Part shown: positions 1-64,000 of the stretch, one piece after another | Numbering within the stretch: the stretch's first letter is position 1 | Layout: each line of letters opens with the position of its first letter | From: Candidatus Omnitrophota bacterium | GTDB lineage: Bacteria > Omnitrophota > Gorgyraeia > Gygaellales > Profunditerraquicolaceae | Direction: 5' to 3' | Assembly: GCA_016208765.1 (NCBI GenBank) | Contig: JACQXK010000004.1 | Location: forward strand, 84,243 to 148,242 | DNA length: 64,000 nucleotides | Made by a program: the position numbers and the translations under genes | Notes under the pieces: generated by a model | The model's database searches: none | Told to the model about the DNA's origin: nothing | Seen by the model: only the letters and a program-made list of their open reading frames with translations

Positions 1-3025
<3,025 letters not shown>

Positions 3026-3039
3026 ATTTAATCAGCCGC

Positions 3040-3273
3040 TTATTTATAAATATCAGGATTTATTCCCAACTTCTTGATCTTTACGCGCATAGTATTACGA
3101 TTTATCCCCAATATCCTTGCTGCTTTTAATTGATTGCCAAAGGTGCGTTCTAAGGCATATTCAAATAAAGGTTTTTCAATTATATCTAAAATTGCGCGAT
3201 ATACAAAGCCTTTTTTTTCCTTTAACAGGGATTCTTCAATTTCAATTAATTTTTCTTTTAGTCCATCAACCAT
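3040..3273 (-). CDS. Fis-family / NtrC-C-terminal-type HTH DNA-binding mini-protein (77 aa)
   Basis: C-terminal motif GNQLKAARILGINRNTMRVKIKKLGI is the HTH_8 (Fis/NtrC) signature. The gene sits directly upstream of gltB. Confidence 0.7.
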   Translation of the reverse strand: MVDGLKEKLIEIEESLLKEKKGFVYRAILDIIEKPLFEYALERTFGNQLKAARILGINRNTMRVKIKKLGINPDIYK

Positions 3274-3436
3274 GGCATATCCTGCTTAAAGTTTAGGCAA
3301 AGGATTTGTTAAAAAATAGAGGCGTCCATAACAGCCTAAGGTTAAGCTTTTATGAACGCCCCTTTGCGTTTAGTCTTAGTTTAGCACAACTGCGTGCCTT
3401 ATATTACAAGTAAATAAATTTCTTTCTTGGTAACTA
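3274..3436 (-). promoter_or_regulatory. Leader of the fis-like/gltB operon: bipartite motif plus hexaloop hairpin (AACGC-AAAGGG-GCGUU)
   Basis: Plus-strand TACAAGTAAA at 3405-3414 and TGGTAAC at 3428-3434 (23-nt offset, identical to three other leaders). The minus-strand RNA carries an A1/G4 hexaloop hairpin and a U-rich tract. Confidence 0.45.
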
Positions 3437-5659
3437 CTACTTTATAAAAAGCATCTCGCGGTACTTCGGCAGGTCCCAATGCTCGTCTGAGACTACCATT
3501 TCCAGATCATCAACATGCTTACGAATGTGATCCATTAACGGCTTCATTTCTTTATAATATACTTCTGCCCGTTTCTCCTGCTCCATTAAAGATGCTTTCT
3601 CTAAAAGCTTCTTTAATACTCCGGCATTACGCCTTACATAATAAATCTTTGCAACCACCTCATCTAAATGGTCTTTTAGATCCTCAAGCGCCTTTGTATC
3701 AGGCTTTAAACCGGTTTGTTTCTTCAAATTTGCCAAATCAATCAGGTTATCAGCCAATAATTTCTGATACTCAAAGCCTGCCGGAGCAACGCTTGCATTT
3801 ACCATTTCAATTAAAGTGTTTGCCTCAATTTCAAGGGTCAGGTTATACATGTGAATCCAAATATGGTAACGCGCAACCAGCTCTTCCTTGGATAAAACTT
3901 TATATTTTTCAAAGAGGGCTATATTTTCCTTTTTAATAAAAGCCTCTAATGCCTCAAATGTAGCAGCAACATTAGGAAGCCCTCTTTTCGTTGCCTCTTT
4001 TAACCACTCCTCAGAATAATTATTTCCCTCAAAACGCACATCCTTGGTTTCTTTAACCACCTGTGCAATTACCTGCAATACCGCAGAATTAAAATCTTTA
4101 CCGCTTGCCTGCGCTTTTTTGATTTTATCAGCAACATAATCAAGGGAGTCGGCAATAATGGTATTAATTACCGTAATTGATGTAGAAATATTCTGGGATG
4201 AACCTACGGCGCGAAATTCAAATTTCTGCCCGGTAAAAGCAAAAGGAGAAGTGCGGTTCCTGTCGGTTGAATCCTTGCTAAAAGTAGGCAGCCGGGCAAT
4301 TCCAAAATCAATAATATCGCTTTTTGAGATCTGCTTCTTTGTGCCTTTTTCAATCGTATCCAAAACGCGCGACAGCTGATCCCCCAGGAAAACACTGATA
4401 ATTGCAGGAGGAGCTTCATTTGCTCCTAAACGATGCTCGTTTCCGGCAAGAGCGACACTTGCGCGCAAAAGATCGGCATGCAGATAAACCGCTCTTAAAA
4501 CCGCGGACAACACTGCTAAAAACTGCAGGTTATCTTCCGGCGTTTGCCCGGGATTAAGCAGGTTGTTTCCTTTATCATCAGCTAACGACCAATTCAAATG
4601 CTTTCCGCTGCCGTTTATCCCTGCAAAAGGCTTCTCGTGTAAGAGGCAAACTAAATTATGGCGCAAAGCGACTTTCTTCATCAATTCCATCAAAAGCTGG
4701 TTGTGGTCAGCAGCAATGTTAGATTCCTCAAAAATCGGGGCAAACTCATATTGATGAGGCGCAACTTCATTATGCCTGGTCATTACGGGAATTCCTAACT
4801 TATACGCTTCCTCAGCAACTTCAAACATAAAATTCAAAACCCGCTCTTTAATTGTCCCGAAATATTGATCCTCTAACTGCTGGCCTTTAGGAGATGCTGC
4901 TCCTACAAGCGTCCTTCCGGTAAGCAAAAGATCCTGCCTTAGGTTATAATAATTTTTATCAATCAGAAAATACTCCTGCTCAGGGCCGCAGGTTGAAAAA
5001 ATCTTTTTAATATCTTTATGCCCGAAAACTTCCAGCAAATTCTTGGCTGCCTTGTTTAAAGCCTCGTCGGAACGTAAAAGCGGCAGTTTCTTATCCAAGG
5101 CCTCACCGTGATAAGAAATAAATATTGTCGGAATACAAAGGGTTTTCCCTAACTTACTCTCAATGATAAATGCCGGGCTTGAGGGATCCCATGCAGTATA
5201 TCCTCTTGCTTCAAAAGTAGCACGGATACCACCGGAAGGAAATGAGCTTGCATCCGGTTCGCCCTGAATAAGCTTTGATCCGGAAAATTTTTCAATCACC
5301 TTGCCCGGGCCGGTAATAGAAATAAAACTATCGTGCTTCTCTGCGGTCAAGCCGGTCATCGGCTGAAACCAGTGTGTGTAATAAGTAGCCCCTTTTGAAA
5401 TTGCCCACTCTTTCATGGCGTTGGCAATCTCATTAGCCTGTTCTTTGGAAATTTGTTTGCCCTCAGACATCCACGTCTTAAATGCCTCAAAGGTTGCATT
5501 GGAAATATACTTTTGCATAGTTTCAATATTAAAAGTATTCTCTCCAAAGTAAGCGGATACTTTTTCCGGCAAGTCCACCGTTTCTATTTCTATGCTCTTT
5601 ATCTTGGTCAACAACTCCTGTCTGATACCCATAAAAACCTCCACATAGTTAATGCGCAC
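3437..5659 (-). CDS. glnN: Glutamine synthetase type III (GSIII)
   Basis: 740 aa, the typical GSIII length. Catalytic-domain motifs include MTRHNEVAPHQYEFAPIFEE and the NGSGKH region. The gene lies in a nitrogen-gene neighbourhood. Confidence 0.85.
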   Translation of the reverse strand: MRINYVEVFMGIRQELLTKIKSIEIETVDLPEKVSAYFGENTFNIETMQKYISNATFEAFKTWMSEGKQISKEQANEIANAMKEWAISKGATYYTHWFQPMTGLTAEKHDSFISITGPGKVIEKFSGSKLIQGEPDASSFPSGGIRATFEARGYTAWDPSSPAFIIESKLGKTLCIPTIFISYHGEALDKKLPLLRSDEALNKAAKNLLEVFGHKDIKKIFSTCGPEQEYFLIDKNYYNLRQDLLLTGRTLVGAASPKGQQLEDQYFGTIKERVLNFMFEVAEEAYKLGIPVMTRHNEVAPHQYEFAPIFEESNIAADHNQLLMELMKKVALRHNLVCLLHEKPFAGINGSGKHLNWSLADDKGNNLLNPGQTPEDNLQFLAVLSAVLRAVYLHADLLRASVALAGNEHRLGANEAPPAIISVFLGDQLSRVLDTIEKGTKKQISKSDIIDFGIARLPTFSKDSTDRNRTSPFAFTGQKFEFRAVGSSQNISTSITVINTIIADSLDYVADKIKKAQASGKDFNSAVLQVIAQVVKETKDVRFEGNNYSEEWLKEATKRGLPNVAATFEALEAFIKKENIALFEKYKVLSKEELVARYHIWIHMYNLTLEIEANTLIEMVNASVAPAGFEYQKLLADNLIDLANLKKQTGLKPDTKALEDLKDHLDEVVAKIYYVRRNAGVLKKLLEKASLMEQEKRAEVYYKEMKPLMDHIRKHVDDLEMVVSDEHWDLPKYREMLFIK

Positions 5660-5868
5660 TTACGCCATTCCACATAAGCGTAATGTGCCTGTTATTTGTT
5701 ATATTCTACTATATTTTCCAGAAAAAACAAAGGCGTTCTTTTTATTAAGAACGCCTGCGTTCAAATTCGTTGTGTTGGCACTGCAATGTACCATAGCATA
5801 ATTCCTGCTCTACTCTTATTACAAGTAAACTTGTATCTATTTTGGTAACAAACTTTTAGTGGAACTAA
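5660..5868 (-). promoter_or_regulatory. glnN 5' leader: putative promoter motif, ANTAR-type dual hexaloop hairpins and an intrinsic terminator (attenuator)
   Basis: Plus-strand motif TACAAGTAAA 5820-5829 / TGGTAAC 5843-5849. Minus-strand RNA: P1 UGGUAC-AUUGCA-GUGCCA (5776-5793); P2 GAAC-GCAGGC-GUUC (5749-5763), sharing GGCGUUC with the terminator GGCGUUCUU-AAUAAA-AAGAACGCC (5732-5755) followed by UUUGUUUUUU. Confidence 0.6.
5732..5755 (-). terminator. Leader intrinsic terminator (attenuator) upstream of glnN
   Basis: Perfect 9-bp stem GGCGUUCUU/AAGAACGCC with a 6-nt loop, followed on the minus-strand RNA by UUUGUUUUUU. Confidence 0.6.
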
Positions 5869-6117
5869 TTATCCAATAGCAAGAGAGCCTCTCTCCCCTG
5901 TGCGTATGCGCACGCATTCAGATAACTCCATAACAAATATCTTACCGTCTCCTGTTGAGCCGCTTTTAGCGCCGTTAATAATGGCGTTAATGGCTGGTTC
6001 AAGGAAATTATCATTTACAGCTATTTCAAGACGGATCTTACGCAGGAGATTACCTGTTTCTTTGGCTCCGCGATAAACCTCGGTAACACCCTTTTGCCGA
6101 CCATGGCCCAAGCACAA
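5869..6117 (-). CDS. glnK: PII nitrogen regulatory protein (GlnK/GlnB), N-terminally truncated copy 1; it starts at the T-loop and lacks about 34 N-terminal residues
   Basis: [17 protein letters not shown]...[23 protein letters not shown] aligns to PII residues ~35-112. No MKKIEAII-type N-terminus is present in any frame upstream. The 5' end overlaps the tail of the amtB1 ORF by 68 nt. Confidence 0.6.
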   Translation of the reverse strand: MCLGHGRQKGVTEVYRGAKETGNLLRKIRLEIAVNDNFLEPAINAIINGAKSGSTGDGKIFVMELSECVRIRTGERGSLAIG

Positions 6118-7246
6118 ATTTATAGATCACAATTGTCCCGACAAACGTAAAACCAACAGCAACCGCAACACCCAGCAATTGAATAAACAGTTGTTTTGGA
6201 TTCCCAAAAAACAATCCGTCAGCTCCGGCAGGGTTAATCGCTTTTGAAGCAAACAAACCTGTGGCAATGGTCCCTAATATCCCGCCTACACCATGCACGC
6301 CAAAGGCATCAAGAGAATCGTCATAATTAAACATTGGTTTAATCAGCGCAACGGAGATAAAACAAAAAATACTTGCCAAAACCCCGATGATCAAAGCAGA
6401 TAGCGGGCTGACAAAACCACAAGCAGGCGTAATAGTAGCTAAACCGGCAATTATTCCGGTGACAGTCCCAAAGACCGTAGGTTTTCCATTGCGGATCCAC
6501 TCAAGCACCGCCCAGCTTAAACCTGCGCTTGCAGCAGCGGTATTTGTAACCACAAATGCATTGGCTGCCAAGCCATTTGCCGCAAGAGCGCTTCCTGCGT
6601 TAAAACCAAACCATCCAAACCAGAGCAATGCTGTTCCCAAAACCACTAAGGGCAAATTATGCGGAGCTGGCAAATGATGATCCATATTCTTACGCTTACC
6701 TATAATTATTGCCGTAACTAAAGCTGTAATCCCGGCGCTGGTATGCACAACAATCCCTCCTGCAAAATCAAGAACGCCCAAATTCTTTAACCATCCTCCA
6801 TCACCCCAAACCCAATGACAAAGCGGATCATACACAAAAGTCGCCCAAAGAAGCGTAAACACCAAAAAAGCAGAGAATCTTATTCTCTCAGCAAAAGCAC
6901 CAATAATCAGAGCTGGAGTGATCACAGCAAACATTGATTGAAAAGACATAAAAGCAATATGAGGTATAGTTACGCCATACGCTGCATAAGGTTCTGTTCC
7001 TACTCCAATCAAACCCAACCACGATAAACCACCCCAGAAACCTTTTCCCGGAGCAAAAGAAAGGCTATAACCAAAGATTACCCATTGCACGCTTAAAAGG
7101 CATATTGCCACAAAACACTGCATCAACACACTCAAAACATTTTTTCGCCTGACCATCCCTCCATAGAAGAAAGCCAGACCCGGAGTCATCAGCAAAACCA
7201 GGGCTGTTGAAAACAAAACCCATGCCGTATCACCTGAATTAATCAT
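6050..7246 (-). CDS. amtB: Ammonium transporter AmtB, copy 1; its 3' end runs out of frame into glnK
   Basis: 398 aa with full Amt/MEP conservation (FFYGG, HNLP..., GFNAGSA). The C-terminal tail ...[19 protein letters not shown] is the glnK T-loop region read in the -1 frame. Confidence 0.85.
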   Translation of the reverse strand: MINSGDTAWVLFSTALVLLMTPGLAFFYGGMVRRKNVLSVLMQCFVAICLLSVQWVIFGYSLSFAPGKGFWGGLSWLGLIGVGTEPYAAYGVTIPHIAFMSFQSMFAVITPALIIGAFAERIRFSAFLVFTLLWATFVYDPLCHWVWGDGGWLKNLGVLDFAGGIVVHTSAGITALVTAIIIGKRKNMDHHLPAPHNLPLVVLGTALLWFGWFGFNAGSALAANGLAANAFVVTNTAAASAGLSWAVLEWIRNGKPTVFGTVTGIIAGLATITPACGFVSPLSALIIGVLASIFCFISVALIKPMFNYDDSLDAFGVHGVGGILGTIATGLFASKAINPAGADGLFFGNPKQLFIQLLGVAVAVGFTFVGTIVIYKFVLGPWSAKGCYRGLSRSQRNR

Positions 7247-7464
7247 AACCAGCCTCCTCCTTATTTGCCTTATCTAAAAAACAAAGGCGTCCTTTAAATA
7301 AAGAACGCCTGCGTTCAATTTATGCTGTAACTGCTTCCGCACTCCGACGTGCTTAAGCATAAATCCATTAAAGCTGAGTTATAAGAAAAATACCCAACTT
7401 TTCGGATTATTATAAGTACAAGTAAAGAATTGGCTGTTTTGGTAACCCTTTTTTATCCTTTTTT
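7247..7464 (-). promoter_or_regulatory. amtB1 5' leader: bipartite motif, hexaloop hairpin and terminator (ANTAR-type attenuator)
   Basis: Plus-strand TACAAGTAAA 7417-7426 / TGGTAAC 7440-7446. P2 palindrome gaacgcctgcgttcaa at 7304-7319 overlaps the terminator ggcgtccttt...aagaacgcc (7286-7310), which is preceded on the plus strand by aaaaaacaaa (a U-tract on the RNA). Confidence 0.55.
7286..7310 (-). terminator. Leader intrinsic terminator upstream of amtB1
   Basis: Stem GGCGUUCUUU/AAAGGACGCC followed by UUUGUUUUUU on the minus-strand RNA. Confidence 0.55.
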
Positions 7465-7713
7465 CTATCCTATTGCCATCACCCCCCTCTCCTCAGTACG
7501 TATACGTATGCATTCAGATAACTCCATAACAAATATCTTACCGTCTCCTGTTGAGCCGCTTTTAGCACCGTTAATAATGGCGTTAATGGCTGGTTCAAGG
7601 AAATTATCATTTACAGCTATTTCAAGACGGATCTTACGCAGGAGATTACCTGTTTCTTTGGCTCCGCGATAAACCTCGGTAACACCCTTTTGCCGACCAT
7701 GGCCCAAGGCCAC
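7465..7713 (-). CDS. glnK: PII nitrogen regulatory protein (GlnK), N-terminally truncated copy 2
   Basis: (IV)[19 protein letters not shown]...[14 protein letters not shown]. It begins 5 nt after the amtB2 stop and again starts at the T-loop. About 190 nt are ~98 % identical to copy 1. Confidence 0.6.
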
Positions 7714-7721
7714 AATACTAA

Positions 7722-8951
7722 TTATTCTAAAACAGTATACGCGCTTTCACGGTGCTGGGTAAGGTCTAAACCGATAACCTCATCCTTCTCTGATACCCTG
7801 ATACCAATAAACAGATCCACCAATTTATAAATAACAAAAGTTGTAACAGCAGTATAAACAATGGTAACAAGCACTGTTATTAACTGCACCAAAAATTGTT
7901 TTGGATTCCCAAAAAATAATCCGTCAGCTCCGGCAGGGTTAATTGCCTTTGAAGCGAAGAGCCCTGTTGCCAAAGCGCCCCAAATCCCACCCACACAATG
8001 CACGCCAAAAGCATCCAGCGCATCGTCATATCCTAATCTCGGCTTTATGATCGTTACTGCCACAAAACAAAACACGCTTACTAATAACCCGATCACAATT
8101 GCCGGCACCACCCCCACGTAACCGGCTGCAGGAGTAATTGCCACAAGCCCTGCTACTGCGCCGCTGACTGTTCCAAAAAGAGTAGGCTTACCATTACGCA
8201 ACCATTCAATCAGCGCCCAGGAAAGTCCTGCAGCAGCAGCCGCAGTATTAGTAACCACAAACGCGTTTACTGCCAAGCCATTTGCCGCAAGAGCACTTCC
8301 TGCGTTAAAACCAAACCATCCGAACCAAAGTAATGCCGTACCTAAAACTACAAAAGGCAAATTATGCGGAGCAGGCAAATGATGATCAAGATTTTTCCTG
8401 CGGCCGATTACAAGCGCTGTTACAATAGCTGCAATTCCAGCGTTAATATGCACAACTGTTCCGCCTGCAAAATCCAAAGCTCCTAAATTTCTTAAAAATC
8501 CTCCTATGCCCCACACCCAATGGCAAAGCGGATTATACACAAAAGTCGCCCAGAGAATTGTAAAAACTAAAAACGCCGAAAATTTCATCCTCTCGGCAAA
8601 AGCTCCAATAATAAGCGCCGGCGTAATAATTGCGAACATCGCCTGAAAGATCATAAATGCCTGATGAGGAATTGTTCCTGCATAATCTGCATACGGCTCA
8701 AGGCCCACGCCATTTAAAGCAAACCAACTAAATCCTCCCCAAAAGCCTTTTCCGGGAGCAAATGACAAGCTATAACCGAATAAAACCCATTGCAGGCTTA
8801 AAACACAAAGCACAATAAAACACTGCATCAGAACCCCGAGAATATTCTTGCGCCTGACCATACCCCCATAAAAAAATGCCAGGCCCGGCGTCATAAGCAT
8901 TACTAACGCCGTAGACATCAACACCCATGCTGTATCACCTGCATTAATCAT
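7722..8951 (-). CDS. amtB: Ammonium transporter AmtB, copy 2, with an intact C-terminal tail
   Basis: 409 aa, about 75 % identical to copy 1. It has the canonical cytoplasmic tail ...[26 protein letters not shown]. Confidence 0.9.
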
Positions 8952-8969
8952 CTCTTTCCTCCTTTTTGA

Positions 8970-9767
8970 TTAAAAATCCATATCCAGCTGAAAAGTAACT
9001 GTATTTCTTAAATTTTTATTATTGTAAATGTCGTAACCAAATATCGCGGAAATATTGTTTGTGAACTTCCATGAAAAACCAACGTTAAGCGCCCCATAAG
9101 AAGATTGCGTTCCCTGATAATCAACACACAGCCAAAGTTTATCAGATATTTCTGACATGGTGCGCTCCCAGGCAAATAGCGGCCCGATATTGTCCCGTTC
9201 AGAATCTTTATCCCTTAATAATTTGGCGTTACCGTTAAAATATCCGGCGGAGAATCTGCCCAAATTAAACTTGCCAATATTAATTGTTTTTGCCCCTCTA
9301 AGATACCAAACATTATTATTTGTTTTATTGCGTTTTGTGCCGACATCATACACGCCGATGGCAAATGCTGGCATATTCTTAAAATAAGCATCCTCAGGCA
9401 CAGCCGCTTTAAAATTAAAGTAAAACGGATATGTATCTAATGATGAACCAAATCCTTTCTTATAATCAAACCCTGTTTCAGCCATAATTTTCCCTAAAGG
9501 CTGCCAAACACGCCCCAATAAATTATCTTCAGGTTTGTCAGACAAAAGGCTGAACGTAGAGCCATAGACTTGCTGAATATATGTTTTTATTTCATTCTTG
9601 TCTTTGCTTCTTACCGGGAAATACAAATCAGAGCCGATATGTATTTTCTTATATGGCTGGATATCTGTAGATGGCGACCAGATCAAAGTTGTAGGCGTAG
9701 CGAAAACAATTGCCGCATTTAAAACAAAAAACATCAAACCAAGAATTATTACACCCGTTTTTTTCAT
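8970..9767 (-). CDS. Putative outer-membrane beta-barrel protein (signal peptide; C-terminal ...QLDMDF)
   Basis: N-terminal hydrophobic signal peptide, alternating beta-strand pattern and a C-terminal aromatic residue. It shares an operon with amtB2. Confidence 0.45.
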   Translation of the reverse strand: MKKTGVIILGLMFFVLNAAIVFATPTTLIWSPSTDIQPYKKIHIGSDLYFPVRSKDKNEIKTYIQQVYGSTFSLLSDKPEDNLLGRVWQPLGKIMAETGFDYKKGFGSSLDTYPFYFNFKAAVPEDAYFKNMPAFAIGVYDVGTKRNKTNNNVWYLRGAKTINIGKFNLGRFSAGYFNGNAKLLRDKDSERDNIGPLFAWERTMSEISDKLWLCVDYQGTQSSYGALNVGFSWKFTNNISAIFGYDIYNNKNLRNTVTFQLDMDF

Positions 9768-9966
9768 TTATTGCATCCTCCTTTTAAAATAAAAAGCGCC
9801 TTTCTATCCAACACTGGAAAAAGAAAGACGCCCGCGTCTTAAAACCACCCTATAAACAAAAAAGCGTTCTTTATAGAACGCCCATGTCTTATACACCTCT
9901 GTGTGTATTTGCTGCGAAATATTGCACTTACATCAATACAAGTAAAAACCCTCTTTATCTGGTAAC
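9768..9966 (-). promoter_or_regulatory. Leader of the OMP-amtB2 operon: bipartite motif, hexaloop hairpin and two tandem terminators
   Basis: Plus-strand TACAAGTAAA 9937-9946 / TGGTAAC 9960-9966. Hexaloop AGAC-AUGGGC-GUUCU. Terminator 1 gcgttctttatagaacgc at 9855-9883 and terminator 2 aagacgcccgcgtctt at 9816-9840, each followed by U-tracts on the RNA. Confidence 0.5.
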
Positions 9967-10521
9967 CTAATCCAGGTATTTTTTACACTTTCCCCTGATA
10001 CTTGCCATCATTTTCACTACGCGCACATGAGAAACTCCGCAGCATTTTCCGATTTCTCTTGTAGTCAGCCCCTCGGAAAATAACCTTAGAAGCTGTTTTT
10101 CCCGGGTTGTAAAACCGTTGTTATGAATAGTTTCAGCAAGTAATTTACTGTTTAAAGTATCAAGAAAATTATCCGCAGAGGTATCCCTAAGAAGCAAGGA
10201 CTCCTCAAAATTGTTCCCCTCCTGATTAACAATTGCCTCAATACTTACAAGCCTTGATTTATCTTTTATCTTACGTAAATAATTCCTTAAATGAAAATAG
10301 CAGCCCTGTAATACATAGCTATCGGTCTTATCTGTCAGCTTTCCGGATGAGTAATCCTGCCAAAGATGCACAAGCGCCTCCTGATAAAGATCGTCATCCC
10401 CAAGAAAACGGCAGTAGCCGTTTAATTTATAGGTAATCCGCCTTAAAACAGGAGAAATCTTCTTTACTATTTGTTCAAATTCCATACCCCTCATCCTTAT
10501 AGAAAACAAAAAAGCGCCCAT
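9967..10521 (-). CDS. RNA polymerase sigma factor, sigma-70 family (ECF-like, 184 aa)
   Basis: Region-2-like DDLYQEALVHLWQ and region-4 HTH LTTREIGKCCGVSHVRVVKMMASIRGK. Confidence 0.6.
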   Translation of the reverse strand: MGAFLFSIRMRGMEFEQIVKKISPVLRRITYKLNGYCRFLGDDDLYQEALVHLWQDYSSGKLTDKTDSYVLQGCYFHLRNYLRKIKDKSRLVSIEAIVNQEGNNFEESLLLRDTSADNFLDTLNSKLLAETIHNNGFTTREKQLLRLFSEGLTTREIGKCCGVSHVRVVKMMASIRGKCKKYLD

Positions 10522-10653
10522 AATCCATTGCTGGATAAAGGACGCCTCAGTCCAAAAAAAAGCCTTCGCGGCATATTAACTTTGCCTTGAAGACCTCTGT
10601 GTCTCTATTACATCACTGTAATTAATTAAAGTTTACCACAAAATACCTTCTTG

Positions 10654-11376
10654 TCAAGTTTTACCTTTAATATCTCTGGCTAAAATAATTGCCTCGGCTA
10701 TTTCGCGCATGGTTTTACGGGTGTCCATGCTTTGTTTCTGGATCAGGCGAAATGCCTCAGAAGAAGAAATATTGGCTTCCTGAGAAAGAATGTCTTTTGC
10801 GCGTTCAATAAGCTTACGTGTGGTCAGGGCTTCTTCGGCGCTTCGCGCACGCAGGTCAAGCTCGGCATTTTCAATTGCTACTGCCGCCTGATTTGCAAGT
10901 GCGGTTAAAACATCCATCTCCTGTTTGGAGAATTTATGTTTTTTAGATGTGTAACAGTTTAATACCCCGATTACTTTGGATTTAACCGATAGAGGAACGC
11001 ATGCCAAAGAAACCAGATTCTCAGCCTTTGCAATATCGCGGTTTAAATAACCCGCATCCTTACGCACATCCTCCACGTAAACCGCCTTGTTTTCCAAAGC
11101 AACAACTCCGGCAATCCCCTGGCCTAATTTGATATTTGGTTTTTTATTATATGCTTCTGAGATAGATTGTGTTGCCCGCACCACCAGTTCTTTTTTCTCA
11201 GGATCAAGCAGTAAAAGCGAGGAAACCTTGGAATTCATCACCTCGGCAGTGACCTGCACCACCAAACGCAGCAATTCATCCAAATACAAACCTGAAGTGA
11301 TCAGGTTAGCTATTTTGGAAAGCGCCTCAATCTGTTTAACATAAATTTGATAGTGCCGGGCTTTAGTAGTAGACAT
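10654..11376 (-). CDS. GAF-ANTAR transcription antitermination regulator
   Basis: N-terminal GAF-like sensor. The C-terminal ANTAR domain (...LTTRKLIERAKDILSQEANISSSEAFRLIQKQSMDTRKTMREIAEAII...) matches the AmiR/NasR family. Confidence 0.75.
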   Translation of the reverse strand: MSTTKARHYQIYVKQIEALSKIANLITSGLYLDELLRLVVQVTAEVMNSKVSSLLLLDPEKKELVVRATQSISEAYNKKPNIKLGQGIAGVVALENKAVYVEDVRKDAGYLNRDIAKAENLVSLACVPLSVKSKVIGVLNCYTSKKHKFSKQEMDVLTALANQAAVAIENAELDLRARSAEEALTTRKLIERAKDILSQEANISSSEAFRLIQKQSMDTRKTMREIAEAIILARDIKGKT

Positions 11377-11379
11377 AAT

Positions 11380-12537
11380 TTAACGCCTCTTTTCTAAAAA
11401 TATTTCCATGCGCTTTAACGCCTCTTTTAAATTATCAAAACTTGATGCGTAAGAAATGCGCACATAATTATCAAGTCCGCTGCCAAAGGCAGTGCCCGGG
11501 ACAACTGCTACCTTCTGCTCTTTTAACAAGCTTTGCGCAAAATCAATCGCATTCATTCCGGTTTTCTTTATTGAAGGAAAGGCATAAAAAGCCCCTTGAG
11601 GTTTATGGCAGGTCAAACCAATACGGTTTAAGCCGTCAATCACAAATTCCCGCCTTCTTTTATATTCACGCTTCATTTCTTCAACAAATCTTCTTCCTGA
11701 AACTATTGCCTCTGCTGCAGCCATCTGGGCTGTGATAGAAACACACATAATTGTATATTGATGTATTTTGGTCATTGCGGCAATAACCTCTTTCGGCCCG
11801 CAGGCAAAACCCACACGCCAGCCGGTCATAGCATAACTTTTGGAAAAACCATCCAGATAAACAGTGTTATCTATTGCTCCGGGCAAAGTAGCAAAATGCG
11901 TGTGATTAAAATCATAGGTCAGGTCGCAATAAACCTCATCGCAGATTGCCATAACTTTATGTTTCAATAATACCTTATTAATTTCATAAAGCTCTTTTCT
12001 TGTATAAGAAACACCCGTGGGATTTGAAGGATAATTTAAGATAATTGCCTTGGTTTTTTTGTCAATGTTCTTTTCCAGCTCTTGCGGCGTGATCTTAAAA
12101 CCGTTCTTTGCCGTATTAATATACACTGGGACGCCGCCTGCTAACTCGGTAACCGGCCCATAAGAAACATAGCTCGGCTGAGGGACAATCACCTTATCCT
12201 GCGGCTCAAGAATAGAACGCAAAACTAAATCCACTCCCTCGCTGACACCGACAGTAATTAAGATTTCCTCATCAGGGCAATATTTTAAGCCGCATTTATC
12301 TTTAAGGTAATTGCTGATACCTAATCTTAACTTATATAATCCTTTATTGGAAGTATAAGACGTAAATCCGCTTTCCAAAGAATAGATCCCTGCCTCACAG
12401 ATTGGCCAGGGGGTAACAAAATCAGGCTCCCCCACCCCTAAAGAAATAACATCCTTCATTCCGAGCACTAAATCAAAGAATGCACGGATTCCCGAAGGCT
12501 GCATTTCTTCCACTTTTTTAGAAATAATATTTCTCAT
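11380..12537 (-). CDS. Pyridoxal-phosphate-dependent aminotransferase, class I (aspartate/aromatic family)
   Basis: 385 aa with class-I fold motifs (SNPTG, the YSFSKSYAMTGWRVG Lys region). Confidence 0.75.
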   Translation of the reverse strand: MRNIISKKVEEMQPSGIRAFFDLVLGMKDVISLGVGEPDFVTPWPICEAGIYSLESGFTSYTSNKGLYKLRLGISNYLKDKCGLKYCPDEEILITVGVSEGVDLVLRSILEPQDKVIVPQPSYVSYGPVTELAGGVPVYINTAKNGFKITPQELEKNIDKKTKAIILNYPSNPTGVSYTRKELYEINKVLLKHKVMAICDEVYCDLTYDFNHTHFATLPGAIDNTVYLDGFSKSYAMTGWRVGFACGPKEVIAAMTKIHQYTIMCVSITAQMAAAEAIVSGRRFVEEMKREYKRRREFVIDGLNRIGLTCHKPQGAFYAFPSIKKTGMNAIDFAQSLLKEQKVAVVPGTAFGSGLDNYVRISYASSFDNLKEALKRMEIFLEKRR

Positions 12538-12565
12538 CTTAATTACCGATTACGAATTACAATAT

Positions 12566-13066
12566 TTAATACGATATCGCTATCCTCTTATTCTCTTGCT
12601 TATGCTTTAGTATAACACCATCTTCTTTATATTTTTTCAACAAAAAATGCGTAACTGTCCCGCGCACATTCTCCAAACATGCCAGTTTTTCCGCAACAAA
12701 ACGCGAAACATCATGGATGGTCTTTCCCTCAATCACCACCAAAAGGTCATATGTCCCGGAAATTAAATAGCAGCTCGTTACCTCGGGAAAAGAATATATC
12801 CTCTCGGCGATCTTCTCAAAGCCCAGATCTTTCTGAGGAACAACTTTTACTTCAATAAGCGCACGGGCAAGAGAATCCTCCCTGCGCACCAATTCTTTAT
12901 TAATTACCGCCTTGTATTTAATGATAATCCCATTTTTCTCCAATTTCTTAATTTCATCTTTTACTGTTTGAGGCTTTAATTTTAGCATCTTGGCGATTTC
13001 TTCCGGAGTGATACGCGCGTCTTTTTCTAAGATCTCAATAATTTCATTCATTTTTAATCCTCCCAT
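12566..13066 (-). CDS. lrp: Lrp/AsnC-family transcriptional regulator
   Basis: 166 aa: N-terminal HTH (ILEKDARITPEEIAKMLKL...) plus a C-terminal RAM domain. Confidence 0.75.
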   Translation of the reverse strand: MGGLKMNEIIEILEKDARITPEEIAKMLKLKPQTVKDEIKKLEKNGIIIKYKAVINKELVRREDSLARALIEVKVVPQKDLGFEKIAERIYSFPEVTSCYLISGTYDLLVVIEGKTIHDVSRFVAEKLACLENVRGTVTHFLLKKYKEDGVILKHKQENKRIAISY

Positions 13067-13095
13067 AAAACTGAGTTACCTGTATCTGCGTAAAC

Positions 13096-13812
13096 TTAAA
13101 TTAAACAAATCCTCGGCCCCTGGCGCTTGTGTTCTGAAAGCCTGTGCATATTAACAACCTTAGAAACCTTTATTTTAGAAACAGAATGCCTTTTACCTTT
13201 AAACATACAATCCAGAATGTCATCCAACTCCGGATAAGTAATGCCCATCTCTTTTTCATCGGTCTGCCCCGGCCAAAGCCCTGCAGTAGGCGTCTTTTTA
13301 ATAATCTGCTCAGGGATCCCTAATTCTTTTGCCAATAACACAACCTGCTTTTTTAGCAACCCGCCGATAGGCAAGATATCGTTTGCTCCGTCGCCGTGCT
13401 TTGTAAAATATCCGACGCTTAATTCTGACTTATTGCCTGTGCCGGCGACTAAATAATTATATTTATTAGCAAAATAGTAAAGCGTGAGCATCCTCAGCCG
13501 CGGCTTAAGATTTGCCCGCGCCATAGGGCTTGCCTCTGGCAAAACTTTTGTCAAACTATCAAAAATATTTGATAAATCTACAGTCTTAGTTTGTATACCT
13601 AAAGTTTTTGCCAGGAACTTTGCATCAATTAAATCCTGCGGCTGACTATGGCATGGTAAAAATAGGCCTAAAACATTATTTTTCCCCGCCGCTTCTTTTG
13701 ATAAAGCTGCTACTACACTTGAATCTATCCCACCGGATAGGCCCATCACAATCCCCTTGGCCCCGGAAGATTTTACCTGCTTCTTTATCCAATTTATAAT
13801 TTTACTGCGCAT
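13096..13812 (-). CDS. nadE: NH3-dependent NAD+ synthetase
   Basis: PP-loop GLSGGIDSSVVAAL, 238 aa. Confidence 0.75.
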   Translation of the reverse strand: MRSKIINWIKKQVKSSGAKGIVMGLSGGIDSSVVAALSKEAAGKNNVLGLFLPCHSQPQDLIDAKFLAKTLGIQTKTVDLSNIFDSLTKVLPEASPMARANLKPRLRMLTLYYFANKYNYLVAGTGNKSELSVGYFTKHGDGANDILPIGGLLKKQVVLLAKELGIPEQIIKKTPTAGLWPGQTDEKEMGITYPELDDILDCMFKGKRHSVSKIKVSKVVNMHRLSEHKRQGPRICLI

Positions 13813-13899
13813 ATGATTACTTATTACCTATTTAAAAGCACAAAAACATTCTATATCAAAAACCAGACATGTCAACGCGTATATGATCCGCCTAAACTC

Positions 13900-14553
13900 T
13901 TAAAACCTGAAACTAATATTGCTTACCAGAACATTGGCATATGTCCATTTGTCTGCAGGTTTCTTTGAATTAAGCATGTACCCGATATTAAAAGAAATAT
14001 TCTTATTAAGCGCATAACTGATGCCTACAGTGCTGCGGTGCTCTGTAATCCGGTCAAGCTTACAGTCATAAAAAGGCTCTTCGCTTATAAATGGGCCGAT
14101 TTCCTGTGTGCCAAGAATTTTAAAACCCTTGTAGAGCCGCAGGCTGTTACGGAAAATAGTTTTTGCTTTATCGTAATCATACTGAAAACGCAGGCGATTA
14201 GAAAGTTTAATGTTTGAAAACTTTTCAAAACTAAATTTAAAAGTATTGTCCAAATAAGATATCTCTGAACCATCCCACAAAGCTCCGGTATTTTTATCTT
14301 GATGAACATAATATGGTGTTATTTCCCAGAATTTATTAATTTTAAATGAAACTCCGGTCTCAAGTTTAAATAAATAATTATAGCTCATATCATTCTTAAA
14401 ACGCCACTCAGGAATAACAACAAAACTTACTTTATCGGTAATTTCGTAAGTAAATGTCTCCTGGTTCCAATATTCCCAATCCCGCGCCGCACAAGCATGT
14501 CGGTAAATAAAAATCATGCTTAGCGCAGTTAGGCAAACAAATAATCTTCTCAT
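13900..14553 (-). CDS. Putative outer-membrane beta-barrel protein (DUF2490-like)
   Basis: Signal peptide, beta-strand-rich composition and a C-terminal ...NISFRF. Confidence 0.4.
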   Translation of the reverse strand: MRRLFVCLTALSMIFIYRHACAARDWEYWNQETFTYEITDKVSFVVIPEWRFKNDMSYNYLFKLETGVSFKINKFWEITPYYVHQDKNTGALWDGSEISYLDNTFKFSFEKFSNIKLSNRLRFQYDYDKAKTIFRNSLRLYKGFKILGTQEIGPFISEEPFYDCKLDRITEHRSTVGISYALNKNISFNIGYMLNSKKPADKWTYANVLVSNISFRF

Positions 14554-14562
14554 TGGCTTATT

Positions 14563-15258
14563 TTATAATTTCTCAGGATGATGTTTCACTACTTTTGCCT
14601 CAATCATATAAATTACATCCTCGGCAATATTGGTTGTGTGGTCGCAAATCCGCTCCAAATGGCGGGCGATTAAAAGTAGCGGCACAGCCCGGTCTGCGGT
14701 TTTAGGATCTTTGGCCATATAATCATTTATAAGCTCATCGGAAACAAAATTACGCAGCCTGTCTGCTTCGGGGTCGGCAAAGAGGACTTTTTTAGCCAGC
14801 TCCACATCGCGTTTTATAAAAGCGTCAATAGCATCACGCACCATGTTCTGGGCAATAACAGAAAGCTTGGGAATATCTATCAGGGGTTTAAGTAACGGCT
14901 TATCGGCAATCTCCAAAACGCGCTGGCTGATATCCAGGGCCAAATCCGCAATACGTTCAAGCTCGGCATTGATCTTCATGCCGGTAGTCAAAAATCTCAG
15001 GTCGCTTGCCATCGGCTGATGCCGGGCGATTAAATCTATGCAGCGCTCATCAATAAACAATTCCAACTCATCAATTTTGTCATCAGCCCTGATTACTTCC
15101 TGCGCGAGCAGTTTATCGCGATTTTTTAAAGCCTCAATAGATTTATAAATCGCCTCCTGGGCCAAAACACCCATTCTTAGAATATCTTTATGTAATTCCT
15201 TCAACTCTTCATCAAAATGTCTTTGCACTATAGTCTCCTGTCTCCGGTCACCAGTCAC
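14563..15258 (-). CDS. phoU: Phosphate signalling complex protein PhoU
   Basis: Two PhoU repeats (DxxxD helices), 231 aa, located downstream of pstB. Confidence 0.85.
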   Translation of the reverse strand: MTGDRRQETIVQRHFDEELKELHKDILRMGVLAQEAIYKSIEALKNRDKLLAQEVIRADDKIDELELFIDERCIDLIARHQPMASDLRFLTTGMKINAELERIADLALDISQRVLEIADKPLLKPLIDIPKLSVIAQNMVRDAIDAFIKRDVELAKKVLFADPEADRLRNFVSDELINDYMAKDPKTADRAVPLLLIARHLERICDHTTNIAEDVIYMIEAKVVKHHPEKL

Positions 15259-15280
15259 CGGTAAATAATTAAAGTTTCTG

Positions 15281-15616
15281 TTAAATAGATTTTCTCAAAT
15301 ACTTAATAAAACCAGAACATAGTTTCCTAACATTTGTCGCTAAAGTATAAACTGAATTAAACTCTTCTTGATTGATATAATCTGAATCTAATGCCACATA
15401 CAAATGAGATTGCACCTCGGAAGCAGATCTTTTCGCATATCCTAAGAATTGAATAAACTGCTGGTCCGAATCAGAATCAAACCCCTCAGCAATGTTTGCC
15501 ATACAAGATACTGCCGCTCTCTGTATTTGCTCTCTTAATCCATAATCCCTATTATTAGCAATTTTCTCTCCTAATAGATAAACCGCTTTTGCTAATTTTC
15601 TTGCTTCCTGCCACAC
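15281..15616 (-). CDS. Four-helix-bundle protein (23S rRNA intervening-sequence protein family)
   Basis: 111 aa; the AVSCMANIAEGF...ASEVQSHL pattern is typical of TIGR02436-type proteins. It is inserted between pstB and phoU. Confidence 0.6.
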   Translation of the reverse strand: MWQEARKLAKAVYLLGEKIANNRDYGLREQIQRAAVSCMANIAEGFDSDSDQQFIQFLGYAKRSASEVQSHLYVALDSDYINQEEFNSVYTLATNVRKLCSGFIKYLRKSI

Positions 15617-15661
15617 ATCAGATTCTTCAAAATTTAATATTTTGATTCCATTTGTGACAAC

Positions 15662-16414
15662 TTATCCGTATCTGCCGGTAATATAATCCTCTGTGCGCTT
15701 ATCTGAGGGATGAGTAAAGATATCATCTGTTTTTCCAAATTCAATCAATTCTCCCAAAAGCATAAATCCTGTATCATCAGAAATTCGCGCTGCCTGTTGC
15801 ATATTATGTGTCACAATCACTATTGTATAATTATTTTTTAATTCGCGCATTAATTCCTCAATACGCTGAGTTGCCTGCGGGTCAAGGGTAGAACAGGGCT
15901 CATCCATCAACAGAACTTCCGGCTTAACTGCCACAAGGCGGGCAATACAAAGCCTTTGTTTTTGCTCTAACGATAAACTCAATGCTGATTTGTGCAGTTT
16001 GTCTTTTAATTCATCCCATAATAACACCGACCTCAGGCTCTCTTCTGCCAAAGAATCAAGCTCAGATTTACGTATAGAATTATGAATACGCTGGCCAAAA
16101 ACTACATTCTCATAAATTGATAGCGGAAACGGATTTGGCCGCTGGAACACCATGCCGATCTTCTTTCTTAAAACCACCAAATCTGCATCCGTATCCAGGA
16201 TATTCTCCTGGTCTACGATGATCTCCCCGCTGGTGCGCACGCCTTCAATTAAATCATTCATACGATTAAAAATACGCAGCAATGTTGACTTGCCGCAACC
16301 CGAAGGCCCGATAATAGCGGTAATCTTATTCCCGCTAAAAGCAGCATTCACATTAATAATTGCCTGAAAATCACCATACCATAAATTTAGGTTCTTAGTT
16401 AATATTTTTGCCAT
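15662..16414 (-). CDS. pstB: Phosphate ABC transporter ATP-binding protein PstB (copy 2)
   Basis: Walker [10 protein letters not shown], signature LSLEQKQRL, Walker B LLMDEP. Confidence 0.85.
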
Positions 16415-16422
16415 AAATAATC

Positions 16423-17169
16423 CTATCCGAATTTACCTCTGATATAATCATCTGTGCGCTGGTCACCTGGCGCTGTAAAAATTTTATCAGTCTGGTCAAC
16501 TTCAACCAACTCTCCGTTTAAAAAAAAGGCTGTCCTGTCCCCTACACGCGCAGCTTGTTTTACATTATTTGTAACCAGGACAATTGTATAATGCTGTTTT
16601 AATTTCAACATTGCTTCTTCCACTTTTGCAGTAGAAATAGGGTCTAAACCGGAACAGGGCTCATCAAACAAGACCACCTCCGGTTTAACTGCTAAAGTCC
16701 GGGCAATACAAAGCCTCTGTTGCTGCCCTCCTGAAAGCTTAAAAGCAGAAGTATTCAACCGGTCTTTTACCTCTTCCCAAAGATAGGCTTGTTTTAAACA
16801 AGATTCCACATTTTCTTTAAGCTTGGTTTTATTTCTTATTCCCTGCATCCTCGGCCCATAAGCCACATTATCAAATATTGACAACGGCAACGGCAAAGGA
16901 AGGGCAAAAACCATACCCACTCTACGACGGAGTTCTTCAACATCAACCTTCTTAATACTTAAGGTATCAAGATCAATTTCTCCGGACATGCGGAAGCTTA
17001 ACTGCAATTCGTTTAACCTGTTGAGCATACGGATAAAAGTGGTTTTGCCGCTATTTGACGGCCCAATCACGCTTAGAATTTCATTTGACTGCACCTCAAG
17101 ATTAACCTCTCTTAAAGAATGCACATCTCCAAACCAAACATTAATATTAGTTATTCTAAATTTAGTCAT
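16423..17169 (-). CDS. pstB: Phosphate ABC transporter ATP-binding protein PstB (copy 1)
   Basis: Walker [10 protein letters not shown], signature LSGGQQQRL, Walker B LFDEP. Confidence 0.85.
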
Positions 17170-17214
17170 CTCTCAACCCAAAATGAATTTGCTGATTTTG
17201 TAAATAAATATCAC

Positions 17215-17400
17215 TTTTACTTATAGCGGGTTCCGGGGCTTGATTTGAGCAGCACGTTGAAAATTTGAGCGGGCACGGATGCCCCGCTATTAACTGTCTG
17301 GCAGAGCGAAAATTTTCACCGAGCGCAGCCACACCTCGCCGGGGTGTGGCAAGCGGTGCTGCGAAAACAAGCCCCGGAACCCGCTGTCTTAAAATCGCCT
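17215..17400. repeat. GC-rich structured intergenic element (nested-stem, REP-like or candidate ncRNA) between pstA and pstB
   Basis: Outer 17-bp inverted repeat gcgggttccggggcttg / caagccccggaacccgc. It encloses inner stems cagcac/gtgctg, gcggg-cacggatg-ccccgc and gccacacc-tcgccgg-ggtgtggc. GC is much higher than the flanking sequence. Confidence 0.5.
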
Positions 17401-17430
17401 TAAACAAATTACAAAGCGAATTCATCTTCA

Positions 17431-18282
17431 TCACCATTTCTTCAGTTTCCTAAACTTATATCTTATAATTACCGCCACCAAATTTACCGATAGCACCATA
17501 AACAACAGCACCAAAGCTGTGCCGTAGCGGATCTTTTCATCTACATTCGGCACCTGCGTAGAAATAACATACAAATGATACGGTAGAGCCATAGCCTGAT
17601 CAAAAATAGAACTTGGTAATTGCGGCAGGTAAAATGCCGCTACAGTAAAAAGAATAGGAGCGGTTTCTCCTGCTGCCCTGCCCACTCCTAAAATTGTCCC
17701 GGTAATAATCCCCGGAACAGCATTAGGCAAAACTATGTTACGAATCGTCTGCCATTTGCTTGCTCCTAAAGACAGGCTGACCTCGCGAAATGACTGTGGC
17801 ACGCTCTCAAGCGCCTCAACGGAAGAAGTAATAATTATAGGTAAAATCATCAGGCCCAAAGTCAATGAACCAGAAAGAATGGATGCCCCGAATTTAAAGA
17901 AAACAACAAACAACGCCAGGCCGAACAAACCGTAAACAACCGAAGGAACACCTGCCAAATTAACAATAGACAGCTTAATCAGGCGGGTAAGAATATTTGC
18001 CCTTGCATATTCACTCAAGTATACTGCAGCCAATAAACCAATTGGCAGGGCGAAAGAAATCGCGCCCAAAACTAAATACACTGTGCCGACAATTGCCGGA
18101 AAAATTCCTCCGGCACGCATCCCCTGGCGTGGCATATCTGTTAAAAACTGCCAGTTAATTGCAGGAAGGCCTTTCTGAATTATAATTACAATGATTAACC
18201 CAACAGGCACTATAATTAAAAGCGTGGCAAGCAGTAAAAAGAAAAAAGCAATTTTCTGGGTACGTTGAGGGTTTCTCTTCAT
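17431..18282 (-). CDS. pstA: Phosphate ABC transporter permease PstA
   Basis: 283 aa with six TM segments and the EAA-like loop (GASKWQTIRNIVLP). Confidence 0.85.
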   Translation of the reverse strand: MKRNPQRTQKIAFFFLLLATLLIIVPVGLIIVIIIQKGLPAINWQFLTDMPRQGMRAGGIFPAIVGTVYLVLGAISFALPIGLLAAVYLSEYARANILTRLIKLSIVNLAGVPSVVYGLFGLALFVVFFKFGASILSGSLTLGLMILPIIITSSVEALESVPQSFREVSLSLGASKWQTIRNIVLPNAVPGIITGTILGVGRAAGETAPILFTVAAFYLPQLPSSIFDQAMALPYHLYVISTQVPNVDEKIRYGTALVLLFMVLSVNLVAVIIRYKFRKLKKW

Positions 18283-19142
18283 CTTCTCTTATGTAAAAAT
18301 AGATCCGCGGTTACGTTAATCGCAAAACTAATCACAAATAAAACTATCCCGATGGCAAACAAGGCAAAATAATGTTCGCTTCCCACCACCACTTCGCCCA
18401 TTTCTGCGGCAATTGTGGCGGTCAATGTGCGCACAGGCTGTAAGATAGTGTGAGGGATAATTGCAGAATTACCCGTAATCATCATCACTGCCATTGTCTC
18501 GCCAATTACTCTTCCAATCCCAAGCATCACTGCAGCAACAATTCCCGAGGAAGCTGCGGGAAGGAGCACCCTGTAAATTGTCTGCCAATGCGTAGCCCCC
18601 AAGGCAAGGGCACCTTCTTTGTAATTCTTAGGCACAGAATAAAGCGCATCCTCTGCAATAGAAACGATTGTAGGCATGGCCATAAAAGCAAGCATAATTG
18701 AACCGGACAAGGCAGTCAGCCCCGTCGGAAGATGAAAAATGCTTTTTACCCAAGGCACCAAAGTCACCATGCCAATAAAACCCAAAACAACACTGGGTAT
18801 TGCCGCTAACAATTCAATCCCTGATTTTAATATTTCTTTTACTTTTTGCGGGGCGATTTCAGCAATATATACGGCACAGGCAATGCCAATTGGAACAGAT
18901 ATAACCGCAGCTCCAAGCGTAACTAAAAGAGATCCAAGGATCAAAGGCAAGATCCCTAATTGCGGCGGCTCAGAAATAGGATACCAGCTCTTGCCGAACA
19001 AAAAATTAAAAGGCGAAACGCTTTTAAAGACAGCAATGCCTTCCTTGGCAAGGAAAATAAATATAAGGATAACAAAAAATATAGAAGCTAATCCGCAAAT
19101 CAGGATTAGCTTTTCTATAACAAATTCTTTAATCTTACGCAT
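18279..19142 (-). CDS. pstC: Phosphate ABC transporter permease PstC
   Basis: 287 aa; GATHWQTIYRVLLPAASSGI loop. The start overlaps pstA by 4 nt. Confidence 0.85.
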   Translation of the reverse strand: MRKIKEFVIEKLILICGLASIFFVILIFIFLAKEGIAVFKSVSPFNFLFGKSWYPISEPPQLGILPLILGSLLVTLGAAVISVPIGIACAVYIAEIAPQKVKEILKSGIELLAAIPSVVLGFIGMVTLVPWVKSIFHLPTGLTALSGSIMLAFMAMPTIVSIAEDALYSVPKNYKEGALALGATHWQTIYRVLLPAASSGIVAAVMLGIGRVIGETMAVMMITGNSAIIPHTILQPVRTLTATIAAEMGEVVVGSEHYFALFAIGIVLFVISFAINVTADLFLHKRR

Positions 19143-19172
19143 AGCTTATATTACTGAGCCTCCGATAAATAA

Positions 19173-20024
19173 CTACTTCACCGGCACAAAATCAGTCTTT
19201 AAAACAATCTCCTGCCCTTCTTTGGAAAGGCAAAAATCAAAAAATTTCTTTATCTGTCCCTGTGGCGCATTATTGGTATAAAAGAATAATGGCCGTGAAA
19301 TCGGATACTTGCCATTAATCACATTTTCCGTAACTGGAGAGACAAATTCCGATTTTGCATCCTTGGCCACTGCAACAGCTTTCTGCTTAGGAGAAATATA
19401 ACCCATGCCATAATAACCAATTGCCCCGGTATTTTGAGTAATTTCGTCGGCAATTGCCTGCGAAGAAGGCAGCAACAGCGCGCCTGGGGTAAACTCTTCC
19501 TTTGAATTCGGATCATTCTTTCTTAAAACGTGCTCCTTAAAATAAACATGTGTCCCGGAATTTACCTCGCGGGACAAAACCACAATCTGTAAATCTTGCC
19601 CGCCAACCTGCTTCCAATTAGTAATTTTACCGGTAAAAATTTGCGCCAACTGGTCAATAGTGAGTTTATCCACAGGATTCTTGGGGTTTACTACTACTGC
19701 CAAACCGTCCAAAGCCACTTTTGCCTCGTAAGGCTTAACTCCTCTTGCTTCTGCAAGGCTGATTTCTTTCCCCTTAATATTACGTGAGCTCATAGCAATG
19801 CTACAGGTACCACTGATCAAGCTGGAAAGGCCTGTCCCCGACCCGCCGCCGGTAACAGCGATAAACTCACCGGGATTAACCTCCATATACCTCTCTGCCC
19901 AAGCCTGCGCAAGATTCACCATAGTGTCTGAGCCTTTCACCTGAACGCAATTTTTTGCAGGAGCTGCTAATGCTAAACTGCAGAAAAACAAATTTATCAA
20001 CAAAACTGAAACTATTCTAAACAT
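19173..20024 (-). CDS. pstS: Phosphate-binding protein PstS
   Basis: 283 aa periplasmic-binding protein with a signal peptide and the SGTGLSS...GAIGY motifs. Confidence 0.85.
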   Translation of the reverse strand: MFRIVSVLLINLFFCSLALAAPAKNCVQVKGSDTMVNLAQAWAERYMEVNPGEFIAVTGGGSGTGLSSLISGTCSIAMSSRNIKGKEISLAEARGVKPYEAKVALDGLAVVVNPKNPVDKLTIDQLAQIFTGKITNWKQVGGQDLQIVVLSREVNSGTHVYFKEHVLRKNDPNSKEEFTPGALLLPSSQAIADEITQNTGAIGYYGMGYISPKQKAVAVAKDAKSEFVSPVTENVINGKYPISRPLFFYTNNAPQGQIKKFFDFCLSKEGQEIVLKTDFVPVK

Positions 20025-20086
20025 GTCTTCCTCCTCTTTTTCATTATAATATTATTCATTGTCAGTTAAAACTATGTTAAGCCAAT

Positions 20087-20104
20087 GTAAAATCTATGTA
20101 AAAT
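20087..20104 (-). promoter_or_regulatory. Pho box upstream of pstS
   Basis: Direct repeats TGTAAAA-tcta-TGTAAAA (11-bp periodicity), giving TTTTACA-N4-TTTTACA on the coding strand. The site lies about 70 nt upstream of the pstS start. Confidence 0.55.
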
Positions 20105-21393
20105 TAGAATTTTACATTCCAGTCAACCTGCACAACCTGATACGACCTTGAGTTTGTATAACCGAAATTACCCTTCATGTATTCATTATAGTAATAATCC
20201 AGGCCCAACCAGGTATTTTTGCCTAAACCAAAATCAAGGCCTGCTTCAAAACCTTTAATTCCTGTTTTTCCACCATAACGGTCAGAATCCGGAAGGATAT
20301 CCAGAATTGAGTCTTTTCCAAGTTTGCAGTAATTAAACTTAAACTGCCAATCTTTCCATTTTTCTACTTTTTGCGCTCCTGCCTTAAAGCCCAACATCCA
20401 ACCAGTATCATCACCCGGGACATCTTTTACAACATTTGTAACATACTCGCCGAAAAGTGCAAAATAAGGCAGGCTGTATCCAATTGCCTTAAGCGGCTCA
20501 TTTATAGAAATTTCAAAAGCAGGAGTAAAATTTTTATAATTATACTTTAGCCCACCATTAACCGTGCTATTTGTTCCTGAGCTGGCTGTTAATGATTTCC
20601 CGACTAAACCTGTAAAATTATAAAATGAGGCAGCAATCTTTGCCGAAACCGCATCCGTTAATTGCTGTTTTAACCCACCTTGCAATACATACATCGTTGG
20701 GTCTGCTTCATCTCCGGCTGCTTCTCCAATTAAAAATACACCCAGATTAGAAAATAACTCAGTTTTAGAACCTATCTTAGTGCTTAATGCCGCTACCCCA
20801 CCTTCAGGCGTAATATCCGTATCCCAAATCAAATCTCCCGGCTCCCAAAGAGGATTTTGCATTTTACCTCCGGTAAAACTCGCCCATTTCCAAGGAGAAT
20901 AAGTAGCATAGGCATAATCAAGAACAATACTCTTTTTTGTAGAACTTGAGCCTAGTGTAATATTAGTTGAACGAGGGTCAGTAGTTGAACCTGTGGCGAT
21001 ACCAACACCTGCTTTTATTTTATCGTTTACCTTCCCCTCTAACCCGAGCCTCGCACGAATACGCGCCCTGTCCTGGCCATCGCGCGGAGATTGGGTATTC
21101 CCAGCCAGCTCTTTTGCCTGGTCATGCTGATATCTTAACCTGAAATCCCCCTTTAGCTTAATATTCTGCACCCAGCTTGGCAAGGCAGCGCTTTTACCCT
21201 GAGCAACTTCTTTTTTTACCTGCTCTTGAGTTTCAGTTTTAACCACCTGTGCCTCTCCTGGACTAAGTACGCCTTTTTCTACAAGCTTCTGCAGGAGAAC
21301 ATCAATTTCTCCGGCAAAAATATTTCCTGCATTTAAAAAAACGCTTGATGCCACAAAACACAACACCAGCCACAACCCCAACATCTTTTTCAT
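20104..21393 (-). CDS. Phosphate-selective porin (OprO/OprP family)
   Basis: 429 aa, signal peptide, C-terminal ...VDWNVKF. It sits immediately upstream of pstS. Confidence 0.65.
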   Translation of the reverse strand: MKKMLGLWLVLCFVASSVFLNAGNIFAGEIDVLLQKLVEKGVLSPGEAQVVKTETQEQVKKEVAQGKSAALPSWVQNIKLKGDFRLRYQHDQAKELAGNTQSPRDGQDRARIRARLGLEGKVNDKIKAGVGIATGSTTDPRSTNITLGSSSTKKSIVLDYAYATYSPWKWASFTGGKMQNPLWEPGDLIWDTDITPEGGVAALSTKIGSKTELFSNLGVFLIGEAAGDEADPTMYVLQGGLKQQLTDAVSAKIAASFYNFTGLVGKSLTASSGTNSTVNGGLKYNYKNFTPAFEISINEPLKAIGYSLPYFALFGEYVTNVVKDVPGDDTGWMLGFKAGAQKVEKWKDWQFKFNYCKLGKDSILDILPDSDRYGGKTGIKGFEAGLDFGLGKNTWLGLDYYYNEYMKGNFGYTNSRSYQVVQVDWNVKF

Positions 21394-21413
21394 TCTGCTT
21401 TCCTCCTTTTTTG

Positions 21414-21605
21414 TTACAAGCTCTCAACGCACAGCTTCCTGATCTGGCGAAGATTAAGTTCTATTTCTTTTAAAGACTGTTCAGCATAATCACAATCTGC
21501 ATCTTCTTCCAAATTATTTAAAATGTTGCGCATTTTATTTAATTGCAAACGTAAATGGCTGATAAAAAAATCTTTACGTACTGATGACATCACACTCACT
21601 TCCAC
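21414..21605 (-). CDS. Hypothetical small protein (63 aa) preceded by a Pho box
   Basis: ORF from the track only. It lies between a Pho box and the porin gene. There is no recognisable similarity. Confidence 0.3.
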   Translation of the reverse strand: MEVSVMSSVRKDFFISHLRLQLNKMRNILNNLEEDADCDYAEQSLKEIELNLRQIRKLCVESL

Positions 21606-21671
21606 AACCCACCTCCTTTCTGTACCATAGTTAAATCTTAATTCATTTGTATTTAAATAAAATCAAGAAAA

Positions 21672-21689
21672 TGTAAAATCTATGTAAAT
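21672..21689 (-). promoter_or_regulatory. Pho box upstream of the small ORF/porin operon
   Basis: TGTAAAA-tcta-TGTAAAT direct repeats, the same architecture as the box at 20087. Confidence 0.5.
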
Positions 21690-21694
21690 CATAT

Positions 21695-22096
21695 TCAGGC
21701 ATTTGTTACCAAGAAATTCTTCTCCGATAACACGGAAAACTCATTAACCATATTTACAAGAGTTAGAATTGAAAATGGTTTTTCTAAATAACAATCCGCC
21801 CCTAAAATATGCGCAAAAAGCTTATCCTGAGGGCTGTTTTTAGCACTTACTACGATCACAAACACAGCAGAATTATTATTAGCCTTAAGCTCGCGGCAGA
21901 TCTGAAATCCATCTATACCCGGGAGCATAAGGTCTAAAATCACAATTCCAAATTGATCCTCTTTTAAAAGCCTCTGCGCCTGATAACCGTCATGGGCCTC
22001 TTTAACAGAGAAACCTTCTTTTTGCAAATTATAGTAAATTAACCTGCTGATATCCTTATCATCCTCAACAATAAGCGCTTTGCGCATACAAGACAT
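21695..22096 (-). CDS. Single-domain response regulator (CheY-like receiver)
   Basis: Receiver motifs LIVEDD...D-loop ILDLMLPGIDG...KP. There is no output domain. Confidence 0.75.
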   Translation of the reverse strand: MSCMRKALIVEDDKDISRLIYYNLQKEGFSVKEAHDGYQAQRLLKEDQFGIVILDLMLPGIDGFQICRELKANNNSAVFVIVVSAKNSPQDKLFAHILGADCYLEKPFSILTLVNMVNEFSVLSEKNFLVTNA

Positions 22097-22260
22097 CCTT
22101 TTTGTTCTTAAGCATACTGCCTATAAAAGGTATCAAGAGTTTGATTTTCCTCATTGATAACTTTTACAAGGTATTCTTTAATCACCTTTAATATTTTTTT
22201 CATCATGGCAAAAGTATAAGTTATGGGAGTTAAGGATGTTTGAAGGTAATGTAAAATGCG

Positions 22261-22410
22261 GGTAAATTCGCGGATTGGATTATTTAGATCCTTCAGTCGG
22301 CTTTAGGCCTCCTTCAGGATGACTGAAGCATGGCTCATTCATGATGACGAATATTGCCATTCTGAGTTGTAGCGGACGTTTAAACGTCCGCTACTGTGCC
22401 TTACAGGAGT
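22261..22410. other. Structured intergenic region containing a 26-nt perfect palindrome and competing helices
   Basis: gtagcggacgtttaaacgtccgctac at 22369-22394. CTTCAGTC...GACTGAAG (8 bp) competes with CTTCAG...CTGAAG. There is also a weaker Pho-box-like repeat TGTAAAA-tgcg-GGTAAAT at 22250-22267. Confidence 0.35.
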
Positions 22411-22450
22411 ATTTTTCAAGAAGTTAAACTGTTACTTGAATAAAAAGCGG

Positions 22451-22924
22451 TTATTCGCGGCTGATACTAAGGATTTTGTAACGAAGTTTTCCTGCAGGGA
22501 CACTTATTTCTGCAACATCATTTATCTTGCGGTTTAAAAGCCCGGAACCCACGGGCGAGGTGATAGAAATTTTATTCTGTTCATAATCAGATTCGTCCTC
22601 GGAAACTAAAGTATACTCAAGCTCTTCATCTGTATCTAAATCTTTTAATTTTACAGTAGCTCCAATTAAAACTTCATCACAAGACATTCCAACATCTTCA
22701 ATAATATGCGCGCCTGCTAATTTTGACTCAAGCTGATTAATCCTTGCCTCGTTATGCGCCTGAGCCTCTTTTGCTGCATCAAACTCGGAATTCTCAGAGA
22801 TATCCCCATGCGCGCGCGCCTCAGCAATTGCCTTGGATATTTCTTTTCTCTTTGTCTTCTTTAGATATTCCAGCTCTTCCATTAATTTTTGATATCCATT
22901 TTTAGTCAAATATGCTCCACTCAT
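22451..22924 (-). CDS. greA: Transcription elongation factor GreA
   Basis: 157 aa; N-terminal coiled coil with the DxxENxExxxAK motif (GDISENSEFDAAKEAQ). Confidence 0.85.
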   Translation of the reverse strand: MSGAYLTKNGYQKLMEELEYLKKTKRKEISKAIAEARAHGDISENSEFDAAKEAQAHNEARINQLESKLAGAHIIEDVGMSCDEVLIGATVKLKDLDTDEELEYTLVSEDESDYEQNKISITSPVGSGLLNRKINDVAEISVPAGKLRYKILSISRE

Positions 22925-22929
22925 AAAAA

Positions 22930-24144
22930 TCAGGCCTCCTTAATTACCTTAAGCAGAATAAACCAAAATTTAGAACCTGCCCCCTCAAGGCTCTCCACTC
23001 CTACGCTTCCGCCATGCGCCTCTATGATATGTTTTACAATGGAAAGCCCTAAACCGGTGCCGCCTAATTCGCGCGAACGCGCCTTGTCAACACGATAAAA
23101 ACGCTCAAAGATCCTCGCTAAGTCCTTTTCTGGAATACCCATTCCAGTGTCTTCCACAATTATCTTTACCTTACCATCAAAATCCTGATGAGAAATGTTA
23201 ATTGTGCCTTGTGAACGATTAAATTTTATTGCATTATCCACTAAATTAACCAACACCTGCTCTATTTTAGCAGAATCAGCATTAACGAATAATTCTCCGG
23301 GCAGTTGATTTTCGGCGCTGACACCTTTTGCCTTAAACTGCGATTTAAAACCCTCCAAAACTTTATCAAGCAGTTGAGATATATTTGTTTTTTCAAGATT
23401 CAACGCCAAAGCCTTAGACTCAAGGTACGCCAAACTTAAAAGATCATTGATCAAACCGTCAAGACGGATTGTATGCTCATGGATAATTTCCAGGAAATTC
23501 CGGCTGTTTTCTCTATCCTCTATTGCGCCTTCTAAAAGTGTTTCCACAAAACCCTTAATTGAAGTAAGAGGGGTTTTTAGCTCATGCGAAACATTAGCCA
23601 CAAATTCCCTGCGCATTGCCTCAAGCTTTCTGATTTCTGTAATATCATGAATAACAATTAAACAACCGCTTATGGAACGCTCGCCGATAATGATTGCGGA
23701 GGCATTGATACTAAATATCCTCTGCACCGGCCAAACCAAAGACAATTCTTGAGAAATAAAACCTCCGCTTGTTAATACTTTGTTTGCGATTTCGGCGATA
23801 TCATTATTGCGGATCGCCTCAAGCAAATACCTGCCTTCCGCTTCTGACTTTTTAATACCGAATATATTTTCAGTTGCCGGATTTATAGAAATCACCTTTG
23901 CGTCCTTATCTATTGCCAAAACCCCTTCAATCATATTATCCAAGATGGCAACAGACTTTTTATTTTCCTGCTCAAGAAAAGCAATTCTTTTGGTAAATGC
24001 TCCGATAAGATTATTTATGGCAGAAACCAGCGGCGAAAGGCTTATCCCAGAGGAAAGCTCAACCTTTTCGTTTAGGCTGTCTTGAGAAATTTTATCAAGA
24101 CCGGTAATAAGAGATTTTATTTGTTTATTTGTAGCAAAAATCAT
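22930..24144 (-). CDS. phoR: Sensor histidine kinase (PAS-HisKA-HATPase), PhoR-like by context
   Basis: H-box FVANVSHELKTPLTSI, N-box VDNAIKF and G-boxes DTGMGI / GGTGLGLSI. The gene is adjacent to phoB-like and pst genes. Confidence 0.65.
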   Translation of the reverse strand: MIFATNKQIKSLITGLDKISQDSLNEKVELSSGISLSPLVSAINNLIGAFTKRIAFLEQENKKSVAILDNMIEGVLAIDKDAKVISINPATENIFGIKKSEAEGRYLLEAIRNNDIAEIANKVLTSGGFISQELSLVWPVQRIFSINASAIIIGERSISGCLIVIHDITEIRKLEAMRREFVANVSHELKTPLTSIKGFVETLLEGAIEDRENSRNFLEIIHEHTIRLDGLINDLLSLAYLESKALALNLEKTNISQLLDKVLEGFKSQFKAKGVSAENQLPGELFVNADSAKIEQVLVNLVDNAIKFNRSQGTINISHQDFDGKVKIIVEDTGMGIPEKDLARIFERFYRVDKARSRELGGTGLGLSIVKHIIEAHGGSVGVESLEGAGSKFWFILLKVIKEA

Positions 24145-24147
24145 GAA

Positions 24148-24843
24148 TTAATCCTCATCAAATTCAAAACGATACCCGTAATTCTTAACTGTAATAATGC
24201 GTTTTGACTGATTCTTTAACTTTTTGCGCAAAGACATAATGTGTACGTCTACGGTACGTGTTTGGATTTCCATGGCATGATCATAACCCCAGATAGAATC
24301 CAGAAGAAAATCCCGCGACAACACCCTTCCTTTTGCCTTAATTAAAGTAGTTAAGAGTTCAAATTCTTTTGATGAAAGAACAATTTGTTTTCCATTAACA
24401 AACACCTGAATTTTGGAAAAATCAATAGAAATACTGCCTATTTTCGTAATCTCCGCAGGCTTTTCGCTTTCCTTGCCCCTGCGCAACACCACCTTTACCC
24501 GCGCAATCAGCTCGCGAATACTAAACGGCTTAGTAATATAATCATCAGCTCCCAATTCAAGGCCGATAACTTTATCTGCTTCCTGCGATTTTGCAGTAAG
24601 CATGATCACCGGGATACCTGCGGTCTTTTCTTCTTTCTTAAGTTGTTTACACACCTCCAAGCCGTCAATCTCAGGGAGCATCAGGTCCAAGAGAATCAAA
24701 TCAGGGCGCTCTCTTCTGGCCAAATCCAAGGCATCTTCACCGTCATAAGCAAGGGCGGTGCGGAATCCTTCTTTTTTTAAGTTATAATCCAGCATCTTCA
24801 CAATATCTTTTTCGTCATCTACAATTAAAATTTTTTCTTTCAT
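24148..24843 (-). CDS. phoB: OmpR/PhoB-family response regulator
   Basis: Receiver domain plus the winged-helix trans_reg_C domain (...RVDVHIMSLRKKL...). Confidence 0.7.
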   Translation of the reverse strand: MKEKILIVDDEKDIVKMLDYNLKKEGFRTALAYDGEDALDLARRERPDLILLDLMLPEIDGLEVCKQLKKEEKTAGIPVIMLTAKSQEADKVIGLELGADDYITKPFSIRELIARVKVVLRRGKESEKPAEITKIGSISIDFSKIQVFVNGKQIVLSSKEFELLTTLIKAKGRVLSRDFLLDSIWGYDHAMEIQTRTVDVHIMSLRKKLKNQSKRIITVKNYGYRFEFDED

Positions 24844-25514
24844 TTTTCCTTACTCCTGCAGGCATTAACGCACACGCCGCAAATATACTGGTCAACTAAA
24901 CGCTGTTTCTGAAAATCCTTTAGCTTCTCAAAACAAACCAGATGATCAAACTCTGCCGGATTATTCTTAATTGCACCAGCCGGGCATATTTTAACACAAC
25001 AAAAACAATCTCCACAGTTATCTTTCCCCGGATTGTCAGCTTTAAGAGGGAAATTAGTTAGAATTGTAACCAGGCGTAACTGGCTGCCGAATTTCTTGTT
25101 TACCAATAAATTATTTCTCCCCAACCATCCAAGGCCGGCTAACTCTCCTATTTTCTTATGAGAAAGATGCCCGGTTTGCTTTTGCCAATCAAGTATCTGC
25201 GAAGCAGGGATAGGAAGCGCTTTGAAACCCTTGCCTTGAATATAATTAACCAGCCGCAATGAAACCTGGTCAAGAGCATTATTTACCTGACGGTAATGAT
25301 GAAAATATAATCTCGTCGGAGAATCTGAGATCTCCTGAAGTACTGCCTGGGAAAGCCTGATGCCAAGACTAATAGCATAGTCCAGATTGTTTACTACTTC
25401 CGGCTTTAATACAAATTCATGGCGGATTTTCTTGATATCTGCCACACCAAACAAATCCACTCCTAAGCCTTGGCAGAATTTCTTAACTAATAAATAATTC
25501 TTCTTTTTATCCAT
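24840..25514 (-). CDS. queG: Epoxyqueuosine reductase QueG-like 4Fe-4S protein (short form)
   Basis: HKKIGELAGLGWLGRNNLLV matches the QueG HxxxAGLGxxGKNxLL motif. 4Fe-4S ferredoxin cysteines CGDCFCCVKICP...CGVCVNAC are present. Confidence 0.5.
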   Translation of the reverse strand: MDKKKNYLLVKKFCQGLGVDLFGVADIKKIRHEFVLKPEVVNNLDYAISLGIRLSQAVLQEISDSPTRLYFHHYRQVNNALDQVSLRLVNYIQGKGFKALPIPASQILDWQKQTGHLSHKKIGELAGLGWLGRNNLLVNKKFGSQLRLVTILTNFPLKADNPGKDNCGDCFCCVKICPAGAIKNNPAEFDHLVCFEKLKDFQKQRLVDQYICGVCVNACRSKEK

Positions 25515-27367
25515 TAAATCTTTCTTAAATAAACCATTAATATTGAAATCGCAGCCGGAGTAACTCCGGAAATCCTTGAAGCCTGGCCTAAATTCATCGG
25601 TTTAAATTTATTCAGTTTCTCTTTTATCTCGCGCGAAAGCCCAGGGATAACAGCATAATCTAAATCTTGCGCCAGCTTAATTTTTTCTAAATCTTTAAAC
25701 CTTTCCACTTCAACAAACTGGCGCTTGATAAACCCAGTATATTTTACCTCAATCTCAACCTGGCGCAAAGCAAATTCCGGGATCTTTTGGCCCACACCTG
25801 GCATACGCATTAAATCATGCAAGCTGACTTGCGGCCTTTTAAGAATATCCTCAAGAGTAGCCGGATTGCGCAGGCAAGGTGTGCCTAAATTCTCCAGAAA
25901 TTCATTCACCTGCTGATTAGGAGTAATCCTGTGAGAACGCAAAAATTTTATCCCATCTTCAATTTCCTGTTGTTTGGCTTGGGCATCTTTAAGTTCGGCT
26001 TCAGAAATTAAACCCAAATCATGCCCGATTTTTCTCAAACGTAAATCCGCGTTATCCTCGCGCAAAATCAAGCGGTATTCTACGCGGGATGTAAACATCC
26101 GATAAGGCTCTTGTGTGCCTTTTGTGGTTAAATCATCAACCAGGACCCCGATGTAACTATTTGCGCGCGTAAGGACCAGGGGGTCTTTTTCTTTTGCCCG
26201 CAAACCGGCATTGATCCCGGCAACTAAGCCCTGAGCTGCCGCCTCCTCATAACCGGTAGTCCCGTTAATCTGGCCGGCAATATATAAATTCCGGATTATT
26301 TTTGATTCTAAGGTGGGGAAAAGCTGGGTGGAATCAACCACAGTATGCTCAATACCATAACCAAAACGAATAACCCGCGCTTTTTCAAGGCCTTCAACAG
26401 AGTGTATAATTTCAAGCTGCACATCTTCAGGAAAACTTGTGGAGAGGCCATTGGGATAAACCTCGTCGGTATTTAATCCTTGCGGCTCAAGAAAAACCTG
26501 GTGGCGCTCTCTATCAGAGAACTTAACAATCTTATCCTCAATAGAAGGGCAATACCGCACGCCGGTGGCCTTAATAATCCCTGCATAAAGCGGAGAACGA
26601 TCAAGGTTATCTAAAATGATCTTATGCGTAGAAGGATTAGTATAGGTAATATAACAGGGAACTTGCTCTTGCCGGATTAATTTAGTAGAGAAAGAAAATG
26701 GCTGAGGCGGATTATCTCCGTTTTGTATAATTAATTTTGTGAAATCTATTGTATTTTTATCTAAACGCGGGCAGGTCCCGGTTTTAAACCTGAAAAGATT
26801 AAATCCAAGGCTTTTTAAGCTATCTGCAAGCTGGCTACTTGCCGGTTCATTTATCCTGCCACCACTAATTTTATTTAAGCCAATATGAATTATCCCGTCT
26901 AAGAACGTACCCGGGCAAACTACCACACAATCTGAAAGGATTTCTTCTTTCTTGCCTGTGATAACTCCGTAAACCTGAGATCCTCTGACAATTAAATCTT
27001 TAACCTCTGCCTCAACTATTTCAAGATTCTTCTGCCCGGAAACAACGCGCTGCATATATTGCTGATACAATTGCATGTCTACCTGCGCGCGGCTTGATTG
27101 CACTGCAGCGCCTTTAGAGGCATTCAAGATCCTGAATTGAATCCCGCTAAAATCAGCAGCCTTGGCCATCTCTCCTCCCAGGGCATCAATTTCTTTTACT
27201 AATTGGCCCTTACCAACTCCGCCGATTGCAGGATTACAGCTTAAAGCTCCGATGGTATTACGGTTTAAAGTCAGTATTGCTGTGTTAAGGCCCACCCTCG
27301 CGCAGCAAAGCGCTGCTTCAATACCAGCATGCCCGGCGCCAATAACTACGACATCATACTTATCCAT
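25514..27367 (-). CDS. mnmG: tRNA uridine 5-carboxymethylaminomethyl modification enzyme MnmG (GidA)
   Basis: N-terminal FAD motif YDVVVIGAGHAGIEAA, 617 aa, conserved throughout. Confidence 0.9.
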   Translation of the reverse strand: MDKYDVVVIGAGHAGIEAALCCARVGLNTAILTLNRNTIGALSCNPAIGGVGKGQLVKEIDALGGEMAKAADFSGIQFRILNASKGAAVQSSRAQVDMQLYQQYMQRVVSGQKNLEIVEAEVKDLIVRGSQVYGVITGKKEEILSDCVVVCPGTFLDGIIHIGLNKISGGRINEPASSQLADSLKSLGFNLFRFKTGTCPRLDKNTIDFTKLIIQNGDNPPQPFSFSTKLIRQEQVPCYITYTNPSTHKIILDNLDRSPLYAGIIKATGVRYCPSIEDKIVKFSDRERHQVFLEPQGLNTDEVYPNGLSTSFPEDVQLEIIHSVEGLEKARVIRFGYGIEHTVVDSTQLFPTLESKIIRNLYIAGQINGTTGYEEAAAQGLVAGINAGLRAKEKDPLVLTRANSYIGVLVDDLTTKGTQEPYRMFTSRVEYRLILREDNADLRLRKIGHDLGLISEAELKDAQAKQQEIEDGIKFLRSHRITPNQQVNEFLENLGTPCLRNPATLEDILKRPQVSLHDLMRMPGVGQKIPEFALRQVEIEVKYTGFIKRQFVEVERFKDLEKIKLAQDLDYAVIPGLSREIKEKLNKFKPMNLGQASRISGVTPAAISILMVYLRKI

Positions 27368-27383
27368 ATTTAAGTTAGTAAGT

Positions 27384-27999
27384 TAGGGACGGTTCTGAAA
27401 CACGGTTAAAAGTGTCCCTCTTCTAATAAATTTTATGTTAGAAATTGATATTTTTTGTGTCTATTATAATAGGAGGTGGTCAATATGCCAAGACAGGCAC
27501 GAATTATAACGGAAAATGGTTGTTATCATGTTATCACACGAGGCAACCAAAAACAATTGGTTTTTAAAGAGTTGAGCGATTATGAAATGTACTTAAGCAT
27601 TGTTTCCAAATATAAAAGGAAGTATAATTTTAAACTCTACTCTTTCTGCTTAATGCCTAATCATATACACTTGCTTTTAGAAGTAAACAACCCTTATTTT
27701 CTCAAAAAAGTTATGCATGGGCTGAATTTGAGCTACACGATATACTTTAATTCAAAATATGATAAGGTGGGGCATCTTTGGCAAGACAGATTTAAAAGTA
27801 AAATTATTCAAAAAGATGAATATTTAGCAGAGTGCATGAAGTATATAGAAACAAATCCGATGAGAGCATCTTTAGCTAAAAACATAACTACTTGGCGGTG
27901 GAGTAGCTATGTTTTCAAGTTAGAAAACAATTCCCTAATAGACGAGCTTACTATCTAATTAAGGGGACACTTTTAAGCGCAATTCAGAACCGTCCCTAA
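27384..27999 (+). mobile_element. REP-associated tyrosine transposase (RAYT) unit flanked by REP inverted arms
   Basis: Left arm tagggacggttctgaaacacggttaaaagtgtccct at 27384-27420. The right arm at 27963-27999 is its reverse complement. Each arm carries the internal palindrome AGGGAC...GTCCCT. Confidence 0.8.
27476..27958 (+). CDS. REP-associated tyrosine transposase (IS200/IS605 TnpA-like Y1 HUH enzyme)
   Basis: HUH motif NHIHLLL and the Y1 region (...KYDKVGHLWQDRF...); 160 aa. This is the only substantial plus-strand gene in the window. Confidence 0.75.
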   Translation: MVNMPRQARIITENGCYHVITRGNQKQLVFKELSDYEMYLSIVSKYKRKYNFKLYSFCLMPNHIHLLLEVNNPYFLKKVMHGLNLSYTIYFNSKYDKVGHLWQDRFKSKIIQKDEYLAECMKYIETNPMRASLAKNITTWRWSSYVFKLENNSLIDELTI

Positions 28000-29282
28000 C
28001 TTAAAGAGGCTAATTTTACAAGAAGCGGCATGATATCCTGTCCCATGATCTCACCGATAGAGCCATCTTTTGCGGCTTTTTCCGAGAAATTCTTTGTGCC
28101 ATCAGGCTTGATAGAACCTCCACAAACTAAAATCGGCACAGGGTCAGCAGTATGGGCCTTAACTTTGCAGGCAGTTGAGTGATCTGCAGTAACAGCGACT
28201 ATAGTATTGTTTAAATCTAATTTTGCCAAAAGATTCGTAAAAAAATACTTGTCAATAGCGTCAATACTTTCCTTTTTTTTCATGAAATCACCGTCGTGCG
28301 CCGGCTCATCAGGGCCTTTAATATGCACATAAATACCGTCGTATTTGCCGATAGATTCAAGTGCAAGCTTTGCCCAAATCGGATAATCCACTTCTGGCTT
28401 TGAACTTGATTCCGGGACATCAATAATTTCTATACCGGTTAATAACGCGATGCCTTTTTCTACGGGCATCTGCACAAAAGAACCAAACTTTAAATTAAAC
28501 AAACTCTTAATCGGAGGGAACACCGGCAGATGGTCTCCGGCATCGCGCGACAAAATTACATTCCCCGGCATTTTGCCTTCACTAACGCGCTTTTTATTTA
28601 CCGCGGAGTCATTTAACACTTTGTTTGACTTTTGCGTAAATTCATTTAAAAGAAGCGCTGCGGCTTTAGCCTCGGGGTTATTTTCATATCCGGGCATAGG
28701 CTCTGAAACAGCAACAAAATTCTCAAACTTTTCTTTGGCAACCCCAAAAACCCCTTCTCTGTCATATGCAGGATCTGTATTTGTGATCCAACCGCTTAAT
28801 TTGGAACGGATCCCGCGGATCACCAAGACGCCGCGATGCCCTATGGTATTCTTAAATTCAAATGTTCCACCTGACAAAGTAACCTTAGTATTAATTTCCT
28901 TTGCAAGCTCGGTTGCTTCTTCGGTGGTAAGATTCCTTCCCACACGCCTGTCCTTAATTGCTTTGCCGTCAGCGGCAACTGTTGCAAAATTAACCCTGAA
29001 TGCCACATCGCCGCTATTAACCTTTATGCCTTCGGCAAAAGACTCCAGCGGGCCGCGGCCGGTATAATATTTATGCGCATCATAACCTAACAAACTTATT
29101 ACCGCAATATCAGACTCAGGGGCAATACCCTTTGCAACCGTATACACCAAACCAGTCCTGCCTTTTTGGCAAAGCCCGTCCATATTAGGCGTTAGCGCTG
29201 CCTCAAGCGGGGTTTTGTTGCCTAATTCTGCAATAGGCTGATCGCCCAAACCGTCAAGCACGATGTAAACTATCTTCTTCAT
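27996..29282 (-). CDS. apgM: 2,3-bisphosphoglycerate-independent phosphoglycerate mutase, archaeal type (ApgM)
   Basis: N-terminal VLDGLGD metal site, 428 aa, alkaline-phosphatase-superfamily pattern. The stop codon lies inside the right REP arm. Confidence 0.75.
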   Translation of the reverse strand: MKKIVYIVLDGLGDQPIAELGNKTPLEAALTPNMDGLCQKGRTGLVYTVAKGIAPESDIAVISLLGYDAHKYYTGRGPLESFAEGIKVNSGDVAFRVNFATVAADGKAIKDRRVGRNLTTEEATELAKEINTKVTLSGGTFEFKNTIGHRGVLVIRGIRSKLSGWITNTDPAYDREGVFGVAKEKFENFVAVSEPMPGYENNPEAKAAALLLNEFTQKSNKVLNDSAVNKKRVSEGKMPGNVILSRDAGDHLPVFPPIKSLFNLKFGSFVQMPVEKGIALLTGIEIIDVPESSSKPEVDYPIWAKLALESIGKYDGIYVHIKGPDEPAHDGDFMKKKESIDAIDKYFFTNLLAKLDLNNTIVAVTADHSTACKVKAHTADPVPILVCGGSIKPDGTKNFSEKAAKDGSIGEIMGQDIMPLLVKLASLS

Positions 29283-29323
29283 GATTTATCTCCAATCTAA
29301 ATATTTGTTATTGAATAACTAAT

Positions 29324-31624
29324 TTAACACTTTGAAAAACCGCAGGCATAACACTTCATACAGCCTTCTTCATGACGAAGCGCTCCGCCGCAATCAGGAC
29401 AAACTCCAACAATATTACCGTGCTCCTCAAGCAAAGAGGTTCCGTTTTCATCATCGCTGGAATGTTTCATTGCTAAAGCTGATGCCTCAACATTTACATT
29501 TAAATGCTGGCTGTTTAAGAGCCTTTTTTCAACTACACGGGCAATTGCATCAGCACAAGAAAAAATCCTCTGGCCCTTTTCCCATGAAGGGCTTGGGCAA
29601 CGGATATTGCGCAACTGCTCAATAATTGACTTTACTTCAATACCTGAACGAAAACCCAAAGACACCAAACGGCCGATTGCTTCAAGCTGGCTTGCTGCGC
29701 AACCGCCGGCTTTCCCCATCTGGGTAAACAACTCAAAGGGCTTTCCTTTTTCATCCTCGTTGATAGTAACATAAAGATTACCACATCCTGTGGCAACCTT
29801 AGTGGTCGTTCCAATGGTAACTTCCGGCCGCGGACGGGGAGCAATCTCTTTTAACGGCTGCGAAGATTCCTGCGGCTTATTTTTATCATCCTTACGCATA
29901 ATATTTAAAACCTGCTCTTCGCGGCTTCCGTCGCGATAAATAGTAATTCCTTTACATCCTAACTCATAGGCCAACAAATATGCCCCGCGCACATCTTCCA
30001 TTGTTGCATCGTGGGTAAAGTTAATTGTTTTAGAGGTAGCATTATGCACACATTTCTGAAATGCAGCCTGCATGCGCACGTGCCACTCAGGAGAAATATC
30101 ATGGGAGACAACAAAAATCTTTTTCACATCCTCAGGGATCCCCTCTACATGCTGCACAGAACCGCTCTCAGCAATTTTTTCCATCAGTTCTCTGGTGTAA
30201 AAACCGCGCTCTTTGGCGATTTCTTCAAAAAGCGGCTCTGTTTCTACAAGCTTATCATTATCCATAACATTACGGTAAAAAGAAACTGCGAATAGCGGCT
30301 CAACCCCGGAGGAGCATGGCCCTGCGATAATACTGATAGTTCCCGTCGGAGCAATGGTAGTGATGGTGGCATTACGCATCTTTAGCGGAGAATCCTTTTT
30401 ATCATAAATGCTGTCTTTAAACGCGGGAAAAACGCCCTTTTGAGCAGCAAGTTCCTGCGACTTTTTCATGCCCTCGGTCATAATAAAACACATTACTTTC
30501 TCAGCCAAAGCTACCGCCTCTTCGCTATTATAAGGAATGCCCATGCGGATCAAAAGGCTTGCCCAGCCCATTACGCCCAAGCCGATTTTACGCGTCGCCT
30601 TTGTGGCCTTTTCTATTTCAGGAAGAGGAAACTTGTTTACATCAATTAAGTTATCCAAAAAGTGAACAGCAAGCCGGGTTACTTCTTTTAACCTGTCCCA
30701 ATCAACTTCGTAACGGGTGCCGATCTTTTTGTAAAGTTTTACCAGGTTAATTGAACCAAGGTCGCAGCTCTCATACGGCAGAAGCGGCTGCTCACCGCAG
30801 GGATTTGTGCTTTCAATGGCTCCAAGCTTTGGGGTCGGGTTACCCTGATTTAAACGATCAATAAAAATAATGCCGGGTTCTCCATTTTTATGCGCCTGCT
30901 TTACCACTAAATCAAAAACTTCTTTGGGATTGATCTTCCTGACAAACTCGTTGCCGTGGGGATCAATTAAATCATACTCTTTTTGCTCCTGCAGATTTTT
31001 CATAAAATCATCGGTAATAGCCACAGAAATATTAAAATTGTTTATCTGATCGTTGTTCTCTTTGCAGCAAATAAATTCCAGTATGTCCGGATGATCCACG
31101 CGAAGGATGCCCATATTCGCTCCGCGGCGGGTTCCACCTTGCTTGACCGCCTCGGTTGCTGCATCATAAACCTTCATAAATGATACCGGGCCGGAAGCAA
31201 CTCCTCCGGTTGAACGCACCACTGAATTCTTTGCACGAAGCCGCGAAAAAGAAAAACCTGTTCCTCCGCCTGATTTATGGATCATCGCAGTTGCTTTTAA
31301 GGTCTCAAAAATTGATTCCATTGAATCATTAACAGGAAGCGTAAAACAGGCAGACAACTGCCCAAGCTCTTTTCCGGCATTCATCAGGCAGGGTGAATTT
31401 GGCAAAAATTCTAAGCTCGTCATAATACGATAAAATGAATCCCTGATTTTTTCAACCTCCTGAGCATTCTTGCCATAAAGCCTGTCTGCATCAGCAATGG
31501 CAGCAGCAACCCGCTTAAACATGCCATCCGGAGTTTCTATCACCTTTCCCTTTTCGTCTTTCTTAAGATACCTGCGCTCTAACACCTTAATTGCATTTTC
31601 AGATAACTCTAAACTCATACCCAC
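29324..31624 (-). CDS. nrdJ: Adenosylcobalamin-dependent ribonucleotide reductase (class II, NrdJ)
   Basis: 766 aa; active-site region LEFLPNSPCLMNAG; C-terminal zinc-ribbon CPDCGG...CMKCYACGFSKC. Confidence 0.85.
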   Translation of the reverse strand: MGMSLELSENAIKVLERRYLKKDEKGKVIETPDGMFKRVAAAIADADRLYGKNAQEVEKIRDSFYRIMTSLEFLPNSPCLMNAGKELGQLSACFTLPVNDSMESIFETLKATAMIHKSGGGTGFSFSRLRAKNSVVRSTGGVASGPVSFMKVYDAATEAVKQGGTRRGANMGILRVDHPDILEFICCKENNDQINNFNISVAITDDFMKNLQEQKEYDLIDPHGNEFVRKINPKEVFDLVVKQAHKNGEPGIIFIDRLNQGNPTPKLGAIESTNPCGEQPLLPYESCDLGSINLVKLYKKIGTRYEVDWDRLKEVTRLAVHFLDNLIDVNKFPLPEIEKATKATRKIGLGVMGWASLLIRMGIPYNSEEAVALAEKVMCFIMTEGMKKSQELAAQKGVFPAFKDSIYDKKDSPLKMRNATITTIAPTGTISIIAGPCSSGVEPLFAVSFYRNVMDNDKLVETEPLFEEIAKERGFYTRELMEKIAESGSVQHVEGIPEDVKKIFVVSHDISPEWHVRMQAAFQKCVHNATSKTINFTHDATMEDVRGAYLLAYELGCKGITIYRDGSREEQVLNIMRKDDKNKPQESSQPLKEIAPRPRPEVTIGTTTKVATGCGNLYVTINEDEKGKPFELFTQMGKAGGCAASQLEAIGRLVSLGFRSGIEVKSIIEQLRNIRCPSPSWEKGQRIFSCADAIARVVEKRLLNSQHLNVNVEASALAMKHSSDDENGTSLLEEHGNIVGVCPDCGGALRHEEGCMKCYACGFSKC

Positions 31625-31777
31625 CTCCTCGCAGAAAAACTTTCTCTGAATTTGTCAAATCTAAAACAAAGTATAGCAATCTTATAAAAAACTGTCAATA
31701 GAAAAAATACAATATATGGTGTCCATATCATGGCAGGATACAATAAGTTGTGCCGACGGAAGAATAATTTAAACGAG

Positions 31778-32824
31778 TTAAAGAGCTCTGCAGGATTCTC
31801 TGATGACAAGTTCTGTGGGCAAAAATACTTTTCTAAATTGAGCAGTTTTTGAAGAAACAACTTCTTGTGTGCCTTTTTTCATATTCATTAGGCGTTCCAG
31901 TTCCTTGACCCCCTCTTCTGCCATTTTAATAAGAGGCTGCCTGACAGTAGTTAAAGAAACCGGCCCATACAGCCCTGAGGGATTATCGTCAAAACCGACA
32001 ATAGATAAATCGCCCGGAATGTTTTTCCCCATTTCCCTTGCCACGGCCATTACTTCAAGGGCCATGGAATCAGACGCCACAAATACCGCGGTCGGCGCCT
32101 CCTGCATGCGAAATAAATTCTCTACGGCAACCCTTGCCTGTCCGCGCGAATAATCTGTTTTGAAAATGTATTTTTGGTCCACTTCAATGTTATTCTTCTT
32201 TAAACCCTGCTTATAACCCTCAAGCCTGTGGGCTGCTGCCTGCGTTACAACATCTCCGGCAATGTGCGCGATCTTTCTGTGCCCCATGCTAAACAAATAA
32301 TTAACCGCGTTTTCAGCTCCGCCAATATTGTCAACAGCAACACAGCTGACGTTTAAATCTTCAACATAATAATTGATCACTACAGTAGGAATATTATTAA
32401 CAAGCGCTTCTTCAAGCTGATGGCGGTTGCCGATTATATCTGCAAAAATTATTCCTCCGACTCCTCTTAAATTAAGCGAAGAACGCACATCGGTTAAATG
32501 CAGCAGCAAGTCCAATTTAAAAACATCGCAAAGCGTGCCGATACCCCGGATCAATTCCAATGCGTAGAAAGAATAAAATACCCCCTCGTAGCGGGGGATC
32601 ACCAATGCCACAATATTGCTTTTTCCGGTGGCAAGCCTCTGGGCAAAAATAGAAGGCTGAAAATTAAGTTCTTTAATAACCTCCAATACTCTTAGTTTAT
32701 TTCTTTCTTTAACGGTAGGTATTTTATTAATTACCCTTGAAACCGTGGTAATAGACACACCTGCTCGGCGGGCAACATCTTCTATTGAAATATTTGCTGG
32801 AGTATTTTTTCTTGTGCGGGTCAT
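31778..32824 (-). CDS. LacI-family transcriptional regulator
   Basis: N-terminal HTH IEDVARRAGVSITTVSRVIN plus a periplasmic-binding-like sugar-binding domain. Confidence 0.8.
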   Translation of the reverse strand: MTRTRKNTPANISIEDVARRAGVSITTVSRVINKIPTVKERNKLRVLEVIKELNFQPSIFAQRLATGKSNIVALVIPRYEGVFYSFYALELIRGIGTLCDVFKLDLLLHLTDVRSSLNLRGVGGIIFADIIGNRHQLEEALVNNIPTVVINYYVEDLNVSCVAVDNIGGAENAVNYLFSMGHRKIAHIAGDVVTQAAAHRLEGYKQGLKKNNIEVDQKYIFKTDYSRGQARVAVENLFRMQEAPTAVFVASDSMALEVMAVAREMGKNIPGDLSIVGFDDNPSGLYGPVSLTTVRQPLIKMAEEGVKELERLMNMKKGTQEVVSSKTAQFRKVFLPTELVIRESCRAL

Positions 32825-32837
32825 TTATTCCAAAAAG

Positions 32838-33527
32838 TTACCTGACTAAATCACCGATTTTAACCGGCACATTCTCTTTCTTGATATCACAGGCAGAAAT
32901 ATTGCTGCGTACCTGAATAACCTGCAGCAGAGCAATAGACTGGTTGCCCCTGTAAACGTGTAAGCTATCTCCCTGCTTAACACCGGCGTTATTTCCTAAA
33001 TCAATAATCAAGAAATTGCTCTCCCTGTTGATTGCCACAACTTTACCTTGCCCCGTGCTGTCAGGAGCAATAGAGGTTGTTGACTGCGGCCGCACCACTA
33101 TCGCCGGCAGCTGCACAGCAGGTTCCTTTTGTCCCGAAGCCGGCTGTTCTGTGCCTTCTAAATCAGCTGTATTTTCTTTTGTTTGCCGCACAGAACTAAG
33201 CTGGTCTCTCAATTTATCCACATAATTAAGCTTATCTGATAGCATTGTTTCCATTTCATCCATGCGCCGCTGCAACACGTCTTTTTCTTCCTGGGTTTGC
33301 TGCAGCTTTTTCTCTAAATCAAATTTACGGTTATTCAGATTCTTTAGTTGGCGGCTCAATAAAGCATTTTCACCCCTTAAGGATTTTAGATTATCAACTA
33401 TCTGGGATTTATCATTCTTTTCTCTTACCAGATCCTGGGCAATGCTATCCATAACCTTCTGATTATAATCCAACTGCTGCTTCATATCCTCTTTTTCCCG
33501 CTTTAAGGCGCTTAGGTCAATTTCCAA
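32838..33527 (-). CDS. Coiled-coil protein (possibly the C-terminal part of a single gene with 33512..33901)
   Basis: Heptad-rich sequence. It overlaps the upstream coiled-coil ORF by 16 nt in another frame. Confidence 0.35.
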   Translation of the reverse strand: MEIDLSALKREKEDMKQQLDYNQKVMDSIAQDLVREKNDKSQIVDNLKSLRGENALLSRQLKNLNNRKFDLEKKLQQTQEEKDVLQRRMDEMETMLSDKLNYVDKLRDQLSSVRQTKENTADLEGTEQPASGQKEPAVQLPAIVVRPQSTTSIAPDSTGQGKVVAINRESNFLIIDLGNNAGVKQGDSLHVYRGNQSIALLQVIQVRSNISACDIKKENVPVKIGDLVR

Positions 33528-33901
33528 GGAATCTTTATCTTTTGCTGCTGCGCTGCCTGTGGTTTTTGCTCTTCTTGCAACTGGGTTTTTGCCTGGTTTA
33601 ATTTTTCAATCAGCTCATCTTTTGCCTTACTAAGCAGATCATATCTTCTCTGAAGCTCTATTTTATCCTGACTTACTGTATCAATCTCGCGGCTAAACTG
33701 ATTGACCTTGTTTTCCAGGCTACGCAGGCTTGCTGCATCACTTTCCGTCTTTAACTTAAGCGCTGAGTTTTCCTTTTTAAGGTCATCATTTAAGCGCGCC
33801 AAATTTTCTTTGACACCGGATGTTTGGGCAAGAAGAATCAAAAAAATCAGGGTTAAAACTGCAAGTCCAATGATAATAAATTTTGACTTTTTGTCCATCA
33901 A
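33512..33901 (-). CDS. Membrane-anchored coiled-coil protein (N-terminal TM helix)
   Basis: TM segment FIIIGLAVLTLIFLILLA followed by a coiled coil. Confidence 0.35.
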   Translation of the reverse strand: MMDKKSKFIIIGLAVLTLIFLILLAQTSGVKENLARLNDDLKKENSALKLKTESDAASLRSLENKVNQFSREIDTVSQDKIELQRRYDLLSKAKDELIEKLNQAKTQLQEEQKPQAAQQQKIKIPWKLT

Positions 33902-33924
33902 GCCTCCTATTACCTATAATTAGC

Positions 33925-35160
33925 CTACCAAAGCTGGGCAAACATTTTCTGCATCACCAAACTTGCCGCGCCCAAAGCCACTGCATTCTCCCGCAAATTA
34001 GAATAAACAATCCTTAAATCATCGGTTACTTCTCTAAATGACCACTCTTTTACAGTTTCTCCCACTTTGTGCAAAAACGAGTCTCCTGCTTCTTCAAATC
34101 CTCCGCCAATCACTACTGCCTGCGGATTCAACAAGTTAACTAAGAAAGAAATTTTTATTCCCAGCCGCTTGGCAGCACTCTCAAGCGCAATATTGGCAAC
34201 TTCATCCCCTGAACGGGCAGCGATAAAAACGCTCTTTAAGTCAATATTATTTATATTACTGGAGGTAGTCTTAAAAAATTTATCCGCCTTAAGTTTATCT
34301 TTAGAAAGCATTGCCCTGACATCTTCCACAATCCCGATATCTAATTCCCAGCGTTTCAGAAAACAGGTATTTCCGGCGTTACAATTAAAATCATCCTGCT
34401 CTTTGTAATTATAAATAGACACCTCTCCGGCATACCCCTGGGCGCCCCGATACGCCTCGCCATTAATAATTATGCCGCAGCCTACCCCGGAAAACATATA
34501 GATCAGGTTTTTAAAATTTTGATCAAGCCCAAGCCAATACTCGCCGAAACAAGCGCTGGTGGCGTCATTCTCAATCAGGGCCGGGATGTTAAACTCTTTT
34601 TCAATTAAAGATTTTAAAGGCAAATCCACCGACGCATAAGTGTAATAGTGATCCATCTTCTGCGGCCAATGAATTGAACCGTCTGTTTTGTTAATTAAAC
34701 CCGCCATTCCCACGCCGATACCCTTTATATTAGAACTTTGCTCTTTGGACCTGCGCAGGATCTCGCGGATAATGTCAAAGAGGCATTCAGAAATTTCTTT
34801 AACTGAAGCGCGAGGCCGGGCAACTTGTGTCTTTGTAATAATATTGCCTTTAAGATCCAGCAAAAGCCCAACCATGCTCATCAGGTTAAGCCCTACCCCA
34901 ATCACATACCCTGCCTGCGGGTTCAAATCCAAAAGAACAGGCCTTCTTCCGCCTTCAGAAACATCTAACTCTTTCTCGTATACCAAATTGCGCTTGATGA
35001 ATTCGTCAACATAATTGGAAATGGTTACAACATTAATGCCCATTTCTTTAGAAATATCCGGCCTGCTGATAGGGCCGCGCCTGCGCAAGATCTCAAGTAT
35101 GTCAATATTGCGTCTTTCTTTTTCGCTTAAGTCTTCTTTCCAGAAATCTAAAGTCCGCAT
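33925..35160 (-). CDS. ROK-family transcriptional regulator (NagC/XylR-type)
   Basis: N-terminal wHTH (ILEILRRRGPISRPDISKEMGI) plus an ROK sugar-kinase-like domain with a Cys/His zinc motif. Confidence 0.75.
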   Translation of the reverse strand: MRTLDFWKEDLSEKERRNIDILEILRRRGPISRPDISKEMGINVVTISNYVDEFIKRNLVYEKELDVSEGGRRPVLLDLNPQAGYVIGVGLNLMSMVGLLLDLKGNIITKTQVARPRASVKEISECLFDIIREILRRSKEQSSNIKGIGVGMAGLINKTDGSIHWPQKMDHYYTYASVDLPLKSLIEKEFNIPALIENDATSACFGEYWLGLDQNFKNLIYMFSGVGCGIIINGEAYRGAQGYAGEVSIYNYKEQDDFNCNAGNTCFLKRWELDIGIVEDVRAMLSKDKLKADKFFKTTSSNINNIDLKSVFIAARSGDEVANIALESAAKRLGIKISFLVNLLNPQAVVIGGGFEEAGDSFLHKVGETVKEWSFREVTDDLRIVYSNLRENAVALGAASLVMQKMFAQLW

Positions 35161-35257
35161 TTAAACATTATACTTTCTCCGTGGCTTTTAGAGAATTTTT
35201 ATTACTTTATTTATACTACTAAAGAAAATATAAGTCAAGTAATTTTAACAAATTAGG

Positions 35258-36886
35258 TTAATTTATGTCCTCTAAAGTGAAGCTGCGCTCCACAATTCCA
35301 TTAGGGCTGACTACAACTAAATTAATCTCTTTTGTCCCTGAATGGATATAAGAGGTGTCAAATGATGCGGAATCATTTGCTAAAGAAGGGGTTTTGCCGG
35401 TGTGCCCGGACCAAAGGTATTGCAGTTCTACCTGCATACAACCGGAGGGTGAAGCATAAGCCAAAGACTCAACTGCAACTGCTTCATCTTTTTTAGCTTT
35501 TGCGGGGAGTGATTTTAACTCAACCTTACTCATATCAAGATTAGCATACTCATCTTTAAAAGAAACGTCCAGAAAGGTCTTAAGACTATATTCTATAGGC
35601 AAATCTTTTTCTAATTCTTTAAGCCTCTCATTTGCAAGTTTCTGTGTTTCAACAAACGACCCTGAAGCCTTGTTTAATAATTTATCGTAATACTCTTTTG
35701 CTTTTTCTTTGTTGCCTTCCCATTGCGCCAACAAACCCAATTGATATAAACCGGAGATTGTTTGCGCGCTAACCGCAGGAGATTCTTTCTGCGCTAATTT
35801 CTCAAAAAGCTCGCGGGCGCCCTTTAAATCCCTTAATGCATAAGCGTCAAAGTATGCGGCCTTAAAGAGTGCCTCGTCTGAATAAACGCTTTCAGGAAAA
35901 CGCAAAAGCTCAAGATAAGCATCTTTAGACAAAACATAGTCTTTCGCCTTCTCAAGATTATAAGCCCTTAAATACAACAGCTGCTCATCAAAAGTCGCTT
36001 TACCGCCGAGGCCTTCTATCTGCTTGAATATCTTTTCAGTATACACAGGGTCGGATAATGAGCCGTCTTTATATGAAAACAGCTTTGCCGTTTCAATCAA
36101 AACAGGGATTGTTTTTTCTTTCGGCGCTCCTCTTTCAATCAGGCGCTTTATATAAATATCGTAAACACTTTCTGACAATTCAAGATTACCGTCCTTATAA
36201 AAACTTTTTGCGCTGGACAACAAATCTTCGTCTTTGGCATTGCCCGCTAAAAGTAAACCGGAGTAAAGCCTGTAAAGCTCTTTTGCCTTTAATTTTTCGC
36301 CGTAAGCCTGCAATTGATCTGCGACATTTTTTATAGCGGGTGCGTTATTGATATTTTCTGAACTGGCCGTTGCCTGAGACATCAAATCATCAAGGCTTGC
36401 TTCGTGCAAATTATCCTGCTGGTCGCGGTGAAATTTCCAGGCCACAAGTTTTGCATCAAGTAACAAAGGATCTTCCGCAGTCAAAGCAGAAATGCTTTTT
36501 TGCACTGATTCAACAATTTGTGCCCTGTAATCGTTTCCTTTATTAAAATATTCGTCCCAGCTTTGAGTTTCTTCAAGATGCCTCAACTGGTTATAGCGCG
36601 AGAGAGCAATATAAAAGTTTGCCTGCCCGGTAAACTCTTTTTTCTGGTTAATTATTGAATTTAATAGATCAACAAATTCATTGTATTTGTTCTCTTTAAA
36701 AAATGAATCCGACGCCTCTTCAAATTTAACAGCTGCCTCTTCACTGCTTTTTGCCTGCATAATTTCTTTAGAAAAACGAGCCGCTAATAAATCATCCGCC
36801 CCGTAAACCAGGCCTGCGCCATAAACAAAACAAAAAACCAGAAACAAAACCCGGCTAACCGTTAAAATTTGTTTTTTCATAATCAT
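35258..36886 (-). CDS. Secreted helical-repeat (TPR-like) protein, function unknown
   Basis: Signal peptide and repetitive amphipathic helices. No catalytic motif was recognised. Confidence 0.35.
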   Translation of the reverse strand: MIMKKQILTVSRVLFLVFCFVYGAGLVYGADDLLAARFSKEIMQAKSSEEAAVKFEEASDSFFKENKYNEFVDLLNSIINQKKEFTGQANFYIALSRYNQLRHLEETQSWDEYFNKGNDYRAQIVESVQKSISALTAEDPLLLDAKLVAWKFHRDQQDNLHEASLDDLMSQATASSENINNAPAIKNVADQLQAYGEKLKAKELYRLYSGLLLAGNAKDEDLLSSAKSFYKDGNLELSESVYDIYIKRLIERGAPKEKTIPVLIETAKLFSYKDGSLSDPVYTEKIFKQIEGLGGKATFDEQLLYLRAYNLEKAKDYVLSKDAYLELLRFPESVYSDEALFKAAYFDAYALRDLKGARELFEKLAQKESPAVSAQTISGLYQLGLLAQWEGNKEKAKEYYDKLLNKASGSFVETQKLANERLKELEKDLPIEYSLKTFLDVSFKDEYANLDMSKVELKSLPAKAKKDEAVAVESLAYASPSGCMQVELQYLWSGHTGKTPSLANDSASFDTSYIHSGTKEINLVVVSPNGIVERSFTLEDIN

Positions 36887-36890
36887 TCTC

Positions 36891-38143
36891 TTATTCTTTA
36901 GAAATTAAAGGGGTTTTTTTGCCCTTAACTTTTTTAGGAGGGTTCTTCCAGAATTCACGCACTACATAATAAGCCTTGCGCGGAATACGCTTATTCAAAC
37001 CATCCTGCATCTCTTCTGACAAAGCCACAATCCCAAACCACTCTTCGTTCATATTCTTGTTATTTTCAGCTTTAATATCAAAATAATAACTGCCGTTGGA
37101 CCAGTTTGATCCGGTATCATGGATCTTCCATGTATCGGGGCTTGATTCATTATGCTTCCACCACTCATCACTCCATTCAAAGATAGTCCCTCCGAGGCAA
37201 TTTCCCTCGCCTTCTTTATTATTTGCCAGATTATCGTAGATCTGGCGCCACTGAGATTCCAGAAAGAATGCCTGCATGTTTTGATTCTCGCTCTTTTGAT
37301 AAGCATCATAACAATCCGCGCCAAATTCTGCCAGAAGCACCGGTTTGTCAAAAGTCATTTTTAAGGACTTAAAAAGATTGCCAAAAGTTTTTCCACGGTA
37401 AATAATACAGGCAACCAAATCCACATCCGGGCAATATTCTTTTGCATACTCCAGGCCGATCAGCTCCCCGTTACCCAGAGCTACCGGATGCTGCGTGTCA
37501 ATTTTATGGATTTCATTTGCTATTGAATTTACAAAAGAATAATAAACTTTATAACGCATGGCCTTTTGTTTCTGCGGGTCAGGTTCCTTGTCAATCTCGT
37601 CGGTTGACCAACGGTTGATCTGGCCAAAGCAGGAATAGTTATTTTCATTGCCGAGGATCCACATTAAAATACCAGGCTCATCCTTATATAAATTCACCAT
37701 CTCAAGGACTTCTTTGCGGATCTTCTCTTCAAAATTTTTATCTCCATACAACGGGCAAGGATATTCCCAAAACCCCAGCCAATGCCCAAGAATAGTGCGA
37801 ATTCCGAATTTATCATATAAATCACGAATTACTTCTTTAACTTTCTGCGGATCATCGCCGGCTTGATATATCCTGACAGTATTAACCCCCATCTCCTGCA
37901 TTAGTTTTCCATCAACAAGCCAGGGCTTATTTGGATCTGACCACCAGTCATAATCATGGCTCTGCCCAATAGGCACAGGATTATAGCAAACACCCTTTAC
38001 AACATAAGGCTTGTTGTTAACCATTAACTGGTAATGATTATTTTTTAATTTTTTAATAAAGACTTTGGGCAGGGGCCGGCTGGACATGCCGGTGAATAAA
38101 AAAATACAGCTGATTAAAAGAATTAAATAATTTTTTTTCATTG
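36891..38143 (-). CDS. Putative secreted TIM-barrel glycoside hydrolase (GH clan A-like; LGNENNY motif)
   Basis: GVNTVRIY and ILGNENNY motifs are shared with the hydrolase domain of 39527..41863. The track start at 38207 lies inside a REP element, so the start is taken at MKKNYLILL (38143). Confidence 0.45.
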
Positions 38144-38147
38144 AATA

Positions 38148-38223
38148 GTAGGGACGGTTCTGAAACACGGTTAAATCTGTCCCCTTGGGGGACACTTTCA
38201 AGCGCAAATCAGAACCGTCCCTA
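38148..38223. repeat. Solo REP doublet (the same REP family as the RAYT arms)
   Basis: tagggacggttctgaaacacggttaaatctgtcccc ttgg gggacactttcaagcgcaaatcagaaccgtcccta: both arms are arranged head-to-head without a transposase. Confidence 0.75.
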
Positions 38224-38233
38224 GCATATAATT

Positions 38234-39421
38234 TTATTCGTACTTTATTTCGTCCAAATAGAAGGTCATTCCATCCGGATTATTATCTACATTTGCCGCC
38301 CAGCAGAAACCACCAAAAATATAGGACATATCTTTGCCCTTTAAATCAATGGTATACTGGGTCCATTCTTTATTCAAGATCACCGGGCCGATTACAGCGC
38401 TGTCTGAATCAGAATATTCATTCATGATCCCGCCGACTTTAAACTCTTCTATTCTCTCCCCGCCCTTTGCGCCCTTTGCCCAGAAGGTGAGTTTTGTTGC
38501 TTTTGAGAGATCAAAGCCGCCGTCAATCGCTCCCCAGTTATTTGCAGGGTTCTGCCAATAAATACCCGCCCAACGCGCACCTTGCGCACCTTGGCCGTTA
38601 TACGTGATCTTAATACAGGTGTCTCCTAAATAAGGATCATCCTTTGAAGCTCCGTCATACTTTAGATCTCCGTAATCACCCATCCAACCCGAAGGAATAA
38701 AGTGATTGCTGGAAGATGACCTGTCCGCATAAACATAAAACGGCATTGCTTCCTGTTTCTTTGATTCCGGTTTTATTGCCGGATCAGCTTCAAATTTCAC
38801 ATCATCAATATAAAAAGTTGCGCCTTCAGGATTTAGATCCGCAGTAGTAACCCAACCAAAACCGCCGCTGATATAACTCAAATCCTTGCCTGCCAAATTA
38901 ATGGTGTATTGTTTCCATGCATCAGTAAGCTCAACCGGGCCCATTTCAATAACAGCAGAATCAGGGTATGTGCCCTTGATACCGCCAACAGTAAATTTCT
39001 GGATCACTTCCCCGCCTTTTGCTCCGCGCGCCCAAAAAGTTAATTTGGTCATACCGGTAAGGTCAAACCCGCCCTTTTTGCTTCCCCAGTTATTTGCAGG
39101 ATTCTGCCAATACACGCCAGCCCAACCCTGATTTTGCGACTTTTTTGCGGTATAAACAAATTGCAAACAAGTTGAACCGGAATGCGGATTATCAGTGCTC
39201 TGGTCGTTAAGTTTTACATCGCCGTAATCACCCATCCAACCCGAAGGAATATAGTGATTTTCTTTTTTGCCCTTGTCAGAATAAACTACAAATTCTTTTG
39301 GGCAAGAAGCATCAGCCTTTACAGCCTCTTCTTTCACCGGCTCAACAGCCGCATCTTCTGCCTGCGCGCAAAACGGCATCAACAACACCAATGCCGCTAA
39401 AATTGCTAATTTCTTTTTCAT
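38234..39421 (-). CDS. Secreted protein with two tandem ~180-aa duplicated domains (putative carbohydrate-binding)
   Basis: Signal peptide. Repeats FVVYSDKGKKENHYIPSGWMGDYGD... and FYVYADRSSSSNHFIPSGWMGDYGD... are also visible as a ~550-bp tandem DNA duplication. Confidence 0.45.
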   Translation of the reverse strand: MKKKLAILAALVLLMPFCAQAEDAAVEPVKEEAVKADASCPKEFVVYSDKGKKENHYIPSGWMGDYGDVKLNDQSTDNPHSGSTCLQFVYTAKKSQNQGWAGVYWQNPANNWGSKKGGFDLTGMTKLTFWARGAKGGEVIQKFTVGGIKGTYPDSAVIEMGPVELTDAWKQYTINLAGKDLSYISGGFGWVTTADLNPEGATFYIDDVKFEADPAIKPESKKQEAMPFYVYADRSSSSNHFIPSGWMGDYGDLKYDGASKDDPYLGDTCIKITYNGQGAQGARWAGIYWQNPANNWGAIDGGFDLSKATKLTFWAKGAKGGERIEEFKVGGIMNEYSDSDSAVIGPVILNKEWTQYTIDLKGKDMSYIFGGFCWAANVDNNPDGMTFYLDEIKYE

Positions 39422-39526
39422 TTCTACGCCTCCGTTTTTATAAATTTAGTTTTGCTGCTTTTAAAACTTTCCAAGTCCAGTCAAGATGCTGTTTTGTTTC
39501 CTCCTTTCTAAAATAAAATTTTACCC

Positions 39527-41863
39527 TTACTTCCACATTCGTTTATATTCAAAATAAGCCTTGCGTAACTGCCTTAAAAACGGGCTAAGCTTTCCATCAC
39601 CCTGGCCGGAAACACCAAGCCATTCTTCGTGCATGTATCCGTCGGGAAACGGCCCCACCCACAGCCCCTTTGTATCATGACGGCCGGGTTCGTAGCCTTT
39701 CCACCATTCATCAAGCCACTCAAAAACAAAACCACCAAGCGCATTACCTGCACCACCGGCAAACGCCATATTATTCTCAATATCCTCCCAGGAACCCCGA
39801 TGATATGAAGCCTGCAAAGCCTCTGCCTCATCGGCAATTTTTCCTTCGGCATAAGCAGGACAACCAAACTCTGTAATCATGGCCGGCCTGCCGATATATT
39901 CTTTTACCTGCTGCCACAATGAACCGAAGCCATAATCTCCTCGGTAGGCGTTTGTCCCAAATATGTCAATATCAGGAGCGAACTTACCGAATTTATCCAT
40001 AAATAAAATATCGCCGCTACAAATAGCCACAGGATGCTCCGGGTCAAGCGCCTTTATTGTCTGTGCTACTTCATTGGCAAATTTAAAAAAAGCTTCAGGG
40101 TCCTTATCAGCATTACAGGCATACCCGTAAACATTTTCATTCCCCAAGAGCCAGAATAAAATATACGGCTCATCTTTAAATTCCATCACCATGTTTGTGA
40201 CCGACTCAACCATTTTCTTTTTATGCTCTTCATTGTTATAGTCGGTGCCGGGATTCCAGGGGGCGCCTGAGCCAATGGCATATTTACCAAGAAAATCCCC
40301 CATCACAGTCATAATCCCGTAATTTTCATAAAGGTCGCGCAGGATTTCTTTTTTTATTTTTAAAGGGTGATGATACAGCCTGATAGTATTTACTCCCATT
40401 TCCCGCATCAAAAGAAAATCCCCTACATCGGGCTCATCATTATCTTGCAGATTGTTTTTATTCCTATCCACAAAAGCATCATACGGTCCGTCGGCTTTGC
40501 CGTTATTATTAAAATCTTCTTCCATCCAGTTTCCCATAGTCCCTTCATCAGGAGACTGCCCGACTTTTGTAGGAGCATAAGTAATTCCCTTAATAATATA
40601 CGGGGCGTCATTTACTAAAAGCTGCCAGTCACCGGTTTCATATTGCGCCAAGCGCACCTTTCCTGTGCCCAAGGCTCTTTTTAAAACAGGTTTTTCTAAA
40701 GAGGTTTTTGGTTTTAATTTTTCAAAGAGCCCGATCTTTTCAAATTTACCCGGGTTAGTAATTACCACATCATTTGAAACATCGTTATCAAAACCATTAA
40801 TGATCCTTATCTGGGCATCACTAAGCTTGAACCCGAGCTTAGGATTATTGCGCAGAAGATAATTTATTTTTGCAATTGCCGCCTGCCCGACTGACCAGGG
40901 GGTATGCCAATATGTCCAGCCGTAGCTGCCCGGAAAATGCACCACAATCGCGTAATAACATTTAATCGCCTGTTTAATCAGGCCGCTTTTTTCTAAAATT
41001 AAACCGGTATAAAATAATTTTACTCCCTGCGGCTCAGGGGCTAATGCCCATTTTAAGAATGCCGCCTCTAAATCAGGCGAATGCACAAAATCCCAATGCG
41101 GGCACTCAAGCCTTTTTTCTTTTTGCGCCTTTTTAAATTCCGGGTCCCATCTTACAGAAGTGGTGTTCGGATAAACCCCCTCGCCGACTGCCTGCGCCAG
41201 GCCTTCCTGATCCTTAAGAACATATTTATAATCTTTGGTTCCCACATTCTGAAGTTCGCCGTACTTTGCATAATCAACAAAGTCTTCTTTACCGGCGTCA
41301 TATAAAACTATTTTTGTAGGGAGCTGGCTCACCTTGCAAGACGGTGTTGACCCCTGTTCTTCTGTGCCCGGACAAGGCGTAGGCAACTCTTCCTTAGGGT
41401 TGATTTTGACAATGCTTTCCCGCGAGGCCTTTGACACCGACCAAAACCATCCGCGCGGATCCCAAGCTTGAGCAAAACAAAATTTCTGTAAAACTATTTT
41501 AAATAATTTTAATGCCTGCGCAGGGTCTTTTTTAATATCCCGATACGCCTCTGCCTGAATAAAATAAGCTGTGCCCACATCATTTAATATTTGCACAGAT
41601 TCTATCTCTGCTCTTTTTTTGGGAAGCGTCTTGAGCGAAGCCTGCTGTTTTTCTGCTTCAGCAGTATAAAGATCAATGCATTGCTGGGTATATTTTATAG
41701 TAGCGTCAAAATCTTTCGCGCCTTTTGCCTGCCAGGCCTTTACGACCAGATCTCCACTGGTTGGGATTTCTTCTGCAGTCACAGCCCGCAAACCAATAGC
41801 CGCAAAGCTAAGAAATAAAAATAAAACTGCTAATTGTAATCGTTTAATTTTTGGTTTCAACAT
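39527..41863 (-). CDS. Large secreted protein with a C-terminal TIM-barrel glycoside-hydrolase-like domain
   Basis: Signal peptide. The C-terminal half (GVNTIRLYHHP..., LLGNENVYGY..., FVFEWLDEWWK) is paralogous to 36891..38143. Confidence 0.45.
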   Translation of the reverse strand: MLKPKIKRLQLAVLFLFLSFAAIGLRAVTAEEIPTSGDLVVKAWQAKGAKDFDATIKYTQQCIDLYTAEAEKQQASLKTLPKKRAEIESVQILNDVGTAYFIQAEAYRDIKKDPAQALKLFKIVLQKFCFAQAWDPRGWFWSVSKASRESIVKINPKEELPTPCPGTEEQGSTPSCKVSQLPTKIVLYDAGKEDFVDYAKYGELQNVGTKDYKYVLKDQEGLAQAVGEGVYPNTTSVRWDPEFKKAQKEKRLECPHWDFVHSPDLEAAFLKWALAPEPQGVKLFYTGLILEKSGLIKQAIKCYYAIVVHFPGSYGWTYWHTPWSVGQAAIAKINYLLRNNPKLGFKLSDAQIRIINGFDNDVSNDVVITNPGKFEKIGLFEKLKPKTSLEKPVLKRALGTGKVRLAQYETGDWQLLVNDAPYIIKGITYAPTKVGQSPDEGTMGNWMEEDFNNNGKADGPYDAFVDRNKNNLQDNDEPDVGDFLLMREMGVNTIRLYHHPLKIKKEILRDLYENYGIMTVMGDFLGKYAIGSGAPWNPGTDYNNEEHKKKMVESVTNMVMEFKDEPYILFWLLGNENVYGYACNADKDPEAFFKFANEVAQTIKALDPEHPVAICSGDILFMDKFGKFAPDIDIFGTNAYRGDYGFGSLWQQVKEYIGRPAMITEFGCPAYAEGKIADEAEALQASYHRGSWEDIENNMAFAGGAGNALGGFVFEWLDEWWKGYEPGRHDTKGLWVGPFPDGYMHEEWLGVSGQGDGKLSPFLRQLRKAYFEYKRMWK

Positions 41864-42711
41864 TATCCTACGACTGCTCCCTGAGTAACGCCCTTAATAA
41901 TGTATTTCTGCATCAACAAATATACAATAATAATGGGTAAAGCGGTAATCGTCAGCCCTGCCATTAATAAAGGATAATTAGTAACAAACTCCCCCTGAAA
42001 GGTTTGCAAAGCTACCTGCAAAGGCATAAACTGGCGGGAATCAAAGATGATCAACGCCAGGATATATTCGTTCCAAACGTTCAAAGCATTAAATACTACC
42101 AATACCGCTAAAACCGGCTTAGCTAACGGCAATGCCACATGCCACCAGATGCCGAATTTTGAGCACCCGTCAATGCGCGCGGCATCTTCAAGCTCCTTGG
42201 GCATCTTGTCAAAAAAAGTTTTCAATAAAAATATGCTCGTGGATAAGCCGACATTAATCATGCACAAAATGTAGCCTATCGGGGTATTGCGCAAATGCAA
42301 TTTATTTAACAAGACATACAACGCCACGAAACTCCCCGGGATAGGGATCATCATTGCCGCCAGAAAAAGCGCAAAAATTATTTTCTGCCCGGGAAAACGC
42401 AGGCGCGAGAAAGCATAAGCAGCCAGAGAAGAAATAATTACTATCCCAAAAACAACCGCAGTTGTATAAAAAATGCTATTTAAGAAATACCTGCCAAAAT
42501 TACCTTCTTTTACAGCCAGGTAATAGTTCATAAAGTTAACCTGCTTGGGAATTAATGATGGGTCGGAAAATATTGTGCTTTGTGTTTTAAGGCTTGAGGA
42601 CACCATCCAGAGAAGCGGATAAACACAAGTAACCGCAACAGACAAAAGGAAAGCATGGATCAAAACATTGATGGCAATCTTCTTTGTCTTATAATAGGCT
42701 GTTGTTTTCAT
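41863..42711 (-). CDS. Carbohydrate ABC transporter permease (MalG-like)
   Basis: Six TM segments and the EAA loop (ELEDAARIDGCSKFGIWWHVALPL). Confidence 0.8.
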   Translation of the reverse strand: MKTTAYYKTKKIAINVLIHAFLLSVAVTCVYPLLWMVSSSLKTQSTIFSDPSLIPKQVNFMNYYLAVKEGNFGRYFLNSIFYTTAVVFGIVIISSLAAYAFSRLRFPGQKIIFALFLAAMMIPIPGSFVALYVLLNKLHLRNTPIGYILCMINVGLSTSIFLLKTFFDKMPKELEDAARIDGCSKFGIWWHVALPLAKPVLAVLVVFNALNVWNEYILALIIFDSRQFMPLQVALQTFQGEFVTNYPLLMAGLTITALPIIIVYLLMQKYIIKGVTQGAVVG

Positions 42712-42714
42712 TAT

Positions 42715-43596
42715 TTATGCCTTTGTATTCTTTGAAAAACGGTACTGGATAAATGAAATGACAATCAAAACCACGCCAAAGGTAATTGCCTGAGCGCAGG
42801 CATAACCAAAACGGGACGACCCGCGCATAGACGCTAATATTCTTAAAACCGGCACCGAAGTATGCCCGGCTAATTCTCCTCCGACCAAACCGATAATTAA
42901 AGCAAACGCCTGCATGGTCCCTAATACCGTCAGAATCGCCACTAAAACAATTACCGGTATCATTAAAGGTATAGTTACGTTCTTAAATGACTGCCAGGCA
43001 TTTGCTCCGTCAACTCGGGCAGCTTCATAAAGCTCGCGCGGAATTGTCTGCAGGCCGGCCAGAAACAGCAGGAATCCCCATCCGAATCCTTTCCAACTGT
43101 GCACTATGGCCACAGTAGTAAGCGCAGTCTTAGGGTCGCTTAACCAATTATGCACCAAGTTCGGCAAACCGATTTGCGTTAATGTGCGGTTGATCATGTT
43201 AGCGCCATCAATATCATTAATAATGAAACGCCAGACCATACCCACAACAATCTCTGAAAGTACCGGCGGAATAAAAAATATCACCCGGTAGAAATTCTTT
43301 AATCTGATTTCGCGGTCGCATGCCCAAGCCAGTAAAAACGCCAGGATATTCTGGAAGGTCAAAGCAATCATGGTGATCCAGCCGGCATTTAACATTGACT
43401 GCCACCAGTTAGGATCCTGCAGGATGATCTCTTTAAAATTACCCATACCTACCCAGTTCCAAACCGGCATGATCCCGTCCCAGTCCGTAAAACCGAGCAT
43501 AAATACATAAAAAAATGGAATGATATAAAAAACAGAAAAAATAATTACCGCAGGAAGAATAAACAGGTAATTTTCTAAAGTTGACTTAAGTCTCAT
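42715..43596 (-). CDS. Carbohydrate ABC transporter permease (MalF-like)
   Basis: EAA loop ELYEAARVDGANAWQSFKNVTIPL. Confidence 0.8.
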   Translation of the reverse strand: MRLKSTLENYLFILPAVIIFSVFYIIPFFYVFMLGFTDWDGIMPVWNWVGMGNFKEIILQDPNWWQSMLNAGWITMIALTFQNILAFLLAWACDREIRLKNFYRVIFFIPPVLSEIVVGMVWRFIINDIDGANMINRTLTQIGLPNLVHNWLSDPKTALTTVAIVHSWKGFGWGFLLFLAGLQTIPRELYEAARVDGANAWQSFKNVTIPLMIPVIVLVAILTVLGTMQAFALIIGLVGGELAGHTSVPVLRILASMRGSSRFGYACAQAITFGVVLIVISFIQYRFSKNTKA

Positions 43597-44903
43597 TTCT
43601 TTCTTTTGGCGAGTTCGCGTTCCTTTACCTTTTGTATATCAGATGCAACTTGCTCCGGGCTCTTCTCTCCGAGGATAATTGACTGGATCCCCCTGTCAAC
43701 AGCCTCAATAACCGCGGAAGATTCAGATACCCCCCAAACATTTGGATGAGTAGCCGATTCCATGCCTTTGGCAAACTGGGCAAGGATTTCCGGGATTTTA
43801 TTCAGGCTGTTTTTATTTGCAGGCAGGTTATTAGTTTCCTGCGCAAGATAGGCCTGCTGTTCAGTATCCGTGAGCCACTGCAAAAACTTAACCGCTTCTT
43901 CTTTATTCTTTGAGCGCGCATTAACCATAAAAGAAGACCCTGCCCCGCCCCAAATTGCCATCGGGAATTTCTCAGATGCCTTTGGAGGAAGGATTGCGCC
44001 ATAATCCAGGTTAGGATTCATACCCTTGTAAACATTCACGCACCAGGATCCATTAAAAGCAAAAACAGCTTTTTCGTTTGCAAAAAGCTGTTCTGCGGTT
44101 TTATTTACCATCGTGATGATGCTTTGATTTAATAAACCGGCGTTCTTCATTTCCTTAAAAATACTAAAAACCTTTACCCAATCAGGATCAGTATAAGGCA
44201 CCTCTCCTTTTAAGGTCGCCAATACCTTATCTTTGCCCATAATGTTAAAAGCATAATTATTAGCAAAACAATCCACCATCCAAAGCTCTCCCCACCCGGA
44301 AACAAAACCCTCTATATTAGCTTGCTTGATCTTCGGCCCCAGGGCAATTAATTCCTCAAAGGTTACAGGGGGTTTCTTGGGATTTAATCCGAGAGCTTTA
44401 AATAAATTCTTGTTATAAAGCATCTGAATGGTCATTATGTCAATAGGCACACCATAAATCCCCGGGCTTACATTATAAACTCCTCCTGCTGTAAACTCAT
44501 TCACCTCAAGCGCCTTGGCATAAAAACAATTTTTCCATTTGCCATTATCAGCATCCATATAAGGAGTAAGATCCAAAACATGCCCGGCTTTGATATAAGA
44601 GGCAAAGTCGCGTTTTTCCCCCAAAACACCGAATATATCCGGAAGGTTGAACCCTTGTGCTGCGGCACGCACCTTCTGGGAATAGGCGTCAGAAGGGGCA
44701 AAAAGCTCAAAATTTACTTTTACGCCAGTTTTAGCTTCATAGTTCTTGGCTAATTGCTGCAAAGGAGCGTCGCGGTCAGTCATCCAATACCAGATATTGA
44801 CGGTATTTTTAGAAGATTCTTTTGAAGAGCCCCCGCAGCCGGAAAAAATAAATGAAAACATACAAAATGCCAAAAACATAAAGCTAAACTTTCTACCTGC
44901 CAT
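43593..44903 (-). CDS. Extracellular solute-binding protein of the sugar ABC transporter (lipoprotein)
   Basis: Lipobox FSGCGGS; 436 aa family-1 SBP. Confidence 0.75.
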   Translation of the reverse strand: MAGRKFSFMFLAFCMFSFIFSGCGGSSKESSKNTVNIWYWMTDRDAPLQQLAKNYEAKTGVKVNFELFAPSDAYSQKVRAAAQGFNLPDIFGVLGEKRDFASYIKAGHVLDLTPYMDADNGKWKNCFYAKALEVNEFTAGGVYNVSPGIYGVPIDIMTIQMLYNKNLFKALGLNPKKPPVTFEELIALGPKIKQANIEGFVSGWGELWMVDCFANNYAFNIMGKDKVLATLKGEVPYTDPDWVKVFSIFKEMKNAGLLNQSIITMVNKTAEQLFANEKAVFAFNGSWCVNVYKGMNPNLDYGAILPPKASEKFPMAIWGGAGSSFMVNARSKNKEEAVKFLQWLTDTEQQAYLAQETNNLPANKNSLNKIPEILAQFAKGMESATHPNVWGVSESSAVIEAVDRGIQSIILGEKSPEQVASDIQKVKERELAKRKK

Positions 44904-45064
44904 TAAAATGCTCCTTTCCTGGACAATCCAACATATAGTTTAACATTTAAAAAAGGTTAAATCAAGGCTTGAAATAGCCGGCAAAGCTCCCTTTGAGAAG
45001 GAAATTAAAATTTATCATAAGTTTAGATAGAGGTCAAGAGTTTTTCACAGCTTTATTAACTATT

Positions 45065-45409
45065 TTAAGCCTGCTGGCAATGCCGCAGTATACGTGACAT
45101 TCCCATTAAATCCGCTTTTTCCAGATTAATCCCTATCCTATATTTATGCAAATCCGCTTTTTGCGACCAAATCACTTTGCCGCGGGCGTATAATGGCTCG
45201 CCTTTCCCATATGTATCCACCCAGACTTCCAAAGGCGTGTTTTCCGGCAAAGGTATTCCTAAAACCATCCCCATACCTTTAGCGCTTATATCAGATAATT
45301 GCCCAGCACCCTCACTATTGTTGTTTAAATCTAAAAAACGCAAAGAACAATCTGCATTAAACCTGGCAAATATCCTTTTATCCGCAAAATTGTCTTGTGC
45401 CATTTTCAC
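45065..45409 (-). CDS. PilZ-domain protein (c-di-GMP-binding)
   Basis: RxxxR-like motif and DxSxxG (DISAKGMGMV) motif; 114 aa. Confidence 0.6.
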   Translation of the reverse strand: MKMAQDNFADKRIFARFNADCSLRFLDLNNNSEGAGQLSDISAKGMGMVLGIPLPENTPLEVWVDTYGKGEPLYARGKVIWSQKADLHKYRIGINLEKADLMGMSRILRHCQQA

Positions 45410-45539
45410 CTCGCATTTTGGAAAATATATCTTATAATAAAAATTCTAACTCTTTGCTGCTAATAAGCTTAATAACCTGATTTATCTGTCCATATCATAC
45501 CCCCCTTTCTTGATTTTGCAAACAATTTTTTGTGTTTTT

Positions 45540-48500
45540 TTAATTAAGCCACCATCTGCGCCTTAACCAATACGGCATTTGCCCAAATCCAAACGCATAG
45601 CTCTGAGAAAATGTATTAAGTAAACAGCCGTAATTTAAATTTTCATTGCTGTTTCCTTTCATACTTACGGCAGAGCTGGATTTATATGAATGTTTCCCGA
45701 TTTCAGATAGCAGCGCCTCTTGAATAGGAATTATATAGTCTTGATGCGTATATTCAGGAGACTGAGCAATCACGGTTAACTTTTGGCTAAATCTTGTTCT
45801 CTCAAAAAGTATTTTGATAGCGGTAACAATGCGTTCATTTAAGATATCGTTAAACCGTTCTCTGTTTCCACAAGAACTCAATATCCTGAAAGCCGGATCA
45901 ATGTAGCAATTATTTAGTAAAAAATAATCAATGTCAAAATCAAGTATTATATCCGGATAATCTTTTAAGTCGGAGAAATACGGAAGGTCATAAACATGGA
46001 TGACTCTTACATCAGGAATTAAACCTCTATTTTGTCTCCTTGCTTTTATGAGCAATTTCCGGACATTCTTTTGCTCTTTGGCTGGATTCATATAATGAGG
46101 AACAATCCAATACATCCTTGAAATAACCCCATGATAAAATAACGGCATTATCATAGAAGCGCAATCGTATTCAGACCACCAGTTTTGTATGGTATTTTGG
46201 CCGAGGCCATATATACGCGATGGCATACTCAAATCACTATGGGCATCAAAGTGGATTAATGTTGCTCCACGGGAAATTCTGCTTTTCAGCAAATACTCAA
46301 TTACTACGTTATACATCTGGCCGTGATCTACCACCAACCAAAGGCCATCATTGATCATTTTTACGCCTCTTAATATAACACGATCAAAACACTGCATCAT
46401 TGGAGCAAGCTTTACCGGTAGAAAAGTATGACTAACCTCATCAACTACAGCAACTTCAGGGCCGTTTCCTTCTTTCTTTATGGCGGAGCTGGAGTTACGC
46501 TGGAAGTGTCCCCTGTCTTCTGTCGCCGAGGAGGCGCCGCTTGTTAGCTTACCCACTGTCCCGATTGATTTGGAAACAGTTTCCGAGTTGTTCGGGAAAC
46601 TGGGCTCTTTTAGCACCGCCGAGGATGCACCCTCATCGGAATTAAATATTGTGTCCCTGGAATTAAACACTAACCTTATTGACATTCCTCCTGCCATACA
46701 AAGATATCTATATAAATAAAGAACGCCGTTATTCTCAGAATAATCGACTATCATCCCGGATAAATCCACGACATCGCCATTTTTATCCTTCGCATACCCC
46801 CTTATTACCAAACACGTCGGCTGACCTATTTCTTTTCGTGCCAAAAGCAGTTTACGCCGATACATCAGGTGTAAAGTTTCCTCAGTTTGCAACAGCAACA
46901 CTTGTGATAGAGTTTTAATCCTAAATATTTTATATGAACCATTATTAATTGCTTGAGCCCAAAACAATTCGGAGCGAAAACAGGCTGGATATAATAATGA
47001 GCTCCATAATCTGTTTCTGTCTATCCTTTTTGCATCGGCCCCTGCCTCACTTAAATCTACATCTTTAATTAAGGCCAATCGACTACCGCTACAAGCAATG
47101 GCAGAGCCGGAGCTATGCTGGAACAGCCCCCTGTCTTCTGCCGCCGAGGATGCGCCCCATCTTATGCGACCCACTATCCCGATTGATTTGGAAACAGTTT
47201 CCAAGTTGTTCGGGAAACTGGGCCCTTTTAGCACCGCCGAGGAAGCGCCACCGTTAGAATTAAATGTTGTATCCCCAGAATTACCACCAGAGTCCTCATC
47301 TATATACTCAAAAGCCGCATGTCTTATGGTTCTGCCGTTTTTGATCTCGGCAATCGGAATATCTTTGTAATCTTTAATATCAAAAGAAGTATTTACGCCT
47401 GATGATTTAATATGCCACTCCCTAAATGCATTCTCCACTAATCTATCAAGTTCCCCAAAAATTTGTGCTGCGGAAAAGTTTCCTTCTGTTAAACATCTTC
47501 GCTCGCCTTGCCTACAGATAGAGATACTAATAGGGTTTTTTTCAAAACTTGTGCGGACGATAACAATATCCTTGGCCATACCCAGGGATTCTACTATAGG
47601 AGTAGGGTTCCAAATGAACCCTATCTTTCTTAATCCCTCTAACTTAGTAGAAACAAATCTAGATTTACCAGTAGCACTCGTGTCTAATTCTGGATGCACA
47701 TCATCTATCCTCAACACTTTCTCATTTTTAGGATCTACAATCTGCTTTATTTTATTAGATAGATCTCCCAAAGAATAATTCTCGCCAACAACATTTACGA
47801 AGCATGGCATAGAACCTTCAAATTCTTTTATAAGCGAAGCTGCTAGGGCAGCGCAATCCCAAAGAGGAATAAAATTATAATACAGAGCGTTAGCATTTGG
47901 TGGCATTTTAAGAAAACTTCCTTCCAAAATATTCTTTATAAATTTTGACACTATGTCTATAGGTTTACCTTTTTTAAATAATGGAAAAAGGTTGCCCAAT
48001 CGCAAAACAACAGCCCTGAGTCCACTATAGTGCACCCTTCCAGCAATTGCATTTTCTATAATTATTTTACTTAATTCATATGGATGTTCAAGGTTATACC
48101 AACAATCACACTCACCCACTTTTTCCACTGTCTCTCTCTTACCATAAACCCTTAAAGAAGAAGTAAATACTAACCTTGTCGTTTTCATTAAATTCAAGTT
48201 TTTTAAAGCATCTAGAATATTAAAAGCCATTGCAATATTATTAGAAAAGATACTCCTAAATTCATCTTCGCTATAGCTGTTTTGTATTCGACTATCAGAA
48301 GCAAGATGATAAATAAAGCTCGGCCTTACCATACTCAATACTTTTTCCGTAGAAGCATAATCAGTTAAATCACAATGAACAATCTTTACCCTTCCTTCTT
48401 TTACCGCTCTTGAAAGACTACGGTTCAATGGTAAATCTGAAAGATAATCAACCCTGGAGGTGAGAACTGTTATGTCCTCTGCTACTGGATAATCAAGAAG

Positions 48501-48860
48501 TTGTGATAAAACCATAATGCCTAAATGCCCAAGCCCTCCAGTAATCAAAATCTTGTCTTTCTCTTTTCTAGATAAAGTATAGTCAGGCTTGCCTACTGAC
48601 TCTATAAGGTCAAATAATAACGACGCTCCACTCTTCTCGTCTTCCATATCAACATCCAAAGTTATTTTTTCCTTTTCTCCGGATAACGGCAACCATCGCT
48701 CTTCCCGGTCATCAATTTCCATGGCATCTGGAGATGCAAAAGGCAAAACCCCAAATTTTAAAAGCAAGAAAAATATGTCAGCCAACTGAACAAAATGCTT
48801 TCCTTCTAATAGATTACCCTTCAATCTCAATAATGGTATATAATCAACATCTCTTCGCAT
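45540..48860 (-). CDS. Giant multidomain protein (1106 aa): NAD-dependent epimerase/dehydratase, repeat, unknown domain, repeat, arginase/deacetylase-like domain
   Basis: Rossmann motif ILITGGLGHLG (nt ~47570-48545). C-terminal VVDHGQ...HFDAHSD. Two in-frame copies of the repeat family at 46462-46666 and 47098-47284. Confidence 0.6.
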   Translation of the reverse strand: MRRDVDYIPLLRLKGNLLEGKHFVQLADIFFLLLKFGVLPFASPDAMEIDDREERWLPLSGEKEKITLDVDMEDEKSGASLLFDLIESVGKPDYTLSRKEKDKILITGGLGHLGIMVLSQLLDYPVAEDITVLTSRVDYLSDLPLNRSLSRAVKEGRVKIVHCDLTDYASTEKVLSMVRPSFIYHLASDSRIQNSYSEDEFRSIFSNNIAMAFNILDALKNLNLMKTTRLVFTSSLRVYGKRETVEKVGECDCWYNLEHPYELSKIIIENAIAGRVHYSGLRAVVLRLGNLFPLFKKGKPIDIVSKFIKNILEGSFLKMPPNANALYYNFIPLWDCAALAASLIKEFEGSMPCFVNVVGENYSLGDLSNKIKQIVDPKNEKVLRIDDVHPELDTSATGKSRFVSTKLEGLRKIGFIWNPTPIVESLGMAKDIVIVRTSFEKNPISISICRQGERRCLTEGNFSAAQIFGELDRLVENAFREWHIKSSGVNTSFDIKDYKDIPIAEIKNGRTIRHAAFEYIDEDSGGNSGDTTFNSNGGASSAVLKGPSFPNNLETVSKSIGIVGRIRWGASSAAEDRGLFQHSSGSAIACSGSRLALIKDVDLSEAGADAKRIDRNRLWSSLLYPACFRSELFWAQAINNGSYKIFRIKTLSQVLLLQTEETLHLMYRRKLLLARKEIGQPTCLVIRGYAKDKNGDVVDLSGMIVDYSENNGVLYLYRYLCMAGGMSIRLVFNSRDTIFNSDEGASSAVLKEPSFPNNSETVSKSIGTVGKLTSGASSATEDRGHFQRNSSSAIKKEGNGPEVAVVDEVSHTFLPVKLAPMMQCFDRVILRGVKMINDGLWLVVDHGQMYNVVIEYLLKSRISRGATLIHFDAHSDLSMPSRIYGLGQNTIQNWWSEYDCASMIMPLFYHGVISRMYWIVPHYMNPAKEQKNVRKLLIKARRQNRGLIPDVRVIHVYDLPYFSDLKDYPDIILDFDIDYFLLNNCYIDPAFRILSSCGNRERFNDILNERIVTAIKILFERTRFSQKLTVIAQSPEYTHQDYIIPIQEALLSEIGKHSYKSSSAVSMKGNSNENLNYGCLLNTFSQSYAFGFGQMPYWLRRRWWLN
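46462..46666 (-). repeat. Full-length copy of the in-frame repeat (A-part + DR + palindromic core + DR + C-part)
   Basis: ccgtttccttctttctttatggcggagctggagttacgctggaagtgtcccctgtcttctgtcgccgaggaggcgcc...ggaaacagtttcc...caccgccgaggatgcaccctcatcggaattaaatattgtgtccc. Confidence 0.85.
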
Positions 48861-48910
48861 TAATTCGTTAAAGACATCCGGATTACTTGATATAGTTATA
48901 GTCTATGTTT

Positions 48911-51900
48911 CTAAATATTAATATCAATTTGCTTTATCATCTCTCCAAATCTTAAAGTAAGAGCATATGTTCCAGGAGGTAAATTCAAAGTAGCCAAATC
49001 AATTTCCCCTTTAAAGATAAAATACTCGTCGCCATAATAGGAAAACGAGCGTTTCTCATCCAATCTTGCAGGAAAAACTGCAGTCGGATGACCTAAATCG
49101 TCTAAAGTTGGTTCTTTCTTCGCCGTTATTGCCACACCGAGCCACATAGCAAAATCCTCGTCTCCGGGTAAATATATATGAAAAGGAGGATTACCGCAAA
49201 CAAACGGCCGAAAATCTTTTTCTGCATAAAGCTCAAACATTCCTTGTATATGTCTTGCGGCATAGTCAAGGGCTTCGGGCTTAGTCCGAAAAATCGCTTC
49301 CCAAACGTCCAGTTTCACAGCTGCCTCCAAAGAAATCTTGCCATCTGAATTAACCTTAATAATTGTGTCTGGCTCCGGAGAAACTAATGCTGTCCACAGA
49401 TGCGAAACCTCTGCCTTTTGCCAGCGAATTTCCGAATCAGGGTAGATTCTCCTAGCTTCTATCTCTGGCGGAATCATATCTTTCAGTGGCCAAAAATATT
49501 CTCTAGTTTCTTCAAGAGCTGCTTCTTTATAAGTAACCCCCGCAGCAATACCTGTTGCTAAAATAGTTTGCAAATATTCTATTTCGCCATAATTCCCAGC
49601 TTCTCTCAATGCTTCAATTCTTTTATAAAATAATGCAGGCAGAAATTCATCTTTAAACCAGTTGAAAAATATTACTGGATAAGCAACGTTCTGCTCATGT
49701 AAGAATTGCAACAATCTATTTACTCTATTTCCCATAGGTGGACATACCGTGCATTCCATCTTAGGATTAAACCACTTCTTAAAAATACCTCCCATCCTTT
49801 CCCATCCGTCAACAGAAGCAAATCCTTCCCCAAGAGACCCCCCTCTTGAAAAAGCCCTATGGTCACAAGGATAGATTTCTGATGTAGCGCCTAAACAAGT
49901 ACAAAAATAAGCAAACCAACAGCGATCATAATCCGGCTTTCCAATGCCTCTGGATATATCTCTTTCATCATGTATGGTCTCCACCTTAAACCTGCCATCA
50001 GAAAAAGCCATTGATAGATTAAGACTCTCAATAATTTCTTTTTTATCTCTATCATTTAATAAACAGGCTTGATCGGGCCTGATATTAACCTTAAAACGTA
50101 TAAGATCAACGCCTGCTTTCTTAAGCCTTTCTGTTATCTGAACAATGCCTTTAAAATTCTCTTTTCCAATAACATACCCAACGTTTATTGCCAGTTTTGA
50201 GCCAGACTGATTCCTCATATTAACCAGCTCTTCAATATTTCTCATTATTCTTTCAAAATCACCTCTTCTACCTTCTTTCAACTCAAAGAAGCTGTCATTA
50301 CCATAAGCGTCCAAGCTGATATGCACATATTTCGCATAATTCACCAATGTCTCTCTAACTTCTTGGCTCATCAATACACCATTAGTGAATAACCCAACAT
50401 CAAAACCAAGCCTTGACGCTGCTGCTATCCCAAGAAGAGTCGTCTTTTTATTCACTAATGGCTCTCCGAATATGCCGGAAAATTTAATAACTTTCGTTCT
50501 TAATGATGGGGCAGCTTCTTCATTCGCAAGAAAAAAGTTGCAAAGCAACTCTAGTAACCAAAGAGGAGACATTTTTTTCTGAATTTTGCATCTTTCTTTC
50601 TCTCCGATGCAGTGCTTACAGTTTAGATTACACCCACCCGAAGGCTGAACTTCTATTTCATAAGGCAGAAAATCAAATTCCCCATTTAAAATTTTCAAAA
50701 CTCTGTCATATTGCCTTGTAAGTATATTTTCTTCGTAATTAAACTGCGTCCCTGAACGAGATAAGAAAGATTCTAACGCATTCTTCCATTTCACCTTCAA
50801 AGAAAATGATTCTGCTTCTCCACCAACCCCAGAAGATAAGCAACTATCTATTGCAGCAACTTCAGAACCTACACCGTTTCCTTCTTTCTTTATGGCTGAG
50901 CTGGAGTTACGATGGAACTGTCCCTCGTTTTCTAAGGCCGACGAAGCGCCTGCGGCAAAATTAAAACTACAATCTTCAAATCTCATAATCTGCATATCAA
51001 TTTCCTTATCAACAGAAAAATAATCTATATTCTGGTTTCTTGTAGATTTCTCATAAAATACATTTGGTTTGCGAAAGTTCGGCTTAAAATCAAAAATAAC
51101 CCAGTCTTCTTGCCCATAGAAAAGCACTCTCACCCACATATGACCATATACAATTGATTCAGTCCAGATTGCCTGAACATTTTTTATCTTATATTTCCCA
51201 AATTTTTCAAATTGATCAAAGTGCGAATAAAATAATAGCAATATCGCCCTAGAAATAACCCCACAATCATTCTCTCCAACAATTTCATGTAATAAAACGC
51301 CAACAAAATTATGCACAAGAGGATCAACAACAATACGTCCATCAAAAATATCTTGAATTGGATAATTAATTGAATAATCTTTTAAATTTACCTCGGTTAA
51401 ATTACTAAGTTTATTAGTTAAGGGCCGAAATTGCTTATAACGCTTATTCGCAATTAACAACACGTTTCCCCGTCTTTCAAAAATATCATTTTTATTCCAA
51501 TCAAGAACAACGGACGATTCTATTCTTTTCTCCAACGGCGAAGAGACAGCTGTCAAATTAAGCATTGCATCCCCTGAGTTCCTCCCACCTCTTCTTAAAA
51601 ATATTGAATAGAGCCTAAACCATTCTTGCATTAACTCAATCTTATCCCAAAGAAGAATTACAATATTAGAATCAATATTATTACAAAGGATTCCATTGCA
51701 ATCTTCTTTAAAAATTATTGAATCACCATTAAAATATACACAAGAAAATAACCCTGCTTCTTCTAAATATTGAATATACGACCCCTGTTTCCTTCCCCTG
51801 CCAGTAAATATCTCCTCCAAACCAAAACGATGGCTTATAAAAAAGTAGTCCGTTAGCATAAGCGGAATATGAAAGTATATTTTGTAGCCTCCCTTTAAAT

Positions 51901-54900
51901 AATTGGATGCTATTAAAGATTTTAAAAATATACCAAAATTTTGCACCATACAATAATTCATACTCCCGCCAACATGAACAAAAATTGTTGGGCAATCTTT
52001 ATGCTTTTGCAATATCTCAATTATTTTTAGGCTATCAATATCCCCATGAGGATTAAACTCCTGTAATGGATCATACACATACCCTGCAAATTCTAGCCAC
52101 TTCAACGTTGACAAAGAATCTGCTTTTTTTATTATTAAATGGGTATATAAAAGATATGTAGGAATATTTCCTCTAATTAGTTTCTTAATATCTTCTTCTA
52201 TTTCTGCTGCACCTGCGATTTTCACCACCGAAGAAGCGCCCTCATCGGAATTAAATATTGTGTCCCCGGAATTGCAGGAATTGTGCGAACCAGGGATAGA
52301 ATTGGCAAGATCAACCCAATCCCGCAATCTTCTTTGATTCTGCGTGTCCTTAAATGCTGCTACTATCAAACGAAAAGCACTACGTACTTGCTCGGAGGTA
52401 AGCAAATCTGTCTCTGTATGGAAAAAATTACGATCAGGAAAATTATCTACAGGCCCGAACTTTTTCCCGCCAACAAATCTTACTCTCCCCTGGAAATCTA
52501 AACCGGGATATGGAATAAGAGTTGCAAGCTCAATGAAGTTTGGCTGGCTTATACTAATAAAATCAATTGTTTTCTGGACTGAGGCAATTGTCTGTCCAGG
52601 AAGGCCAACCAAATAATAATGCCCTATAAAAAGGCCCAGGTCTTGTGCCCATTTAGTAACTAATCTAACCGTCTTTAAATCCACTCCCTTACCTATTTTA
52701 TTCAACAAATCCTGGTCACCTGTTTCCACTCCAATATTTATGCCTACAAGGCCAGCCTGCTGCATCAACTTTAGTAGCTCCCGAGAAAGACAATCAGCCC
52801 TGCTATGACAAATCCATTTTATGCCTAAACCTACTCTGATGAATTCTTGGCACAGAGACGTTATTCTCTGTGGATTTAAAGTAAAGGTGTCATCAAAGAA
52901 GACAATAAAAAAAATGCCTTGCGAACGCAAATATATTAATTCTTGCATAACATGAGGAATGCTTCTTGATTTAATGGCCTTGCCCCAAACATTTGAAGCA
53001 CAGAAAATACACCCATAAGGACAACCAAAGGAAGTCATCATTCCGAATCTAGAAATATTTCTACTATCTCCTAATGCATCTTTTAACAAATCAAGGCTAT
53101 TGGCAGCAAAGGGGAAATCATCAGGCCTAAAATGAATTATTTGTTTCCTGTTGTCTACGATTGCCGTGGTTTGTTTATTCCCTGATTTGTCTTTAAATAT
53201 GATCCCCTGAACACGAGATAACTGGTCAGACACAAAACCATACTTAGCCAAAATATATACTGCTCTCACCAATGCTTCCTCTGCCTGCCCCGCAAAACCA
53301 ATATCAAATTCACTTGCTTGTAAAACCTCTATTGGCAAGAGAGTAAAATGAGGCCCTCCAATTAAAGTAATAATTTCTGGATTATACTCTTTGGCTATCC
53401 CTGCGGCTTGGACTGCTTCTCTGATAGACACCGAAGTTGCAGTAACACCAACAATATCAGGATTAAATTCAGCAAATACATTTTTTAGTCTTAATCGCGC
53501 AGCTTCGCCCCTTAGTCTATCAAACCCTGTCATTAAACATAATATTTTAACCTCATATTCAGGCATTCTGCTTCCCGGGAATATCTTGCTGAATAATTGA
53601 GGATCACGCAAAATACTGGACAAATATGTGCTGACTATAGAATCTGCGCGTAAATTAGGTAAAGGCTGGGTATCAATTAATAGAATTCTTTTGTTCACCG
53701 CCGAGGAGGCACCTCGCTTACCCACTGTCCCGATTGATTCGGAAACAGTTTCCAAGTTGTTCGGGAAACTGGGCTCTTTTAGCACCGCCGAGGATGCACC
53801 CTCATCGGAATTAAATATTGTGTCCCCGGAATTGTTCAATGTTGTGCCCCAGAAACTACCCACAGCCGAGGATGAGCGACTTCTACGGTAACTGACTTCA
53901 TTTCTGGCATGTCTCCGGAAAACTTCTTGGCAGCCGAAAATAAGCGTATCCAAAACTGGCTGTATCGCACGTATTTCTTCAGGATTTTCGTCTCGCCAGC
54001 CGATTAAATCTACAAATGTCAAGGCGCGGCTAAGATTAACTTTTGCACCCTTGCGGATTTCTTCATTATGTAGCTGTTCACAAATATTTTCTCCGATGAA
54101 AGCTAATTGATGACGAAAATCTAATTCACCATCTTTCATTTTCATTTTATTTGCCACTATATAATAGTAATAGTAAAAAATACAGGCATGCCCCCAATAA
54201 AGCGTTGTAATAATTTTTGCGCTATTTTCAATGTCTGCAAAACCATATTCAAAGCGACAGTATTTTCTTTCTTCAAGATACTCTGCCTGTTTCCTGAATC
54301 TAACTGTTTTACCCGTCTTTTTAAACTGTATTCTTTTATCTGAAACGTAAGCAACAACTACATCAAACATCAGCCACTCTAAATCTCTTAACAACATTTT
54401 TTTTATATCTTTGTGAATTAAATTATACTGATAGGCACGAACACCGACATTCACCTGCACAGAAACTATGTCTTCTTTTCTCAAACAAGCATTTTGCATA
54501 ATCTTACCTAAAGTAAGAACCTGGATAGCAGGACTCCATGCAGGACGAGTTTTGATTTCAACCAGGTTCAAATGTTTATCTTCATCTTCCCAAGAAGTAC
54601 CACAACATTCTTCTTTGGTAGGCAGGATAGCTGCTATTCCCCTGAGGTTGCATTCATTTTCTGAATGTCTCTGGCTAAGCTCTATTTCCAAACCTATCGG
54701 GATAGCCACGAGTTGTCTAAATTCGCTCTCGGTTCTTACTACACGACTATAATTTATACCTAACGACATCAAATCTTTGCCACCTTGAGTGAGACTAAAT
54801 GCTCCCTTGTCCACCGCCGAGGAGGCACCTCGCTTACCCACTGTCCCGATTGATTTGGAAACAGTTTCCAAGTTATTCGGGAAACTGGGCTTTTTTAGCA

Positions 54901-57900
54901 CCGCCGAGGATGCGCCGTCGTTAGAATTAAGTATTATGTCCCCGGAATTGCCCCCATGAACCTTATCCTCAAATATTCTTTTAAGCACCCTGAAGTCCTT
55001 CGCCCAAGCCAAATCATCTTGAACTAATATTTCCCCGATTATTTTCAAGGCTGCATCTAAACCACCGGAAATTTTAGTAAAATGTTTAGCCAAAAATTTG
55101 CCTACGCAATGAGAGAAAAAACTATCGTCATTCTTTATGTCATCTCTTAATTCCTGGAAAGACAGATGATCATTAAGCGCCTCAAAGATTATTTCCTCTT
55201 TAGTTTCTTGTAAAACATTTACCAAAGGAATCTGTTTAATATGTGCATAACGGGTAATCGGATTTTCTCCATTTTGTCCAATCATCATTATTGCTGTGAA
55301 GACTTTTTCCTCTTTTCTGTAATCATAATTTTCCCAAAGCTGAGGAACTGCCAACATCTGGGAAATGACATCTAAGGTTTCGTGAACACCAGCATCTACT
55401 TTGGTAACTCTGCCTTTTAATATTTGGCATAAAACAAGATGCCCTATTTCTGCTGCAACATATTTCAGCCTACATTCTTGCATCCTTACAGGTCGGCCAA
55501 GATTAATTCTTTCTTCATGTGGGAGTGAAGTTATTGCTTCAGCATTACCAAAAACAATTTCATTACTAATTATTATCAAAAACATCCTGCCATCCCATAA
55601 TAAAGGCCTTCTAAAAATCCCACTAGTAAACAACGCAGGATAACCTTTATAACCAAAGATCCTTGATGGACCACTGATTATCTTATAAGATTTCTTTATT
55701 TTTTCATAAAGAGCCTCCTCACAAAGGCCGAGCCTATACAACATCTTAATAATGTGGGCATCCGCAAACAATCTTAAATATTCTGGTTCATGAACAATCT
55801 CCCAAAAGTTAGATACCCAAAGCTTAATTTTAATCTTTGTTTCTTGTTTCAAATCAGTACGATTTGATTTTTTAATAATATCCATAGCGCCATTTCCTTC
55901 TGTCTTTATGGCAGAACTAGAGTTATAATGGAGCTGTCCCCTGTCTTCTGTCGCCGAGGAGGCGCCGCTTGTTAGCTTACCCACTGTCCCGATTGATTTG
56001 GAAACAGTTTCCCTAACAATCTGGAAACTGTTTCCGGTCTCCAAATTAAGTATTGCACCTCCGGAATTACCTACCGGAGAGCTGGTAACGCGACGATATA
56101 AATGCATATTTCCAAATACGCCTATTTCTTGAATGTCTTTATCAACGTCAAGTGTCCCCGGTGGAATTAACCCACTAATTAATGGATCTCTAAGGTCAAA
56201 ACCTGCCAGATACATGACTGCGCCATTTTTCATTTGCATAATACTGAGTAAAAGCGCCAGGGAAAAAAATGAGCCATCTTCTAACGGGGGATAGATATGA
56301 AATACATCATACAATCTAAGATCTTGACTGCTGCAATCATTAAAGACCAAATGGACTCGGCCTGGATCAATCGCACCTAACTGAACAAGTTTAGAATAAA
56401 TTGCAGATTCTTCATTATGTATCCATTTATTAATCTCAAAACGCGTTGCATCTATGCCCGTTACCGCATTGACTAACATAGCTAATAATCCACCTCCAAA
56501 AAGACTGCAAAATTTTTCATTCTTACTGAAATATCCTTCCTCTTGTAAATACCGAATAAAATTTAAAGCGCTCTCATAGCCTATTGCCGAATGAAGAGAC
56601 GTATGATAACCGGGGCACTCAGCAATCCTGTCCAGGTATGCCTTGTATTCTTTTATAACTGCAGCTATTTTTTCTTCGGCAGTTAGTTGAGTTGTCGGCG
56701 GGATAGAACCATCTTCCACCACAGAGGAGGCGATACTTGGGCCGACAGGAAAATGCTCATCTATAATGAACTCTTTTAAAGAAAATCTCTCGGCTATAGC
56801 ACCTAGATCTGCCTCTTTCCTGCTTATACCGGCTTGACCAGTGTAAACAAGATAACCCTGAATTGCCTGAGCATATTTTCCTTCCCAAATCAAAATCGCA
56901 ATAGTAAGCCTTGCGCGCACATCTTCGCTAAACTCCCGAAAATCCATCGCCTGCCGCAATCTTGACAAGATCTGCATCCAATACTTCCCTGTAACTAAAC
57001 TAAGGTCGGTTTTAATATTATTAGCCAGATTGCTCTGCGTCATTAGCCTGAATCTCCCTGGATTCTTACAAAAATATTTAATGATGTAATGTACTGCCTT
57101 ATTGACAACCCTTTCTTGCCTCGGACTTAGAAGCGCAGAAACAATCTCATTTTTATCAGAGCAACTATCTTCTCCTGCATGCAACACAGACACAGGAGCC
57201 GCAGGCAAAAGAAGCGGGGATCTTTCTCTTTGAGTAGTGCAACCCCTGCCAAATGAAGGCTGGCTTCTTCTAATGAACGCCCTTCTCTTGGCTAACAAAT
57301 GATAAACCCTAATCGCCTCCCGATGCCAAAAAATACTACAAATATCTCCCGAAATAAAACCGGGATGATTTCGCTTCACAAAATCATAATACGATAACTT
57401 TAGATCCTGATCGCTGATGTAGCCTTCCTCTTCCTTGCTCCTTGGATAAAAACCAAATAACCAATATGAACTTAGGCGGGGCTTTTTTGACGGCAAATAT
57501 ACACGGTATCTCCGGGACGAATAATATAAGTACGGGTCTTCTCTCATAATATCAAACGCCCATATATTAATCCCGCAACGGATCCTTCCGGTAACCAGTA
57601 ACTCAACCGTAAACCTGCTCGTATATCTTTGCACCCTGCCTATTGGCATTAAAGCTTTTCCAACCGCATGAACTGTCTTGGTCTTTAACAAAATTTCATA
57701 TGCCTGAGCGGTCAAAACAAAGAATTCGTTGAATTTTTCTAATAAACCTTTCTTAACCAAAGCACGACTGGTAATTTGGAAAAAAACTTCACTTAATCCT
57801 GTGGCTTTAACGAATAATTTAGGTGAGTTATGCTTCCTGGAAACAGCAAAAAACACTAATACCTGCGCTGCATTAGCAAAGCGCTTGCCTGAGGAACAAA

Positions 57901-57955
57901 TATCCTTTTGGAGACAATACCTTCTCCAAACCCGCCGCACAAGAAACGCCTTCAT
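48911..57955 (-). CDS. Giant multidomain protein (3014 aa) with at least 7 unrelated segments joined by in-frame repeats; includes a B12-binding radical SAM, a second radical SAM, and a transglutaminase-like Cys protease domain
   Basis: Uninterrupted 9-kb ORF. B12-binding motif DIVGVTATSV...IGGPHFT plus CPYGCIFC at ~52998-53026. CNLNCKHC at 50603-50650. Cys/His/Asp triad DCGVISRA...YGHMWVRV...DWVIFD at ~51.0-51.5 kb. Repeats at 50874, 51548, 52226, 53696, 54812 and 55891. Confidence 0.6.
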   Translation of the reverse strand: MKAFLVRRVWRRYCLQKDICSSGKRFANAAQVLVFFAVSRKHNSPKLFVKATGLSEVFFQITSRALVKKGLLEKFNEFFVLTAQAYEILLKTKTVHAVGKALMPIGRVQRYTSRFTVELLVTGRIRCGINIWAFDIMREDPYLYYSSRRYRVYLPSKKPRLSSYWLFGFYPRSKEEEGYISDQDLKLSYYDFVKRNHPGFISGDICSIFWHREAIRVYHLLAKRRAFIRRSQPSFGRGCTTQRERSPLLLPAAPVSVLHAGEDSCSDKNEIVSALLSPRQERVVNKAVHYIIKYFCKNPGRFRLMTQSNLANNIKTDLSLVTGKYWMQILSRLRQAMDFREFSEDVRARLTIAILIWEGKYAQAIQGYLVYTGQAGISRKEADLGAIAERFSLKEFIIDEHFPVGPSIASSVVEDGSIPPTTQLTAEEKIAAVIKEYKAYLDRIAECPGYHTSLHSAIGYESALNFIRYLQEEGYFSKNEKFCSLFGGGLLAMLVNAVTGIDATRFEINKWIHNEESAIYSKLVQLGAIDPGRVHLVFNDCSSQDLRLYDVFHIYPPLEDGSFFSLALLLSIMQMKNGAVMYLAGFDLRDPLISGLIPPGTLDVDKDIQEIGVFGNMHLYRRVTSSPVGNSGGAILNLETGNSFQIVRETVSKSIGTVGKLTSGASSATEDRGQLHYNSSSAIKTEGNGAMDIIKKSNRTDLKQETKIKIKLWVSNFWEIVHEPEYLRLFADAHIIKMLYRLGLCEEALYEKIKKSYKIISGPSRIFGYKGYPALFTSGIFRRPLLWDGRMFLIIISNEIVFGNAEAITSLPHEERINLGRPVRMQECRLKYVAAEIGHLVLCQILKGRVTKVDAGVHETLDVISQMLAVPQLWENYDYRKEEKVFTAIMMIGQNGENPITRYAHIKQIPLVNVLQETKEEIIFEALNDHLSFQELRDDIKNDDSFFSHCVGKFLAKHFTKISGGLDAALKIIGEILVQDDLAWAKDFRVLKRIFEDKVHGGNSGDIILNSNDGASSAVLKKPSFPNNLETVSKSIGTVGKRGASSAVDKGAFSLTQGGKDLMSLGINYSRVVRTESEFRQLVAIPIGLEIELSQRHSENECNLRGIAAILPTKEECCGTSWEDEDKHLNLVEIKTRPAWSPAIQVLTLGKIMQNACLRKEDIVSVQVNVGVRAYQYNLIHKDIKKMLLRDLEWLMFDVVVAYVSDKRIQFKKTGKTVRFRKQAEYLEERKYCRFEYGFADIENSAKIITTLYWGHACIFYYYYYIVANKMKMKDGELDFRHQLAFIGENICEQLHNEEIRKGAKVNLSRALTFVDLIGWRDENPEEIRAIQPVLDTLIFGCQEVFRRHARNEVSYRRSRSSSAVGSFWGTTLNNSGDTIFNSDEGASSAVLKEPSFPNNLETVSESIGTVGKRGASSAVNKRILLIDTQPLPNLRADSIVSTYLSSILRDPQLFSKIFPGSRMPEYEVKILCLMTGFDRLRGEAARLRLKNVFAEFNPDIVGVTATSVSIREAVQAAGIAKEYNPEIITLIGGPHFTLLPIEVLQASEFDIGFAGQAEEALVRAVYILAKYGFVSDQLSRVQGIIFKDKSGNKQTTAIVDNRKQIIHFRPDDFPFAANSLDLLKDALGDSRNISRFGMMTSFGCPYGCIFCASNVWGKAIKSRSIPHVMQELIYLRSQGIFFIVFFDDTFTLNPQRITSLCQEFIRVGLGIKWICHSRADCLSRELLKLMQQAGLVGINIGVETGDQDLLNKIGKGVDLKTVRLVTKWAQDLGLFIGHYYLVGLPGQTIASVQKTIDFISISQPNFIELATLIPYPGLDFQGRVRFVGGKKFGPVDNFPDRNFFHTETDLLTSEQVRSAFRLIVAAFKDTQNQRRLRDWVDLANSIPGSHNSCNSGDTIFNSDEGASSVVKIAGAAEIEEDIKKLIRGNIPTYLLYTHLIIKKADSLSTLKWLEFAGYVYDPLQEFNPHGDIDSLKIIEILQKHKDCPTIFVHVGGSMNYCMVQNFGIFLKSLIASNYLKGGYKIYFHIPLMLTDYFFISHRFGLEEIFTGRGRKQGSYIQYLEEAGLFSCVYFNGDSIIFKEDCNGILCNNIDSNIVILLWDKIELMQEWFRLYSIFLRRGGRNSGDAMLNLTAVSSPLEKRIESSVVLDWNKNDIFERRGNVLLIANKRYKQFRPLTNKLSNLTEVNLKDYSINYPIQDIFDGRIVVDPLVHNFVGVLLHEIVGENDCGVISRAILLLFYSHFDQFEKFGKYKIKNVQAIWTESIVYGHMWVRVLFYGQEDWVIFDFKPNFRKPNVFYEKSTRNQNIDYFSVDKEIDMQIMRFEDCSFNFAAGASSALENEGQFHRNSSSAIKKEGNGVGSEVAAIDSCLSSGVGGEAESFSLKVKWKNALESFLSRSGTQFNYEENILTRQYDRVLKILNGEFDFLPYEIEVQPSGGCNLNCKHCIGEKERCKIQKKMSPLWLLELLCNFFLANEEAAPSLRTKVIKFSGIFGEPLVNKKTTLLGIAAASRLGFDVGLFTNGVLMSQEVRETLVNYAKYVHISLDAYGNDSFFELKEGRRGDFERIMRNIEELVNMRNQSGSKLAINVGYVIGKENFKGIVQITERLKKAGVDLIRFKVNIRPDQACLLNDRDKKEIIESLNLSMAFSDGRFKVETIHDERDISRGIGKPDYDRCWFAYFCTCLGATSEIYPCDHRAFSRGGSLGEGFASVDGWERMGGIFKKWFNPKMECTVCPPMGNRVNRLLQFLHEQNVAYPVIFFNWFKDEFLPALFYKRIEALREAGNYGEIEYLQTILATGIAAGVTYKEAALEETREYFWPLKDMIPPEIEARRIYPDSEIRWQKAEVSHLWTALVSPEPDTIIKVNSDGKISLEAAVKLDVWEAIFRTKPEALDYAARHIQGMFELYAEKDFRPFVCGNPPFHIYLPGDEDFAMWLGVAITAKKEPTLDDLGHPTAVFPARLDEKRSFSYYGDEYFIFKGEIDLATLNLPPGTYALTLRFGEMIKQIDINI
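53696..53834 (-). repeat. Representative copy of the in-frame modular repeat (DR-core-DR-C form)
   Basis: caccgccgaggaggcacc + tcgcttacccactgtcccgattgattcggaaacagtttccaagttgttcgggaaactgggctcttttag + caccgccgaggatgcacc + ctcatcggaattaaatattgtgtccccggaatt. It is about 90 % identical to copies at 46462, 47098, 54812, 55891 and 60921. Confidence 0.85.
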
Positions 57956-59714
57956 CAGAATCAGATGCTACATCATCAGGAATACCCGAGAATATGTCTC
58001 TGGAAATAATTGGGCTGCTTGCATCTATCCTGTCCGCGCGGAATATCAGGCTGACAACCGTAGAATTAGGGACAAGATTGACAATACTCACATGCCCGTC
58101 TAAAAAAGCTTTGGCAAAATTCAACACATGAGTTAGCCCTAAACCATTGGCTCCCTGCTCTCCTTTCTTATTTTTGCTTCTGCCGAGGCCTTCAACAAAA
58201 AATAATGCAACTAACCCATTCATTTCAACATAATTATCTATATCTTTCAATGCCCTCTCAAGATCGATCAGGCGCTCAAATCTATGAGAATTATTCTTCA
58301 GGTATTCTCCTTGCTCAGGTATCCCGAGGATTTCAACGATAAGTTGACCTGTTATTTTGTCGCGCCAAAGCTTTTTTCTATCGGCCTGTTTTTTTATTTT
58401 TGAATATAGCTCGTCCAGAACAAAATGATCTATATTCCCCTGGTTCTCAACGCTTAACTTAAATACACCTGTAGTTGGTTCTGATAAATTTATCCTGATA
58501 ACGCCTGACAAGTTTTCATCGTGGGCATTCTTCAAAAGCTCCCCAATTAAGAATCTCAGCATGAATTCAAGACCTTTCTCAAGAATAAGTTGCCTGTCTG
58601 CGTAGTTAATTATGCCTGCGGTATCAAGTTTCCAATAAACTTTGAGGCGTTGATTAACACCAGAGTATTCAATAGAATTGTGTTTTAAGAAAGGGAATCC
58701 GTCTATAATATGATTTAGCAAATCAGAAAAGTCAATTTCTGCTAAAAACGTATATTTGCTGAATGACCTTATTCTATTTATAGCCTTATTTTCTGCCAAG
58801 AGTTGTTCATTATCAAGACCGTTTCCTTCTTTCTTTATGGCAGAGCTGGAGTTATAATGGAGCTGCCCCTTGTCTTCTGCCGCCGAGGAGGCGCTTCGTG
58901 AATAGAGGGCTCTTAAAGCAACGTGGAGCAGAAAGGCCCTCCCATACCATTGATTATAGCCTATATCGAGTTTCCTAAAGATACTCATAAGCGCCTTATC
59001 AACTTCAACGGTTCGCGCGGAGAGCTCGGAAGAATCATTGATTATACATGAGAGAAGATTATCTCCAATTATACTGAGTTCTTCCTCAACTCTGCCTATG
59101 CCTTTCCAGAAGGCAGCTTCGTACTTCTCTTGCATAGAGAATAAACTCCCAGACTCAGGATACATCAACCTCCCTATTGATCTTTGCTCTGCCAACAATT
59201 CTTTATTAGCCAAGAGCACAAATACACCTTCTTCTCTCCAGAAAGAAAAGGACACCCCTGCAGGATAGGTAAGATAACTAAACTTACCCCAATTATTTCT
59301 GAAAGACATCAAATCGACGTTCTCAAAACAATCCAATAATAGCTCTATGTTCCTAGCAATGCATAGTTGTGCTTCAGCGTCAACCAGAACCCTATCTGCA
59401 GGATAATTGTCCTCTGGGCCATATGGCCCCTCTTTTACAAGTTTTCCAAAAGGTTCGCGCAAAAACTCCGGCAGCTCAAGTTCTTTTAGATATCTTAAAT
59501 TATGCTTGAATCTCCCAAGCTTATTTAAAACCGCTCCATCCTTTATATCCGAAAAATCAAATGTACGGCAATACCTGACCTTTGATAAAAATTGTAACGT
59601 ACGTGATGGCTCCAATGCAGAAATTCCAAATTCTGCACCTAAATATGGTCCGGCCGCACATTGCAGGGTTATCGGTCCTTTAGCGTGGTAATCAAGCCTC
59701 TTCTTAAATTCCAC
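57873..59714 (-). CDS. Multidomain protein (613 aa) with an internal repeat copy and a C-terminal GHKL/histidine-kinase-like ATPase domain
   Basis: Bergerat-fold motifs LLKNAHDENLSGVIRINL ... GANGLGLTHV. Repeat A-part at 58819-58895. The frame stays open upstream through the repeat at 59729-59785 up to a TAG. Confidence 0.5.
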   Translation of the reverse strand: MEFKKRLDYHAKGPITLQCAAGPYLGAEFGISALEPSRTLQFLSKVRYCRTFDFSDIKDGAVLNKLGRFKHNLRYLKELELPEFLREPFGKLVKEGPYGPEDNYPADRVLVDAEAQLCIARNIELLLDCFENVDLMSFRNNWGKFSYLTYPAGVSFSFWREEGVFVLLANKELLAEQRSIGRLMYPESGSLFSMQEKYEAAFWKGIGRVEEELSIIGDNLLSCIINDSSELSARTVEVDKALMSIFRKLDIGYNQWYGRAFLLHVALRALYSRSASSAAEDKGQLHYNSSSAIKKEGNGLDNEQLLAENKAINRIRSFSKYTFLAEIDFSDLLNHIIDGFPFLKHNSIEYSGVNQRLKVYWKLDTAGIINYADRQLILEKGLEFMLRFLIGELLKNAHDENLSGVIRINLSEPTTGVFKLSVENQGNIDHFVLDELYSKIKKQADRKKLWRDKITGQLIVEILGIPEQGEYLKNNSHRFERLIDLERALKDIDNYVEMNGLVALFFVEGLGRSKNKKGEQGANGLGLTHVLNFAKAFLDGHVSIVNLVPNSTVVSLIFRADRIDASSPIISRDIFSGIPDDVASDSDEGVSCAAGLEKVLSPKGYLFLRQALC

Positions 59715-59746
59715 TGCCGAAGAGGCAGGACCGTTTCCTTCTTTCT

Positions 59747-62700
59747 TTATGGCAGAGCTAGAGTTATAATGGAGCTGTCCCTTGTACCACTAAAATCTGA
59801 TTTACTCAAAGTTTGCCTCTTAATTCGCGAACTATTCCGCTTCCACCTATTGACTATGCCATCGCTTTCGATCTCAATAACTAAATTATTAATTGACGTT
59901 GCCATTCTTGCCACAGCCAAGCCTAAACCACGGCCCTCTAAACCGATGTTTACCTTTGTAGAATATAAATACTTTAAAACATTCCTAATTGCGAATCCTG
60001 AGAGATTTACTCCTTGATTAGAAATCTCAATAACGATTTCATCCTTATTGCGGCGGAATATCCTGCCTTCCACTGTTGTTCCAGGGTAAGCAGCGCTCAA
60101 TGCGTTCCGGATAACTTCGTATATAGCGTTTGCTATGTCGTCCTCCGTAAGAAAAAATTGCGCTTCTTTTAGGGCGGACTCAATTTTAAAATCATAAATA
60201 TACCGCTTGCCAAGAACATTCGCCAAATCTTGTAATTCCTCGCCAACCATCAATCCCCTTATCATCGGGAGAATCTTGACCCAGGAAAGCCCAAACCCTT
60301 CATATAATTCATGCAAGCGAGGGCTTTGAAACCTATACCTTTCTTCATTAGCCGGATCTCTCTCAATAACATTGAAATAGAATATCCTAGCCGTCCTATA
60401 AATTACGCGTATTACTTTTAAATAAAGGTCCATTAAATAAAAGTAGCGTTGTTTATTCAAGGCTATGACTTTTTTGTCTTTCATAAAAGTAGGGAATTCA
60501 TCGACCAAATCATATAAATTAGTCATAATAAGCCCCAAAGTCGGATCGGCGTAATCTCTTTTAATTAATTCTTCTCCATTTCCTTTGTCATATATATCCA
60601 ATAATTTACTGATAAGTTGATTTACTCTATTCTTGCTGTAATCAGTTTTACTACTTTGACCATGATCTGGAAACACCGAATTAAAATTACCGATGAGCTT
60701 TTGAAGCCCTTTAAGATATTTGGAAAGATAACGATCATATAATTTTATCGCCTCCTCCATAGCTATCCTCTCATTACCGATATTTTGCAAAGCGCTCACC
60801 TTACCAATTACCCGAAAAATTAATCGCTTCTTGATGCTAAAGATAAGCCTCTCAAAATGCTCTCTGAAATATTTCAAGAAAAGCTTAGTAAATAAATAAG
60901 CTGGTTCTGTTTTTTCCTCCGCAGCCGAGGAAGCGCCCCGCTTACCCACTGTCCCGATTGATTCGGAAACAGTTTCCAAGTTGTTCGGGAAACTGGGTCC
61001 TTTTAGCACCGCCGAGGATACGCCCTCGTTAGAATTAAGTATTGTGTCCCCGGAATTACGCTGATCTAAATACCAAGATAAAAAACGCTCAGTTGACCAC
61101 CAATAAAATAGAGCACCATCGGAATGATTAAAACCCTCCCAAAAATATCTTTCATTAAGAGCAAAATTATAGAAAACCCCCTTATGATGCAAAAGATAAT
61201 GAAAATACAAATTATCCTTAATTGCGGCTTTAGAAAAATGCTTTCTTATTGAAAACCCCGGAGTTCCGTAAATAGTATCGAAGATAAAATGAAAAGTAGC
61301 CCGTAATTTAGCGTTCTTTCTCAGCTCTGCGGCCCAAAGGAACCATTGCCAATGGCAAGATTCAAAATAACCGCCTGAGACGATAAAATCTGTAGCTTGC
61401 GGATCTAAAACAAAATCCTTGAGCTTATCTTTATCAACAGCAGGATCAACAATCAATTCATTATGCGGCTTCAAACAAGAATAATGACCTTGCCGGAGAA
61501 TTTCTAAATTTCGGCCACAACCTAATCCTGTCTGCTTCATTAGATTTTCAATACCAACCTGTTTTCGTGAATCTTCAGCGTCAATGATGATATGCCGCAC
61601 ACCGTTAAAACACTCAAGAGGACGCATAGATGAAGAAGCATAACCCCATATAGAAGATATACCTTTGCTATCTTTGAATTCCTTTAATCCAAGCCTAACA
61701 ATCCGCTCCTGTGTCCGCTTCCTTTGAACCTCTATCCACTCTGATGCTTCTTGCTTGGTCAATGTTAAATTCTGAGTGCCGTCACCTTTAGACAATTTTT
61801 TCTCTCCAAGGGGCCGGACAACCGAATTAAAATAATTAAAAATATCAGCAAAACGCTGTCTAACGGCGTACACAGAGATATATTCCATGCTATTACAACC
61901 TATTATTTCTTGAAAGGCAGCCATAGTTAACTCGGTTCCCAATCCCCTGCCTCTGTAATCAGGGGCAATATCTATATAATGGATACTCCCAAAGAAATAT
62001 AGATATCCTTTGAATTCGCCAAATTCTCCATCCTCCAGAGATATGGCTAAACGTACAGAACGTAAAAAATCAAGCCTTAAATCACCGCCCATTTCTTCTC
62101 TTTTACCTTGTTCTAATTTTCTTATAAACCATTCCAAAGAATCATTTAGTTCGTCAAGCATCCTTTTACTATCTTCTGTTTTCCTGTCGTTCTTATTAAA
62201 ATAATTAGAATACCAATGATATAATCCAAGCACAGCAAACCGGCATTGAAATATACTGAGCCTATCAGCGGGAACATATAATAAGGGAACCATTTTCCTG
62301 CCCTCGCTGTCAAGCGTATATATAAGATCCCGGTAATGCCTTTGTGGCTCATATGAATTGTAGCAGGCAAGACTGGTTTTCTCTCCCACCGCCGAGGAGA
62401 CGGATTCTTTTCCGGAAAAATATGAAGCCGGACGCGTGCCAATAATTGCCAATGCGTCATCACCACTTTTATGAACCACCCATTTCCTTAAATAAAATTC
62501 CCCTGGCCTTGGCGAACTCCAGTAAGTTTCATTTGTATTAACGCGTATTCCAATAATTCCCACATCTACATTTATTGCCTTTCTTTTCTTGTTAACCAGA
62601 AAATGTTTAGTATCAGGAGTGTGGGCAACTATCTGAGGCACGCTTGCTTCAAGAAACCAGAAACGTATGTCAAAAATACCATGGTGTGTGCGCTTATTCC

Positions 62701-64000
62701 AATGGCCTCCGCTTATTACAGGATGATCATAATTATTACTTATTACCGCTCGCTTAAAAATAATATTAAATTTATTAACCAGGCTATCCAAATTTTTGTT
62801 GCCGCAAAAATCTTTATCTACACCCGCATGGACAACTATCCTGTCTTCAATGCGCAATGCTGCAATACTTCTTTCTTTTGTCACTGCTTGGCGAATTCTA
62901 TTTTTCCATTTATCAGCAATCTTAGTGGTCCATTCCTGCGTATATTGCCTACCGATAAAATTTTGAAGTTCTTTTGGAACTTCAATTCTTTCCGATACAT
63001 ACATACCCTGCCTATCTGCTTCCTGAGAATCCCTATGATGCAAGTTAGCTAAATAGTTTAATTCGTGATTTCCTGCCAAGCGCAATACTTTACCGCCGAG
63101 TCTTGAAGCTTCTGCTTCTTTCTGCAATTTTGCAAGAATCTCCCAGCAAATTATTGCGCCCATCTCTGGATGCACATCTAGCACATCACCTGTCTGAACC
63201 AAAATAGCATCTCCGGCAATCCATTTAAGCTTGGCTATAATTCTTCTTGCCTCTTCCAATGTCTCACAAAACATTAATTTATTGGCATTATCCGGAGAGA
63301 TAAATCCTGCCCTCCTGAGAATTAAAACCAACGTTTTCCATTTGGCATGCAGATCCCCGATAATTAACCCGCGTAGTTTTATATCCGAAGGCAGACTATT
63401 AATCATCCCCGAACCTATCAAAGCATTCAAAGGAATAAACCCCATCTCCCTTTGACGAATTAATTCTAAAATTTTGGTTATTCTTTTTTCTTTCTGGGTG
63501 GCGTCTAAATTCAACAAATCGTAGCCTAATCTGATAAAAGCCGGGATACGCGGCTTACTTTCTTGCATTGCACAGATAGGACTAGTGGAGTGATTTAAAG
63601 GCAGTATAAAATTAACTTGAGTTCCATAAAAAGCATGTTCTCCTTCTTTAATTTCCGGAGGAGATCTCCCGCTGACAGTCAGGCATAAGCTACTAGCAGT
63701 TTCAGGGCAGTTTCTTTCTTTCTTTACGGCAGAGCTGGAGTTATAAAGAAACTGTCTACTGCTTTCTACAGCTAAAAAGGTGTGATTACTATGCAGCATA
63801 AACTCATAAATCGCGATTACTTCCCCCTTATTCTTGCAATATTGAGCTGCTTCTGCAATTGTAAAAGCATGTTCATTAGCTAGCTCATACAAAACCGCAG
63901 AACGTGCTTGCGGGAAAATAATATATAGCCTGCCTTCGTTAGGGTACAAACGATTAACAGCGCCAGCAAATAAACGCCGCAATGTTTTATAATCCTGGTC
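59747..64000 (-). CDS. Giant multidomain protein (at least 1411 aa; the 5' end lies beyond the window): metallophosphoesterase, GNAT acetyltransferase, C-terminal GHKL ATPase-like domain, and at least 3 repeat copies
   Basis: Metallophosphoesterase motifs GDLHAKW...GDVLD...GNHE (~62990-63350). GNAT IDIAPDYRGRGLGTEL (61925-61985). GLEGRGLGLAVARM (59890-59950). Repeats at 60921-61057 and 63709-63765. The ORF terminates in the repeat at 59729-59785 in a shifted frame. Confidence 0.5.
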   Translation of the reverse strand, partial: DQDYKTLRRLFAGAVNRLYPNEGRLYIIFPQARSAVLYELANEHAFTIAEAAQYCKNKGEVIAIYEFMLHSNHTFLAVESSRQFLYNSSSAVKKERNCPETASSLCLTVSGRSPPEIKEGEHAFYGTQVNFILPLNHSTSPICAMQESKPRIPAFIRLGYDLLNLDATQKEKRITKILELIRQREMGFIPLNALIGSGMINSLPSDIKLRGLIIGDLHAKWKTLVLILRRAGFISPDNANKLMFCETLEEARRIIAKLKWIAGDAILVQTGDVLDVHPEMGAIICWEILAKLQKEAEASRLGGKVLRLAGNHELNYLANLHHRDSQEADRQGMYVSERIEVPKELQNFIGRQYTQEWTTKIADKWKNRIRQAVTKERSIAALRIEDRIVVHAGVDKDFCGNKNLDSLVNKFNIIFKRAVISNNYDHPVISGGHWNKRTHHGIFDIRFWFLEASVPQIVAHTPDTKHFLVNKKRKAINVDVGIIGIRVNTNETYWSSPRPGEFYLRKWVVHKSGDDALAIIGTRPASYFSGKESVSSAVGEKTSLACYNSYEPQRHYRDLIYTLDSEGRKMVPLLYVPADRLSIFQCRFAVLGLYHWYSNYFNKNDRKTEDSKRMLDELNDSLEWFIRKLEQGKREEMGGDLRLDFLRSVRLAISLEDGEFGEFKGYLYFFGSIHYIDIAPDYRGRGLGTELTMAAFQEIIGCNSMEYISVYAVRQRFADIFNYFNSVVRPLGEKKLSKGDGTQNLTLTKQEASEWIEVQRKRTQERIVRLGLKEFKDSKGISSIWGYASSSMRPLECFNGVRHIIIDAEDSRKQVGIENLMKQTGLGCGRNLEILRQGHYSCLKPHNELIVDPAVDKDKLKDFVLDPQATDFIVSGGYFESCHWQWFLWAAELRKNAKLRATFHFIFDTIYGTPGFSIRKHFSKAAIKDNLYFHYLLHHKGVFYNFALNERYFWEGFNHSDGALFYWWSTERFLSWYLDQRNSGDTILNSNEGVSSAVLKGPSFPNNLETVSESIGTVGKRGASSAAEEKTEPAYLFTKLFLKYFREHFERLIFSIKKRLIFRVIGKVSALQNIGNERIAMEEAIKLYDRYLSKYLKGLQKLIGNFNSVFPDHGQSSKTDYSKNRVNQLISKLLDIYDKGNGEELIKRDYADPTLGLIMTNLYDLVDEFPTFMKDKKVIALNKQRYFYLMDLYLKVIRVIYRTARIFYFNVIERDPANEERYRFQSPRLHELYEGFGLSWVKILPMIRGLMVGEELQDLANVLGKRYIYDFKIESALKEAQFFLTEDDIANAIYEVIRNALSAAYPGTTVEGRIFRRNKDEIVIEISNQGVNLSGFAIRNVLKYLYSTKVNIGLEGRGLGLAVARMATSINNLVIEIESDGIVNRWKRNSSRIKRQTLSKSDFSGTRDSSIITLALP

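Follow-up and report, generated by a model that had tools for sequence, protein, structure and literature searches.

The window, a stretch of 64 kb, ends in four consecutive minus-strand ORFs, recovered exactly as the sequence-only reading had listed them: 45540-48860 (ORF1, 1106 aa, P0006), 48911-57955 (ORF2, 3014 aa), 57873-59714 (ORF3, 613 aa) and 59747-63982 (ORF4, 1411 aa). The frame of ORF4 is still open at base 64000 and runs past the window edge, and the part inside the window (59747-64000) comprises the last ~1417 codons of a giant ORF of 5170 aa (P0005), whose C-terminal end, TRDSSIITLALP, equals that of ORF4. ORF2 corresponds to the NCBI entry 'MAG: radical SAM protein [Candidatus Omnitrophica bacterium]' on a 225-kb contig, the NCBI product (P0001) being 2981 aa long. 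Base composition gives about 0.06 stops per random codon, and a 3014-codon open frame would be expected by chance with a probability of roughly e^-190; such a frame is therefore not a chance occurrence, which bears out the claim that these are genuine coding giants. At about 30 kb, the whole locus encodes giant multi-enzyme ORFs of 5170, 613, 3014 and 1106 codons, all collinear, and its 3' 18.5 kb lie in the window. Bridging both of the frame changes described below would give about 8.8 kaa, and the longest ORF as it stands has 5.2 kaa. That these are giant multi-enzyme genes of an uncultured Omnitrophota bacterium, with this anatomy, is held with high confidence.

Pfam puts unrelated families on separate inter-junction segments, and each ORF is a chain of whole, mutually unrelated, enzyme-sized units between short, less hydrophobic spacers (all features given here and below lie on the minus strand). 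In ORF1, an NAD-dependent epimerase/dehydratase of the extended SDR type (47907-48551, ORF1 aa 104-318; PF01370, 4.9e-23) is joined to a 140-aa unit without assignment and to a UPF0489 unit (46089-46340; PF12640, 6.6e-9 to 7.8e-9, above the Pfam cut-off); the latter had been taken for an arginase fold, the sole basis for which is a non-significant match to Arginase (PF00491, E 0.29). The seven units of ORF2 include a B12-binding domain with a radical SAM core (52556-53473; PF02310, 6.7e-11; PF04055, 3.9e-33), which begins with NKRILLID right after GASSAV, and a second radical SAM core with a CxxxCxxC motif (50174-50647; PF04055, 4.5e-12), the nearest relative of which is a unit within the 4816-aa protein P0002. 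ORF3 consists of a unit without assignment and a weak GHKL ATPase unit (HATPase_c, 58437-58562; PF02518, 9e-4, 20.1 bits versus a cut-off of 26.4). Within the window, ORF4 contributes the partial end of a methyltransferase, a metallophosphoesterase-like unit (62402-63691), a GNAT unit, one unit without assignment and a GHKL ATPase above the cut-off (HATPase_c, 59894-60145; PF02518, 9e-7). The GNAT core motif is borderline (61895-61996; PF00583, 1.7e-4, 22.3 bits versus a cut-off of 20.7), and the metallophosphoesterase-like unit, which has no Pfam match, was recognised by eye from its GDLHA, GDVLD and GNHE motifs and by weak PDB matches to the metallophosphatases 2z72 and 1v73 (E about 0.09).

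Most of the domain list that had been read from the letters was thereby retained, the second HATPase_c, the GNAT and the phosphoesterase being its weaker members, but the embedded transglutaminase-like Cys-His-Asp protease was not. The segment so named (50966-51508) has no Pfam or PDB match and an AF2 model of pLDDT 38, and the window yielded no recognisable protease. Additionally, neither a SPASM domain nor a precursor peptide was detected. The full gene set also includes a complete transketolase flanked on both sides by linkers, a Fic-like domain, P-loop kinase-like units, a receiver domain and several methyltransferases; the unit repertoire is a medley, not a pathway, and the coherent suite for peptide or glycan tailoring that had been proposed does not accommodate it.

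Many junctions between units carry a DNA repeat of modular build, at most about 215 nt long, whose copies are 84-92% identical (blastn 86-92% across shared modules). The full linker, with modules A, B and C, occurs twice, at 46449-46665 (NSRDTIFNSDEGASSAV-LKEPSFPNNSETVSKSIGTVG-KLTSGASSATEDRGHFQRNSSSAIKKEGNG) and at 47098-47283, with 84% identity to the former as the reference. At three junctions, modules A and B are followed by a second GASSA, which is the start of module C (53699-53833 and 54815-54949, both as GASSAV, and 60924-61058), and at the first of these an additional SSSAVG is found 13 codons upstream, at 53872. One junction (55886-56093) combines TSSPV, a degenerate module A, a two-box element with a perfect 13-bp inverted repeat (56000-56012 / 56023-56035) and module C. 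The remaining junctions hold module C alone (50874-50950, GASSALENEGQFHRNSSSAIKKEGNG; 58813-58894, ASSAAEDKGQLHYNSSSAIKKEGNG) or its remnant (63695-63743, YNSSSAVKKERNC), module A alone (52223-52273, NSGDTIFNSDEGASSVV) or in a degenerate form with VSSPL at its end (51530-51581), or only the five-residue motif discussed below, as at 62384-62398 (ORF4 aa 528-532, VSSAV then G), between the phosphoesterase-like and GNAT units. The ORF4 junction at about aa 790 has neither repeat nor motif. The repeat that had been placed as one 50-65-aa peptide at every junction is real, as the full-length pair attests, but only two junctions have it in full, many have it in part, and others have just the five-residue motif or, in one case, neither.

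Two of the three ORF boundaries in the window are frame changes within a junction repeat. ORF4 and ORF3 lie in different frames, and the change falls within a truncated module C (59726-59785) which ORF3 reads in the usual repeat frame and ORF4 does not; the GTG start of ORF3 coincides with the V of a 'GPASSAV' motif at the junction. The end of ORF3 overlaps ORF2 by 83 nt, again in different frames, within a degenerate module A (57933-57984, IPDDVASDSDEGVSCAA), and the ORF2/ORF1 boundary is a true stop with a gap of about 50 nt. A module-C-like remnant (45642-45684, KSSSAVSMKGNSNEN) lies ahead of the ORF1 tail and stop, about 45 residues continuing past the last SSSAV motif; ORF3 has a tail of ~45 residues after its last motif as well, and both tails are non-conserved and without assignment.

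The core of the linker is a structured palindromic-box element, GGAAACWGTTTCC, with a 23-nt period made up of a 13-nt box and a 10-nt spacer. Its box occurs seven times in the window, versus 0.06 expected, in all cases within the giant ORFs, and the RNA folds into a stable hairpin (folding z-scores of -2.1 to -3.3), with no match to a ribozyme or other RNA family in Rfam. The element was also found in 42 metagenome stretches and two GTDB Omnitrophota contigs, and in 40 of 45 matches the surrounding open frame is shorter than 100 codons; many copies lie between housekeeping genes, for instance atpH-atpA and def-trxB, and often between ordinary co-directional genes. In four stretches (L002, L003, L037 and L004) it lies within giant ORFs and adjoins ASSP motifs, the L004 copy being in antisense orientation. 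The linker peptide of 50-70 aa was recovered from only three proteins, all of this genome, among 1.84 billion representatives, and a crude estimate of pN/pS among the linker copies is about 0.65. Since the core is elsewhere mostly a non-coding repeat, the long linker does not represent a protein domain but repeat DNA of an intergenic type, which has been kept as an open frame and has punctuation motifs on either side. This result does not support the long linker as the functional module. The junctions themselves behave as intercistronic spacers, accepting the repeat in either orientation and hosting the two frame changes.

Comparable repeats are known elsewhere. Rickettsia palindromic elements are reportedly selfish palindromic repeats inserted in frame in protein genes, and share with the present element a structured, dispersed DNA repeat that is both intergenic and in frame within ORFs, adding a peptide segment that does not destroy the host protein. 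However, the likeness drawn here is one of type, the phylum is another, and the Rickettsia copies lie within single-domain proteins, whereas here the in-frame copies occupy motif-bracketed spacers between units. The REP/BIME repeats, which are intercistronic repeats of enterobacteria, are likewise tandem short palindromic units between genes, often within operons and in either orientation, but differ in sequence and in periodicity, and the copies described here are also translated inside ORFs. We know of no RAYT transposase or binding protein for the box element.

The widely conserved feature of the junctions is a five-residue peptide motif, [A/S/V/T/G]-S-S-[P/A]-[V/I/L/A/M/T], usually Ala/Ser-Ser-Ser-Pro/Ala-Val/Ile, and giant ORFs of several assemblies share it at the level of the peptide. 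Its form with V, I, L or A at the last position was counted 74 times in 21,640 aa of giant-ORF pieces from these assemblies, whereas 200 shuffles gave 1.5 on average and never more than 6, and the narrower pattern SS[AP][VILMA] occurs 2.7-4.9 times per kaa in the giants versus 0.16 per kaa in 35 ordinary window ORFs. The copies in the window are partly non-independent, as they are carried along by the DNA repeat, and it is the other assemblies that lend independent support. No match falls inside the best Pfam stretches of the examined ORFs, the bulky hydrophobic fraction near the motif is 0.30 versus 0.365 (p = 3e-6), and the units delimited by junction clusters are 293 aa long at the median (IQR 219-450). 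At both Ser positions the codons alternate between AGY and TCN, which indicates selection on the peptide and not on the DNA. In some assemblies, TCG-CCG-G is a preferred codon set at the motif, and a minor nucleotide-level component may contribute to its conservation.

Taken together, the best reading, and a probable one, is a punctuated polyprotein with spacer-like junctions. The giant ORFs would be translated as polyproteins, a serine protease of elastase or subtilisin-like specificity would cut at the motif, and cleavage would free the single enzymes while the spacer peptides are discarded. The specificity is suggested by the resemblance of S-S-P-V to AAPV and AAPF, the classical substrates of elastase and subtilisin-like serine proteases; cleavage at the motif, being drawn from this analogy, is advanced tentatively. 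Viral polyproteins, for instance those of picornaviruses and potyviruses, also string protein-sized units together in a single frame and mark each boundary by a short conserved sequence, but the present genes lie on a cellular chromosome and encode metabolic and regulatory enzymes without obvious common function, and their cleavage is presumptive, no protease having been recognised in the window.

These genes belong to an already described class, the 'multi-enzyme metabolic cluster' giant ORFs of Omnitrophota (10.64898/2026.06.07.730766; West-Roberts et al., 10.1101/2023.11.21.568195; Seymour et al. 2023, PMC10066038), for which HATPase_c, GNAT, methyltransferase, receiver and radical SAM content has been described; together with the identity of ORF2, this overturns the statement that no described bacterial system has such an architecture. 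The likeness extends to the phylum, the many Pfam families per polypeptide, the matching repertoire and the uniqueness of the sequences, which have hardly any homologues. However, the cut-offs used there are 10 kaa or 20 kb, the ORFs here reach 5.2 kaa at most, and no dockerin, C39, S8 or SecA domain was detected in them. Post-translational cleavage has been proposed for the Omnitrophota giants (10.1101/2023.11.21.568195), and processing as a polyprotein, a live hypothesis, matches that proposal. Neither the junction motif nor the in-frame intergenic repeat was found by text terms in 10.64898/2026.06.07.730766, 10.1101/2023.11.21.568195 or PMC10066038.

Among the alternatives, the most serious is that the chain stays intact as a tethered mega-enzyme, the spacers being flexible tethers and the motif a hinge or a site of modification, for instance by Ser O-glycosylation or phosphorylation. 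The less hydrophobic motif flanks and the lack of an identified protease in the window agree with it, the literature treats cleaved and intact forms as open (10.1101/2023.11.21.568195), and peptides of a V. archaeovorus giant ORF were detected with processing not demonstrated there. Yet a fixed five-residue sequence ending in an aliphatic residue is more than a hinge requires, no shared pathway that tethering could serve is evident among the units, spacers of non-coding origin are bracketed by the motif on both sides, and the ~45-residue tails look dispensable; an intact chain is thus considered rather unlikely. It is improbable that the long frames are a by-product of a stop-less operon, with units made singly through RNA processing at the box or internal initiation after junctions. 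The hairpin, the frequent position of the core element between cistrons elsewhere, the two boundaries within junction repeats and the GTG of an ASSAV motif as the ORF3 start would fit such an operon, but many junctions are without the element, which lacks an Rfam match, promoter-like and terminator-like sites show no enrichment, and frames that stay open for 9-15 kb, with a motif kept at the peptide level, imply that ribosomes read across the junctions. Moreover, a Shine-Dalgarno-like sequence with an in-frame start follows 3 of 27 junctions versus 29 of 302 elsewhere, which is no enrichment, and SD-like sequences are present at about 45% of ordinary genes here.

The self-processing scheme of the sequence-only reading, in which the embedded transglutaminase-like Cys protease cuts the 50-65-aa linker and frees a natural-product tailoring set, can draw on the two radical SAM units, the epimerase, the GNAT and the existence of a repeated junction sequence. 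It is very unlikely in view of the unsupported protease, the linker private to one genome with its mostly non-coding core, the search in which neither a SPASM domain nor a precursor peptide was detected, and a repertoire that, with two GHKL ATPases and a phosphatase beside the transketolase, Fic-like, kinase-like, receiver and methyltransferase units, makes no pathway. Least credible of all is artefact or decay, whether the region was mis-assembled through collapse or chimera formation at repeats or consists of pseudogenes: the MAG source, the length of the repeats and the two frame changes inside them invite the suspicion, but by sequence comparison, as distinct from read-level evidence, the copies diverge by 8-16% or more, which makes repeat collapse unlikely, frames of 3-15 kb could not remain open in decaying DNA, and independent assemblies show this architecture and motif again.

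Under the punctuated-polyprotein reading, the motif and the in-frame repeat copies are testable candidate cleavage points. The motif is not universal, since the distant relative P0002 has one match in its 4816 aa and seems to be marked differently, by RSE[MSV]R.

Omnitrophota giant ORFs count among the longest known genes, and the four-ORF region found on the minus strand of this Candidatus Omnitrophota contig is a real feature that belongs to the Omnitrophota multi-enzyme giant ORFs. ORF calling recovered frames of 1106, 3014, 613 and 1411 codons exactly where the sequence-only reading had placed them, namely ORF1 (45540..48860), ORF2 (48911..57955), ORF3 (57873..59714) and ORF4 (59747..63982), and the remaining five frames across this region contain short ORFs only. 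The ORF4 frame reaches no stop at base 64000, and an exhaustive search with one linker copy as query retrieved P0005, a protein of 5170 aa encoded over 15.5 kb whose C-terminus is identical to ORF4; therefore, the window contains just the last ~1417 codons of the P0005 gene. ORF2 is 100% identical to the NCBI protein P0001, 'MAG: radical SAM protein [Candidatus Omnitrophica bacterium]', which is encoded on a 225-kb contig. The neighbouring 45 kb carries ordinary bacterial genes on one strand with the giants, including a sugar ABC transporter, ROK and LacI regulators and NrdJ. An alternative genetic code or a hidden stop codon was rejected, since the ordinary genes of the window have normal sizes and standard stops, and also because a table-11 open frame stays open under codes with fewer stops.

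Two of the three breaks between the ORFs coincide with the linker, a modular repeat (A+B+C) present in whole or in part at junctions between enzyme-sized units. At the ORF4/ORF3 boundary, the frame changes where a truncated module-C copy begins, and the annotated GTG start of ORF3 is the V of GPASSAV; at the ORF3/ORF2 boundary, the two ORFs overlap by 83 nt and the change takes place within a degenerate module A; and between ORF2 and ORF1 there is a conventional stop and then 50 nt of spacer. Since the ORF breaks are located in junctions, the units remain intact, and bridging both frame changes would join ORF4, ORF3 and ORF2 into about 8.8 kaa.

The enzyme content proposed by the sequence-only reading was borne out in part. 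Pfam matches above cut-off were obtained for Epimerase (4.9e-23), UPF0489 (7.8e-9), B12-binding (6.7e-11), the first and second Radical_SAM (3.9e-33 and 4.5e-12) and the HATPase_c of ORF4 (9e-7), and these assignments stand; the HATPase_c of ORF3 (9e-4) fell below cut-off, the GNAT (1.7e-4) was borderline, and the calcineurin-like unit, in which canonical motifs were recognised by eye, gave weak PDB matches (2z72 and 1v73, E about 0.09). The embedded transglutaminase-like protease is unsupported, as the unit gave no Pfam and no PDB match, its single-sequence AF2 model was unusable, and similarity to the Cys...His...Asp segment of L002, a metagenome stretch, was absent. Upstream of the window, P0005 additionally harbors several methyltransferases, a receiver domain, a complete transketolase, a weak Fic match and P-loop kinase-like units. 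The Pfam families tiling the giants, none of them dominant by copy number, are Epimerase, UPF0489, B12-binding, Radical_SAM (2), HATPase_c (2), GNAT, Response_reg, methyltransferases, transketolase, Fic (weak) and AAA_18. Such content is a medley that traces no biosynthetic pathway, and the coordinated tailoring suite for a peptide or glycan natural product envisaged at first is not supported. As regards RiPP/radical SAM-SPASM clusters, Radical_SAM and a weak Fer4_12 only were matched, and neither a SPASM family nor a precursor was found.

Giant ORFs have been described as a hallmark of Omnitrophota (PMC10066038), and multi-enzyme giant ORFs with the same content have been published in this phylum (10.64898/2026.06.07.730766), so the earlier statement that no bacterial system of this architecture had been described was mistaken. 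The likeness involves the host, as ORF2 is a Candidatus Omnitrophica protein and the junction element occurs in two GTDB Omnitrophota MAGs, and also the tiling of one polypeptide by many distinct Pfam families, the repertoire being that of the 'multi-enzyme metabolic cluster' class, in which methyltransferase, HATPase_c, GNAT, receiver and radical SAM families recur (10.64898/2026.06.07.730766). However, the ORFs of this locus, the largest of which has 5170 aa and 15.5 kb, are below the size cut-offs used for giant ORFs, at least 10,000 aa (10.64898/2026.06.07.730766) or >20 kb (Seymour 2023, PMC10066038). The locus also differs from the Archaeovorin or dockerin-type giants (West-Roberts 2023), whose dockerin/TSP3 repeats, C39/S8 peptidase and SecA-related domains were absent here in Pfam scans; S8 domains are reported for other Omnitrophota giants (10.1101/2023.11.21.568195).

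The linker is a DNA repeat rather than a protein domain. Its modules A (NSGDTIFNSDEGASSAV), B (EPSFPNNLETVSKSIGTVG) and C (GASSAAEDRGQLHYNSSSAIKKEGNG) are combined differently from copy to copy, with 84% mutual identity between two full-length copies and 86-92% over shared modules (blastn), and pN/pS between copies was crudely estimated at ~0.65. Module B, the palindromic-box core element, is partly self-complementary and folds more stably than its shuffles (z of -2.1 to -3.3). The window has 7 copies of its 13-nt box GGAAACWGTTTCC versus 0.06 expected, all 7 lying within giant ORFs. Regarding the peptide, an exhaustive search of 1.84 billion representatives found relatives of the 68-72-aa linker only in 3 proteins of its own genome, and a word-indexed search retrieved no homologues. 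What had been taken for a functional protein module is a genome-private, in-frame version of an intergenic repeat, and the copy at 55886 has the canonical two-box form known from intergenic copies.

Outside the window, the module-B pattern (22 to 25 specified bases) was matched in the two GTDB Omnitrophota MAGs and in 42 metagenome stretches. The frame open across the element was shorter than 100 codons in 40 of the 45 matches, indicating that the element is non-coding there. It is a dispersed intergenic repeat organised as a tandem array of 23-nt period, with boxes GGAAAC(A/T)GTTTCC and terminating in CAATCGGGA(C/A)AGTGGG, and intergenic copies were found in L003-L044 (e.g., L006 960-1060, L017 2390-2500 and L019) and also in L001 (3340-3400). 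It is often found 16-90 nt ahead of a start codon, between housekeeping genes that point the same way (atpH-atpA and def-trxB are examples, as is a copy upstream of purH), and is seen in both orientations with a modest sense bias. No Rfam family matched the element, and a known RNA family at the junctions was accordingly rejected. In L002, L003 and L037 (one 208-kb contig) and in L004 (contig Ga0066636_10000098), the element was located inside very long open frames, adjoining ASSP motifs. The L004 copy, at ~aa 1100 of a 1921-codon open frame, is antisense and directly follows a VSSPV motif, and it still encodes ...ETVS... because the element is palindromic. Therefore, being found both in intergenic regions and inside giant-ORF junctions, the element indicates that these junctions behave as intergenic spacers toward the repeat. 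By arrangement, this resembles in-frame selfish palindromic repeats like the RPE families of Rickettsia, as a structured repeat family is both intergenic and in-frame in ORFs.

Two of these stretches deserve separate mention. In L012 (~880-2340), an ordinary 477-codon ORF, whose C-terminus looks Mur-ligase/FolC-like by eye, continues across the box element to a stop immediately beyond, possibly a snapshot of an intergenic repeat turning coding. L001 (2898-3400) carries an Omnitrophota tmRNA gene (Rfam 166 bits) whose ARAGORN-predicted tag, ANSNLLRDRYTAVAPIKLGVAPVMPMALSLVP, is unusually long at 32 residues, and the interval from smpB to ssrA contains two tandem box-element copies in antisense orientation to both genes. 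A link between the element and tmRNA was rejected, since this is one among many intergenic sites.

The short junction motif is a more general feature than the long linker, and a term search of 10.1101/2023.11.21.568195, 10.64898/2026.06.07.730766 and PMC10066038 found neither its description nor any mention of a linker or junction feature of this kind. Of 39 S-S-[P/A] sites in assemblies other than that of the window, 29 are preceded by A or S, 33 have P and 6 have A in third place, and 33 are followed by V, I, A or L, with variable farther flanks. There are 74 matches to [ASTVG]SS[AP][VILMAT] in 21,640 aa of giant ORFs, versus 1.5 on average and at most 6 in shuffles, and SS[AP][VILMA] reaches 2.7-4.9 per kaa in the giants versus 0.16 per kaa in the 35 ordinary ORFs of the window. 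AGY and TCN codons are both used at both Ser positions, which places the constraint on the peptide. Additionally, bulky hydrophobic residues are depleted in the motif flanks (p = 3e-6), and the segments that separate junction clusters are as long as ordinary proteins (median 293 aa, IQR 219-450); after the last motif, about 45 residues lead to the C-terminal end in ORF1 and ORF3 alike. Where the repeat element is present, motif copies bracket it on both sides, as in IASSPAGKDEA-ETVSKSIGKV-SFAAASSPAKL of L003 and GASSAV...ETVSKSIGTVG..GASSAV of the window. Target-site duplication as the source of the bracketing motifs was rejected, since flanking copies are no more alike than others in the same ORF. 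In P0002, a 4816-aa distant giant relative of ORF2 on a 16-kb ENA contig, the SS[AP] motif is absent and the apparent unit boundaries read GRSEMRS, ARSESRS, SRSEVRT and ARSSAMPR. RSExR occurs there 3 times versus about 0.07 expected by estimate, and RSE[MSV]R, at positions comparable to the motif, may represent a lineage-specific alternative punctuation mark.

Selection keeps the giant-ORF frames open, and the unit boundaries are marked by a motif that is conserved at the peptide level; therefore, translation runs through the junctions. The main alternative to translation followed by cleavage is separate expression of the units, for which the tests were negative. In fact, a Shine-Dalgarno sequence with a start followed junctions in 3/27 cases versus 29/302 elsewhere, and neither promoter-like nor terminator-like sites were enriched at junctions, so that SD-led internal initiation and internal promoters or terminators were both rejected. 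A conserved short sequence at unit boundaries, as found here, is what a self-processing polyprotein should display. AAPV and AAPF are substrates of elastase-like and subtilisin-like serine proteases, and S-S-P-V, read as P4-P1, resembles them; by this analogy, we infer that the motif is an endoprotease site. The searches turned up no recognisable protease in the window. A P0005 unit without Pfam match, upstream of the window, shows HEAFH...(11 residues)...NEG by eye (~aa 1690-1720), of the HExxH...NEG type, and this unit, whose motif recalls zincin metalloproteases, is a possible candidate for the processing protease.

Cuts at the motifs on both sides of a spacer would free the units and discard the repeat-encoded peptide. 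Giant ORFs would then correspond to stop-less operons, whose former intercistronic regions would have become translated spacers with the intergenic repeat still recognisable, and, once proteolysis had excised the spacers at the motif copies on either side, a single passage of the ribosome would yield dozens of separate enzymes. A tentative proposal, possible rather than probable, is that Omnitrophota giant proteins use (A/S)-S-S-(P/A)-(V/I) as their punctuation code and are the products of such operons with excised spacers. A serious rival is a tethered mega-enzyme that stays uncleaved. Cleavage of Omnitrophota giants into several products has been proposed, with cleavage points stated to be unknown and the choice between one chain and cut products left open (10.1101/2023.11.21.568195). 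A compact, statistically strong motif common to giants of several assemblies provides concrete candidate cut sites that can be checked in existing proteomes, making the processing question directly testable, and it allows giant ORFs to be divided into units for structure prediction. Moreover, the occurrence of a repeat of intergenic type, in frame, at junctions that behave like intercistronic spacers suggests how giant genes arise and break up.

Across the whole window (1-64000), the minus strand carries the ORFs of 150 codons or more with three exceptions, plus-strand ORFs of 160-205 aa that overlap or adjoin longer ORFs of the minus strand. All 2-kb bins have a negative GC skew, and thus the window appears to lie on one replichore with strong gene-strand bias. 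Judging from translations only, two ammonium-transporter-like genes with near-identical N-termini form a tandem paralogue pair at 6050-8951, and a tandem pair of PstB-like ABC ATPases is located beside PstC/A/S-like genes at 15662-17169.

What the first reader, a model, noticed from the sequence alone, without database searches (positions are those of the whole stretch)
46462..63765. About 13 copies of a modular, partly palindromic DNA repeat inserted only in-frame and only in one orientation inside coding sequence
The repeat is conserved at ~90 % nucleotide identity while the flanking coding sequence is unrelated, which behaves like a recently spreading DNA element rather than an ancient protein domain. 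It is modular: an A-part (ccgtttccttctttctttatggcagagctggagttataatggagctgtcccctgtcttctgccgccgaggaggcgcc), a C-part (ctcatcggaattaaatattgtgtccccggaatt), and an optional ~75-nt imperfect-palindromic core centred on GGAAACAGTTTCC. The core is bracketed by an 18-nt direct duplication caccgccgagga(g/t)gcacc, which resembles a target-site duplication. A-only copies lie at 50874, 58819, 59729 and 63709. C-only copies lie at 52226 and 51548. Core-containing copies lie at 46462, 47098, 53696, 54812, 55891 and 60921; the copy at 55891 has an internal re-duplication of the palindrome. The other two sense-strand frames of the element contain stop codons, whereas the reverse orientation is also open (plus-strand ORFs 46480-46719 and 53628-53891). 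Despite that, all copies share one orientation and one frame. This is analogous to the Rickettsia palindromic elements that insert in-frame into genes, but with a distinct sequence and a nested structure.
Basis: seen in the sequence. Interest (0 to 1): 0.88.

Follow-up and report, generated by a model that had tools for sequence, protein, structure and literature searches.

The report
Palindrome-bearing linkers of a giant gene
The repeat is real: it is a linker cassette joining whole enzymes inside a giant multi-enzyme gene cluster of an uncultured Omnitrophota bacterium, and its palindromic centre belongs to a family of small repeats that elsewhere lie between genes, which gives a first handle on where such giant proteins are divided into parts.

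Summary
The repeat exists as described: 6 core-containing, 4 A-only and 2 C-only copies, plus 3 degenerate ones, all on the minus strand. The window comes from a Candidatus Omnitrophica MAG. The host "genes" are four collinear huge ORFs totalling about 9,900 aa, and every copy sits between enzyme-sized modules.

The cassette has three layers:
- **Junction motif.** A 5-residue motif x-S-S-(A/P)-(V/I) is 20-30x enriched in this and other Omnitrophota giant ORFs.
- **A and C peptides.** These were found in this genome only (one 30-nt intergenic match to C elsewhere) and are under moderate purifying selection (pN/pS 0.35-0.5).
- **Palindromic core.** This ~55-70-nt core evolves under nucleotide-level constraint (pN/pS about 1). 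It belongs to an interspersed repeat family found on about 90 metagenome contigs, where 75 of 83 copies are non-coding.

"In-frame only" is largely survivorship. Only one sense frame is stop-free, and the one out-of-frame copy ends an ORF. Copies are recombinant mosaics.

The Rickettsia-palindromic-element analogy holds for the core only. Whether the junctions are cleaved is untested.

The parts
59747..64000 (-). ORF4: C-terminal 1411 aa of a 5170-aa protein (P0099) that runs off the window; modules include metallophosphatase-like, GNAT and HATPase_c
   Evidence: the C-terminus of P0099 is identical to this ORF
57873..59714 (-). ORF3, 613 aa; its frame is the standard A-part frame and is open from a TAG just upstream of the A-part
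48911..57955 (-). ORF2, 3014 aa (NCBI MBI4706703.1, annotated as 2981 aa); about 7 modules including a B12-binding radical SAM and a second radical SAM
45540..48860 (-). ORF1, 1106 aa: NAD-epimerase module, an unknown module and a UPF0489 module
46462..46664 (-). Full cassette C-core-A (NSRDTIFNSDEGASSAV LKEPSFPNNSETVSKSIGTVGKLTSGASSAT EDRGHFQRNSSSAIKKEGNG); core hairpin about 46552-46604, 13-mer at 46572-46584
47098..47282 (-). Cassette C-core-degenerate A; 13-mer at 47190-47202
53696..53833 (-). Cassette C-core-GASSAV, immediately upstream of the B12-rSAM module; 13-mer at 53741-53753
54812..54949 (-). Cassette C-core-GASSAV; 13-mer at 54857-54869
55891..56068 (-). Cassette with degenerate C, two 13-mer palindromes (56000-56012, 56023-56035; perfect 13-bp stem) and an A-part followed by GAAGGAAAT-N8-ATG
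60921..61057 (-). Cassette C-core-GASSAA in ORF4; 13-mer at 60965-60977
50874..50953 (-). A-only copy (GASSALENEGQFHRNSSSAIKKEGNG)
58819..58898 (-). A-only copy in ORF3
59729..59790 (-). A-only copy at the ORF4/ORF3 boundary; ORF4 reads it in another frame (DSSIITLALP*) and takes its TAA stop (59747-59749) from it
63709..63765 (-). Diverged A-like copy (YNSSSAVKKERNC)
52223..52273 (-). C-only copy (NSGDTIFNSDEGASSVV) at the C-terminal end of the B12-rSAM module
51530..51580 (-). Degenerate C-like copy (NSGDAMLNLTAVSSPL)
45641..45686 (-). Degenerate A-like copy near the end of ORF1 (KSSSAVSMKGNS)
57933..57984 (-). Degenerate C-like copy at the C-terminus of ORF3, inside or next to the 83-nt ORF3/ORF2 overlap
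62372..62402 (-). Lone junction motif (ESVSSAVGEK) with no A, C or core

Best explanation
Window 45.5-64 kb is the 3' part of a giant multi-enzyme gene cluster of a Candidatus Omnitrophica MAG. It comprises four collinear minus-strand ORFs of 5170, 613, 3014 and 1106 aa. Complete, normally stand-alone enzymes are joined by a repeated linker cassette with three layers.

1. **Junction motif.** A short motif [A/S/V/T/G]-S-S-[A/P]-[V/I/A/L/M] is shared with giant ORFs of other Omnitrophota. It is placed just upstream of a module's native N-terminus, often in pairs around a 10-40-aa spacer.
2. **A and C peptides.** These are lineage-specific and under moderate purifying selection.
3. **Palindromic core.** Nested in the spacer is a ~55-70-nt imperfect palindrome. 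It is an inverted pair of the unit GGAAAC(T/A)GTTTCC-N5-AATCGGGA(C/A)AGTGGG. It belongs to an interspersed, mostly intergenic REP/MITE-like repeat family of Omnitrophota and is conserved as nucleic acid, not as peptide.

**Shown:** the anatomy, the selection pattern, the family distribution and the mosaic structure of the copies.

**Inferred:**
- The core entered or was retained in spacers because spacers are disordered and tolerant, and because in this frame it encodes a stop-free hydrophilic peptide (ETVSKSIG).
- Cassettes were multiplied and homogenised within the cluster by recombination or gene conversion through the conserved core. This keeps their orientation.
- "In-frame only" is survivorship, since any other frame terminates the ORF, as at 59.75 kb.
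- The junction motif is most likely a processing or boundary signal of a polyprotein. The core hairpin may act on the giant mRNA or on DNA. Neither role is demonstrated.
For: **Source.** ORF2 is 100% identical to NCBI MBI4706703.1, from a Candidatus Omnitrophica MAG.

**Modules are whole genes**
- Pfam domains lie between cassettes.
- The 475-aa B12-rSAM segment has only stand-alone homologues, mostly 415-550 aa. Their Met aligns 2 residues after GASSAV, and their C-termini end where the C-part begins.
- In the AF2 model, linker residues 1-20 have pLDDT 31-36 and the first strand starts right after the motif.

**Junction motif**
- 19 hits in the window ORFs and 3-11 per ORF in L002, L003, L076, L006 and L082, against 0.03-0.3 in shuffles.
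- 3.2-4.5 per 1000 aa in P0099, P0094, P0097 and P0101, against 0.146 per 1000 aa in 225 stand-alone proteins.
- Serine codons switch between AGC and TCN.
- No motif hit falls inside a reported Pfam domain match in those ORFs.
- It occurs in pairs or triplets with no core between them (P0099 aa 3588-3630).

**Core**
- Within-window identity is 95% and pN/pS is 0.99, against 0.35 (C) and 0.50 (A).
- Similarity to other contigs is confined to the core.
- It occurs in 2 Omnitrophota GTDB genomes and on about 90 metagenome contigs.
- 75 of 83 copies are not embedded in an ORF. Six are in giant open frames, all reading ETVS, and one of those is antisense.
- Interspersed ~135-nt palindromic copies have unique flanks.
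- The core folds as a long imperfect hairpin, z -2.1 to -2.3.

**Survivorship and recombination**
- Each cassette has only one open sense frame, and the out-of-frame copy terminates ORF4.
- Copy 46664 is 96% identical to copy 53833 on the left but 100% identical to copy 56068 over 60 nt on the right.
Against: - No protease, cleavage product or transcript end supports any function for the motif or the core.
- There is no covariation support for the hairpin: 66 of 500 shuffles reach the observed score.
- Intergenic copies are not enriched for terminator-like T-runs.
- No intergenic copy of the core lies in the 45 kb of ordinary genes in this window. That this genome also carries intergenic copies is therefore unshown.
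- The core-less C+A junction with a single motif copy fits a real insertion with duplication as well as it fits a deletion between direct repeats.
- The motif's TCG and CCG codons are strongly over-used (p = 4e-13 and 2e-6). A purely protein-level reading does not explain this.
- Not every module boundary carries the motif, for example ORF2|ORF1 and the epimerase N-terminus.
Confidence: 0.6

Rival explanations
1. One reading: the whole modular A-core-C repeat is a selfish, recently spreading RPE-like mobile DNA that inserts in-frame into coding sequence. The 18-nt direct repeat is its target-site duplication.
For: - The core is an interspersed repeat with both intergenic and translated copies.
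- Core copies are 92-97% identical while their flanks are unrelated.
- A core-less C+A junction with one motif copy exists (P0099 aa 1840-1886).
- RPEs set a precedent for in-frame palindromes (PMC10969869).
Against: - A and C have pN/pS of 0.50 and 0.35, and no match outside this genome apart from one 30-nt C-like intergenic stretch in L033.
- The "TSD" sequence encodes a motif that recurs without any insert in several genomes and with different codons.
- All copies are at module boundaries of giant ORFs and none is in the 36 ordinary genes of the window.
- An 18-nt TSD would be unusually long.
- No TSD is visible at the two L045 intergenic copies.
- All window copies share one orientation although an antisense frame is open.
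- Copies are recombinant mosaics.
Confidence: 0.15
2. Relic-spacer origin ("stop-less operon"): the giant ORFs arose by loss of stop codons between neighbouring operon genes. On this view the cassettes are former intergenic regions, including their REP-like palindromes and a decayed ribosome-binding site in the A-part. This concerns origin and is compatible with the best explanation.
For: - Modules are complete genes whose Met position lies 2 residues after the linker.
- The A-part ends in an unstructured purine run AAAGAAAGAAGGAAAC (fold z +0.8 to +1.7). This resembles the genome's own AAGGAGGAAA ribosome-binding sites, and it carries a TAA that ORF4 uses as its stop.
- The 55.89-kb copy keeps GAAGGAAAT-N8-ATG. 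The L006 junction keeps GGAGG-N8-ATG followed by a signal-peptide-like start.
- In other contigs the same palindromes lie between co-directional genes (L033); the left neighbour is co-directional in 40 of 57 cases, p = 0.003.
- L056 has two full sigma-70 gene sets inside one 4460-aa ORF.
Against: - SD+ATG/GTG sites are not enriched after junction motifs (1.2x, p = 0.59).
- The junction motif and the C and A parts are under amino-acid-level constraint, which a dead spacer would not be.
- No syntenic relative with separate genes and the same spacers was found.
Confidence: 0.3
3. The repeat is purely a duplicated protein linker or mini-domain, with no DNA- or RNA-level element. High nucleotide identity reflects recent duplication only.
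For: - A and C show a synonymous excess.
- The cassette is always translated in one frame in this window.
- Gene-conversion tracts can explain high identity.
Against: - Core pN/pS is 0.99, with differences spread evenly over codon positions.
- The same 21 specified bases are conserved on about 90 contigs, where 75 of 83 copies are non-coding.
- In L006 it is translated from the opposite strand.
- The peptide module has no homologue among 5.8 billion proteins.
- The linker is predicted to be disordered.
Confidence: 0.06
4. Assembly or sequencing artefact: collapsed or chimeric repeats, or frameshift errors, create false giant ORFs.
For: - The ORF4/ORF3 and ORF3/ORF2 boundaries look like single frameshifts.
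- The source is a MAG.
Against: - Copies differ from one another at 3-24% of positions and have unique flanks.
- A 9-kb frame without stops cannot arise by error in a 40% GC genome.
- Independent contigs from other samples show the same architecture.
- NCBI annotates the same proteins.
Confidence: 0.02

Closest known systems
Rickettsia palindromic elements (RPE; Ogata et al. 2000, as summarised in PMC10969869)
   Same: A small palindromic repeat family with copies both between genes and translated in-frame inside ORFs, adding a conserved peptide to the host protein. The peptide itself is apparently not the selected unit.
   Different: - Different phylum and no sequence relation was tested.
- The core here is shorter (~55-70 nt against ~100-150 bp).
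- Translated copies lie only in spacers between whole enzyme modules of giant ORFs, flanked by a separate junction motif. They are not in surface loops of ordinary metabolic genes.
- Most copies seen (75 of 83) are intergenic.
- The window copies look multiplied by recombination rather than by independent insertion.
REP / BIME elements of Proteobacteria (with RAYT transposases)
   Same: 20-40-nt imperfect palindromes, mostly extragenic, often clustered in alternating orientation between co-directional genes, and able to form hairpins.
   Different: - No RAYT was examined, and no GTAG head is evident in the sequences.
- REPs are not normally translated.
- Here the units are arrays of a perfect 13-mer palindrome plus an AATCGGGA(C/A)AGTGGG box.
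Bacterial MITEs that carry ORFs (ERIC, BOX, Correia/NEMIS)
   Same: Size (intergenic copies ~100-135 nt), overall inverted symmetry, interspersed copies with unique flanks, and occasional in-frame fusion with host ORFs.
   Different: No target-site duplication or parent insertion sequence was identified, and the ends are poorly defined.
Omnitrophota giant proteins: "multi-enzyme metabolic cluster" class (bioRxiv 10.64898/2026.06.07.730766) and Archaeovorins (bioRxiv 10.1101/2023.11.21.568195)
   Same: Same phylum. Very long ORFs are tiled by many unrelated enzyme domains, including radical SAM, response regulators and kinases. Cleavage into several products has been proposed.
   Different: - The ORFs here are smaller (1-5 kaa each, about 9.9 kaa together).
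- Term searches of those two papers found no mention of linkers, motifs at junctions, palindromes, stop codons or polyproteins. West-Roberts et al. state that cleavage points are unknown.
Viral polyproteins with conserved cleavage sites and spacer peptides
   Same: Whole functional proteins in one ORF, separated by a short recurring motif of small residues. The motif sometimes occurs twice around a short spacer peptide.
   Different: No cognate protease was identified and no cleavage was shown. The host is a cellular genome and the modules are metabolic or regulatory enzymes.

Membership tests
Rickettsia palindromic elements (RPE-like protein-coding palindromes) | Palindromic repeat of about 100-150 bp present in many copies | tested here: inconclusive
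   The core palindrome is about 55-70 nt and intergenic composites are about 100-135 nt. More than 90 copies were found across contigs.
Rickettsia palindromic elements (RPE-like protein-coding palindromes) | Copies inserted in-frame in unrelated protein-coding genes and translated | tested here: inconclusive
   The core is in-frame in giant ORFs on the window and on 5 other contigs. It occurs only at module junctions of giant ORFs, never in ordinary genes. Translation itself was not tested.
Rickettsia palindromic elements (RPE-like protein-coding palindromes) | Sequence homology to RPE-1 to RPE-10 | not tested
   No RPE reference sequences were available in the tools, and Rfam gave no hit in the window.
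MITE | Short non-autonomous interspersed element with unique flanks | tested here: met
   L045 (two copies), L046, L061 and L088 share about 135 nt and then diverge on both sides.
MITE | Terminal inverted repeats | tested here: inconclusive
   The whole element is an imperfect palindrome. In L045 the ends ATAC..CTGTTTCCA and TGGAAACAG..GTATA are roughly inverted.
MITE | Target-site duplication | tested here: not met
   No direct repeat is evident at the flanks of the two L045 copies. The 18-nt repeat in the window is a junction motif that also occurs without the element.
MITE | Parent insertion sequence or transposase with matching ends | not tested
   No search for transposases was made in the loci.
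REP/BIME | Short imperfect palindromes, predominantly extragenic | tested here: met
   75 of 83 non-redundant copies are not embedded in an ORF. Examples lie between lepB-like and the next gene (L033) and between smpB and ssrA (L001).
REP/BIME | Clusters of units in alternating orientation | tested here: met
   Arrays of GGAAACTGTTTCC / GGAAACAGTTTCC at about 23-24-nt spacing. There are 159 exact 13-mers in 455 kb of loci.
REP/BIME | Associated RAYT (IS200/IS605-like) transposase | not tested
   Whole genomes would be needed.
Polyprotein with site-specific processing | Complete functional proteins concatenated in one ORF | tested here: met
   The B12-rSAM module equals a full stand-alone enzyme. 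Epimerase homologues are also stand-alone. L056 holds two sigma-70 sets.
Polyprotein with site-specific processing | Short conserved motif at junctions | tested here: met
   x-S-S-[A/P]-[V/I] is 20-30x enriched and lies outside the Pfam domain matches. Not every junction has it.
Polyprotein with site-specific processing | Cognate protease and demonstrated cleavage | not testable with these tools
   The HExxH module in P0099 has no Pfam match and its AF2 model has pLDDT 41. No proteomic data were available.
Omnitrophota multi-enzyme giant genes | Omnitrophota origin | tested here: met
   MBI4706703.1 is a Candidatus Omnitrophica MAG. Both GTDB hits for the core are Omnitrophota.
Omnitrophota multi-enzyme giant genes | Many distinct enzyme families tiling one very long ORF | tested here: met
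   Epimerase, UPF0489, B12-rSAM, rSAM, GNAT and HATPase_c. ORF4 is 5170 aa. Each ORF is below the >=10-kaa classes of the 2026 preprint.
Known structured RNA families (Rfam) | Match to a curated covariance model | tested here: not met
   No hit at gathering threshold anywhere in the window. There is no covariation in the proposed hairpin.

The most novel reading that the evidence does not exclude
Omnitrophota multi-enzyme giant genes are stop-less operons. On this reading, whole genes are joined by translated spacers that carry a conserved x-S-S-(A/P)-(V/I) boundary signal where the polyprotein is cut (or translation or folding is punctuated). The lineage's REP-like intergenic palindromes persist inside these spacers. 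There they act on the giant mRNA or DNA (segment stability, pausing, or recombination that shuffles modules). The motif would then give the first sequence rule for predicting the parts of these giant proteins.
Probability: 0.25. Interest if true: 0.85.

Novelty: new variant of a known kind. Interest (0 to 1): 0.68.

Why it matters
Giant Omnitrophota genes are a current puzzle. It is not known whether they act as single proteins or are cut into parts, and the authors who described them state that no cleavage points are known.

This locus gives two concrete handles:
- A short junction motif, 20-30x enriched and shared between contigs, sits at the native N-termini of complete enzymes. It could be used to segment giant proteins for structure prediction and to look for semi-specific peptides in proteomes.
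- A family of small palindromic repeats is mostly intergenic but is also translated inside the junction spacers. This is a second, independent case of "protein-coding palindromes" outside Rickettsia.

The mosaic copies also suggest how modules might be shuffled, namely by recombination through the shared linker. If the junctions are not processed, the result is more modest: a well-documented example of repeats tolerated in disordered linkers.

Tried and rejected
- **Peptide homology.** The 68-aa cassette peptide shares no words with any of 5.8 billion proteins.
- **Fetching the source contig.** Exact look-ups of window proteins and of P0094 and P0099 failed. DNA upstream of the window could therefore not be read.
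- **Rfam.** No family matched in the window.
- **Internal re-initiation.** SD+ATG/GTG sites are not enriched within 45 codons after junction motifs (1.2x, p = 0.59). I rejected this as a general mechanism.
- **Programmed frameshift at the A-part.** No canonical slippery site is evident by inspection, so I did not pursue it.
- **Intrinsic terminator role for intergenic copies.** TTTT follows 10 of 76 copies against an 18% background. Rejected.
- **RNA covariation.** RNAalifold found no compensatory pairs. The named outer stem is no better than shuffles.
- **Cis-encoded protease.** The HExxH module of P0099 has no Pfam match and its AF2 pLDDT is 41. This was a dead end.
- **Viral origin.** Neither the core nor the A-part is in IMG/VR contigs.
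- **TSD at intergenic copies.** None was seen in L045.
- **A and C parts elsewhere.** BLAST of whole cassettes against 455 kb of related loci matched only the core. A single 30-nt C-like intergenic stretch occurs in L033.
- **Literature.** There is no paper on ASSPV or SSSPV motifs, or on palindromic intergenic repeats in Omnitrophota, in the library.

Full report
**1. What is in the sequence**

A 23-nt stretch of the core occurs six times against 0.00 expected. The 13-nt perfect palindrome GGAAACNGTTTCC occurs seven times against 0.16 expected. All of these lie between 46.5 and 61.0 kb, and none is in the first 45 kb.

All copies are on the minus strand, inside four very long collinear minus-strand ORFs:

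| ORF | Coordinates | Length |
|---|---|---|
| ORF1 | 45540-48860 | 1106 aa |
| ORF2 | 48911-57955 | 3014 aa |
| ORF3 | 57873-59714 | 613 aa |
| ORF4 | 59747 to the window end | at least 1411 aa |

Read in the sense direction, the full cassette is:
- C-part: NSGDTIFNSDEGASSAV
- core: LKEPSFPNNLETVSKSIGTVGK(R/LTS)
- A-part: GASSA(T/A)EDRGQLHYNSSSAIKKEGNG

I also found three degenerate pieces at 45641-45686, 57933-57984 and 62372-62402.

Identity differs by module: C 86%, core 95%, A 83%. In each core-containing cassette only one sense frame is free of stops, and one antisense frame is open in five of six.

One statement of the finding is wrong. ORF4 reads the A-copy at 59729-59790 in a different frame (…DSSIITLALP*) and takes its TAA stop from inside that copy. 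ORF3 continues in the usual A-frame (…NSSSAIKKEGNGPASSAVEFKK…).

ORF3 and ORF2 overlap by 83 nt next to a degenerate C-like piece. ORF2 and ORF1 are separated by a plain 50-nt spacer.

**2. What the host genes are**

ORF2 is 100% identical to NCBI protein MBI4706703.1, [quoted passage not shown], from a 225-kb contig. ORF4 is the C-terminal 1411 aa of a 5170-aa protein, P0099. The four ORFs together encode about 9,900 aa.

Pfam domains lie between the cassettes: NAD-epimerase, UPF0489, B12-binding radical SAM, a second radical SAM, GNAT and HATPase_c.

I tested one module in detail, the 475-aa B12-radical-SAM segment bounded by two cassettes:
- Its homologues are all stand-alone proteins, mostly 415-550 aa.
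- Their initiator Met aligns two residues after the GASSAV that ends the upstream cassette.
- Their C-termini end about where the downstream C-part starts.
- In an AlphaFold model (pTM 0.75) the linker residues have pLDDT 31-36, and the first β-strand begins right after the motif.

The epimerase module likewise matches stand-alone epimerases from their residue 2-3 onward.

The genes downstream in the window are ordinary separate genes with AAGGAGG ribosome-binding sites: a sugar ABC transporter, GH2, ROK kinase, a LacI regulator and ribonucleotide reductase.

This matches the "multi-enzyme metabolic cluster" class of Omnitrophota long proteins. Term searches of that preprint and of West-Roberts et al. 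found no mention of linkers, junction motifs, palindromes, stop codons or polyproteins. West-Roberts et al. state that cleavage points are unknown.

**3. The core is a nucleic-acid element with relatives elsewhere**

A scan of one genome per species found the core in two genomes, both Omnitrophota MAGs:
- In L001, two tandem units lie between smpB and the tmRNA gene.
- In L002, the core is in-frame (…IKETVSKSIGTVGNGASSAV…) in an ORF that stays open across all 8 kb held.

A looser pattern found about 90 metagenome contigs. Of 83 non-redundant copies:
- 75 are not embedded in any ORF.
- 6 lie in giant open frames of 890 to more than 4,400 codons.
- 2 lie in short, probably spurious ORFs.

Intergenic copies are arrays of the 13-mer at about 23-24-nt spacing, ending in AATCGGGA(C/A)AGTGGG. 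In L045, L046, L061 and L088 they form an interspersed ~135-nt imperfect palindrome with unique flanks. The window's core is an inverted pair of this unit.

BLAST of whole cassettes against the related loci matches only the core.

Among window copies the core has pN/pS 0.99, with differences spread evenly over codon positions. The C and A parts have pN/pS 0.35 and 0.50. These are small, non-independent samples.

All six embedded copies outside the window read the palindrome as E-T-V-S. This includes L006, where the element is translated from the opposite strand as PTVPIESETVS. The chance of one shared frame is about 0.004.

The core folds as a long imperfect hairpin (z -2.1 to -2.3). There is no covariation support for it, and intergenic copies are not followed by T-runs more often than background. 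Left neighbours are co-directional in 40 of 57 cases (p = 0.003).

**4. The "target-site duplication" is a junction motif**

The 18 nt on each side of the core encode GASSAV. The pattern [AGSTV]-S-S-[AP]-[VIALM] is strongly enriched in giant ORFs:

| Sequence | Hits | Comparison |
|---|---|---|
| Window ORFs | 19 | |
| L002 | 8 | shuffles give 0.03-0.3 per ORF |
| L003 | 11 | |
| L006 | 5 | |
| L082 | 11 | |
| L076 | 3 | |
| P0099, P0094, P0097, P0101 | 3.2-4.5 per 1000 aa | 0.146 per 1000 aa in 225 stand-alone proteins |

Further properties of the motif:
- Outside the window it is mostly ASSPV or SSSPV, with serine codons switching between AGC and TCN. There is no conservation beyond the five residues at either the amino-acid or nucleotide level. 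It is therefore selected mainly as peptide.
- No motif hit falls inside a reported Pfam domain match in those ORFs.
- It often occurs twice or three times around 10-40-aa spacers that contain no core. Examples are L002 aa 720/739, L082 aa 3312/3340, and P0099 aa 3588-3630 of the window's own protein.
- One oddity remains. The third and fourth codons are TCG and CCG far more often than the background usage (22/38, p = 4e-13; 27/36, p = 2e-6).
- Other giant proteins (P0095, P0109, P0123, P0130) lack the motif, so it is lineage-specific.

**5. How the copies multiplied**

P0099 contains a C+A junction with a single motif and no core: NSGDAIFNSRNDTSSAAEDKGRFHHNSSSAIRIKGNG. This fits insertion of the core with duplication. 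It fits deletion between the direct repeats equally well.

The cassettes are mosaics. Copy 46664 is 96% identical to copy 53833 over the 81 nt left of the palindrome, but 100% identical to copy 56068 over the 60 nt to the right. Meanwhile the left side of 56068 is unrelated. This is the signature of recombination or gene conversion through the conserved core. It explains both the high nucleotide identity and the uniform orientation without repeated transposition.

Uniform frame is what selection must leave, because the other sense frames contain stops. The single out-of-frame copy coincides with the end of ORF4.

**6. Mechanism: shown and inferred**

Shown:
- A three-layer cassette at boundaries of complete enzyme modules.
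- Peptide-level constraint on the motif and on the A and C parts.
- Nucleotide-level constraint on the core.
- A mostly intergenic family of relatives.
- Recombinant copies.

Inferred:
- The spacers tolerate the palindrome because they are disordered.
- The motif is a boundary or processing signal of a polyprotein. The argument is a conserved short motif of small residues at native N-termini, paired around spacers, joining enzymes that have no reason to be tethered. L056 even holds two complete sigma-70 sets inside one 4460-aa ORF.
- The hairpin may act on the giant mRNA or serve as a recombination substrate.

I found no protease. The HExxH module in P0099 gave no Pfam match and a pLDDT of 41. 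I also found no general signal for internal re-initiation.

An origin of the cassettes as former intergenic spacers is plausible but unproven. Three things point that way: the A-part's unstructured AAAGAAGGAAAC tail, its TAA, and the two junctions that keep an SD-N8-ATG.

**7. Comparison and verdict**

The closest known things are Rickettsia palindromic elements (in-frame palindromes), REP/BIME elements and ORF-carrying MITEs.
- The core works like these, but membership is unproven. There is no TSD, no transposase was examined, and no homology was tested.
- It differs from RPEs in sitting only in junction spacers of giant ORFs.
- The cassette as a whole is not a mobile element.

I rate this a new variant of a known kind. 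Its added value is the junction motif, which makes the question "are Omnitrophota giant proteins cut, and where?" directly testable.

Noticed in passing
window 59729-59790 and 57873-57955: ORF4 ends on a TAA inside an A-part read in another frame. ORF3 and ORF2 overlap by 83 nt in different frames. Either could be a real gene break or a 1-nt error, and restoring one base would fuse the ORFs.
   Followed up: partly
junction motifs in window ORFs and L002, L003, L006, L076, L082: The third and fourth codons of the motif are TCG and CCG (GCG in the window) far more often than the local codon usage: 22/38 against about 10%, and 27/36 against about 36%. This is a nucleotide-level or translation-speed signal that the peptide reading does not explain.
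   Followed up: partly
L056 138-13517 (same sequence in L029 and L038): A 4460-codon open frame contains two complete sigma-70 domain sets (regions 1.2, 2, 3, 4) and a PrmA-like methyltransferase. The palindromic core lies between modules, but this ORF lacks the SSP/SSA motif.
   Followed up: partly
P0095 (4816 aa) and P0123 (1940 aa), proteins from the homology searches: Other multi-enzyme giants show different short recurring peptides between modules: RSE[MSV]R[ST] in P0095 and L[SN]M[AVT]L[LI]P in P0123. This suggests lineage-specific junction signals.
   Followed up: no
L004, L005, L014, L024, L052, L077, L087, L091 and others: A second intergenic palindrome, CTGCCTGCCGGCAGGCAG, gives 15 hits in 11 loci. 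Ten of these lie within 76 nt of a GGAAACNGTTTCC 13-mer, so the intergenic arrays are composites of at least two repeat types.
   Followed up: partly
L001 2898-3404: Two tandem core units sit between smpB and a 426-nt tmRNA gene (Rfam 166 bits) in an Omnitrophota MAG.
   Followed up: partly
L006 around aa 1099-1150 of the 1921-codon frame: The junction reads VSSPV, then the palindrome translated from the opposite strand, then GGAGG-N8-ATG and a signal-peptide-like start (MAIRAPPIFKKSVILSLVALGVF). This is a complete intergenic-looking region lacking only a stop codon.
   Followed up: partly
window 48861-48910; P0098, P0100, P0101: The SPASM-type radical SAM and the NAD-epimerase are fused in one ORF in three other proteins. 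In the window they are split by a TAG and 50 nt (ORF2|ORF1), and neither ORF1 nor ORF2 has a recognisable ribosome-binding site.
   Followed up: no
P0109 aa 1307 and P0130 aa 2889; RAPP also in L006, L082 and P0098: A recurring small module "RAPP … YHELISH" (HExxH) appears in several giant proteins. P0099 has a different HExxH module (aa ~1695) with no Pfam match and a low-confidence model.
   Followed up: partly
window C-part, A-part and core (e.g. 46655, 46515, 46560): The string GGGGACA (GGGACA in the core) occurs in all three modules but is read in three different frames (G-D-T, R-G-Q, I-G-T). This hints that A and C may also descend from the same DNA repeat unit.
   Followed up: no
L033 about 6780-6811 (+ strand coordinates): A 30-nt stretch matching the 5' half of the C-part at 25 of 30 positions, including 17 consecutive identical bases, lies in an intergenic region about 160 nt upstream of a gene start. 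It is the only trace of the C-part outside the window.
   Followed up: partly
L082 aa 3312-3340 and 3657-3698: Spacers between paired junction motifs contain another repeated sequence (…LGSRSWVLGSRV… / …LGSGFSSSRVRGS…). Spacers may therefore host several kinds of short repeats.
   Followed up: no
window 1-64000: Nearly all long ORFs are on the minus strand, and GC skew is negative throughout (cumulative -5.5 over 64 kb).
   Followed up: no

Follow-up and report, generated by a model that had tools for sequence, protein, structure and literature searches.

A stop-free reading frame of nine kilobases in an uncultured Omnitrophota bacterium raises two questions: which reactions its serially joined enzymes carry out, and whether the chain acts as one protein or as several. 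The window analysed here is a stretch of 64,000 nucleotides from contig JACQXK010000004.1, in which the locus is chromosomal and sits among housekeeping genes. With modest confidence, we favour the reading that this region belongs to a multi-enzyme long protein, in which normally free-standing enzymes are joined in frame through a lineage-specific repeated linker, and that two radical SAM modules (s4 and s6) and a nearby epimerase/dehydratase tailor carbohydrate.

48911..57955, minus strand: ORF C, a 3014-aa multi-module "polyprotein"; the start of NCBI entry MBI4706703.1 lies 33 codons further in.

The 3014-codon frame of the original prediction holds, as ORF C is a single uninterrupted frame (48911-57955, minus strand) whose product is 100% identical to MBI4706703.1 of a Candidatus Omnitrophica MAG. 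The protein carries seven modules along with six linkers in a single frame, and places two radical SAM enzymes and several orphan modules on one chain with a repeated linker between them. The module limits agree with the termini of stand-alone homologues to ~15-35 aa, and complete, normally free-standing enzymes would have been concatenated in this way. Across ORFs A-D the modules have unrelated functions, including a GHKL ATPase, a weak GNAT match and an SDR; an HTH-like module was read from the sequence by eye, without a profile match. ORF C showed no C39, S8, SecA or transmembrane features, and profile searches of ORFs A-D found no recognisable protease family.

Serial fusion of this kind, which had been called unusual, is real; it stands out among bacteria as a whole but not among Omnitrophota, where chains of many unrelated enzymes have already been described (bioRxiv 10.1101/2023.11.21.568195; 10.64898/2026.06.07.730766), with radical SAM, GNAT and HATPase modules among them (bioRxiv 10.64898/2026.06.07.730766). 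The module-on-a-string architecture matches these "multi-enzyme" long proteins: as in the "multi-enzyme metabolic cluster" class of the same phylum, for which radical SAM, GNAT and GHKL-ATPase modules are all listed, a single polypeptide is built from many unrelated enzyme families. Compared to the described giants, however, the ORF C chain is far shorter (3 kaa), and its junctions are explicit, with a conserved tripartite linker at 14 sites and an embedded palindromic DNA element. Linkers, polyproteins and palindromes have zero occurrences in the two preprints, and we found no description of the tripartite linker.

52286..53695, minus strand: module s4, B12-binding plus radical SAM, class-B architecture by Pfam; closest solved structure AprD4.
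53264-53473, minus strand: B12-binding domain of s4.
52556-53035, minus strand: radical SAM core of s4, with CX3CX2C at 53000-53023.

Module s4 (aa 1421-1894) consists of two recognisable domains. The segment 52286-53698 matched Pfam B12-binding with 45.9 bits (cut-off 32.1) and Radical_SAM with 75.6 bits (cut-off 29.5), in line with the predicted fusion of a cobalamin-binding domain to a radical SAM core. The stretch DIVGV...GGPHFT lies at 53342-53458, and the Radical_SAM match begins at CPYGCIFC (53000-53023). At the level of sequence, these matches establish s4 as a class-B (B12-domain) radical SAM enzyme. Like AprD4, PhpK, HpnJ, TsrM and TokK, it has an N-terminal B12-binding-type Rossmann domain followed by the CX3CX2C core; unlike them, it falls below every curated family cut-off and is embedded in a polyprotein. 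The best PDB match is AprD4 (2.6e-27), a sugar diol-dehydratase and not a methylase. Since this is the closest structure, the label "methyltransferase" is not to be assumed for s4.

49643..50782, minus strand: core of module s6, radical SAM plus twitch-like auxiliary site, with CX3CX2C at 50609-50632.
Within 49736-49924, minus strand: auxiliary site of s6 (C2679, C2697, C2738).
48914..49642, minus strand: C-terminal extension of s6, ~240 aa, examined by homologue search.

Module s6 (aa 2362-3014) is the second radical SAM enzyme that had been predicted. The segment 48914-50863 scored 46.9 bits against Pfam Radical_SAM, with the match beginning at CNLNCKHC (50609-50632), so that both radical SAM modules and the B12-binding domain exceed the Pfam gathering cut-offs. 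The left boundary drawn earlier, at 50603, splits s6 at its CX3CX2C. Alignment with 18 stand-alone homologues revealed that C2679, C2697 (YPCDH) and C2738 (the second Cys of CTVCPP) are invariant together with the CX3CX2C motif. The proposed SPASM/twitch-like Cys-rich region is thus real. The s6 subfamily comprises 27 homologues at E<=1e-8, of which 17 carry a precomputed SPASM match (PF13186); on the s6 sequence itself SPASM gave no match at E<=1. The best PDB matches are SkfB and DesII. As in these enzymes, BtrN and MoaA, the core is followed by auxiliary cysteines, on a β-hairpin (...IYPC) and in a later CX2C. MoaA has an open-site cluster with three ligands, of which the three invariant s6 ligands are reminiscent. 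Compared to twitch/SPASM enzymes, s6 lacks the full seven-Cys SPASM motif and a PF13186 match of its own. Its domain match and conserved residues mark s6 as a radical SAM enzyme that has a twitch-type site, formed by three Cys, for an auxiliary cluster, in a distinct, uncharacterised subfamily whose conserved neighbour is an SDR epimerase/dehydratase. The C-terminal extension returned no homologue. Neither s4 nor s6 reached a curated NCBIfam cut-off (125 versus 600 bits; 72 versus 380 bits), so a specific chemistry cannot be transferred to either.

47907..48551, minus strand: NAD-dependent epimerase/dehydratase (SDR) domain at the start of ORF D (45540-48860), likely partner of s6.

Gene neighbourhoods of the homologues point to sugars. 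Genes clustered with the best stand-alone s6 homologue (P0006, 38% identity) encode two SDR epimerase/dehydratases, a DegT aminotransferase, a methyltransferase, a hexapeptide transferase, GT2 and GT1 glycosyltransferases, and a B12-radical SAM with 28.5% identity to s4 (4e-32). P0025 neighbours genes for an SDR, a GT1, a carbamoyltransferase, a GT2 and a UDP-glycosyltransferase. An SDR gene flanks the s6 relative in 19 of 46 metagenomic loci; in 13 it follows directly downstream on the same strand, and in three it lies directly upstream or is fused. A B12-radical SAM adjoins the s6 relative in three of the five closest loci and in L053, where it shares 31.5% identity with s4 (2e-50). Moreover, the closest s6 relative (L048, 42% identity) is a single 855-aa epimerase-radical SAM fusion, and in L053 one chain of 1879 aa unites histidine phosphatase, GHMP kinase and radical SAM, with the B12-radical SAM after it. 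Three s6 homologues occur without a carbohydrate cluster: in a WOR-1 genome (methyltransferases, ketoacyl synthases), in a phage-like contig and beside terpene synthases. The ORF D SDR gave only one weak match to the SDRs beside s6 homologues and is too divergent to be called their orthologue. Because of the SDR, glycosyltransferase and B12-radical SAM neighbours and the fusions to epimerase and sugar kinase, a sugar-tailoring pair is the best reading: s4 and s6 would form a functional pair that, with the ORF D SDR, acts on carbohydrate, most likely a nucleotide- or phosphate-activated sugar for a glycan. In such a scheme, s6 might act on a sugar carbon by radical oxidation, dehydration or epimerisation, s4 might catalyse C-methylation or an AprD4-like dehydration, and the SDR would supply the redox half-reaction.

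51620..52222, minus strand: orphan module s5a, no family match.
50951..51505, minus strand: module s5b, putative papain/transglutaminase fold, with a Cys/His/Asp motif.
51263-51265, 51140-51142 and 51089-51091, minus strand: Cys2231, His2272 and Asp2289 of s5b.

Between the two radical SAM enzymes lie two orphan modules. The first, s5a (aa 1911-2112, 51620-52225), was missing from the original prediction; it has no Pfam or NCBIfam match and no homologue among 1.84 billion representatives. The second, s5b (aa 2135-2335, 50951-51553), had been assigned as a transglutaminase-like protease, of which only the C/H/D motif and its spacing are left: no Pfam, NCBIfam or PDB-sequence match was obtained even at E<=10, hhalign gave a probability of 4%, the AlphaFold models have pLDDT values of 37.6 and 39.4, and a fold search found nothing. 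The order Cys...His...Asp, the pattern His-x-Trp...Trp-x3-Asp and the His-to-Asp distance of 17 residues resemble PF01841 and the PNGase core, in which that distance is also 17. The low-confidence model places the Cys at the N-terminal end of a helix, with the His and the Asp on two consecutive strands; s5b has no profile or structural match to transglutaminase-like and papain-fold peptidases. Its single homologue (55% identity), within the 6657-aa P0004, conserves the motif. Module s5b is the only visible, and unproven, protease candidate.

53696..53833, minus strand: linker modules 1 and 2, NSGDTIFNSDEGASSAV-LKEPSFPNNLETVSESIGTVGKRGASSAV, directly upstream of the B12 module.
52223..52273, minus strand: linker with module 1 only, NSGDTIFNSDEGASSVV.
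51506..51580, minus strand: degenerate linker, NSGDAMLNLTAVSSPLEKRIESSVV, repeat family D3.
50873..50950, minus strand: linker module 3, GASSALENEGQFHRNSSSAIKKEGNG.
53741..53753, no strand: palindrome core GGAAACNGTTTCC, one of 7 copies.

The linker repeat between modules, as predicted, is real. The tripartite form recurs at 14 junctions spread over four ORFs, with 72-92% identity between copies over 127-144 nt, and each of its three sub-motifs ends in SSA-V/I. The middle part is a palindromic DNA element, here copied in frame, which elsewhere in the phylum lies between genes, in at least 13 Omnitrophota MAGs. All seven copies of the core (at 46572, 47190, 53741, 54857, 56000, 56023 and 60965; 0.16 expected) fall within linkers. 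Among species-representative genomes the element was found in 38 stretches, 33 of them labelled Omnitrophota or Omnitrophica (13 MAGs); 34 of 41 sites lie in open frames <300 aa, and in other genomes the element often lies 15-100 nt upstream of a start codon. It resembles the Rickettsia palindromic elements and MITE/REP sequences (review PMC10969869) in being short, palindromic, multi-copy and mostly intergenic, with some copies translated in frame. Unlike these, it is confined in this window to module junctions, as part of a larger conserved linker. It is conserved in many species of the phylum and is often arrayed in tandem, in ~23-nt units, upstream of genes. Linker module 3 resembles the real ribosome-binding-site spacers of this genome, the stop of ORF A is module 3 read in the +1 frame, and ORFs A/B and B/C are broken exactly at linkers. 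Because the middle part is an intergenic palindrome and the last part resembles a stop-plus-RBS spacer, the linkers probably descend from operon intergenic spacers that are now read through. The pN/pS among copies (0.18-0.65) is only mildly below 1; their conservation could reflect homogenisation at the nucleotide level, without a role of the protein.

Whether a chain made as a single translation product is later cut at the linkers, or stays a tethered assembly, we judge about evenly balanced. Cleavage has been proposed for Omnitrophota long proteins, with no cut points given (bioRxiv 10.64898/2026.06.07.730766; West-Roberts et al. 10.1101/2023.11.21.568195). As in viral polyproteins, several complete proteins share one ORF with a short repeated sequence between them that might act as a protease site, whereas here the locus is a bacterial one and both protease and cleavage are putative. 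An uncleaved megaenzyme that keeps pathway enzymes at 1:1 stoichiometry, with linkers as mere flexible spacers held alike by recent duplication or gene conversion, is a possible though less probable version. It would suit the lack of a recognised protease, the near identity of linker module 2 at the DNA level, the direct fusions without a repeated linker in L048 and L053, and the treatment of such proteins as multi-enzyme polypeptides in the 2026 preprint (bioRxiv 10.64898/2026.06.07.730766). However, a mere spacer needs no 45-68 conserved residues with three SSA-V/I repeats, the module functions are unrelated (HTH-like, GHKL ATPase, weak GNAT, SDR), and the related long ORFs L035 and P0004 embed sigma-70 factors, which are hard to picture working in a chain of >2,600 residues.

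It is unlikely that each module is expressed on its own, through internal initiation or RNA processing at linkers which are in truth intergenic spacers without in-frame stops, or that repeats misled the assembly as to module order. The start-codon proximity of the element elsewhere, the RBS-like module 3, the module s2 ATG 6 nt after it and the broken ORF junctions fit separate expression, and exact runs of tens of bases common to the linker copies could confuse short-read assemblers. Nevertheless, nine stop-free kilobases with every module and linker in frame are not chance at 40% GC, and most modules lack a start codon near the N-terminus: s4 begins NKRILLID with no ATG for ~45 codons, and s6, b2 and d3 have none. 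Scans for promoters and terminators gave no enrichment, and no Rfam match was found. In addition, unrelated relatives are fused too (P0002, 4816 aa; P0004; L035, >2666 aa; L053), and a divergence of 8-28% between linker copies should let large-k assembly tell them apart.

A role in RiPP or cofactor maturation, in which a peptide would be modified by the radical SAMs and cleaved by a transglutaminase-like protease (at its boldest, with the linker peptides GASSAV and NSSSAI as cores fused to their own maturases), is improbable. RiPP maturases often belong to the B12-radical SAM and SPASM/twitch classes, NCBIfam shows weak similarities to ApyD, PapB, CbpB and SkfB, among others (SkfB is also the best PDB match of s6), and the repeated peptide of the linker is conserved, with many Ser, Ala, Val and Ile residues. 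By contrast, every RiPP family score is far below cut-off, a Pfam search for RRE or leader-binding domains was negative, the one small ORF in the vicinity encodes a PilZ protein and not a precursor, and the homologues keep the carbohydrate-type company described above. A similar palindrome-bearing linker also separates sigma factors and methyltransferase-like modules in L035, another Omnitrophota long ORF, without any radical SAM, which argues that the linkers are a general architectural feature rather than a core peptide. A viperin-like antiviral or other defence role for s6, to which PADLOC pVip models (52 bits), the NCBIfam prokaryotic viperin (50 bits) and one family member in a phage-like contig might point, is highly improbable, as these scores reflect a likeness common to radical SAM cores (NCBIfam cut-off 180 bits), the three-Cys auxiliary site invariant in the s6 family is absent from viperins, and no defence genes surround s6.

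For a multi-enzyme chain with sugar-tailoring modules, the reading we prefer, the linkers would be candidate sites of joining or cutting in the poorly understood multi-enzyme giants of bacteria.

The window carries a minus-strand gene array throughout, and its GC skew is negative along the whole length. Four long ORFs (A to D) stand beside ordinary chromosomal genes, and the middle of ORF C is the subject of this analysis.

Long ORFs, modules of ORF C and remaining genes of the window
ORF A: 59747-63982, minus strand; long ORF in the 3' third of the window, open to the window edge
ORF B: 57873-59714, minus strand; long ORF in the 3' third of the window
ORF C: 48911-57955, minus strand; 3014 aa
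ORF D: 45540-48860, minus strand; 1106 aa
s1: aa 1-625 of ORF C
s2: aa 690-1000 of ORF C; window 54956-55888
s3: aa 1050-1365 of ORF C; window 53861-54808
s4: aa 1421-1894 of ORF C; B12-binding and radical SAM
s5a: aa 1911-2112 of ORF C
s5b: aa 2135-2335 of ORF C; Cys/His/Asp module
s6: aa 2362-3014 of ORF C; second radical SAM
Remaining genes, ordinary chromosomal and of normal size: class II ribonucleotide reductase, phosphoglycerate mutase, MnmG, histidine kinase; porin, two ammonium transporters, GS type III, PilZ protein; a LacI/ROK/sugar-ABC/GH2-like block

ORF C consists of seven or eight modules with repeated sequence between them, and is 100% identical to MBI4706703.1 ('MAG: radical SAM protein [Candidatus Omnitrophica bacterium]') on a 225-kb contig, whose NCBI start lies 33 codons inside ORF C. 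An alternative genetic code was dropped, as the other ~35 genes of the window are of normal length under table 11. Scanning for defence systems with PADLOC returned generic radical SAM matches only, the sole Rfam match between 45 and 64 kb was a sub-threshold miRNA, and predicted promoters and terminators were as numerous as in shuffled sequences.

The original prediction correctly recognised two radical SAM enzymes on this multi-module ORF, as both s4 and s6 score above the Pfam cut-offs. In s4, the radical SAM core (PF04055, aa 1641-1800) scores 75.6 bits against a cut-off of 29.5 and is preceded by a B12-binding domain (PF02310, aa 1495-1564; 45.9 bits, cut-off 32.1). Its CX3CX2C motif, CPYGCIFC (aa 1645-1652; 53000-53023), sits at the start of the Radical_SAM match, from model positions 2-3 onward. 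By domain architecture, s4 is a class-B radical SAM enzyme. Comparison with named B12-radical SAM families, including PhpK, HpnJ, AprD4, ApyD and BchE, left s4 below every NCBIfam cut-off tested (at best 125 bits against 600 and 578, and 114 against 500); PhpK, HpnJ and AprD4 were the nearest (114-125 bits; cut-offs 500-600). AprD4 is also the nearest solved structure (2.6e-27). It has the class-B architecture, yet is a dehydratase.

The s6 module matches Radical_SAM with 46.9 bits (cut-off 29.5), and its CX3CX2C motif CNLNCKHC (aa 2442-2449; 50609-50632) again lies at the start of the match. It belongs to no curated NCBIfam family, the nearest being a tungsten-cofactor maturase (72 bits against 380); the closest solved structures are SkfB and DesII. 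A prokaryotic viperin was rejected, with NF038283 scoring 50.3 bits against a cut-off of 180. For the core (aa 2392-2771), 27 stand-alone homologues were found, 270-440 aa long, and 17 of them carry a precomputed SPASM (PF13186) match. A SPASM domain was defined by a PF13186 match together with the seven-Cys motif CX9-15GX4C...CX2CX5CX3C...C. s6 itself has no PF13186 match at E<=1 and possesses only C...C...(C)xxC, lacking the CX5CX3C half of the motif; its tail is thus assigned to the twitch type, with a three-ligand auxiliary site. In an alignment of 19 sequences, the invariant cysteines are the CX3CX2C triplet together with C2679, C2697 (YPCDH) and C2738 (CTVCPP), whereas C2735 is frequent but not invariant. 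With downstream cysteines on a β-hairpin followed by a later CX2C, the tail is, as read from sequence, a twitch-type auxiliary domain holding a putative cluster. The earlier wording, "reminiscent of SPASM/twitch", is a fair one.

The company of s6 homologues points to carbohydrate rather than peptide substrates. The cluster of the best homologue, P0006 (38% identity), encodes an intein-bearing radical SAM, two SDR epimerase/dehydratases, a DegT aminotransferase, a methyltransferase, a hexapeptide transferase, GT2 and GT1 glycosyltransferases, and a B12-radical SAM that is 28.5% identical to s4 (4e-32). Among other relatives, P0012 is followed by an SDR, and P0025 is surrounded by genes for an SDR, GT1, a carbamoyltransferase, GT2 and a UDP-glycosyltransferase. 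Of 46 JGI metagenome loci with s6 relatives, retrieved using the family alignment, 19 have an SDR gene flanking the relative; it is immediately downstream and co-oriented in 13, and immediately upstream or fused in three. A B12-radical SAM adjoins the s6 relative in L049, L050 and L074, which form the clade nearest s6, and in L053. Two of these metagenome loci encode fusions: that of L048 (172-2739; 42% identity to s6) joins epimerase and radical SAM in one 855-aa protein, and that of L053 (3598-11030; 1879 aa) combines a histidine phosphatase, a GHMP kinase, a radical SAM and a C-terminal region without assigned family, followed by a gene for a B12-radical SAM that matches s4 over nearly its full length (31.5% identity, 2e-50). 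ComEC follows both fusions, whose partners vary while the pathway neighbourhood is kept.

In the window itself, s6 closes ORF C and an SDR epimerase/dehydratase domain opens the next ORF, D. Given the gene neighbours and fusions of the s6 homologues, s4, s6 and the ORF D SDR most likely make up a carbohydrate-tailoring trio, in which s4 would catalyse either C-methylation or an AprD4-like dehydration. What weighs against this trio, or at least lends it no support, is that the ORF D SDR is too divergent to count as an orthologue of the SDRs beside s6 homologues, and that three s6-homologue contexts are other than carbohydrate clusters. In L046 (ERZ28563958 scaffold_63), an s6-family radical SAM gene (7001-8047) lies inside a phage-like replication module (ligase, primase, dUTPase, UDG, ThyA and an intein-bearing DNA pol III alpha). 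A UDP-galactopyranose mutase is encoded two genes upstream of it, and this setting may have to do with sugars added to the DNA or the surface of the phage. The interpretation of the two enzymes as RiPP maturases is probably wrong: no candidate precursor ORF was found at 44850-45700, where the 114-aa ORF is PilZ, and no RRE-type Pfam domain for leader recognition was matched. The conserved pairing of this radical SAM with an SDR and a B12-radical SAM is new, as far as the searchable literature shows.

Between the two radical SAM modules lies s5b, which had been described as a transglutaminase-like protease. What stands of that description is a motif: at a threshold as loose as E<=10, s5b matched no PDB sequence and no Pfam or NCBIfam profile (transglutaminase-like PF01841 included). 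Exhaustive HMMER searching of 1.84 billion representatives gave a single relative, the 6657-aa protein P0004 (55% identity), which retains C2231, H2272 and D2289, though along with most of the domain, and whose own s5b homologue likewise lacks Pfam and NCBIfam matches at E<=10. AlphaFold models reached pLDDT values of 37.6 (single sequence) and 39.4 (two sequences); in the two-sequence model, which is not trustworthy, the Cys starts a helix while His and Asp fall on two consecutive strands, and Foldseek returned nothing for the s5b model at E<=0.001. Aligned by hhalign to a PNGase core, s5b matched in the His-Asp strand only (22 columns, P=0.01, probability 4%). It is the sole protease candidate, putative and unproven. 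Among the other modules, s5a, which the original prediction did not mention, has no homologue found; s3 bears an IPIGLEIELS motif that recalls amidoligase/GCS2-type enzymes, with no family match at E<=1; and s2 has HEE...EIGH motifs, its sole family match being sub-threshold (SLIDE, E=0.061).

The modules are joined by a linker that, in its full form in ORF D, has three parts (NSRDTIFNSDEGASSAV / LKEPSFPNNSETVSKSIGTVGKLTSGASSA / TEDRGHFQRNSSSAIKKEGNG), each terminating in SSA-V/I/T. One, two or all three parts occur at each of 14 junctions across ORFs A-D. Complete proteins are connected by shared junction modules ending in SSA-V/I, and the module limits match the ends of stand-alone homologues. 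Copies of the linker DNA are 72-92% identical over 127-144 nt; as they thus differ by 8-28%, they are not likely to have misled short-read assembly on module order. Searching proteins by word index for the 68-aa linker gave no match. The breaks between ORFs A and B (window 59718-59806) and between B and C (57873-57967) coincide exactly with linker copies, and the 83-nt overlap of B and C lies just past a degenerate linker module 1. The three ORFs may be parts of a single polyprotein that has been interrupted; alternatively, their junctions may toggle between fused and separate states. At the C-terminus of ORF D (window 45540-45650), a last degenerate linker copy (SYKSSSAVSMKGN) is followed by an aromatic, Arg/Trp-rich tail of 35 residues (NLNYGCLLNTFSQSYAFGFGQMPYWLRRRWWLN), which any cutting at the linkers would set free as a peptide.

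The DNA of linker module 2 (CCCAGTTTCCCGAACAACTTGGAAACTGTTTCCAAATCAATCGGGACAGTGGG) is self-complementary. Its palindromic core GGAAACNGTTTCC occurs seven times in the window against 0.16 expected, always inside linkers. An 18-nt direct repeat (GGTGCNTCCTCGGCGGTG) flanks module 2 on both sides, and GASSAV therefore occurs twice. Among species-representative genomes, the pattern CAGTTTCC-N10-GGAAACTGTTTCC was found in 38 stretches, 33 of them labelled Omnitrophota or Omnitrophica (13 MAGs). The palindrome is mostly intergenic, as 34 of 41 sites lie in open frames shorter than 300 aa; sites often form tandem arrays with a period of ~23 nt, and are frequently located 15-100 nt 5' of a start codon. 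Units of ~21-23 nt resembling TTCGGGAAACnGTTTCCCGAA recur in intergenic tandem arrays of at least 13 Omnitrophota MAGs (L002-L039), often just 5' of starts (for example L003 7600-7790, L039 3810-3900 and L033 6492-6596), and lie directly upstream of a glmS-like gene in L029 and a fabF-like gene in L014, both identified by eye from N-terminal sequences. Being short, multi-copy, mostly extragenic and present in many genomes, the palindrome is a REP/MITE/RPE-like repeat, and the unit is an operator shared across the phylum or else a REP-like element. An integron attC-like reading of the junction palindromes was rejected, as no GTTRRRY-type site was visible by eye. Linker modules 1 and 3 were not found in the 38 palindrome-bearing loci, which also hold no homologue of ORFs A-D except one generic B12-radical SAM, and a metagenome scan with module 3 DNA gave no match.

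Module 3 (GCC ATA AAG AAA GAA GGA AAC GG) resembles the A/G-rich spacers that precede ordinary genes in this genome, where AAAGGAGGAAA is followed by 5-9 nt and then ATG. The TAA stop of ORF A is the ATAAAG of module 3 in the +1 frame, and in s2 an ATG stands 6 nt past module 3. On the most economical reading, the linkers derive from what were once intergenic spacers of an operon and have since come to be translated. Among linker copies, pN/pS is 0.58 for module 1, 0.18 for module 2 and 0.65 for module 3; the copies may be under mild constraint at the protein level, a point that is not decisive. Folding of whole linkers as RNA gave z-scores of just -1.1 and -1.9, which, outside the palindrome itself, does not establish a role as structured RNA. 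The Rickettsia palindromic element (PMC10969869) offers the closest precedent for a palindromic repeat translated in frame; the explicit, repeated, palindrome-bearing junctions seen here are new, as far as the searchable literature shows.

The multi-module architecture is of a kind already described for Omnitrophota. Giant genes of this phylum, with post-translational cleavage proposed and cleavage points unknown, were reported by West-Roberts et al. (bioRxiv 10.1101/2023.11.21.568195), and a 2026 preprint (10.64898/2026.06.07.730766) defines "multi-enzyme metabolic clusters" borne by one polypeptide as a class of their own, with recurrent families including radical SAM, GNAT, GHKL-ATPase and ROK. 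The words "linker", "polyprotein" and "palindrom" occur in the text of neither. Given its identity to a Candidatus Omnitrophica MAG protein and its seven or more modules, which differ in family or have none assigned and among which no family dominates, ORF C is an Omnitrophota multi-enzyme long protein by origin and enzyme diversity, the preprints' length threshold aside. Related long proteins have junctions of their own. P0002 (4816 aa) combines an s6-like radical SAM, a B12-radical SAM and a further radical SAM core with short RSExRS-like junctions. In a variant that clusters with it at 90% identity, a frame change within a module, not at a linker, yields two proteins, P0034 and P0035 (3151 + 1666 aa; ENA, same 25-kb contig), and the split is thus uninformative on junction function; such long ORFs break easily, through real indels or assembly errors. 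Read by eye, P0004 (JGI) has transmembrane segments in its repeated junctions (GEDAQGRKKHPIFLKSLAA...), along with a SecA-like region and a C-terminal sigma-70-like module. Among the 38 palindrome-bearing stretches, L035 alone (1-8000; PFGP01000059.1, Omnitrophica CG12_big_fil_rev_8_21_14_0_65_43_15) has the palindrome within a very long ORF (>2666 aa). By eye, without profile search, this ORF has two sigma-70-like modules alongside methyltransferase-like and nucleotidyltransferase-like ones; its own repeated linker, NSFQxxAETVSGAIGTVG...AKGVGDS, bears the same palindrome as the window linkers.

Whether the chain is cut at these junctions is evenly balanced. Putative cleavage is favoured by the long conserved junction with SSA-V/I three times over, by modules unrelated in function and by sigma factors embedded in sister proteins, whereas the chain may equally stay tethered and uncleaved, as no recognisable protease is present and the L048 and L053 proteins are fused directly without linker. 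Independent cistrons are unlikely, with nine kb open in a single frame, no start codon near the N-terminus of most modules, and the fused state found also in unrelated relatives. If putative cleavage is followed further, an operon of sugar-pathway and regulatory genes would have been turned into self-processing polyproteins with virus-style expression, as spacers made of a stop-plus-RBS segment and the phylum-wide palindrome came to be read through in frame. The embedded Cys/His/Asp module would then cut the tripartite SSA-V/I linkers and release both radical SAM enzymes, the B12-type and the twitch-type, with their partners at fixed stoichiometry. Taken as a whole, this virus-style self-processing scheme is improbable.

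Owing to its clonable size, clear module boundaries and conserved repeated junction, the ORF C locus makes directly testable the question of whether the giant and multi-enzyme proteins of Omnitrophota act intact or cut. If the self-processing reading is true, the linkers would be the long-sought cleavage points of these giants. An intergenic palindrome in frame at module junctions suggests a concrete route from operon to polyprotein. With its three-Cys auxiliary site, s6 defines a radical SAM subfamily that is still uncharacterised; the recurrent link of this subfamily to an SDR epimerase/dehydratase and a B12-radical SAM points to an undescribed radical route of sugar tailoring. Both the palindrome-bearing junctions and this radical SAM/SDR/B12-radical SAM pairing are open to experiment.

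Follow-up and report, generated by a model that had tools for sequence, protein, structure and literature searches.

Do the gene boundaries annotated inside a giant multi-enzyme array mark the ends of separate genes, or do they interrupt a single, very long reading frame? The question arises from a 64,000-nucleotide stretch of DNA (the window), in which all genes of the array lie on the minus strand and encode proteins of 5170, 613, about 3000, and 1106 aa. The source records of three of these proteins (P0001, P0002, and P0004) name the host as a Candidatus Omnitrophica/Omnitrophota bacterium MAG. A first-pass annotation had read two of the boundaries as frame slips within what may be one gene of more than 15 kb, attributing them either to indels or to programmed frameshift or stop sites. 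The single split gene stands insofar as both boundaries fall in linker sequence of an apparent single frame, but its size would be about 26 kb. Most probably, the locus is one very long multi-enzyme gene, and the boundaries at 59.75 kb (J1) and 57.9 kb (J2) are secondary one-nucleotide breaks inside linkers. Sequence error or recent mutation at J1 and J2 is more likely than designed gene ends or programmed frameshifting.

Layout of the array

At least 25 mostly unrelated modules, some of them recognisable enzymes, are joined by linkers in the array. About 14 distinct domain types occur across it, and none dominates by copy number. The Pfam content comprises methyltransferases, Response_reg, Transketolase N/pyr/C (7.8e-46), Fic (weak), AAA_18, MTS, GNAT, HATPase_c, B12-binding, two copies of Radical_SAM (3.9e-33), Epimerase, and UPF0489. 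No orthologous locus was found in 5.8 billion protein clusters, 1.84 billion representatives, GTDB species genomes, or JGI metagenomes.

The most upstream ORF, that of P0005, had been taken as a whole ORF of 1411 codons; it is clipped by the window edge, and what is visible (59747..64000, minus strand) is the C-terminal 1417 codons of a 5170-aa ORF, including a GNAT acetyltransferase and HATPase_c. The annotated 5' end of P0005 falls within a methyltransferase domain and looks truncated, which hints at more breaks and might therefore reflect genuine decay or subdivision. The open frame of the 613-codon ORF (57873..59789, minus strand; P0001, HY761_02085; GenBank start GTG 59714) holds a module of unknown type, an internal A linker (58813-58894), and a HATPase-like module. 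Next, the 3014-codon open frame (48911..57967, minus strand; P0004, in GenBank 2981 aa from GTG 57856) contains seven modules with six linkers between them, including a B12-binding radical SAM module and a second radical SAM module. The 1106-codon ORF (45540..48860, minus strand; P0002, MBI4706702.1) encodes an epimerase, an unknown module, and UPF0489, with array-type linkers.

The 1106-codon gene is separate, as first proposed, because the true intergenic gap before it (48861..48910, minus strand) holds stops in all three frames. This genuine boundary has a linker remnant on neither side, whereas J1 and J2 both fall in linker sequence. The upstream ORF lies in the same frame as the 3014-codon ORF, and the 613-codon ORF shares a different frame with the 1106-codon ORF, so that a -1 shift is required at J1 and a +1 shift at J2.

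A genome-specific linker family

The frame breaks themselves are ordinary; the unusual part of the locus is its linkers, which are specific to the genome, partly palindromic, and conserved at the nucleotide level. The linker sequence is absent elsewhere among 1.84 billion representative proteins, its sole carriers being the four proteins of the array. In the window, copies are found exclusively between 45642 and 63757, the remaining 45 kb being free of them, and the genome outside the window was covered through its proteins. The B unit measures about 135 nt and has a palindromic core of about 54 nt, 75% identical to its own reverse complement; RNA folds of B linkers are more stable than those of shuffled controls (z -1.7 to -3.3). 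On the minus strand, B-type copies occur at 60924..61058 (NSGDTILNSNEGVSSAVLKGPSFPNNLETVSESIGTVGKRGASSA), 54812..54951, and 53696..53836, and combined B+A linkers at 55886..56070 and 46440..46667, the latter serving as the reference copy in the repeat comparison. Profile and repeat comparison places the other copies at 63690-63757, 58813-58894, 52216-52275, 51533-51580, 50857-50950, 47098-47284, and 45642-45684.

Apart from those at J1 and J2, the B and A copies (about 13 in the window) are all read through, and in the same frame. The B-type copy at 53696..53836 stands directly before the B12-radical-SAM module, which has no start codon and begins NKRILLID right after the linker; the modules are therefore translated as fusions. 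Motifs of the xSSA[VA] type occur at nearly all module boundaries, both in the window and in P0005, with 22 in the 18.5 kb of the array and 2 in the remaining 45 kb. The linker codons TCC TCG GCG are fixed in the copies and rare for this genome. Because the motif is conserved down to its codons, recent copying or gene conversion is indicated no less than a function of the peptide.

Third codon positions vary more between linker copies than the others do, and the frame that is read shows more synonymous differences than either of the two control frames. These biases argue against a decaying pseudogene, in which the frameshifts would be real and everything downstream inactivated. Decay would account for two breaks together with a 5' end inside a methyltransferase domain, and for a 613-aa part for which no homologues were found. 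However, 613 and 3014 codons are still open, which would be very unlikely without selection unless the breaks were very recent, and the Pfam scores for transketolase and radical SAM are strong. Inactivation of the downstream parts is thus regarded as very unlikely.

The junction at 59.75 kb

The upstream ORF ends ...SGTRDSSIITLALP* at a TAA (59747..59749, minus strand), inside an A repeat read in a shifted frame, as the first-pass annotation had described. This TAA is the out-of-frame triplet (GCC ATA AAG) that is present in 8/9 A units, where an SD-like GAAGGAAAC follows it. In the other frame, the same bases read WYKGQLHYNSSSAIKKEGNGPASSAVEFKKRL... and run on into the 613-codon ORF. The A-type copy at J1 (59726..59785, minus strand) is consequently out of frame in the upstream ORF and in the usual frame in the 613-codon ORF. 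Upstream, the linker frame is closed by a TAG, which lies at 59790..59792 (minus strand) and not at ~59775 as first reported, so the -1 shift must fall between this TAG and 59750. The frame is open from 59789, and its first start codon, GTG 59714, comes 25 codons later.

A 17-residue peptide at J1, GQLHYNSSSAIKKEGNG, is the same as that of the copy at 58868, the DNA differing at 2 of 51 bases. The J1 copy as a whole is essentially the A-family consensus, without private substitutions, a conservation that could reflect gene conversion instead of translation. The GGG run at 59779..59781 (minus strand) is a candidate site for the loss of one nucleotide. One added G would give ...SGTRGQLHYNSSSAIKK..., which agrees with AGG GGA CAG in the copies at 55939 and 46511, and the repaired peptide TRGQLHY would resemble the DRGQLHY of other copies.

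Could the shift at J1 instead be programmed? Recoding would involve a -1 shift in the J1 linker and a +1 shift at J2, or bypass of the TAA, yielding truncated and full-length products of one mRNA. The opposite shifts do cancel out, both sites are in linker sequence that is conserved or structured (the B linkers being the well-folded ones), and at J1 the zero-frame stop comes soon after. A bypass could also draw on the CCA (take-off) and CCU (landing) that flank the J1 TAA 20 nt apart, with landing in the linker frame. Against this, the zero-frame text at J1 (T GGT ACA AGG GAC AGC TCC ATT ATA ACT CTA GCT CTG CCA TAA) contains no X XXY YYZ slippery heptamer between 59789 and 59750. No stable stem-loop or pseudoknot was found 5-9 nt downstream of J1, the 59795-59690 region folds no better than shuffles (z=+0.42), and the only stem after J1 starts at about 59722, about 55 nt past the likely shift site. 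Moreover, the reading frame continues unbroken through the other A copies.

The junction at 57.9 kb

The 613-codon ORF stops at 57875-57873, and the 3014-codon frame is open from 57967, after a TAG at 57970-57968, with an ATG at 57955 (all minus strand). The two ORFs overlap in different frames by 83 nt (57873..57955, minus strand), just as originally noted. J2 follows a degenerate B1-type linker at the end of the 613-codon ORF (57934..57969, minus strand; SDSDEGVSCAA vs SNEGVSSAV), which the protein HMM missed and for which DNA profile support is marginal (nhmmer E=0.011). Within the overlap, codon usage fits the 613 frame as far as about 57920; from about 57910 on, it is the 3014 frame that is favoured. 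By this scoring, coding in frame 0 sets in near 57910, past ATG 57955 and ahead of GTG 57856, where GenBank places the start, and the switch at about 57920-57910 coincides with neither candidate start codon.

A candidate site for the gain of one nucleotide, one among many possible, is the AAAA run at 57906..57909 (minus strand). Removing one A would give ...LEKVLSPKDICSSGKRFANAAQ... in a continuous frame. Homopolymer runs at the junctions, to which the first-pass annotation had drawn attention, are short (G3 and A4), and one-base changes in them restore one frame. Programmed recoding fares no better at J2 than at J1. A prfB-like shift site, CUU UGA C preceded by an SD at about 3 nt, is lacking: the 613-codon ORF ends in the context CTT TGC TAA T, the closest preceding GGAG is over 40 nt away, and the fold around J2 does not differ significantly from shuffles (z=-1.2). 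No Rfam frameshift element matched at either junction, and the searched collections hold no orthologues that would show conservation of the sites. Programmed frameshift or stop sites, which the first-pass annotation had offered as an option, are very unlikely.

Initiation signals at the downstream reading frames

If the downstream ORFs were genes in their own right, they would be expected to have their own starts and ribosome-binding sites, yet neither start is credible. No SD occurs 5-12 nt before GTG 59714, ATG 57955, GTG 57940, or GTG 57856, although SD sequences are missing in about half of the window's genes too, AGGAGG-type sites being found in about half of the other genes. Stop-to-start spacings are +33 nt for GTG 59714, -83 nt for ATG 57955, and +16 nt for GTG 57856. 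No excess of promoter- or terminator-like sites was found at J1 or J2.

These observations bear on the view that the pieces are long-standing functional cistrons linked by termination-reinitiation coupling, the array being deliberately subdivided and the linker doubling as an intercistronic region. GenBank annotates them as distinct proteins, neither downstream ORF is interrupted along its 613 or 3014 codons, and a multi-gene layout is natural in a locus with one genuine internal boundary, at 48861-48910. That boundary, however, looks quite unlike J1 and J2. The TAA and SD-like motif of the A units might serve reinitiation, and in the copy at 55.9 kb, the sole such case, an in-frame ATG follows 9 nt later; yet an SD-like motif with an in-frame start within 15 codons is found at only 2 of 15 linker exits. 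At J1, GTG 59714 lies 33 nt past the stop and 21 nt past the SD-like motif, and starting there would skip 25 codons that encode consensus linker peptide in the linker's own frame. At J2, GTG 57856 lies 16 nt past the 613-ORF stop but, judged by eye, would cut a predicted N-terminal helix, which AF2 (pLDDT 38) did not confirm, whereas ATG 57955 implies an 83-nt overlap with non-coding-like codon usage in that frame. Separate cistrons are, on balance, unlikely.

A probable single gene with two breaks

From these features, we infer that continuity is the ancestral state. Related conserved linkers, confined to this genome, would have joined the 25 or more modules, among them methyltransferases, a transketolase, a receiver domain, HATPase domains, GNAT, two radical SAM enzymes, an epimerase, and UPF0489. 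With a net -1 at J1 and a net +1 at J2, the flanking parts would return to a common frame; as deposited, the sequence splits at these breaks and yields products of 5170, 613, and about 3000 aa. An extra G at 59781-59779 plus one A fewer at 57909-57906 would yield one uninterrupted ORF about 8,800 codons (about 26 kb) long.

As to the origin of the breaks, real, recent or polymorphic mutations are quite possible, short of an even chance; in that case, translation of the downstream parts would depend on weak reinitiation, if it occurred at all. Consensus or assembly errors are almost equally possible. An indel in a G3 or A4 run is atypical as an Illumina or de Bruijn-graph error, and two such errors 1.9 kb apart would be unusual. 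The fused state is seen in no orthologue or second assembly.

A further reading, rather improbable in our estimate, sees the linkers as a dedicated element that builds and regulates the mega-ORF, with J1 and J2 as functional or phase-variable subdivisions and not damage. The palindromic core, the fixed TCC-TCG-GCG string, and the out-of-frame TAA with its SD-like run would then be features of the element. Such a linker would fuse dozens of enzymes into one frame, mark sites where the product is cut, and provide ready-made switch points, at which a one-base slip or recoding would end one polypeptide and start the next.

On the preferred reading of one interrupted gene, the GenBank proteins of 5170, 613, and 2981 aa are probably fragments of a gene of about 8,800 codons or more. 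If so, counts of very long Omnitrophota proteins from short-read MAGs are underestimates.

Comparison with known systems

A close precedent comes from the same phylum: passages of one report describe two adjacent giant Omnitrophota ORFs on one Illumina contig that became a single 74,983-aa gene once a local assembly error was corrected (bioRxiv 10.1101/2023.11.21.568195). Giant multi-enzyme proteins with HATPase, GNAT, methyltransferase, and radical SAM domains are described in 94% of complete Omnitrophota genomes, in a paper whose class 1 comprises very long 'multi-enzyme metabolic cluster' proteins (bioRxiv 10.64898/2026.06.07.730766). A 10 kAA cut-off is used for such giants, and transmembrane helices or a signal peptide are reported for most of them. 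Most of these giants are said there to have essentially no relatives elsewhere (bioRxiv 10.64898/2026.06.07.730766; 10.1101/2023.11.21.568195). The array resembles them in phylum, per its source record, in many enzyme domains per polypeptide with none dominant, in shared content (HATPase_c, GNAT, methyltransferases, receiver domain, and radical SAM), and in having essentially no relatives elsewhere. It differs in length, since both its longest piece (5170 aa) and the fused product (about 8.8 kAA) fall below 10 kAA, and in its dispersed, nucleotide-conserved linkers between modules, which the relevant passages of those papers do not mention. Another giant protein, P0007 (4816 aa), has no such repeats.

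Programmed frameshifts such as those of dnaX (-1) and prfB (+1) share with the array overlapping ORFs in a -1/+1 relation within one transcription unit, but none of their defining signals is found in it. Rickettsia palindromic elements (RPEs), palindromic repeats of about 150 bp that lie in frame within protein-coding genes (PMC10969869), are closer to the linkers. Both have a palindromic core (the linkers span about 135-190 nt), both are read in frame within functional ORFs, giving a conserved peptide, and both are conserved at the DNA level, the linkers through their genome-rare TCC TCG GCG. RPEs, however, are scattered over many unrelated genes and interrupt domains, whereas the linkers are confined to one array in the 64 kb seen and always lie in the same orientation and frame, at module boundaries.

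With viral-type polyproteins, the array shares many enzymes per ORF and a short motif, xSSA[VA], at nearly every module boundary. Pfam detected no protease domain in the array, and a module with a by-eye HExxH motif gave no match; here, the boundary motif is conserved at the codon level, and cleavage is only putative, by analogy. Whether giant Omnitrophota proteins act whole or are cut is described as an open question, with cleavage points unidentified, in passages of West-Roberts et al. (bioRxiv 10.1101/2023.11.21.568195). The array, with its sharply defined repeated motif between enzyme modules, offers a concrete candidate for such cut sites or, alternatively, for a mechanism acting on the DNA to fuse and shuffle modules.

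Organization of the array

The minus strand carries all long ORFs of the window, and four large ones fill the region 45540-64000. These are an ORF listed as 1411 aa (59747..63982, minus strand), which the window edge truncates; a 613-aa ORF (57873..59714, minus; GenBank 613 aa, HY761_02085); a 3014-aa ORF (48911..57955, minus), annotated in GenBank as 2981 aa with a GTG start at 57856; and a 1106-aa ORF (45540..48860, minus; GenBank MBI4706702.1). The ORF listed as 1411 aa and the 3014-aa ORF share one frame, and the 613- and 1106-aa ORFs share another. The full product of the window-edge ORF is a protein of 5170 aa (P0005), the last 1417 residues of which match the window in a profile search. 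GenBank thus annotates the array as four proteins of 5170, 613, 2981, and 1106 aa, and the source record places them on a 225-kb contig of a Candidatus Omnitrophica MAG. The gap at 48861-48910, which the first-pass annotation had described as closed in all frames, is indeed stopped in all three. This 48.9-kb boundary is the sole genuine one in the locus, and it bears no linker remnant.

In window coordinates, residues 1-152 of P0005 fall upstream of about 75,260, beyond the window end. This protein starts inside a methyltransferase domain, with residues 21-75 aligning to PF13847 positions 60-118. Another frame break, or a wrongly placed start, is probable upstream of this point, and the array may extend further in that direction.

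The enzyme modules

Pfam domains in the array comprise two methyltransferase types, a receiver domain, a complete transketolase, a weak Fic match, a P-loop kinase-like domain, GNAT, HATPase_c, B12-binding plus radical SAM, a second radical SAM, NAD epimerase, and UPF0489. Several modules have no Pfam match whatever. Among these is a putative winged-helix module after the junction between the 613- and 3014-codon ORFs, for which the AF2 model (pLDDT 38) is unusable. The 613-aa product includes a HATPase-like domain despite the absence of detectable homologues: a search of 5.8 billion clusters returned the protein itself and no homologue at E<=1e-3. The 3014-aa query matched itself and two distant radical-SAM proteins. 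Judging by these searches, the array modules are extremely divergent. Decay into a pseudogene, which would account for interrupted frames, is very unlikely, as 613 and 3014 codons are still open and the domains score well.

The sole other giant protein with a module in common with the 3014-aa ORF is an ENA entry of 4816 aa on a 16-kb contig (P0007); across the B12-radical-SAM part the two are 29% identical. P0007, too, is a string of unrelated enzymes, without long repeated linkers; its recurring motif is RSExR, present three times only. Outside the window, P0005 residues about 1690-1720 read HEAFH...NEG..E, which resembles a zinc-metallopeptidase signature without Pfam support; the module containing it could be a processing protease.

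Linker repeats between the modules

The linkers consist of three unit types, B1 (NSGDTILNSNEGASSAV), B2 (LKGPSFPNNLETVSESIGTVGKRGASSAV), and A (EDKGQLHYNSSSAIKKEGNG). Copies share 83-92% DNA identity with the reference copy, whereas the modules they separate are mutually unrelated. The repeats are confined to the array, at window positions 45642-63757 (for example, 53696-53836 and 46440-46667). A linker profile run against 1.84 billion representative proteins matched the four array proteins only, and no match was obtained in GTDB species genomes or JGI metagenomes. A word-indexed profile search was empty although the 1106-aa protein (P0002) is in that database, and it was counted as a false negative.

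Where copies differ, third codon positions are affected more often, and the read frame makes more of the differences synonymous than either control frame does; this bias indicates that linker sequence is translated. Recent copying or gene conversion also contributes to the uniformity of the copies. The B2 core is an imperfect palindrome of 54 nt that folds better than shuffled sequence (z -1.7 and -3.3). A minimal motif, xSSA[VA], occurs at almost every module boundary, even where the full linker is absent, and is nearly always encoded by TCC TCG GCG, codons that are rare here (12%, 8%, and 19%). Together, the unique linkers, the palindrome, and the rare-codon string point to conservation at the DNA or RNA level or to gene conversion, rather than to peptide selection alone.

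The modules are produced as fusions, because an in-frame start near a Shine-Dalgarno (SD)-like motif is found at only 2 of the 15 linker exits, and the B12-radical-SAM module begins (NKRILLID) immediately after its linker. An out-of-frame TAA (GCC ATA AAG) followed by an SD-like run, AAAGAAAGAAGGAAAC, is present in eight of nine A units (for example, 59751-59733, 58839-58821, and 55910-55880). In the copy at 55.9 kb, an in-frame ATG follows 9 nt further on (MDIIKKSNR...), making internal initiation conceivable at that site. A general role of A units as internal start sites was rejected, as an in-frame ATG stands at the right distance in that one copy only.

Elsewhere in the window, the segments 5914-6112 and 7510-7708, each about 200 nt long, are near-identical (57 + 141 nt in shared 31-mers). 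They span the 3' ends of two adjacent genes of similar size, 6050..7246 and 7722..8951, together with the sequence downstream of each; the two genes are probably recent paralogues.

Frame breaks at the two junctions

Both the junction of the 5170-aa and 613-codon ORFs (J1, ~59.75 kb) and that of the 613- and 3014-codon ORFs (J2, ~57.9 kb) lie within linker sequence. As first annotated, the upstream ORF ends inside an A unit at J1, reading ...SGTRDSSIITLALP before TAA 59749-59747, and the same DNA in the other frame encodes GQLHYNSSSAIKKEGNGPASSAVEFKKRL and runs on into the 613-codon ORF. This linker frame is open upstream to a TAG, as claimed, which lies at 59792-59790 and not at ~59775; its first start codon is GTG 59714. 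J1 falls within a consensus A unit, which differs at two synonymous sites from the copy lying 912 nt downstream. The J1 copy equals the family consensus except at one shared synonymous site, and a selection test on it was uninformative for this reason.

The J1 shift must be located between 59789 and 59750, and most likely within 59789-59778, since the linker peptide is conserved. J1 reads ACA AGG GAC AG where other A copies read GAC AGG GGA CAG, and an extra G in the run 59781-59779 would give ...SKSDFSGTRGQLHYNSSSAIKK... Since J1 can be aligned to the 58.9-kb copy just as well without a gap, the exact site is not fixed.

At J2, the 613-codon ORF stops at 57875-57873 and overlaps the next ORF, from ATG 57955, by the 83 nt originally reported. 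The 3014-codon frame is open from 57967. A degenerate B1 copy precedes the junction, found by DNA profile (E=0.011) and not by protein profile. Judged by codon usage, the 613 frame is preferred down to about 57920 and the 3014 frame takes over at about 57910; between ATG 57955 and about 57915 the latter looks non-coding. Deleting one A of 57909-57906 would give ...GLEKVLSPKDICSSGKRFANAAQ..., and the frame would likewise be restored by many other single-base edits across a 95-nt interval.

Probable origin of the frame breaks

Taken together, these features make it fairly probable that the array was a continuous ORF, secondarily interrupted in two linkers: a single original frame would have undergone a one-base change of -1 at J1 and of +1 at J2. 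Long-standing separate cistrons, whose translation reinitiation could allow, are unlikely given their poor start contexts and the consensus linker peptide that would be left untranslated. No SD motif is found at any start candidate of the junctions; strong SDs are present in about half of the other genes. Promoter- and terminator-like sites occur at chance level, with none at J1 or J2. Programmed recoding at J1 and J2, the other option in the first-pass annotation, is highly improbable because its defining signals are all absent: no slippery heptamer was seen by eye at either junction, folds around the junctions are not significant, and Rfam gave no match. A CCA/CCU bypass pair at J1 was judged coincidental.

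The one-base changes could be artefacts or real. A published Omnitrophota case speaks for an artefact: there, correcting a local error in an Illumina assembly merged two neighbouring giant ORFs into one (bioRxiv 10.1101/2023.11.21.568195). Assembly collapse between repeats was rejected as a cause, because copies would join in register and the frame would be kept. Single-base indels in runs of 3-4 nt are, moreover, rarely invented by de Bruijn assemblers, which counts against an artefact. With the published case on one side and these two points on the other, the favoured reading divides roughly evenly between artefact and a real recent mutation or polymorphism.

Independent assemblies offer a partial view of the locus. 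Logan contigs from SRR12113402 and SRR12113406 (L001-L003) equal window 40154-46536 exactly, with 100% identity over 6.4 kb, and this exact strain is present in both public sequencing runs. At 46536 the contig ends where the first repeated 31-mer begins, and other edges are therefore predictable. None of the predicted stop-terminated fragments, whether for J1 (three edge variants), for J2, or for the end of the 3014-codon ORF, is on record; because a long control fragment is missing as well, the lack of the junction fragments is uninterpretable either way.

Relation to known systems

Frame-split giant genes are ordinary in MAGs, and multi-enzyme giant proteins of Omnitrophota have already been described. 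The array fits the class of very long Omnitrophota proteins named "multi-enzyme metabolic cluster" (bioRxiv 10.64898/2026.06.07.730766). In the literature, as far as its accessible text goes, no description was found of a linker family that is dispersed, genome-specific, nucleotide-conserved, partly palindromic, and placed at almost every module boundary. The closest parallel is the Rickettsia palindromic elements, which are likewise in-frame (PMC10969869). Unlike these elements, the array linkers occupy one array only, lie at domain boundaries, and are read in a single frame.
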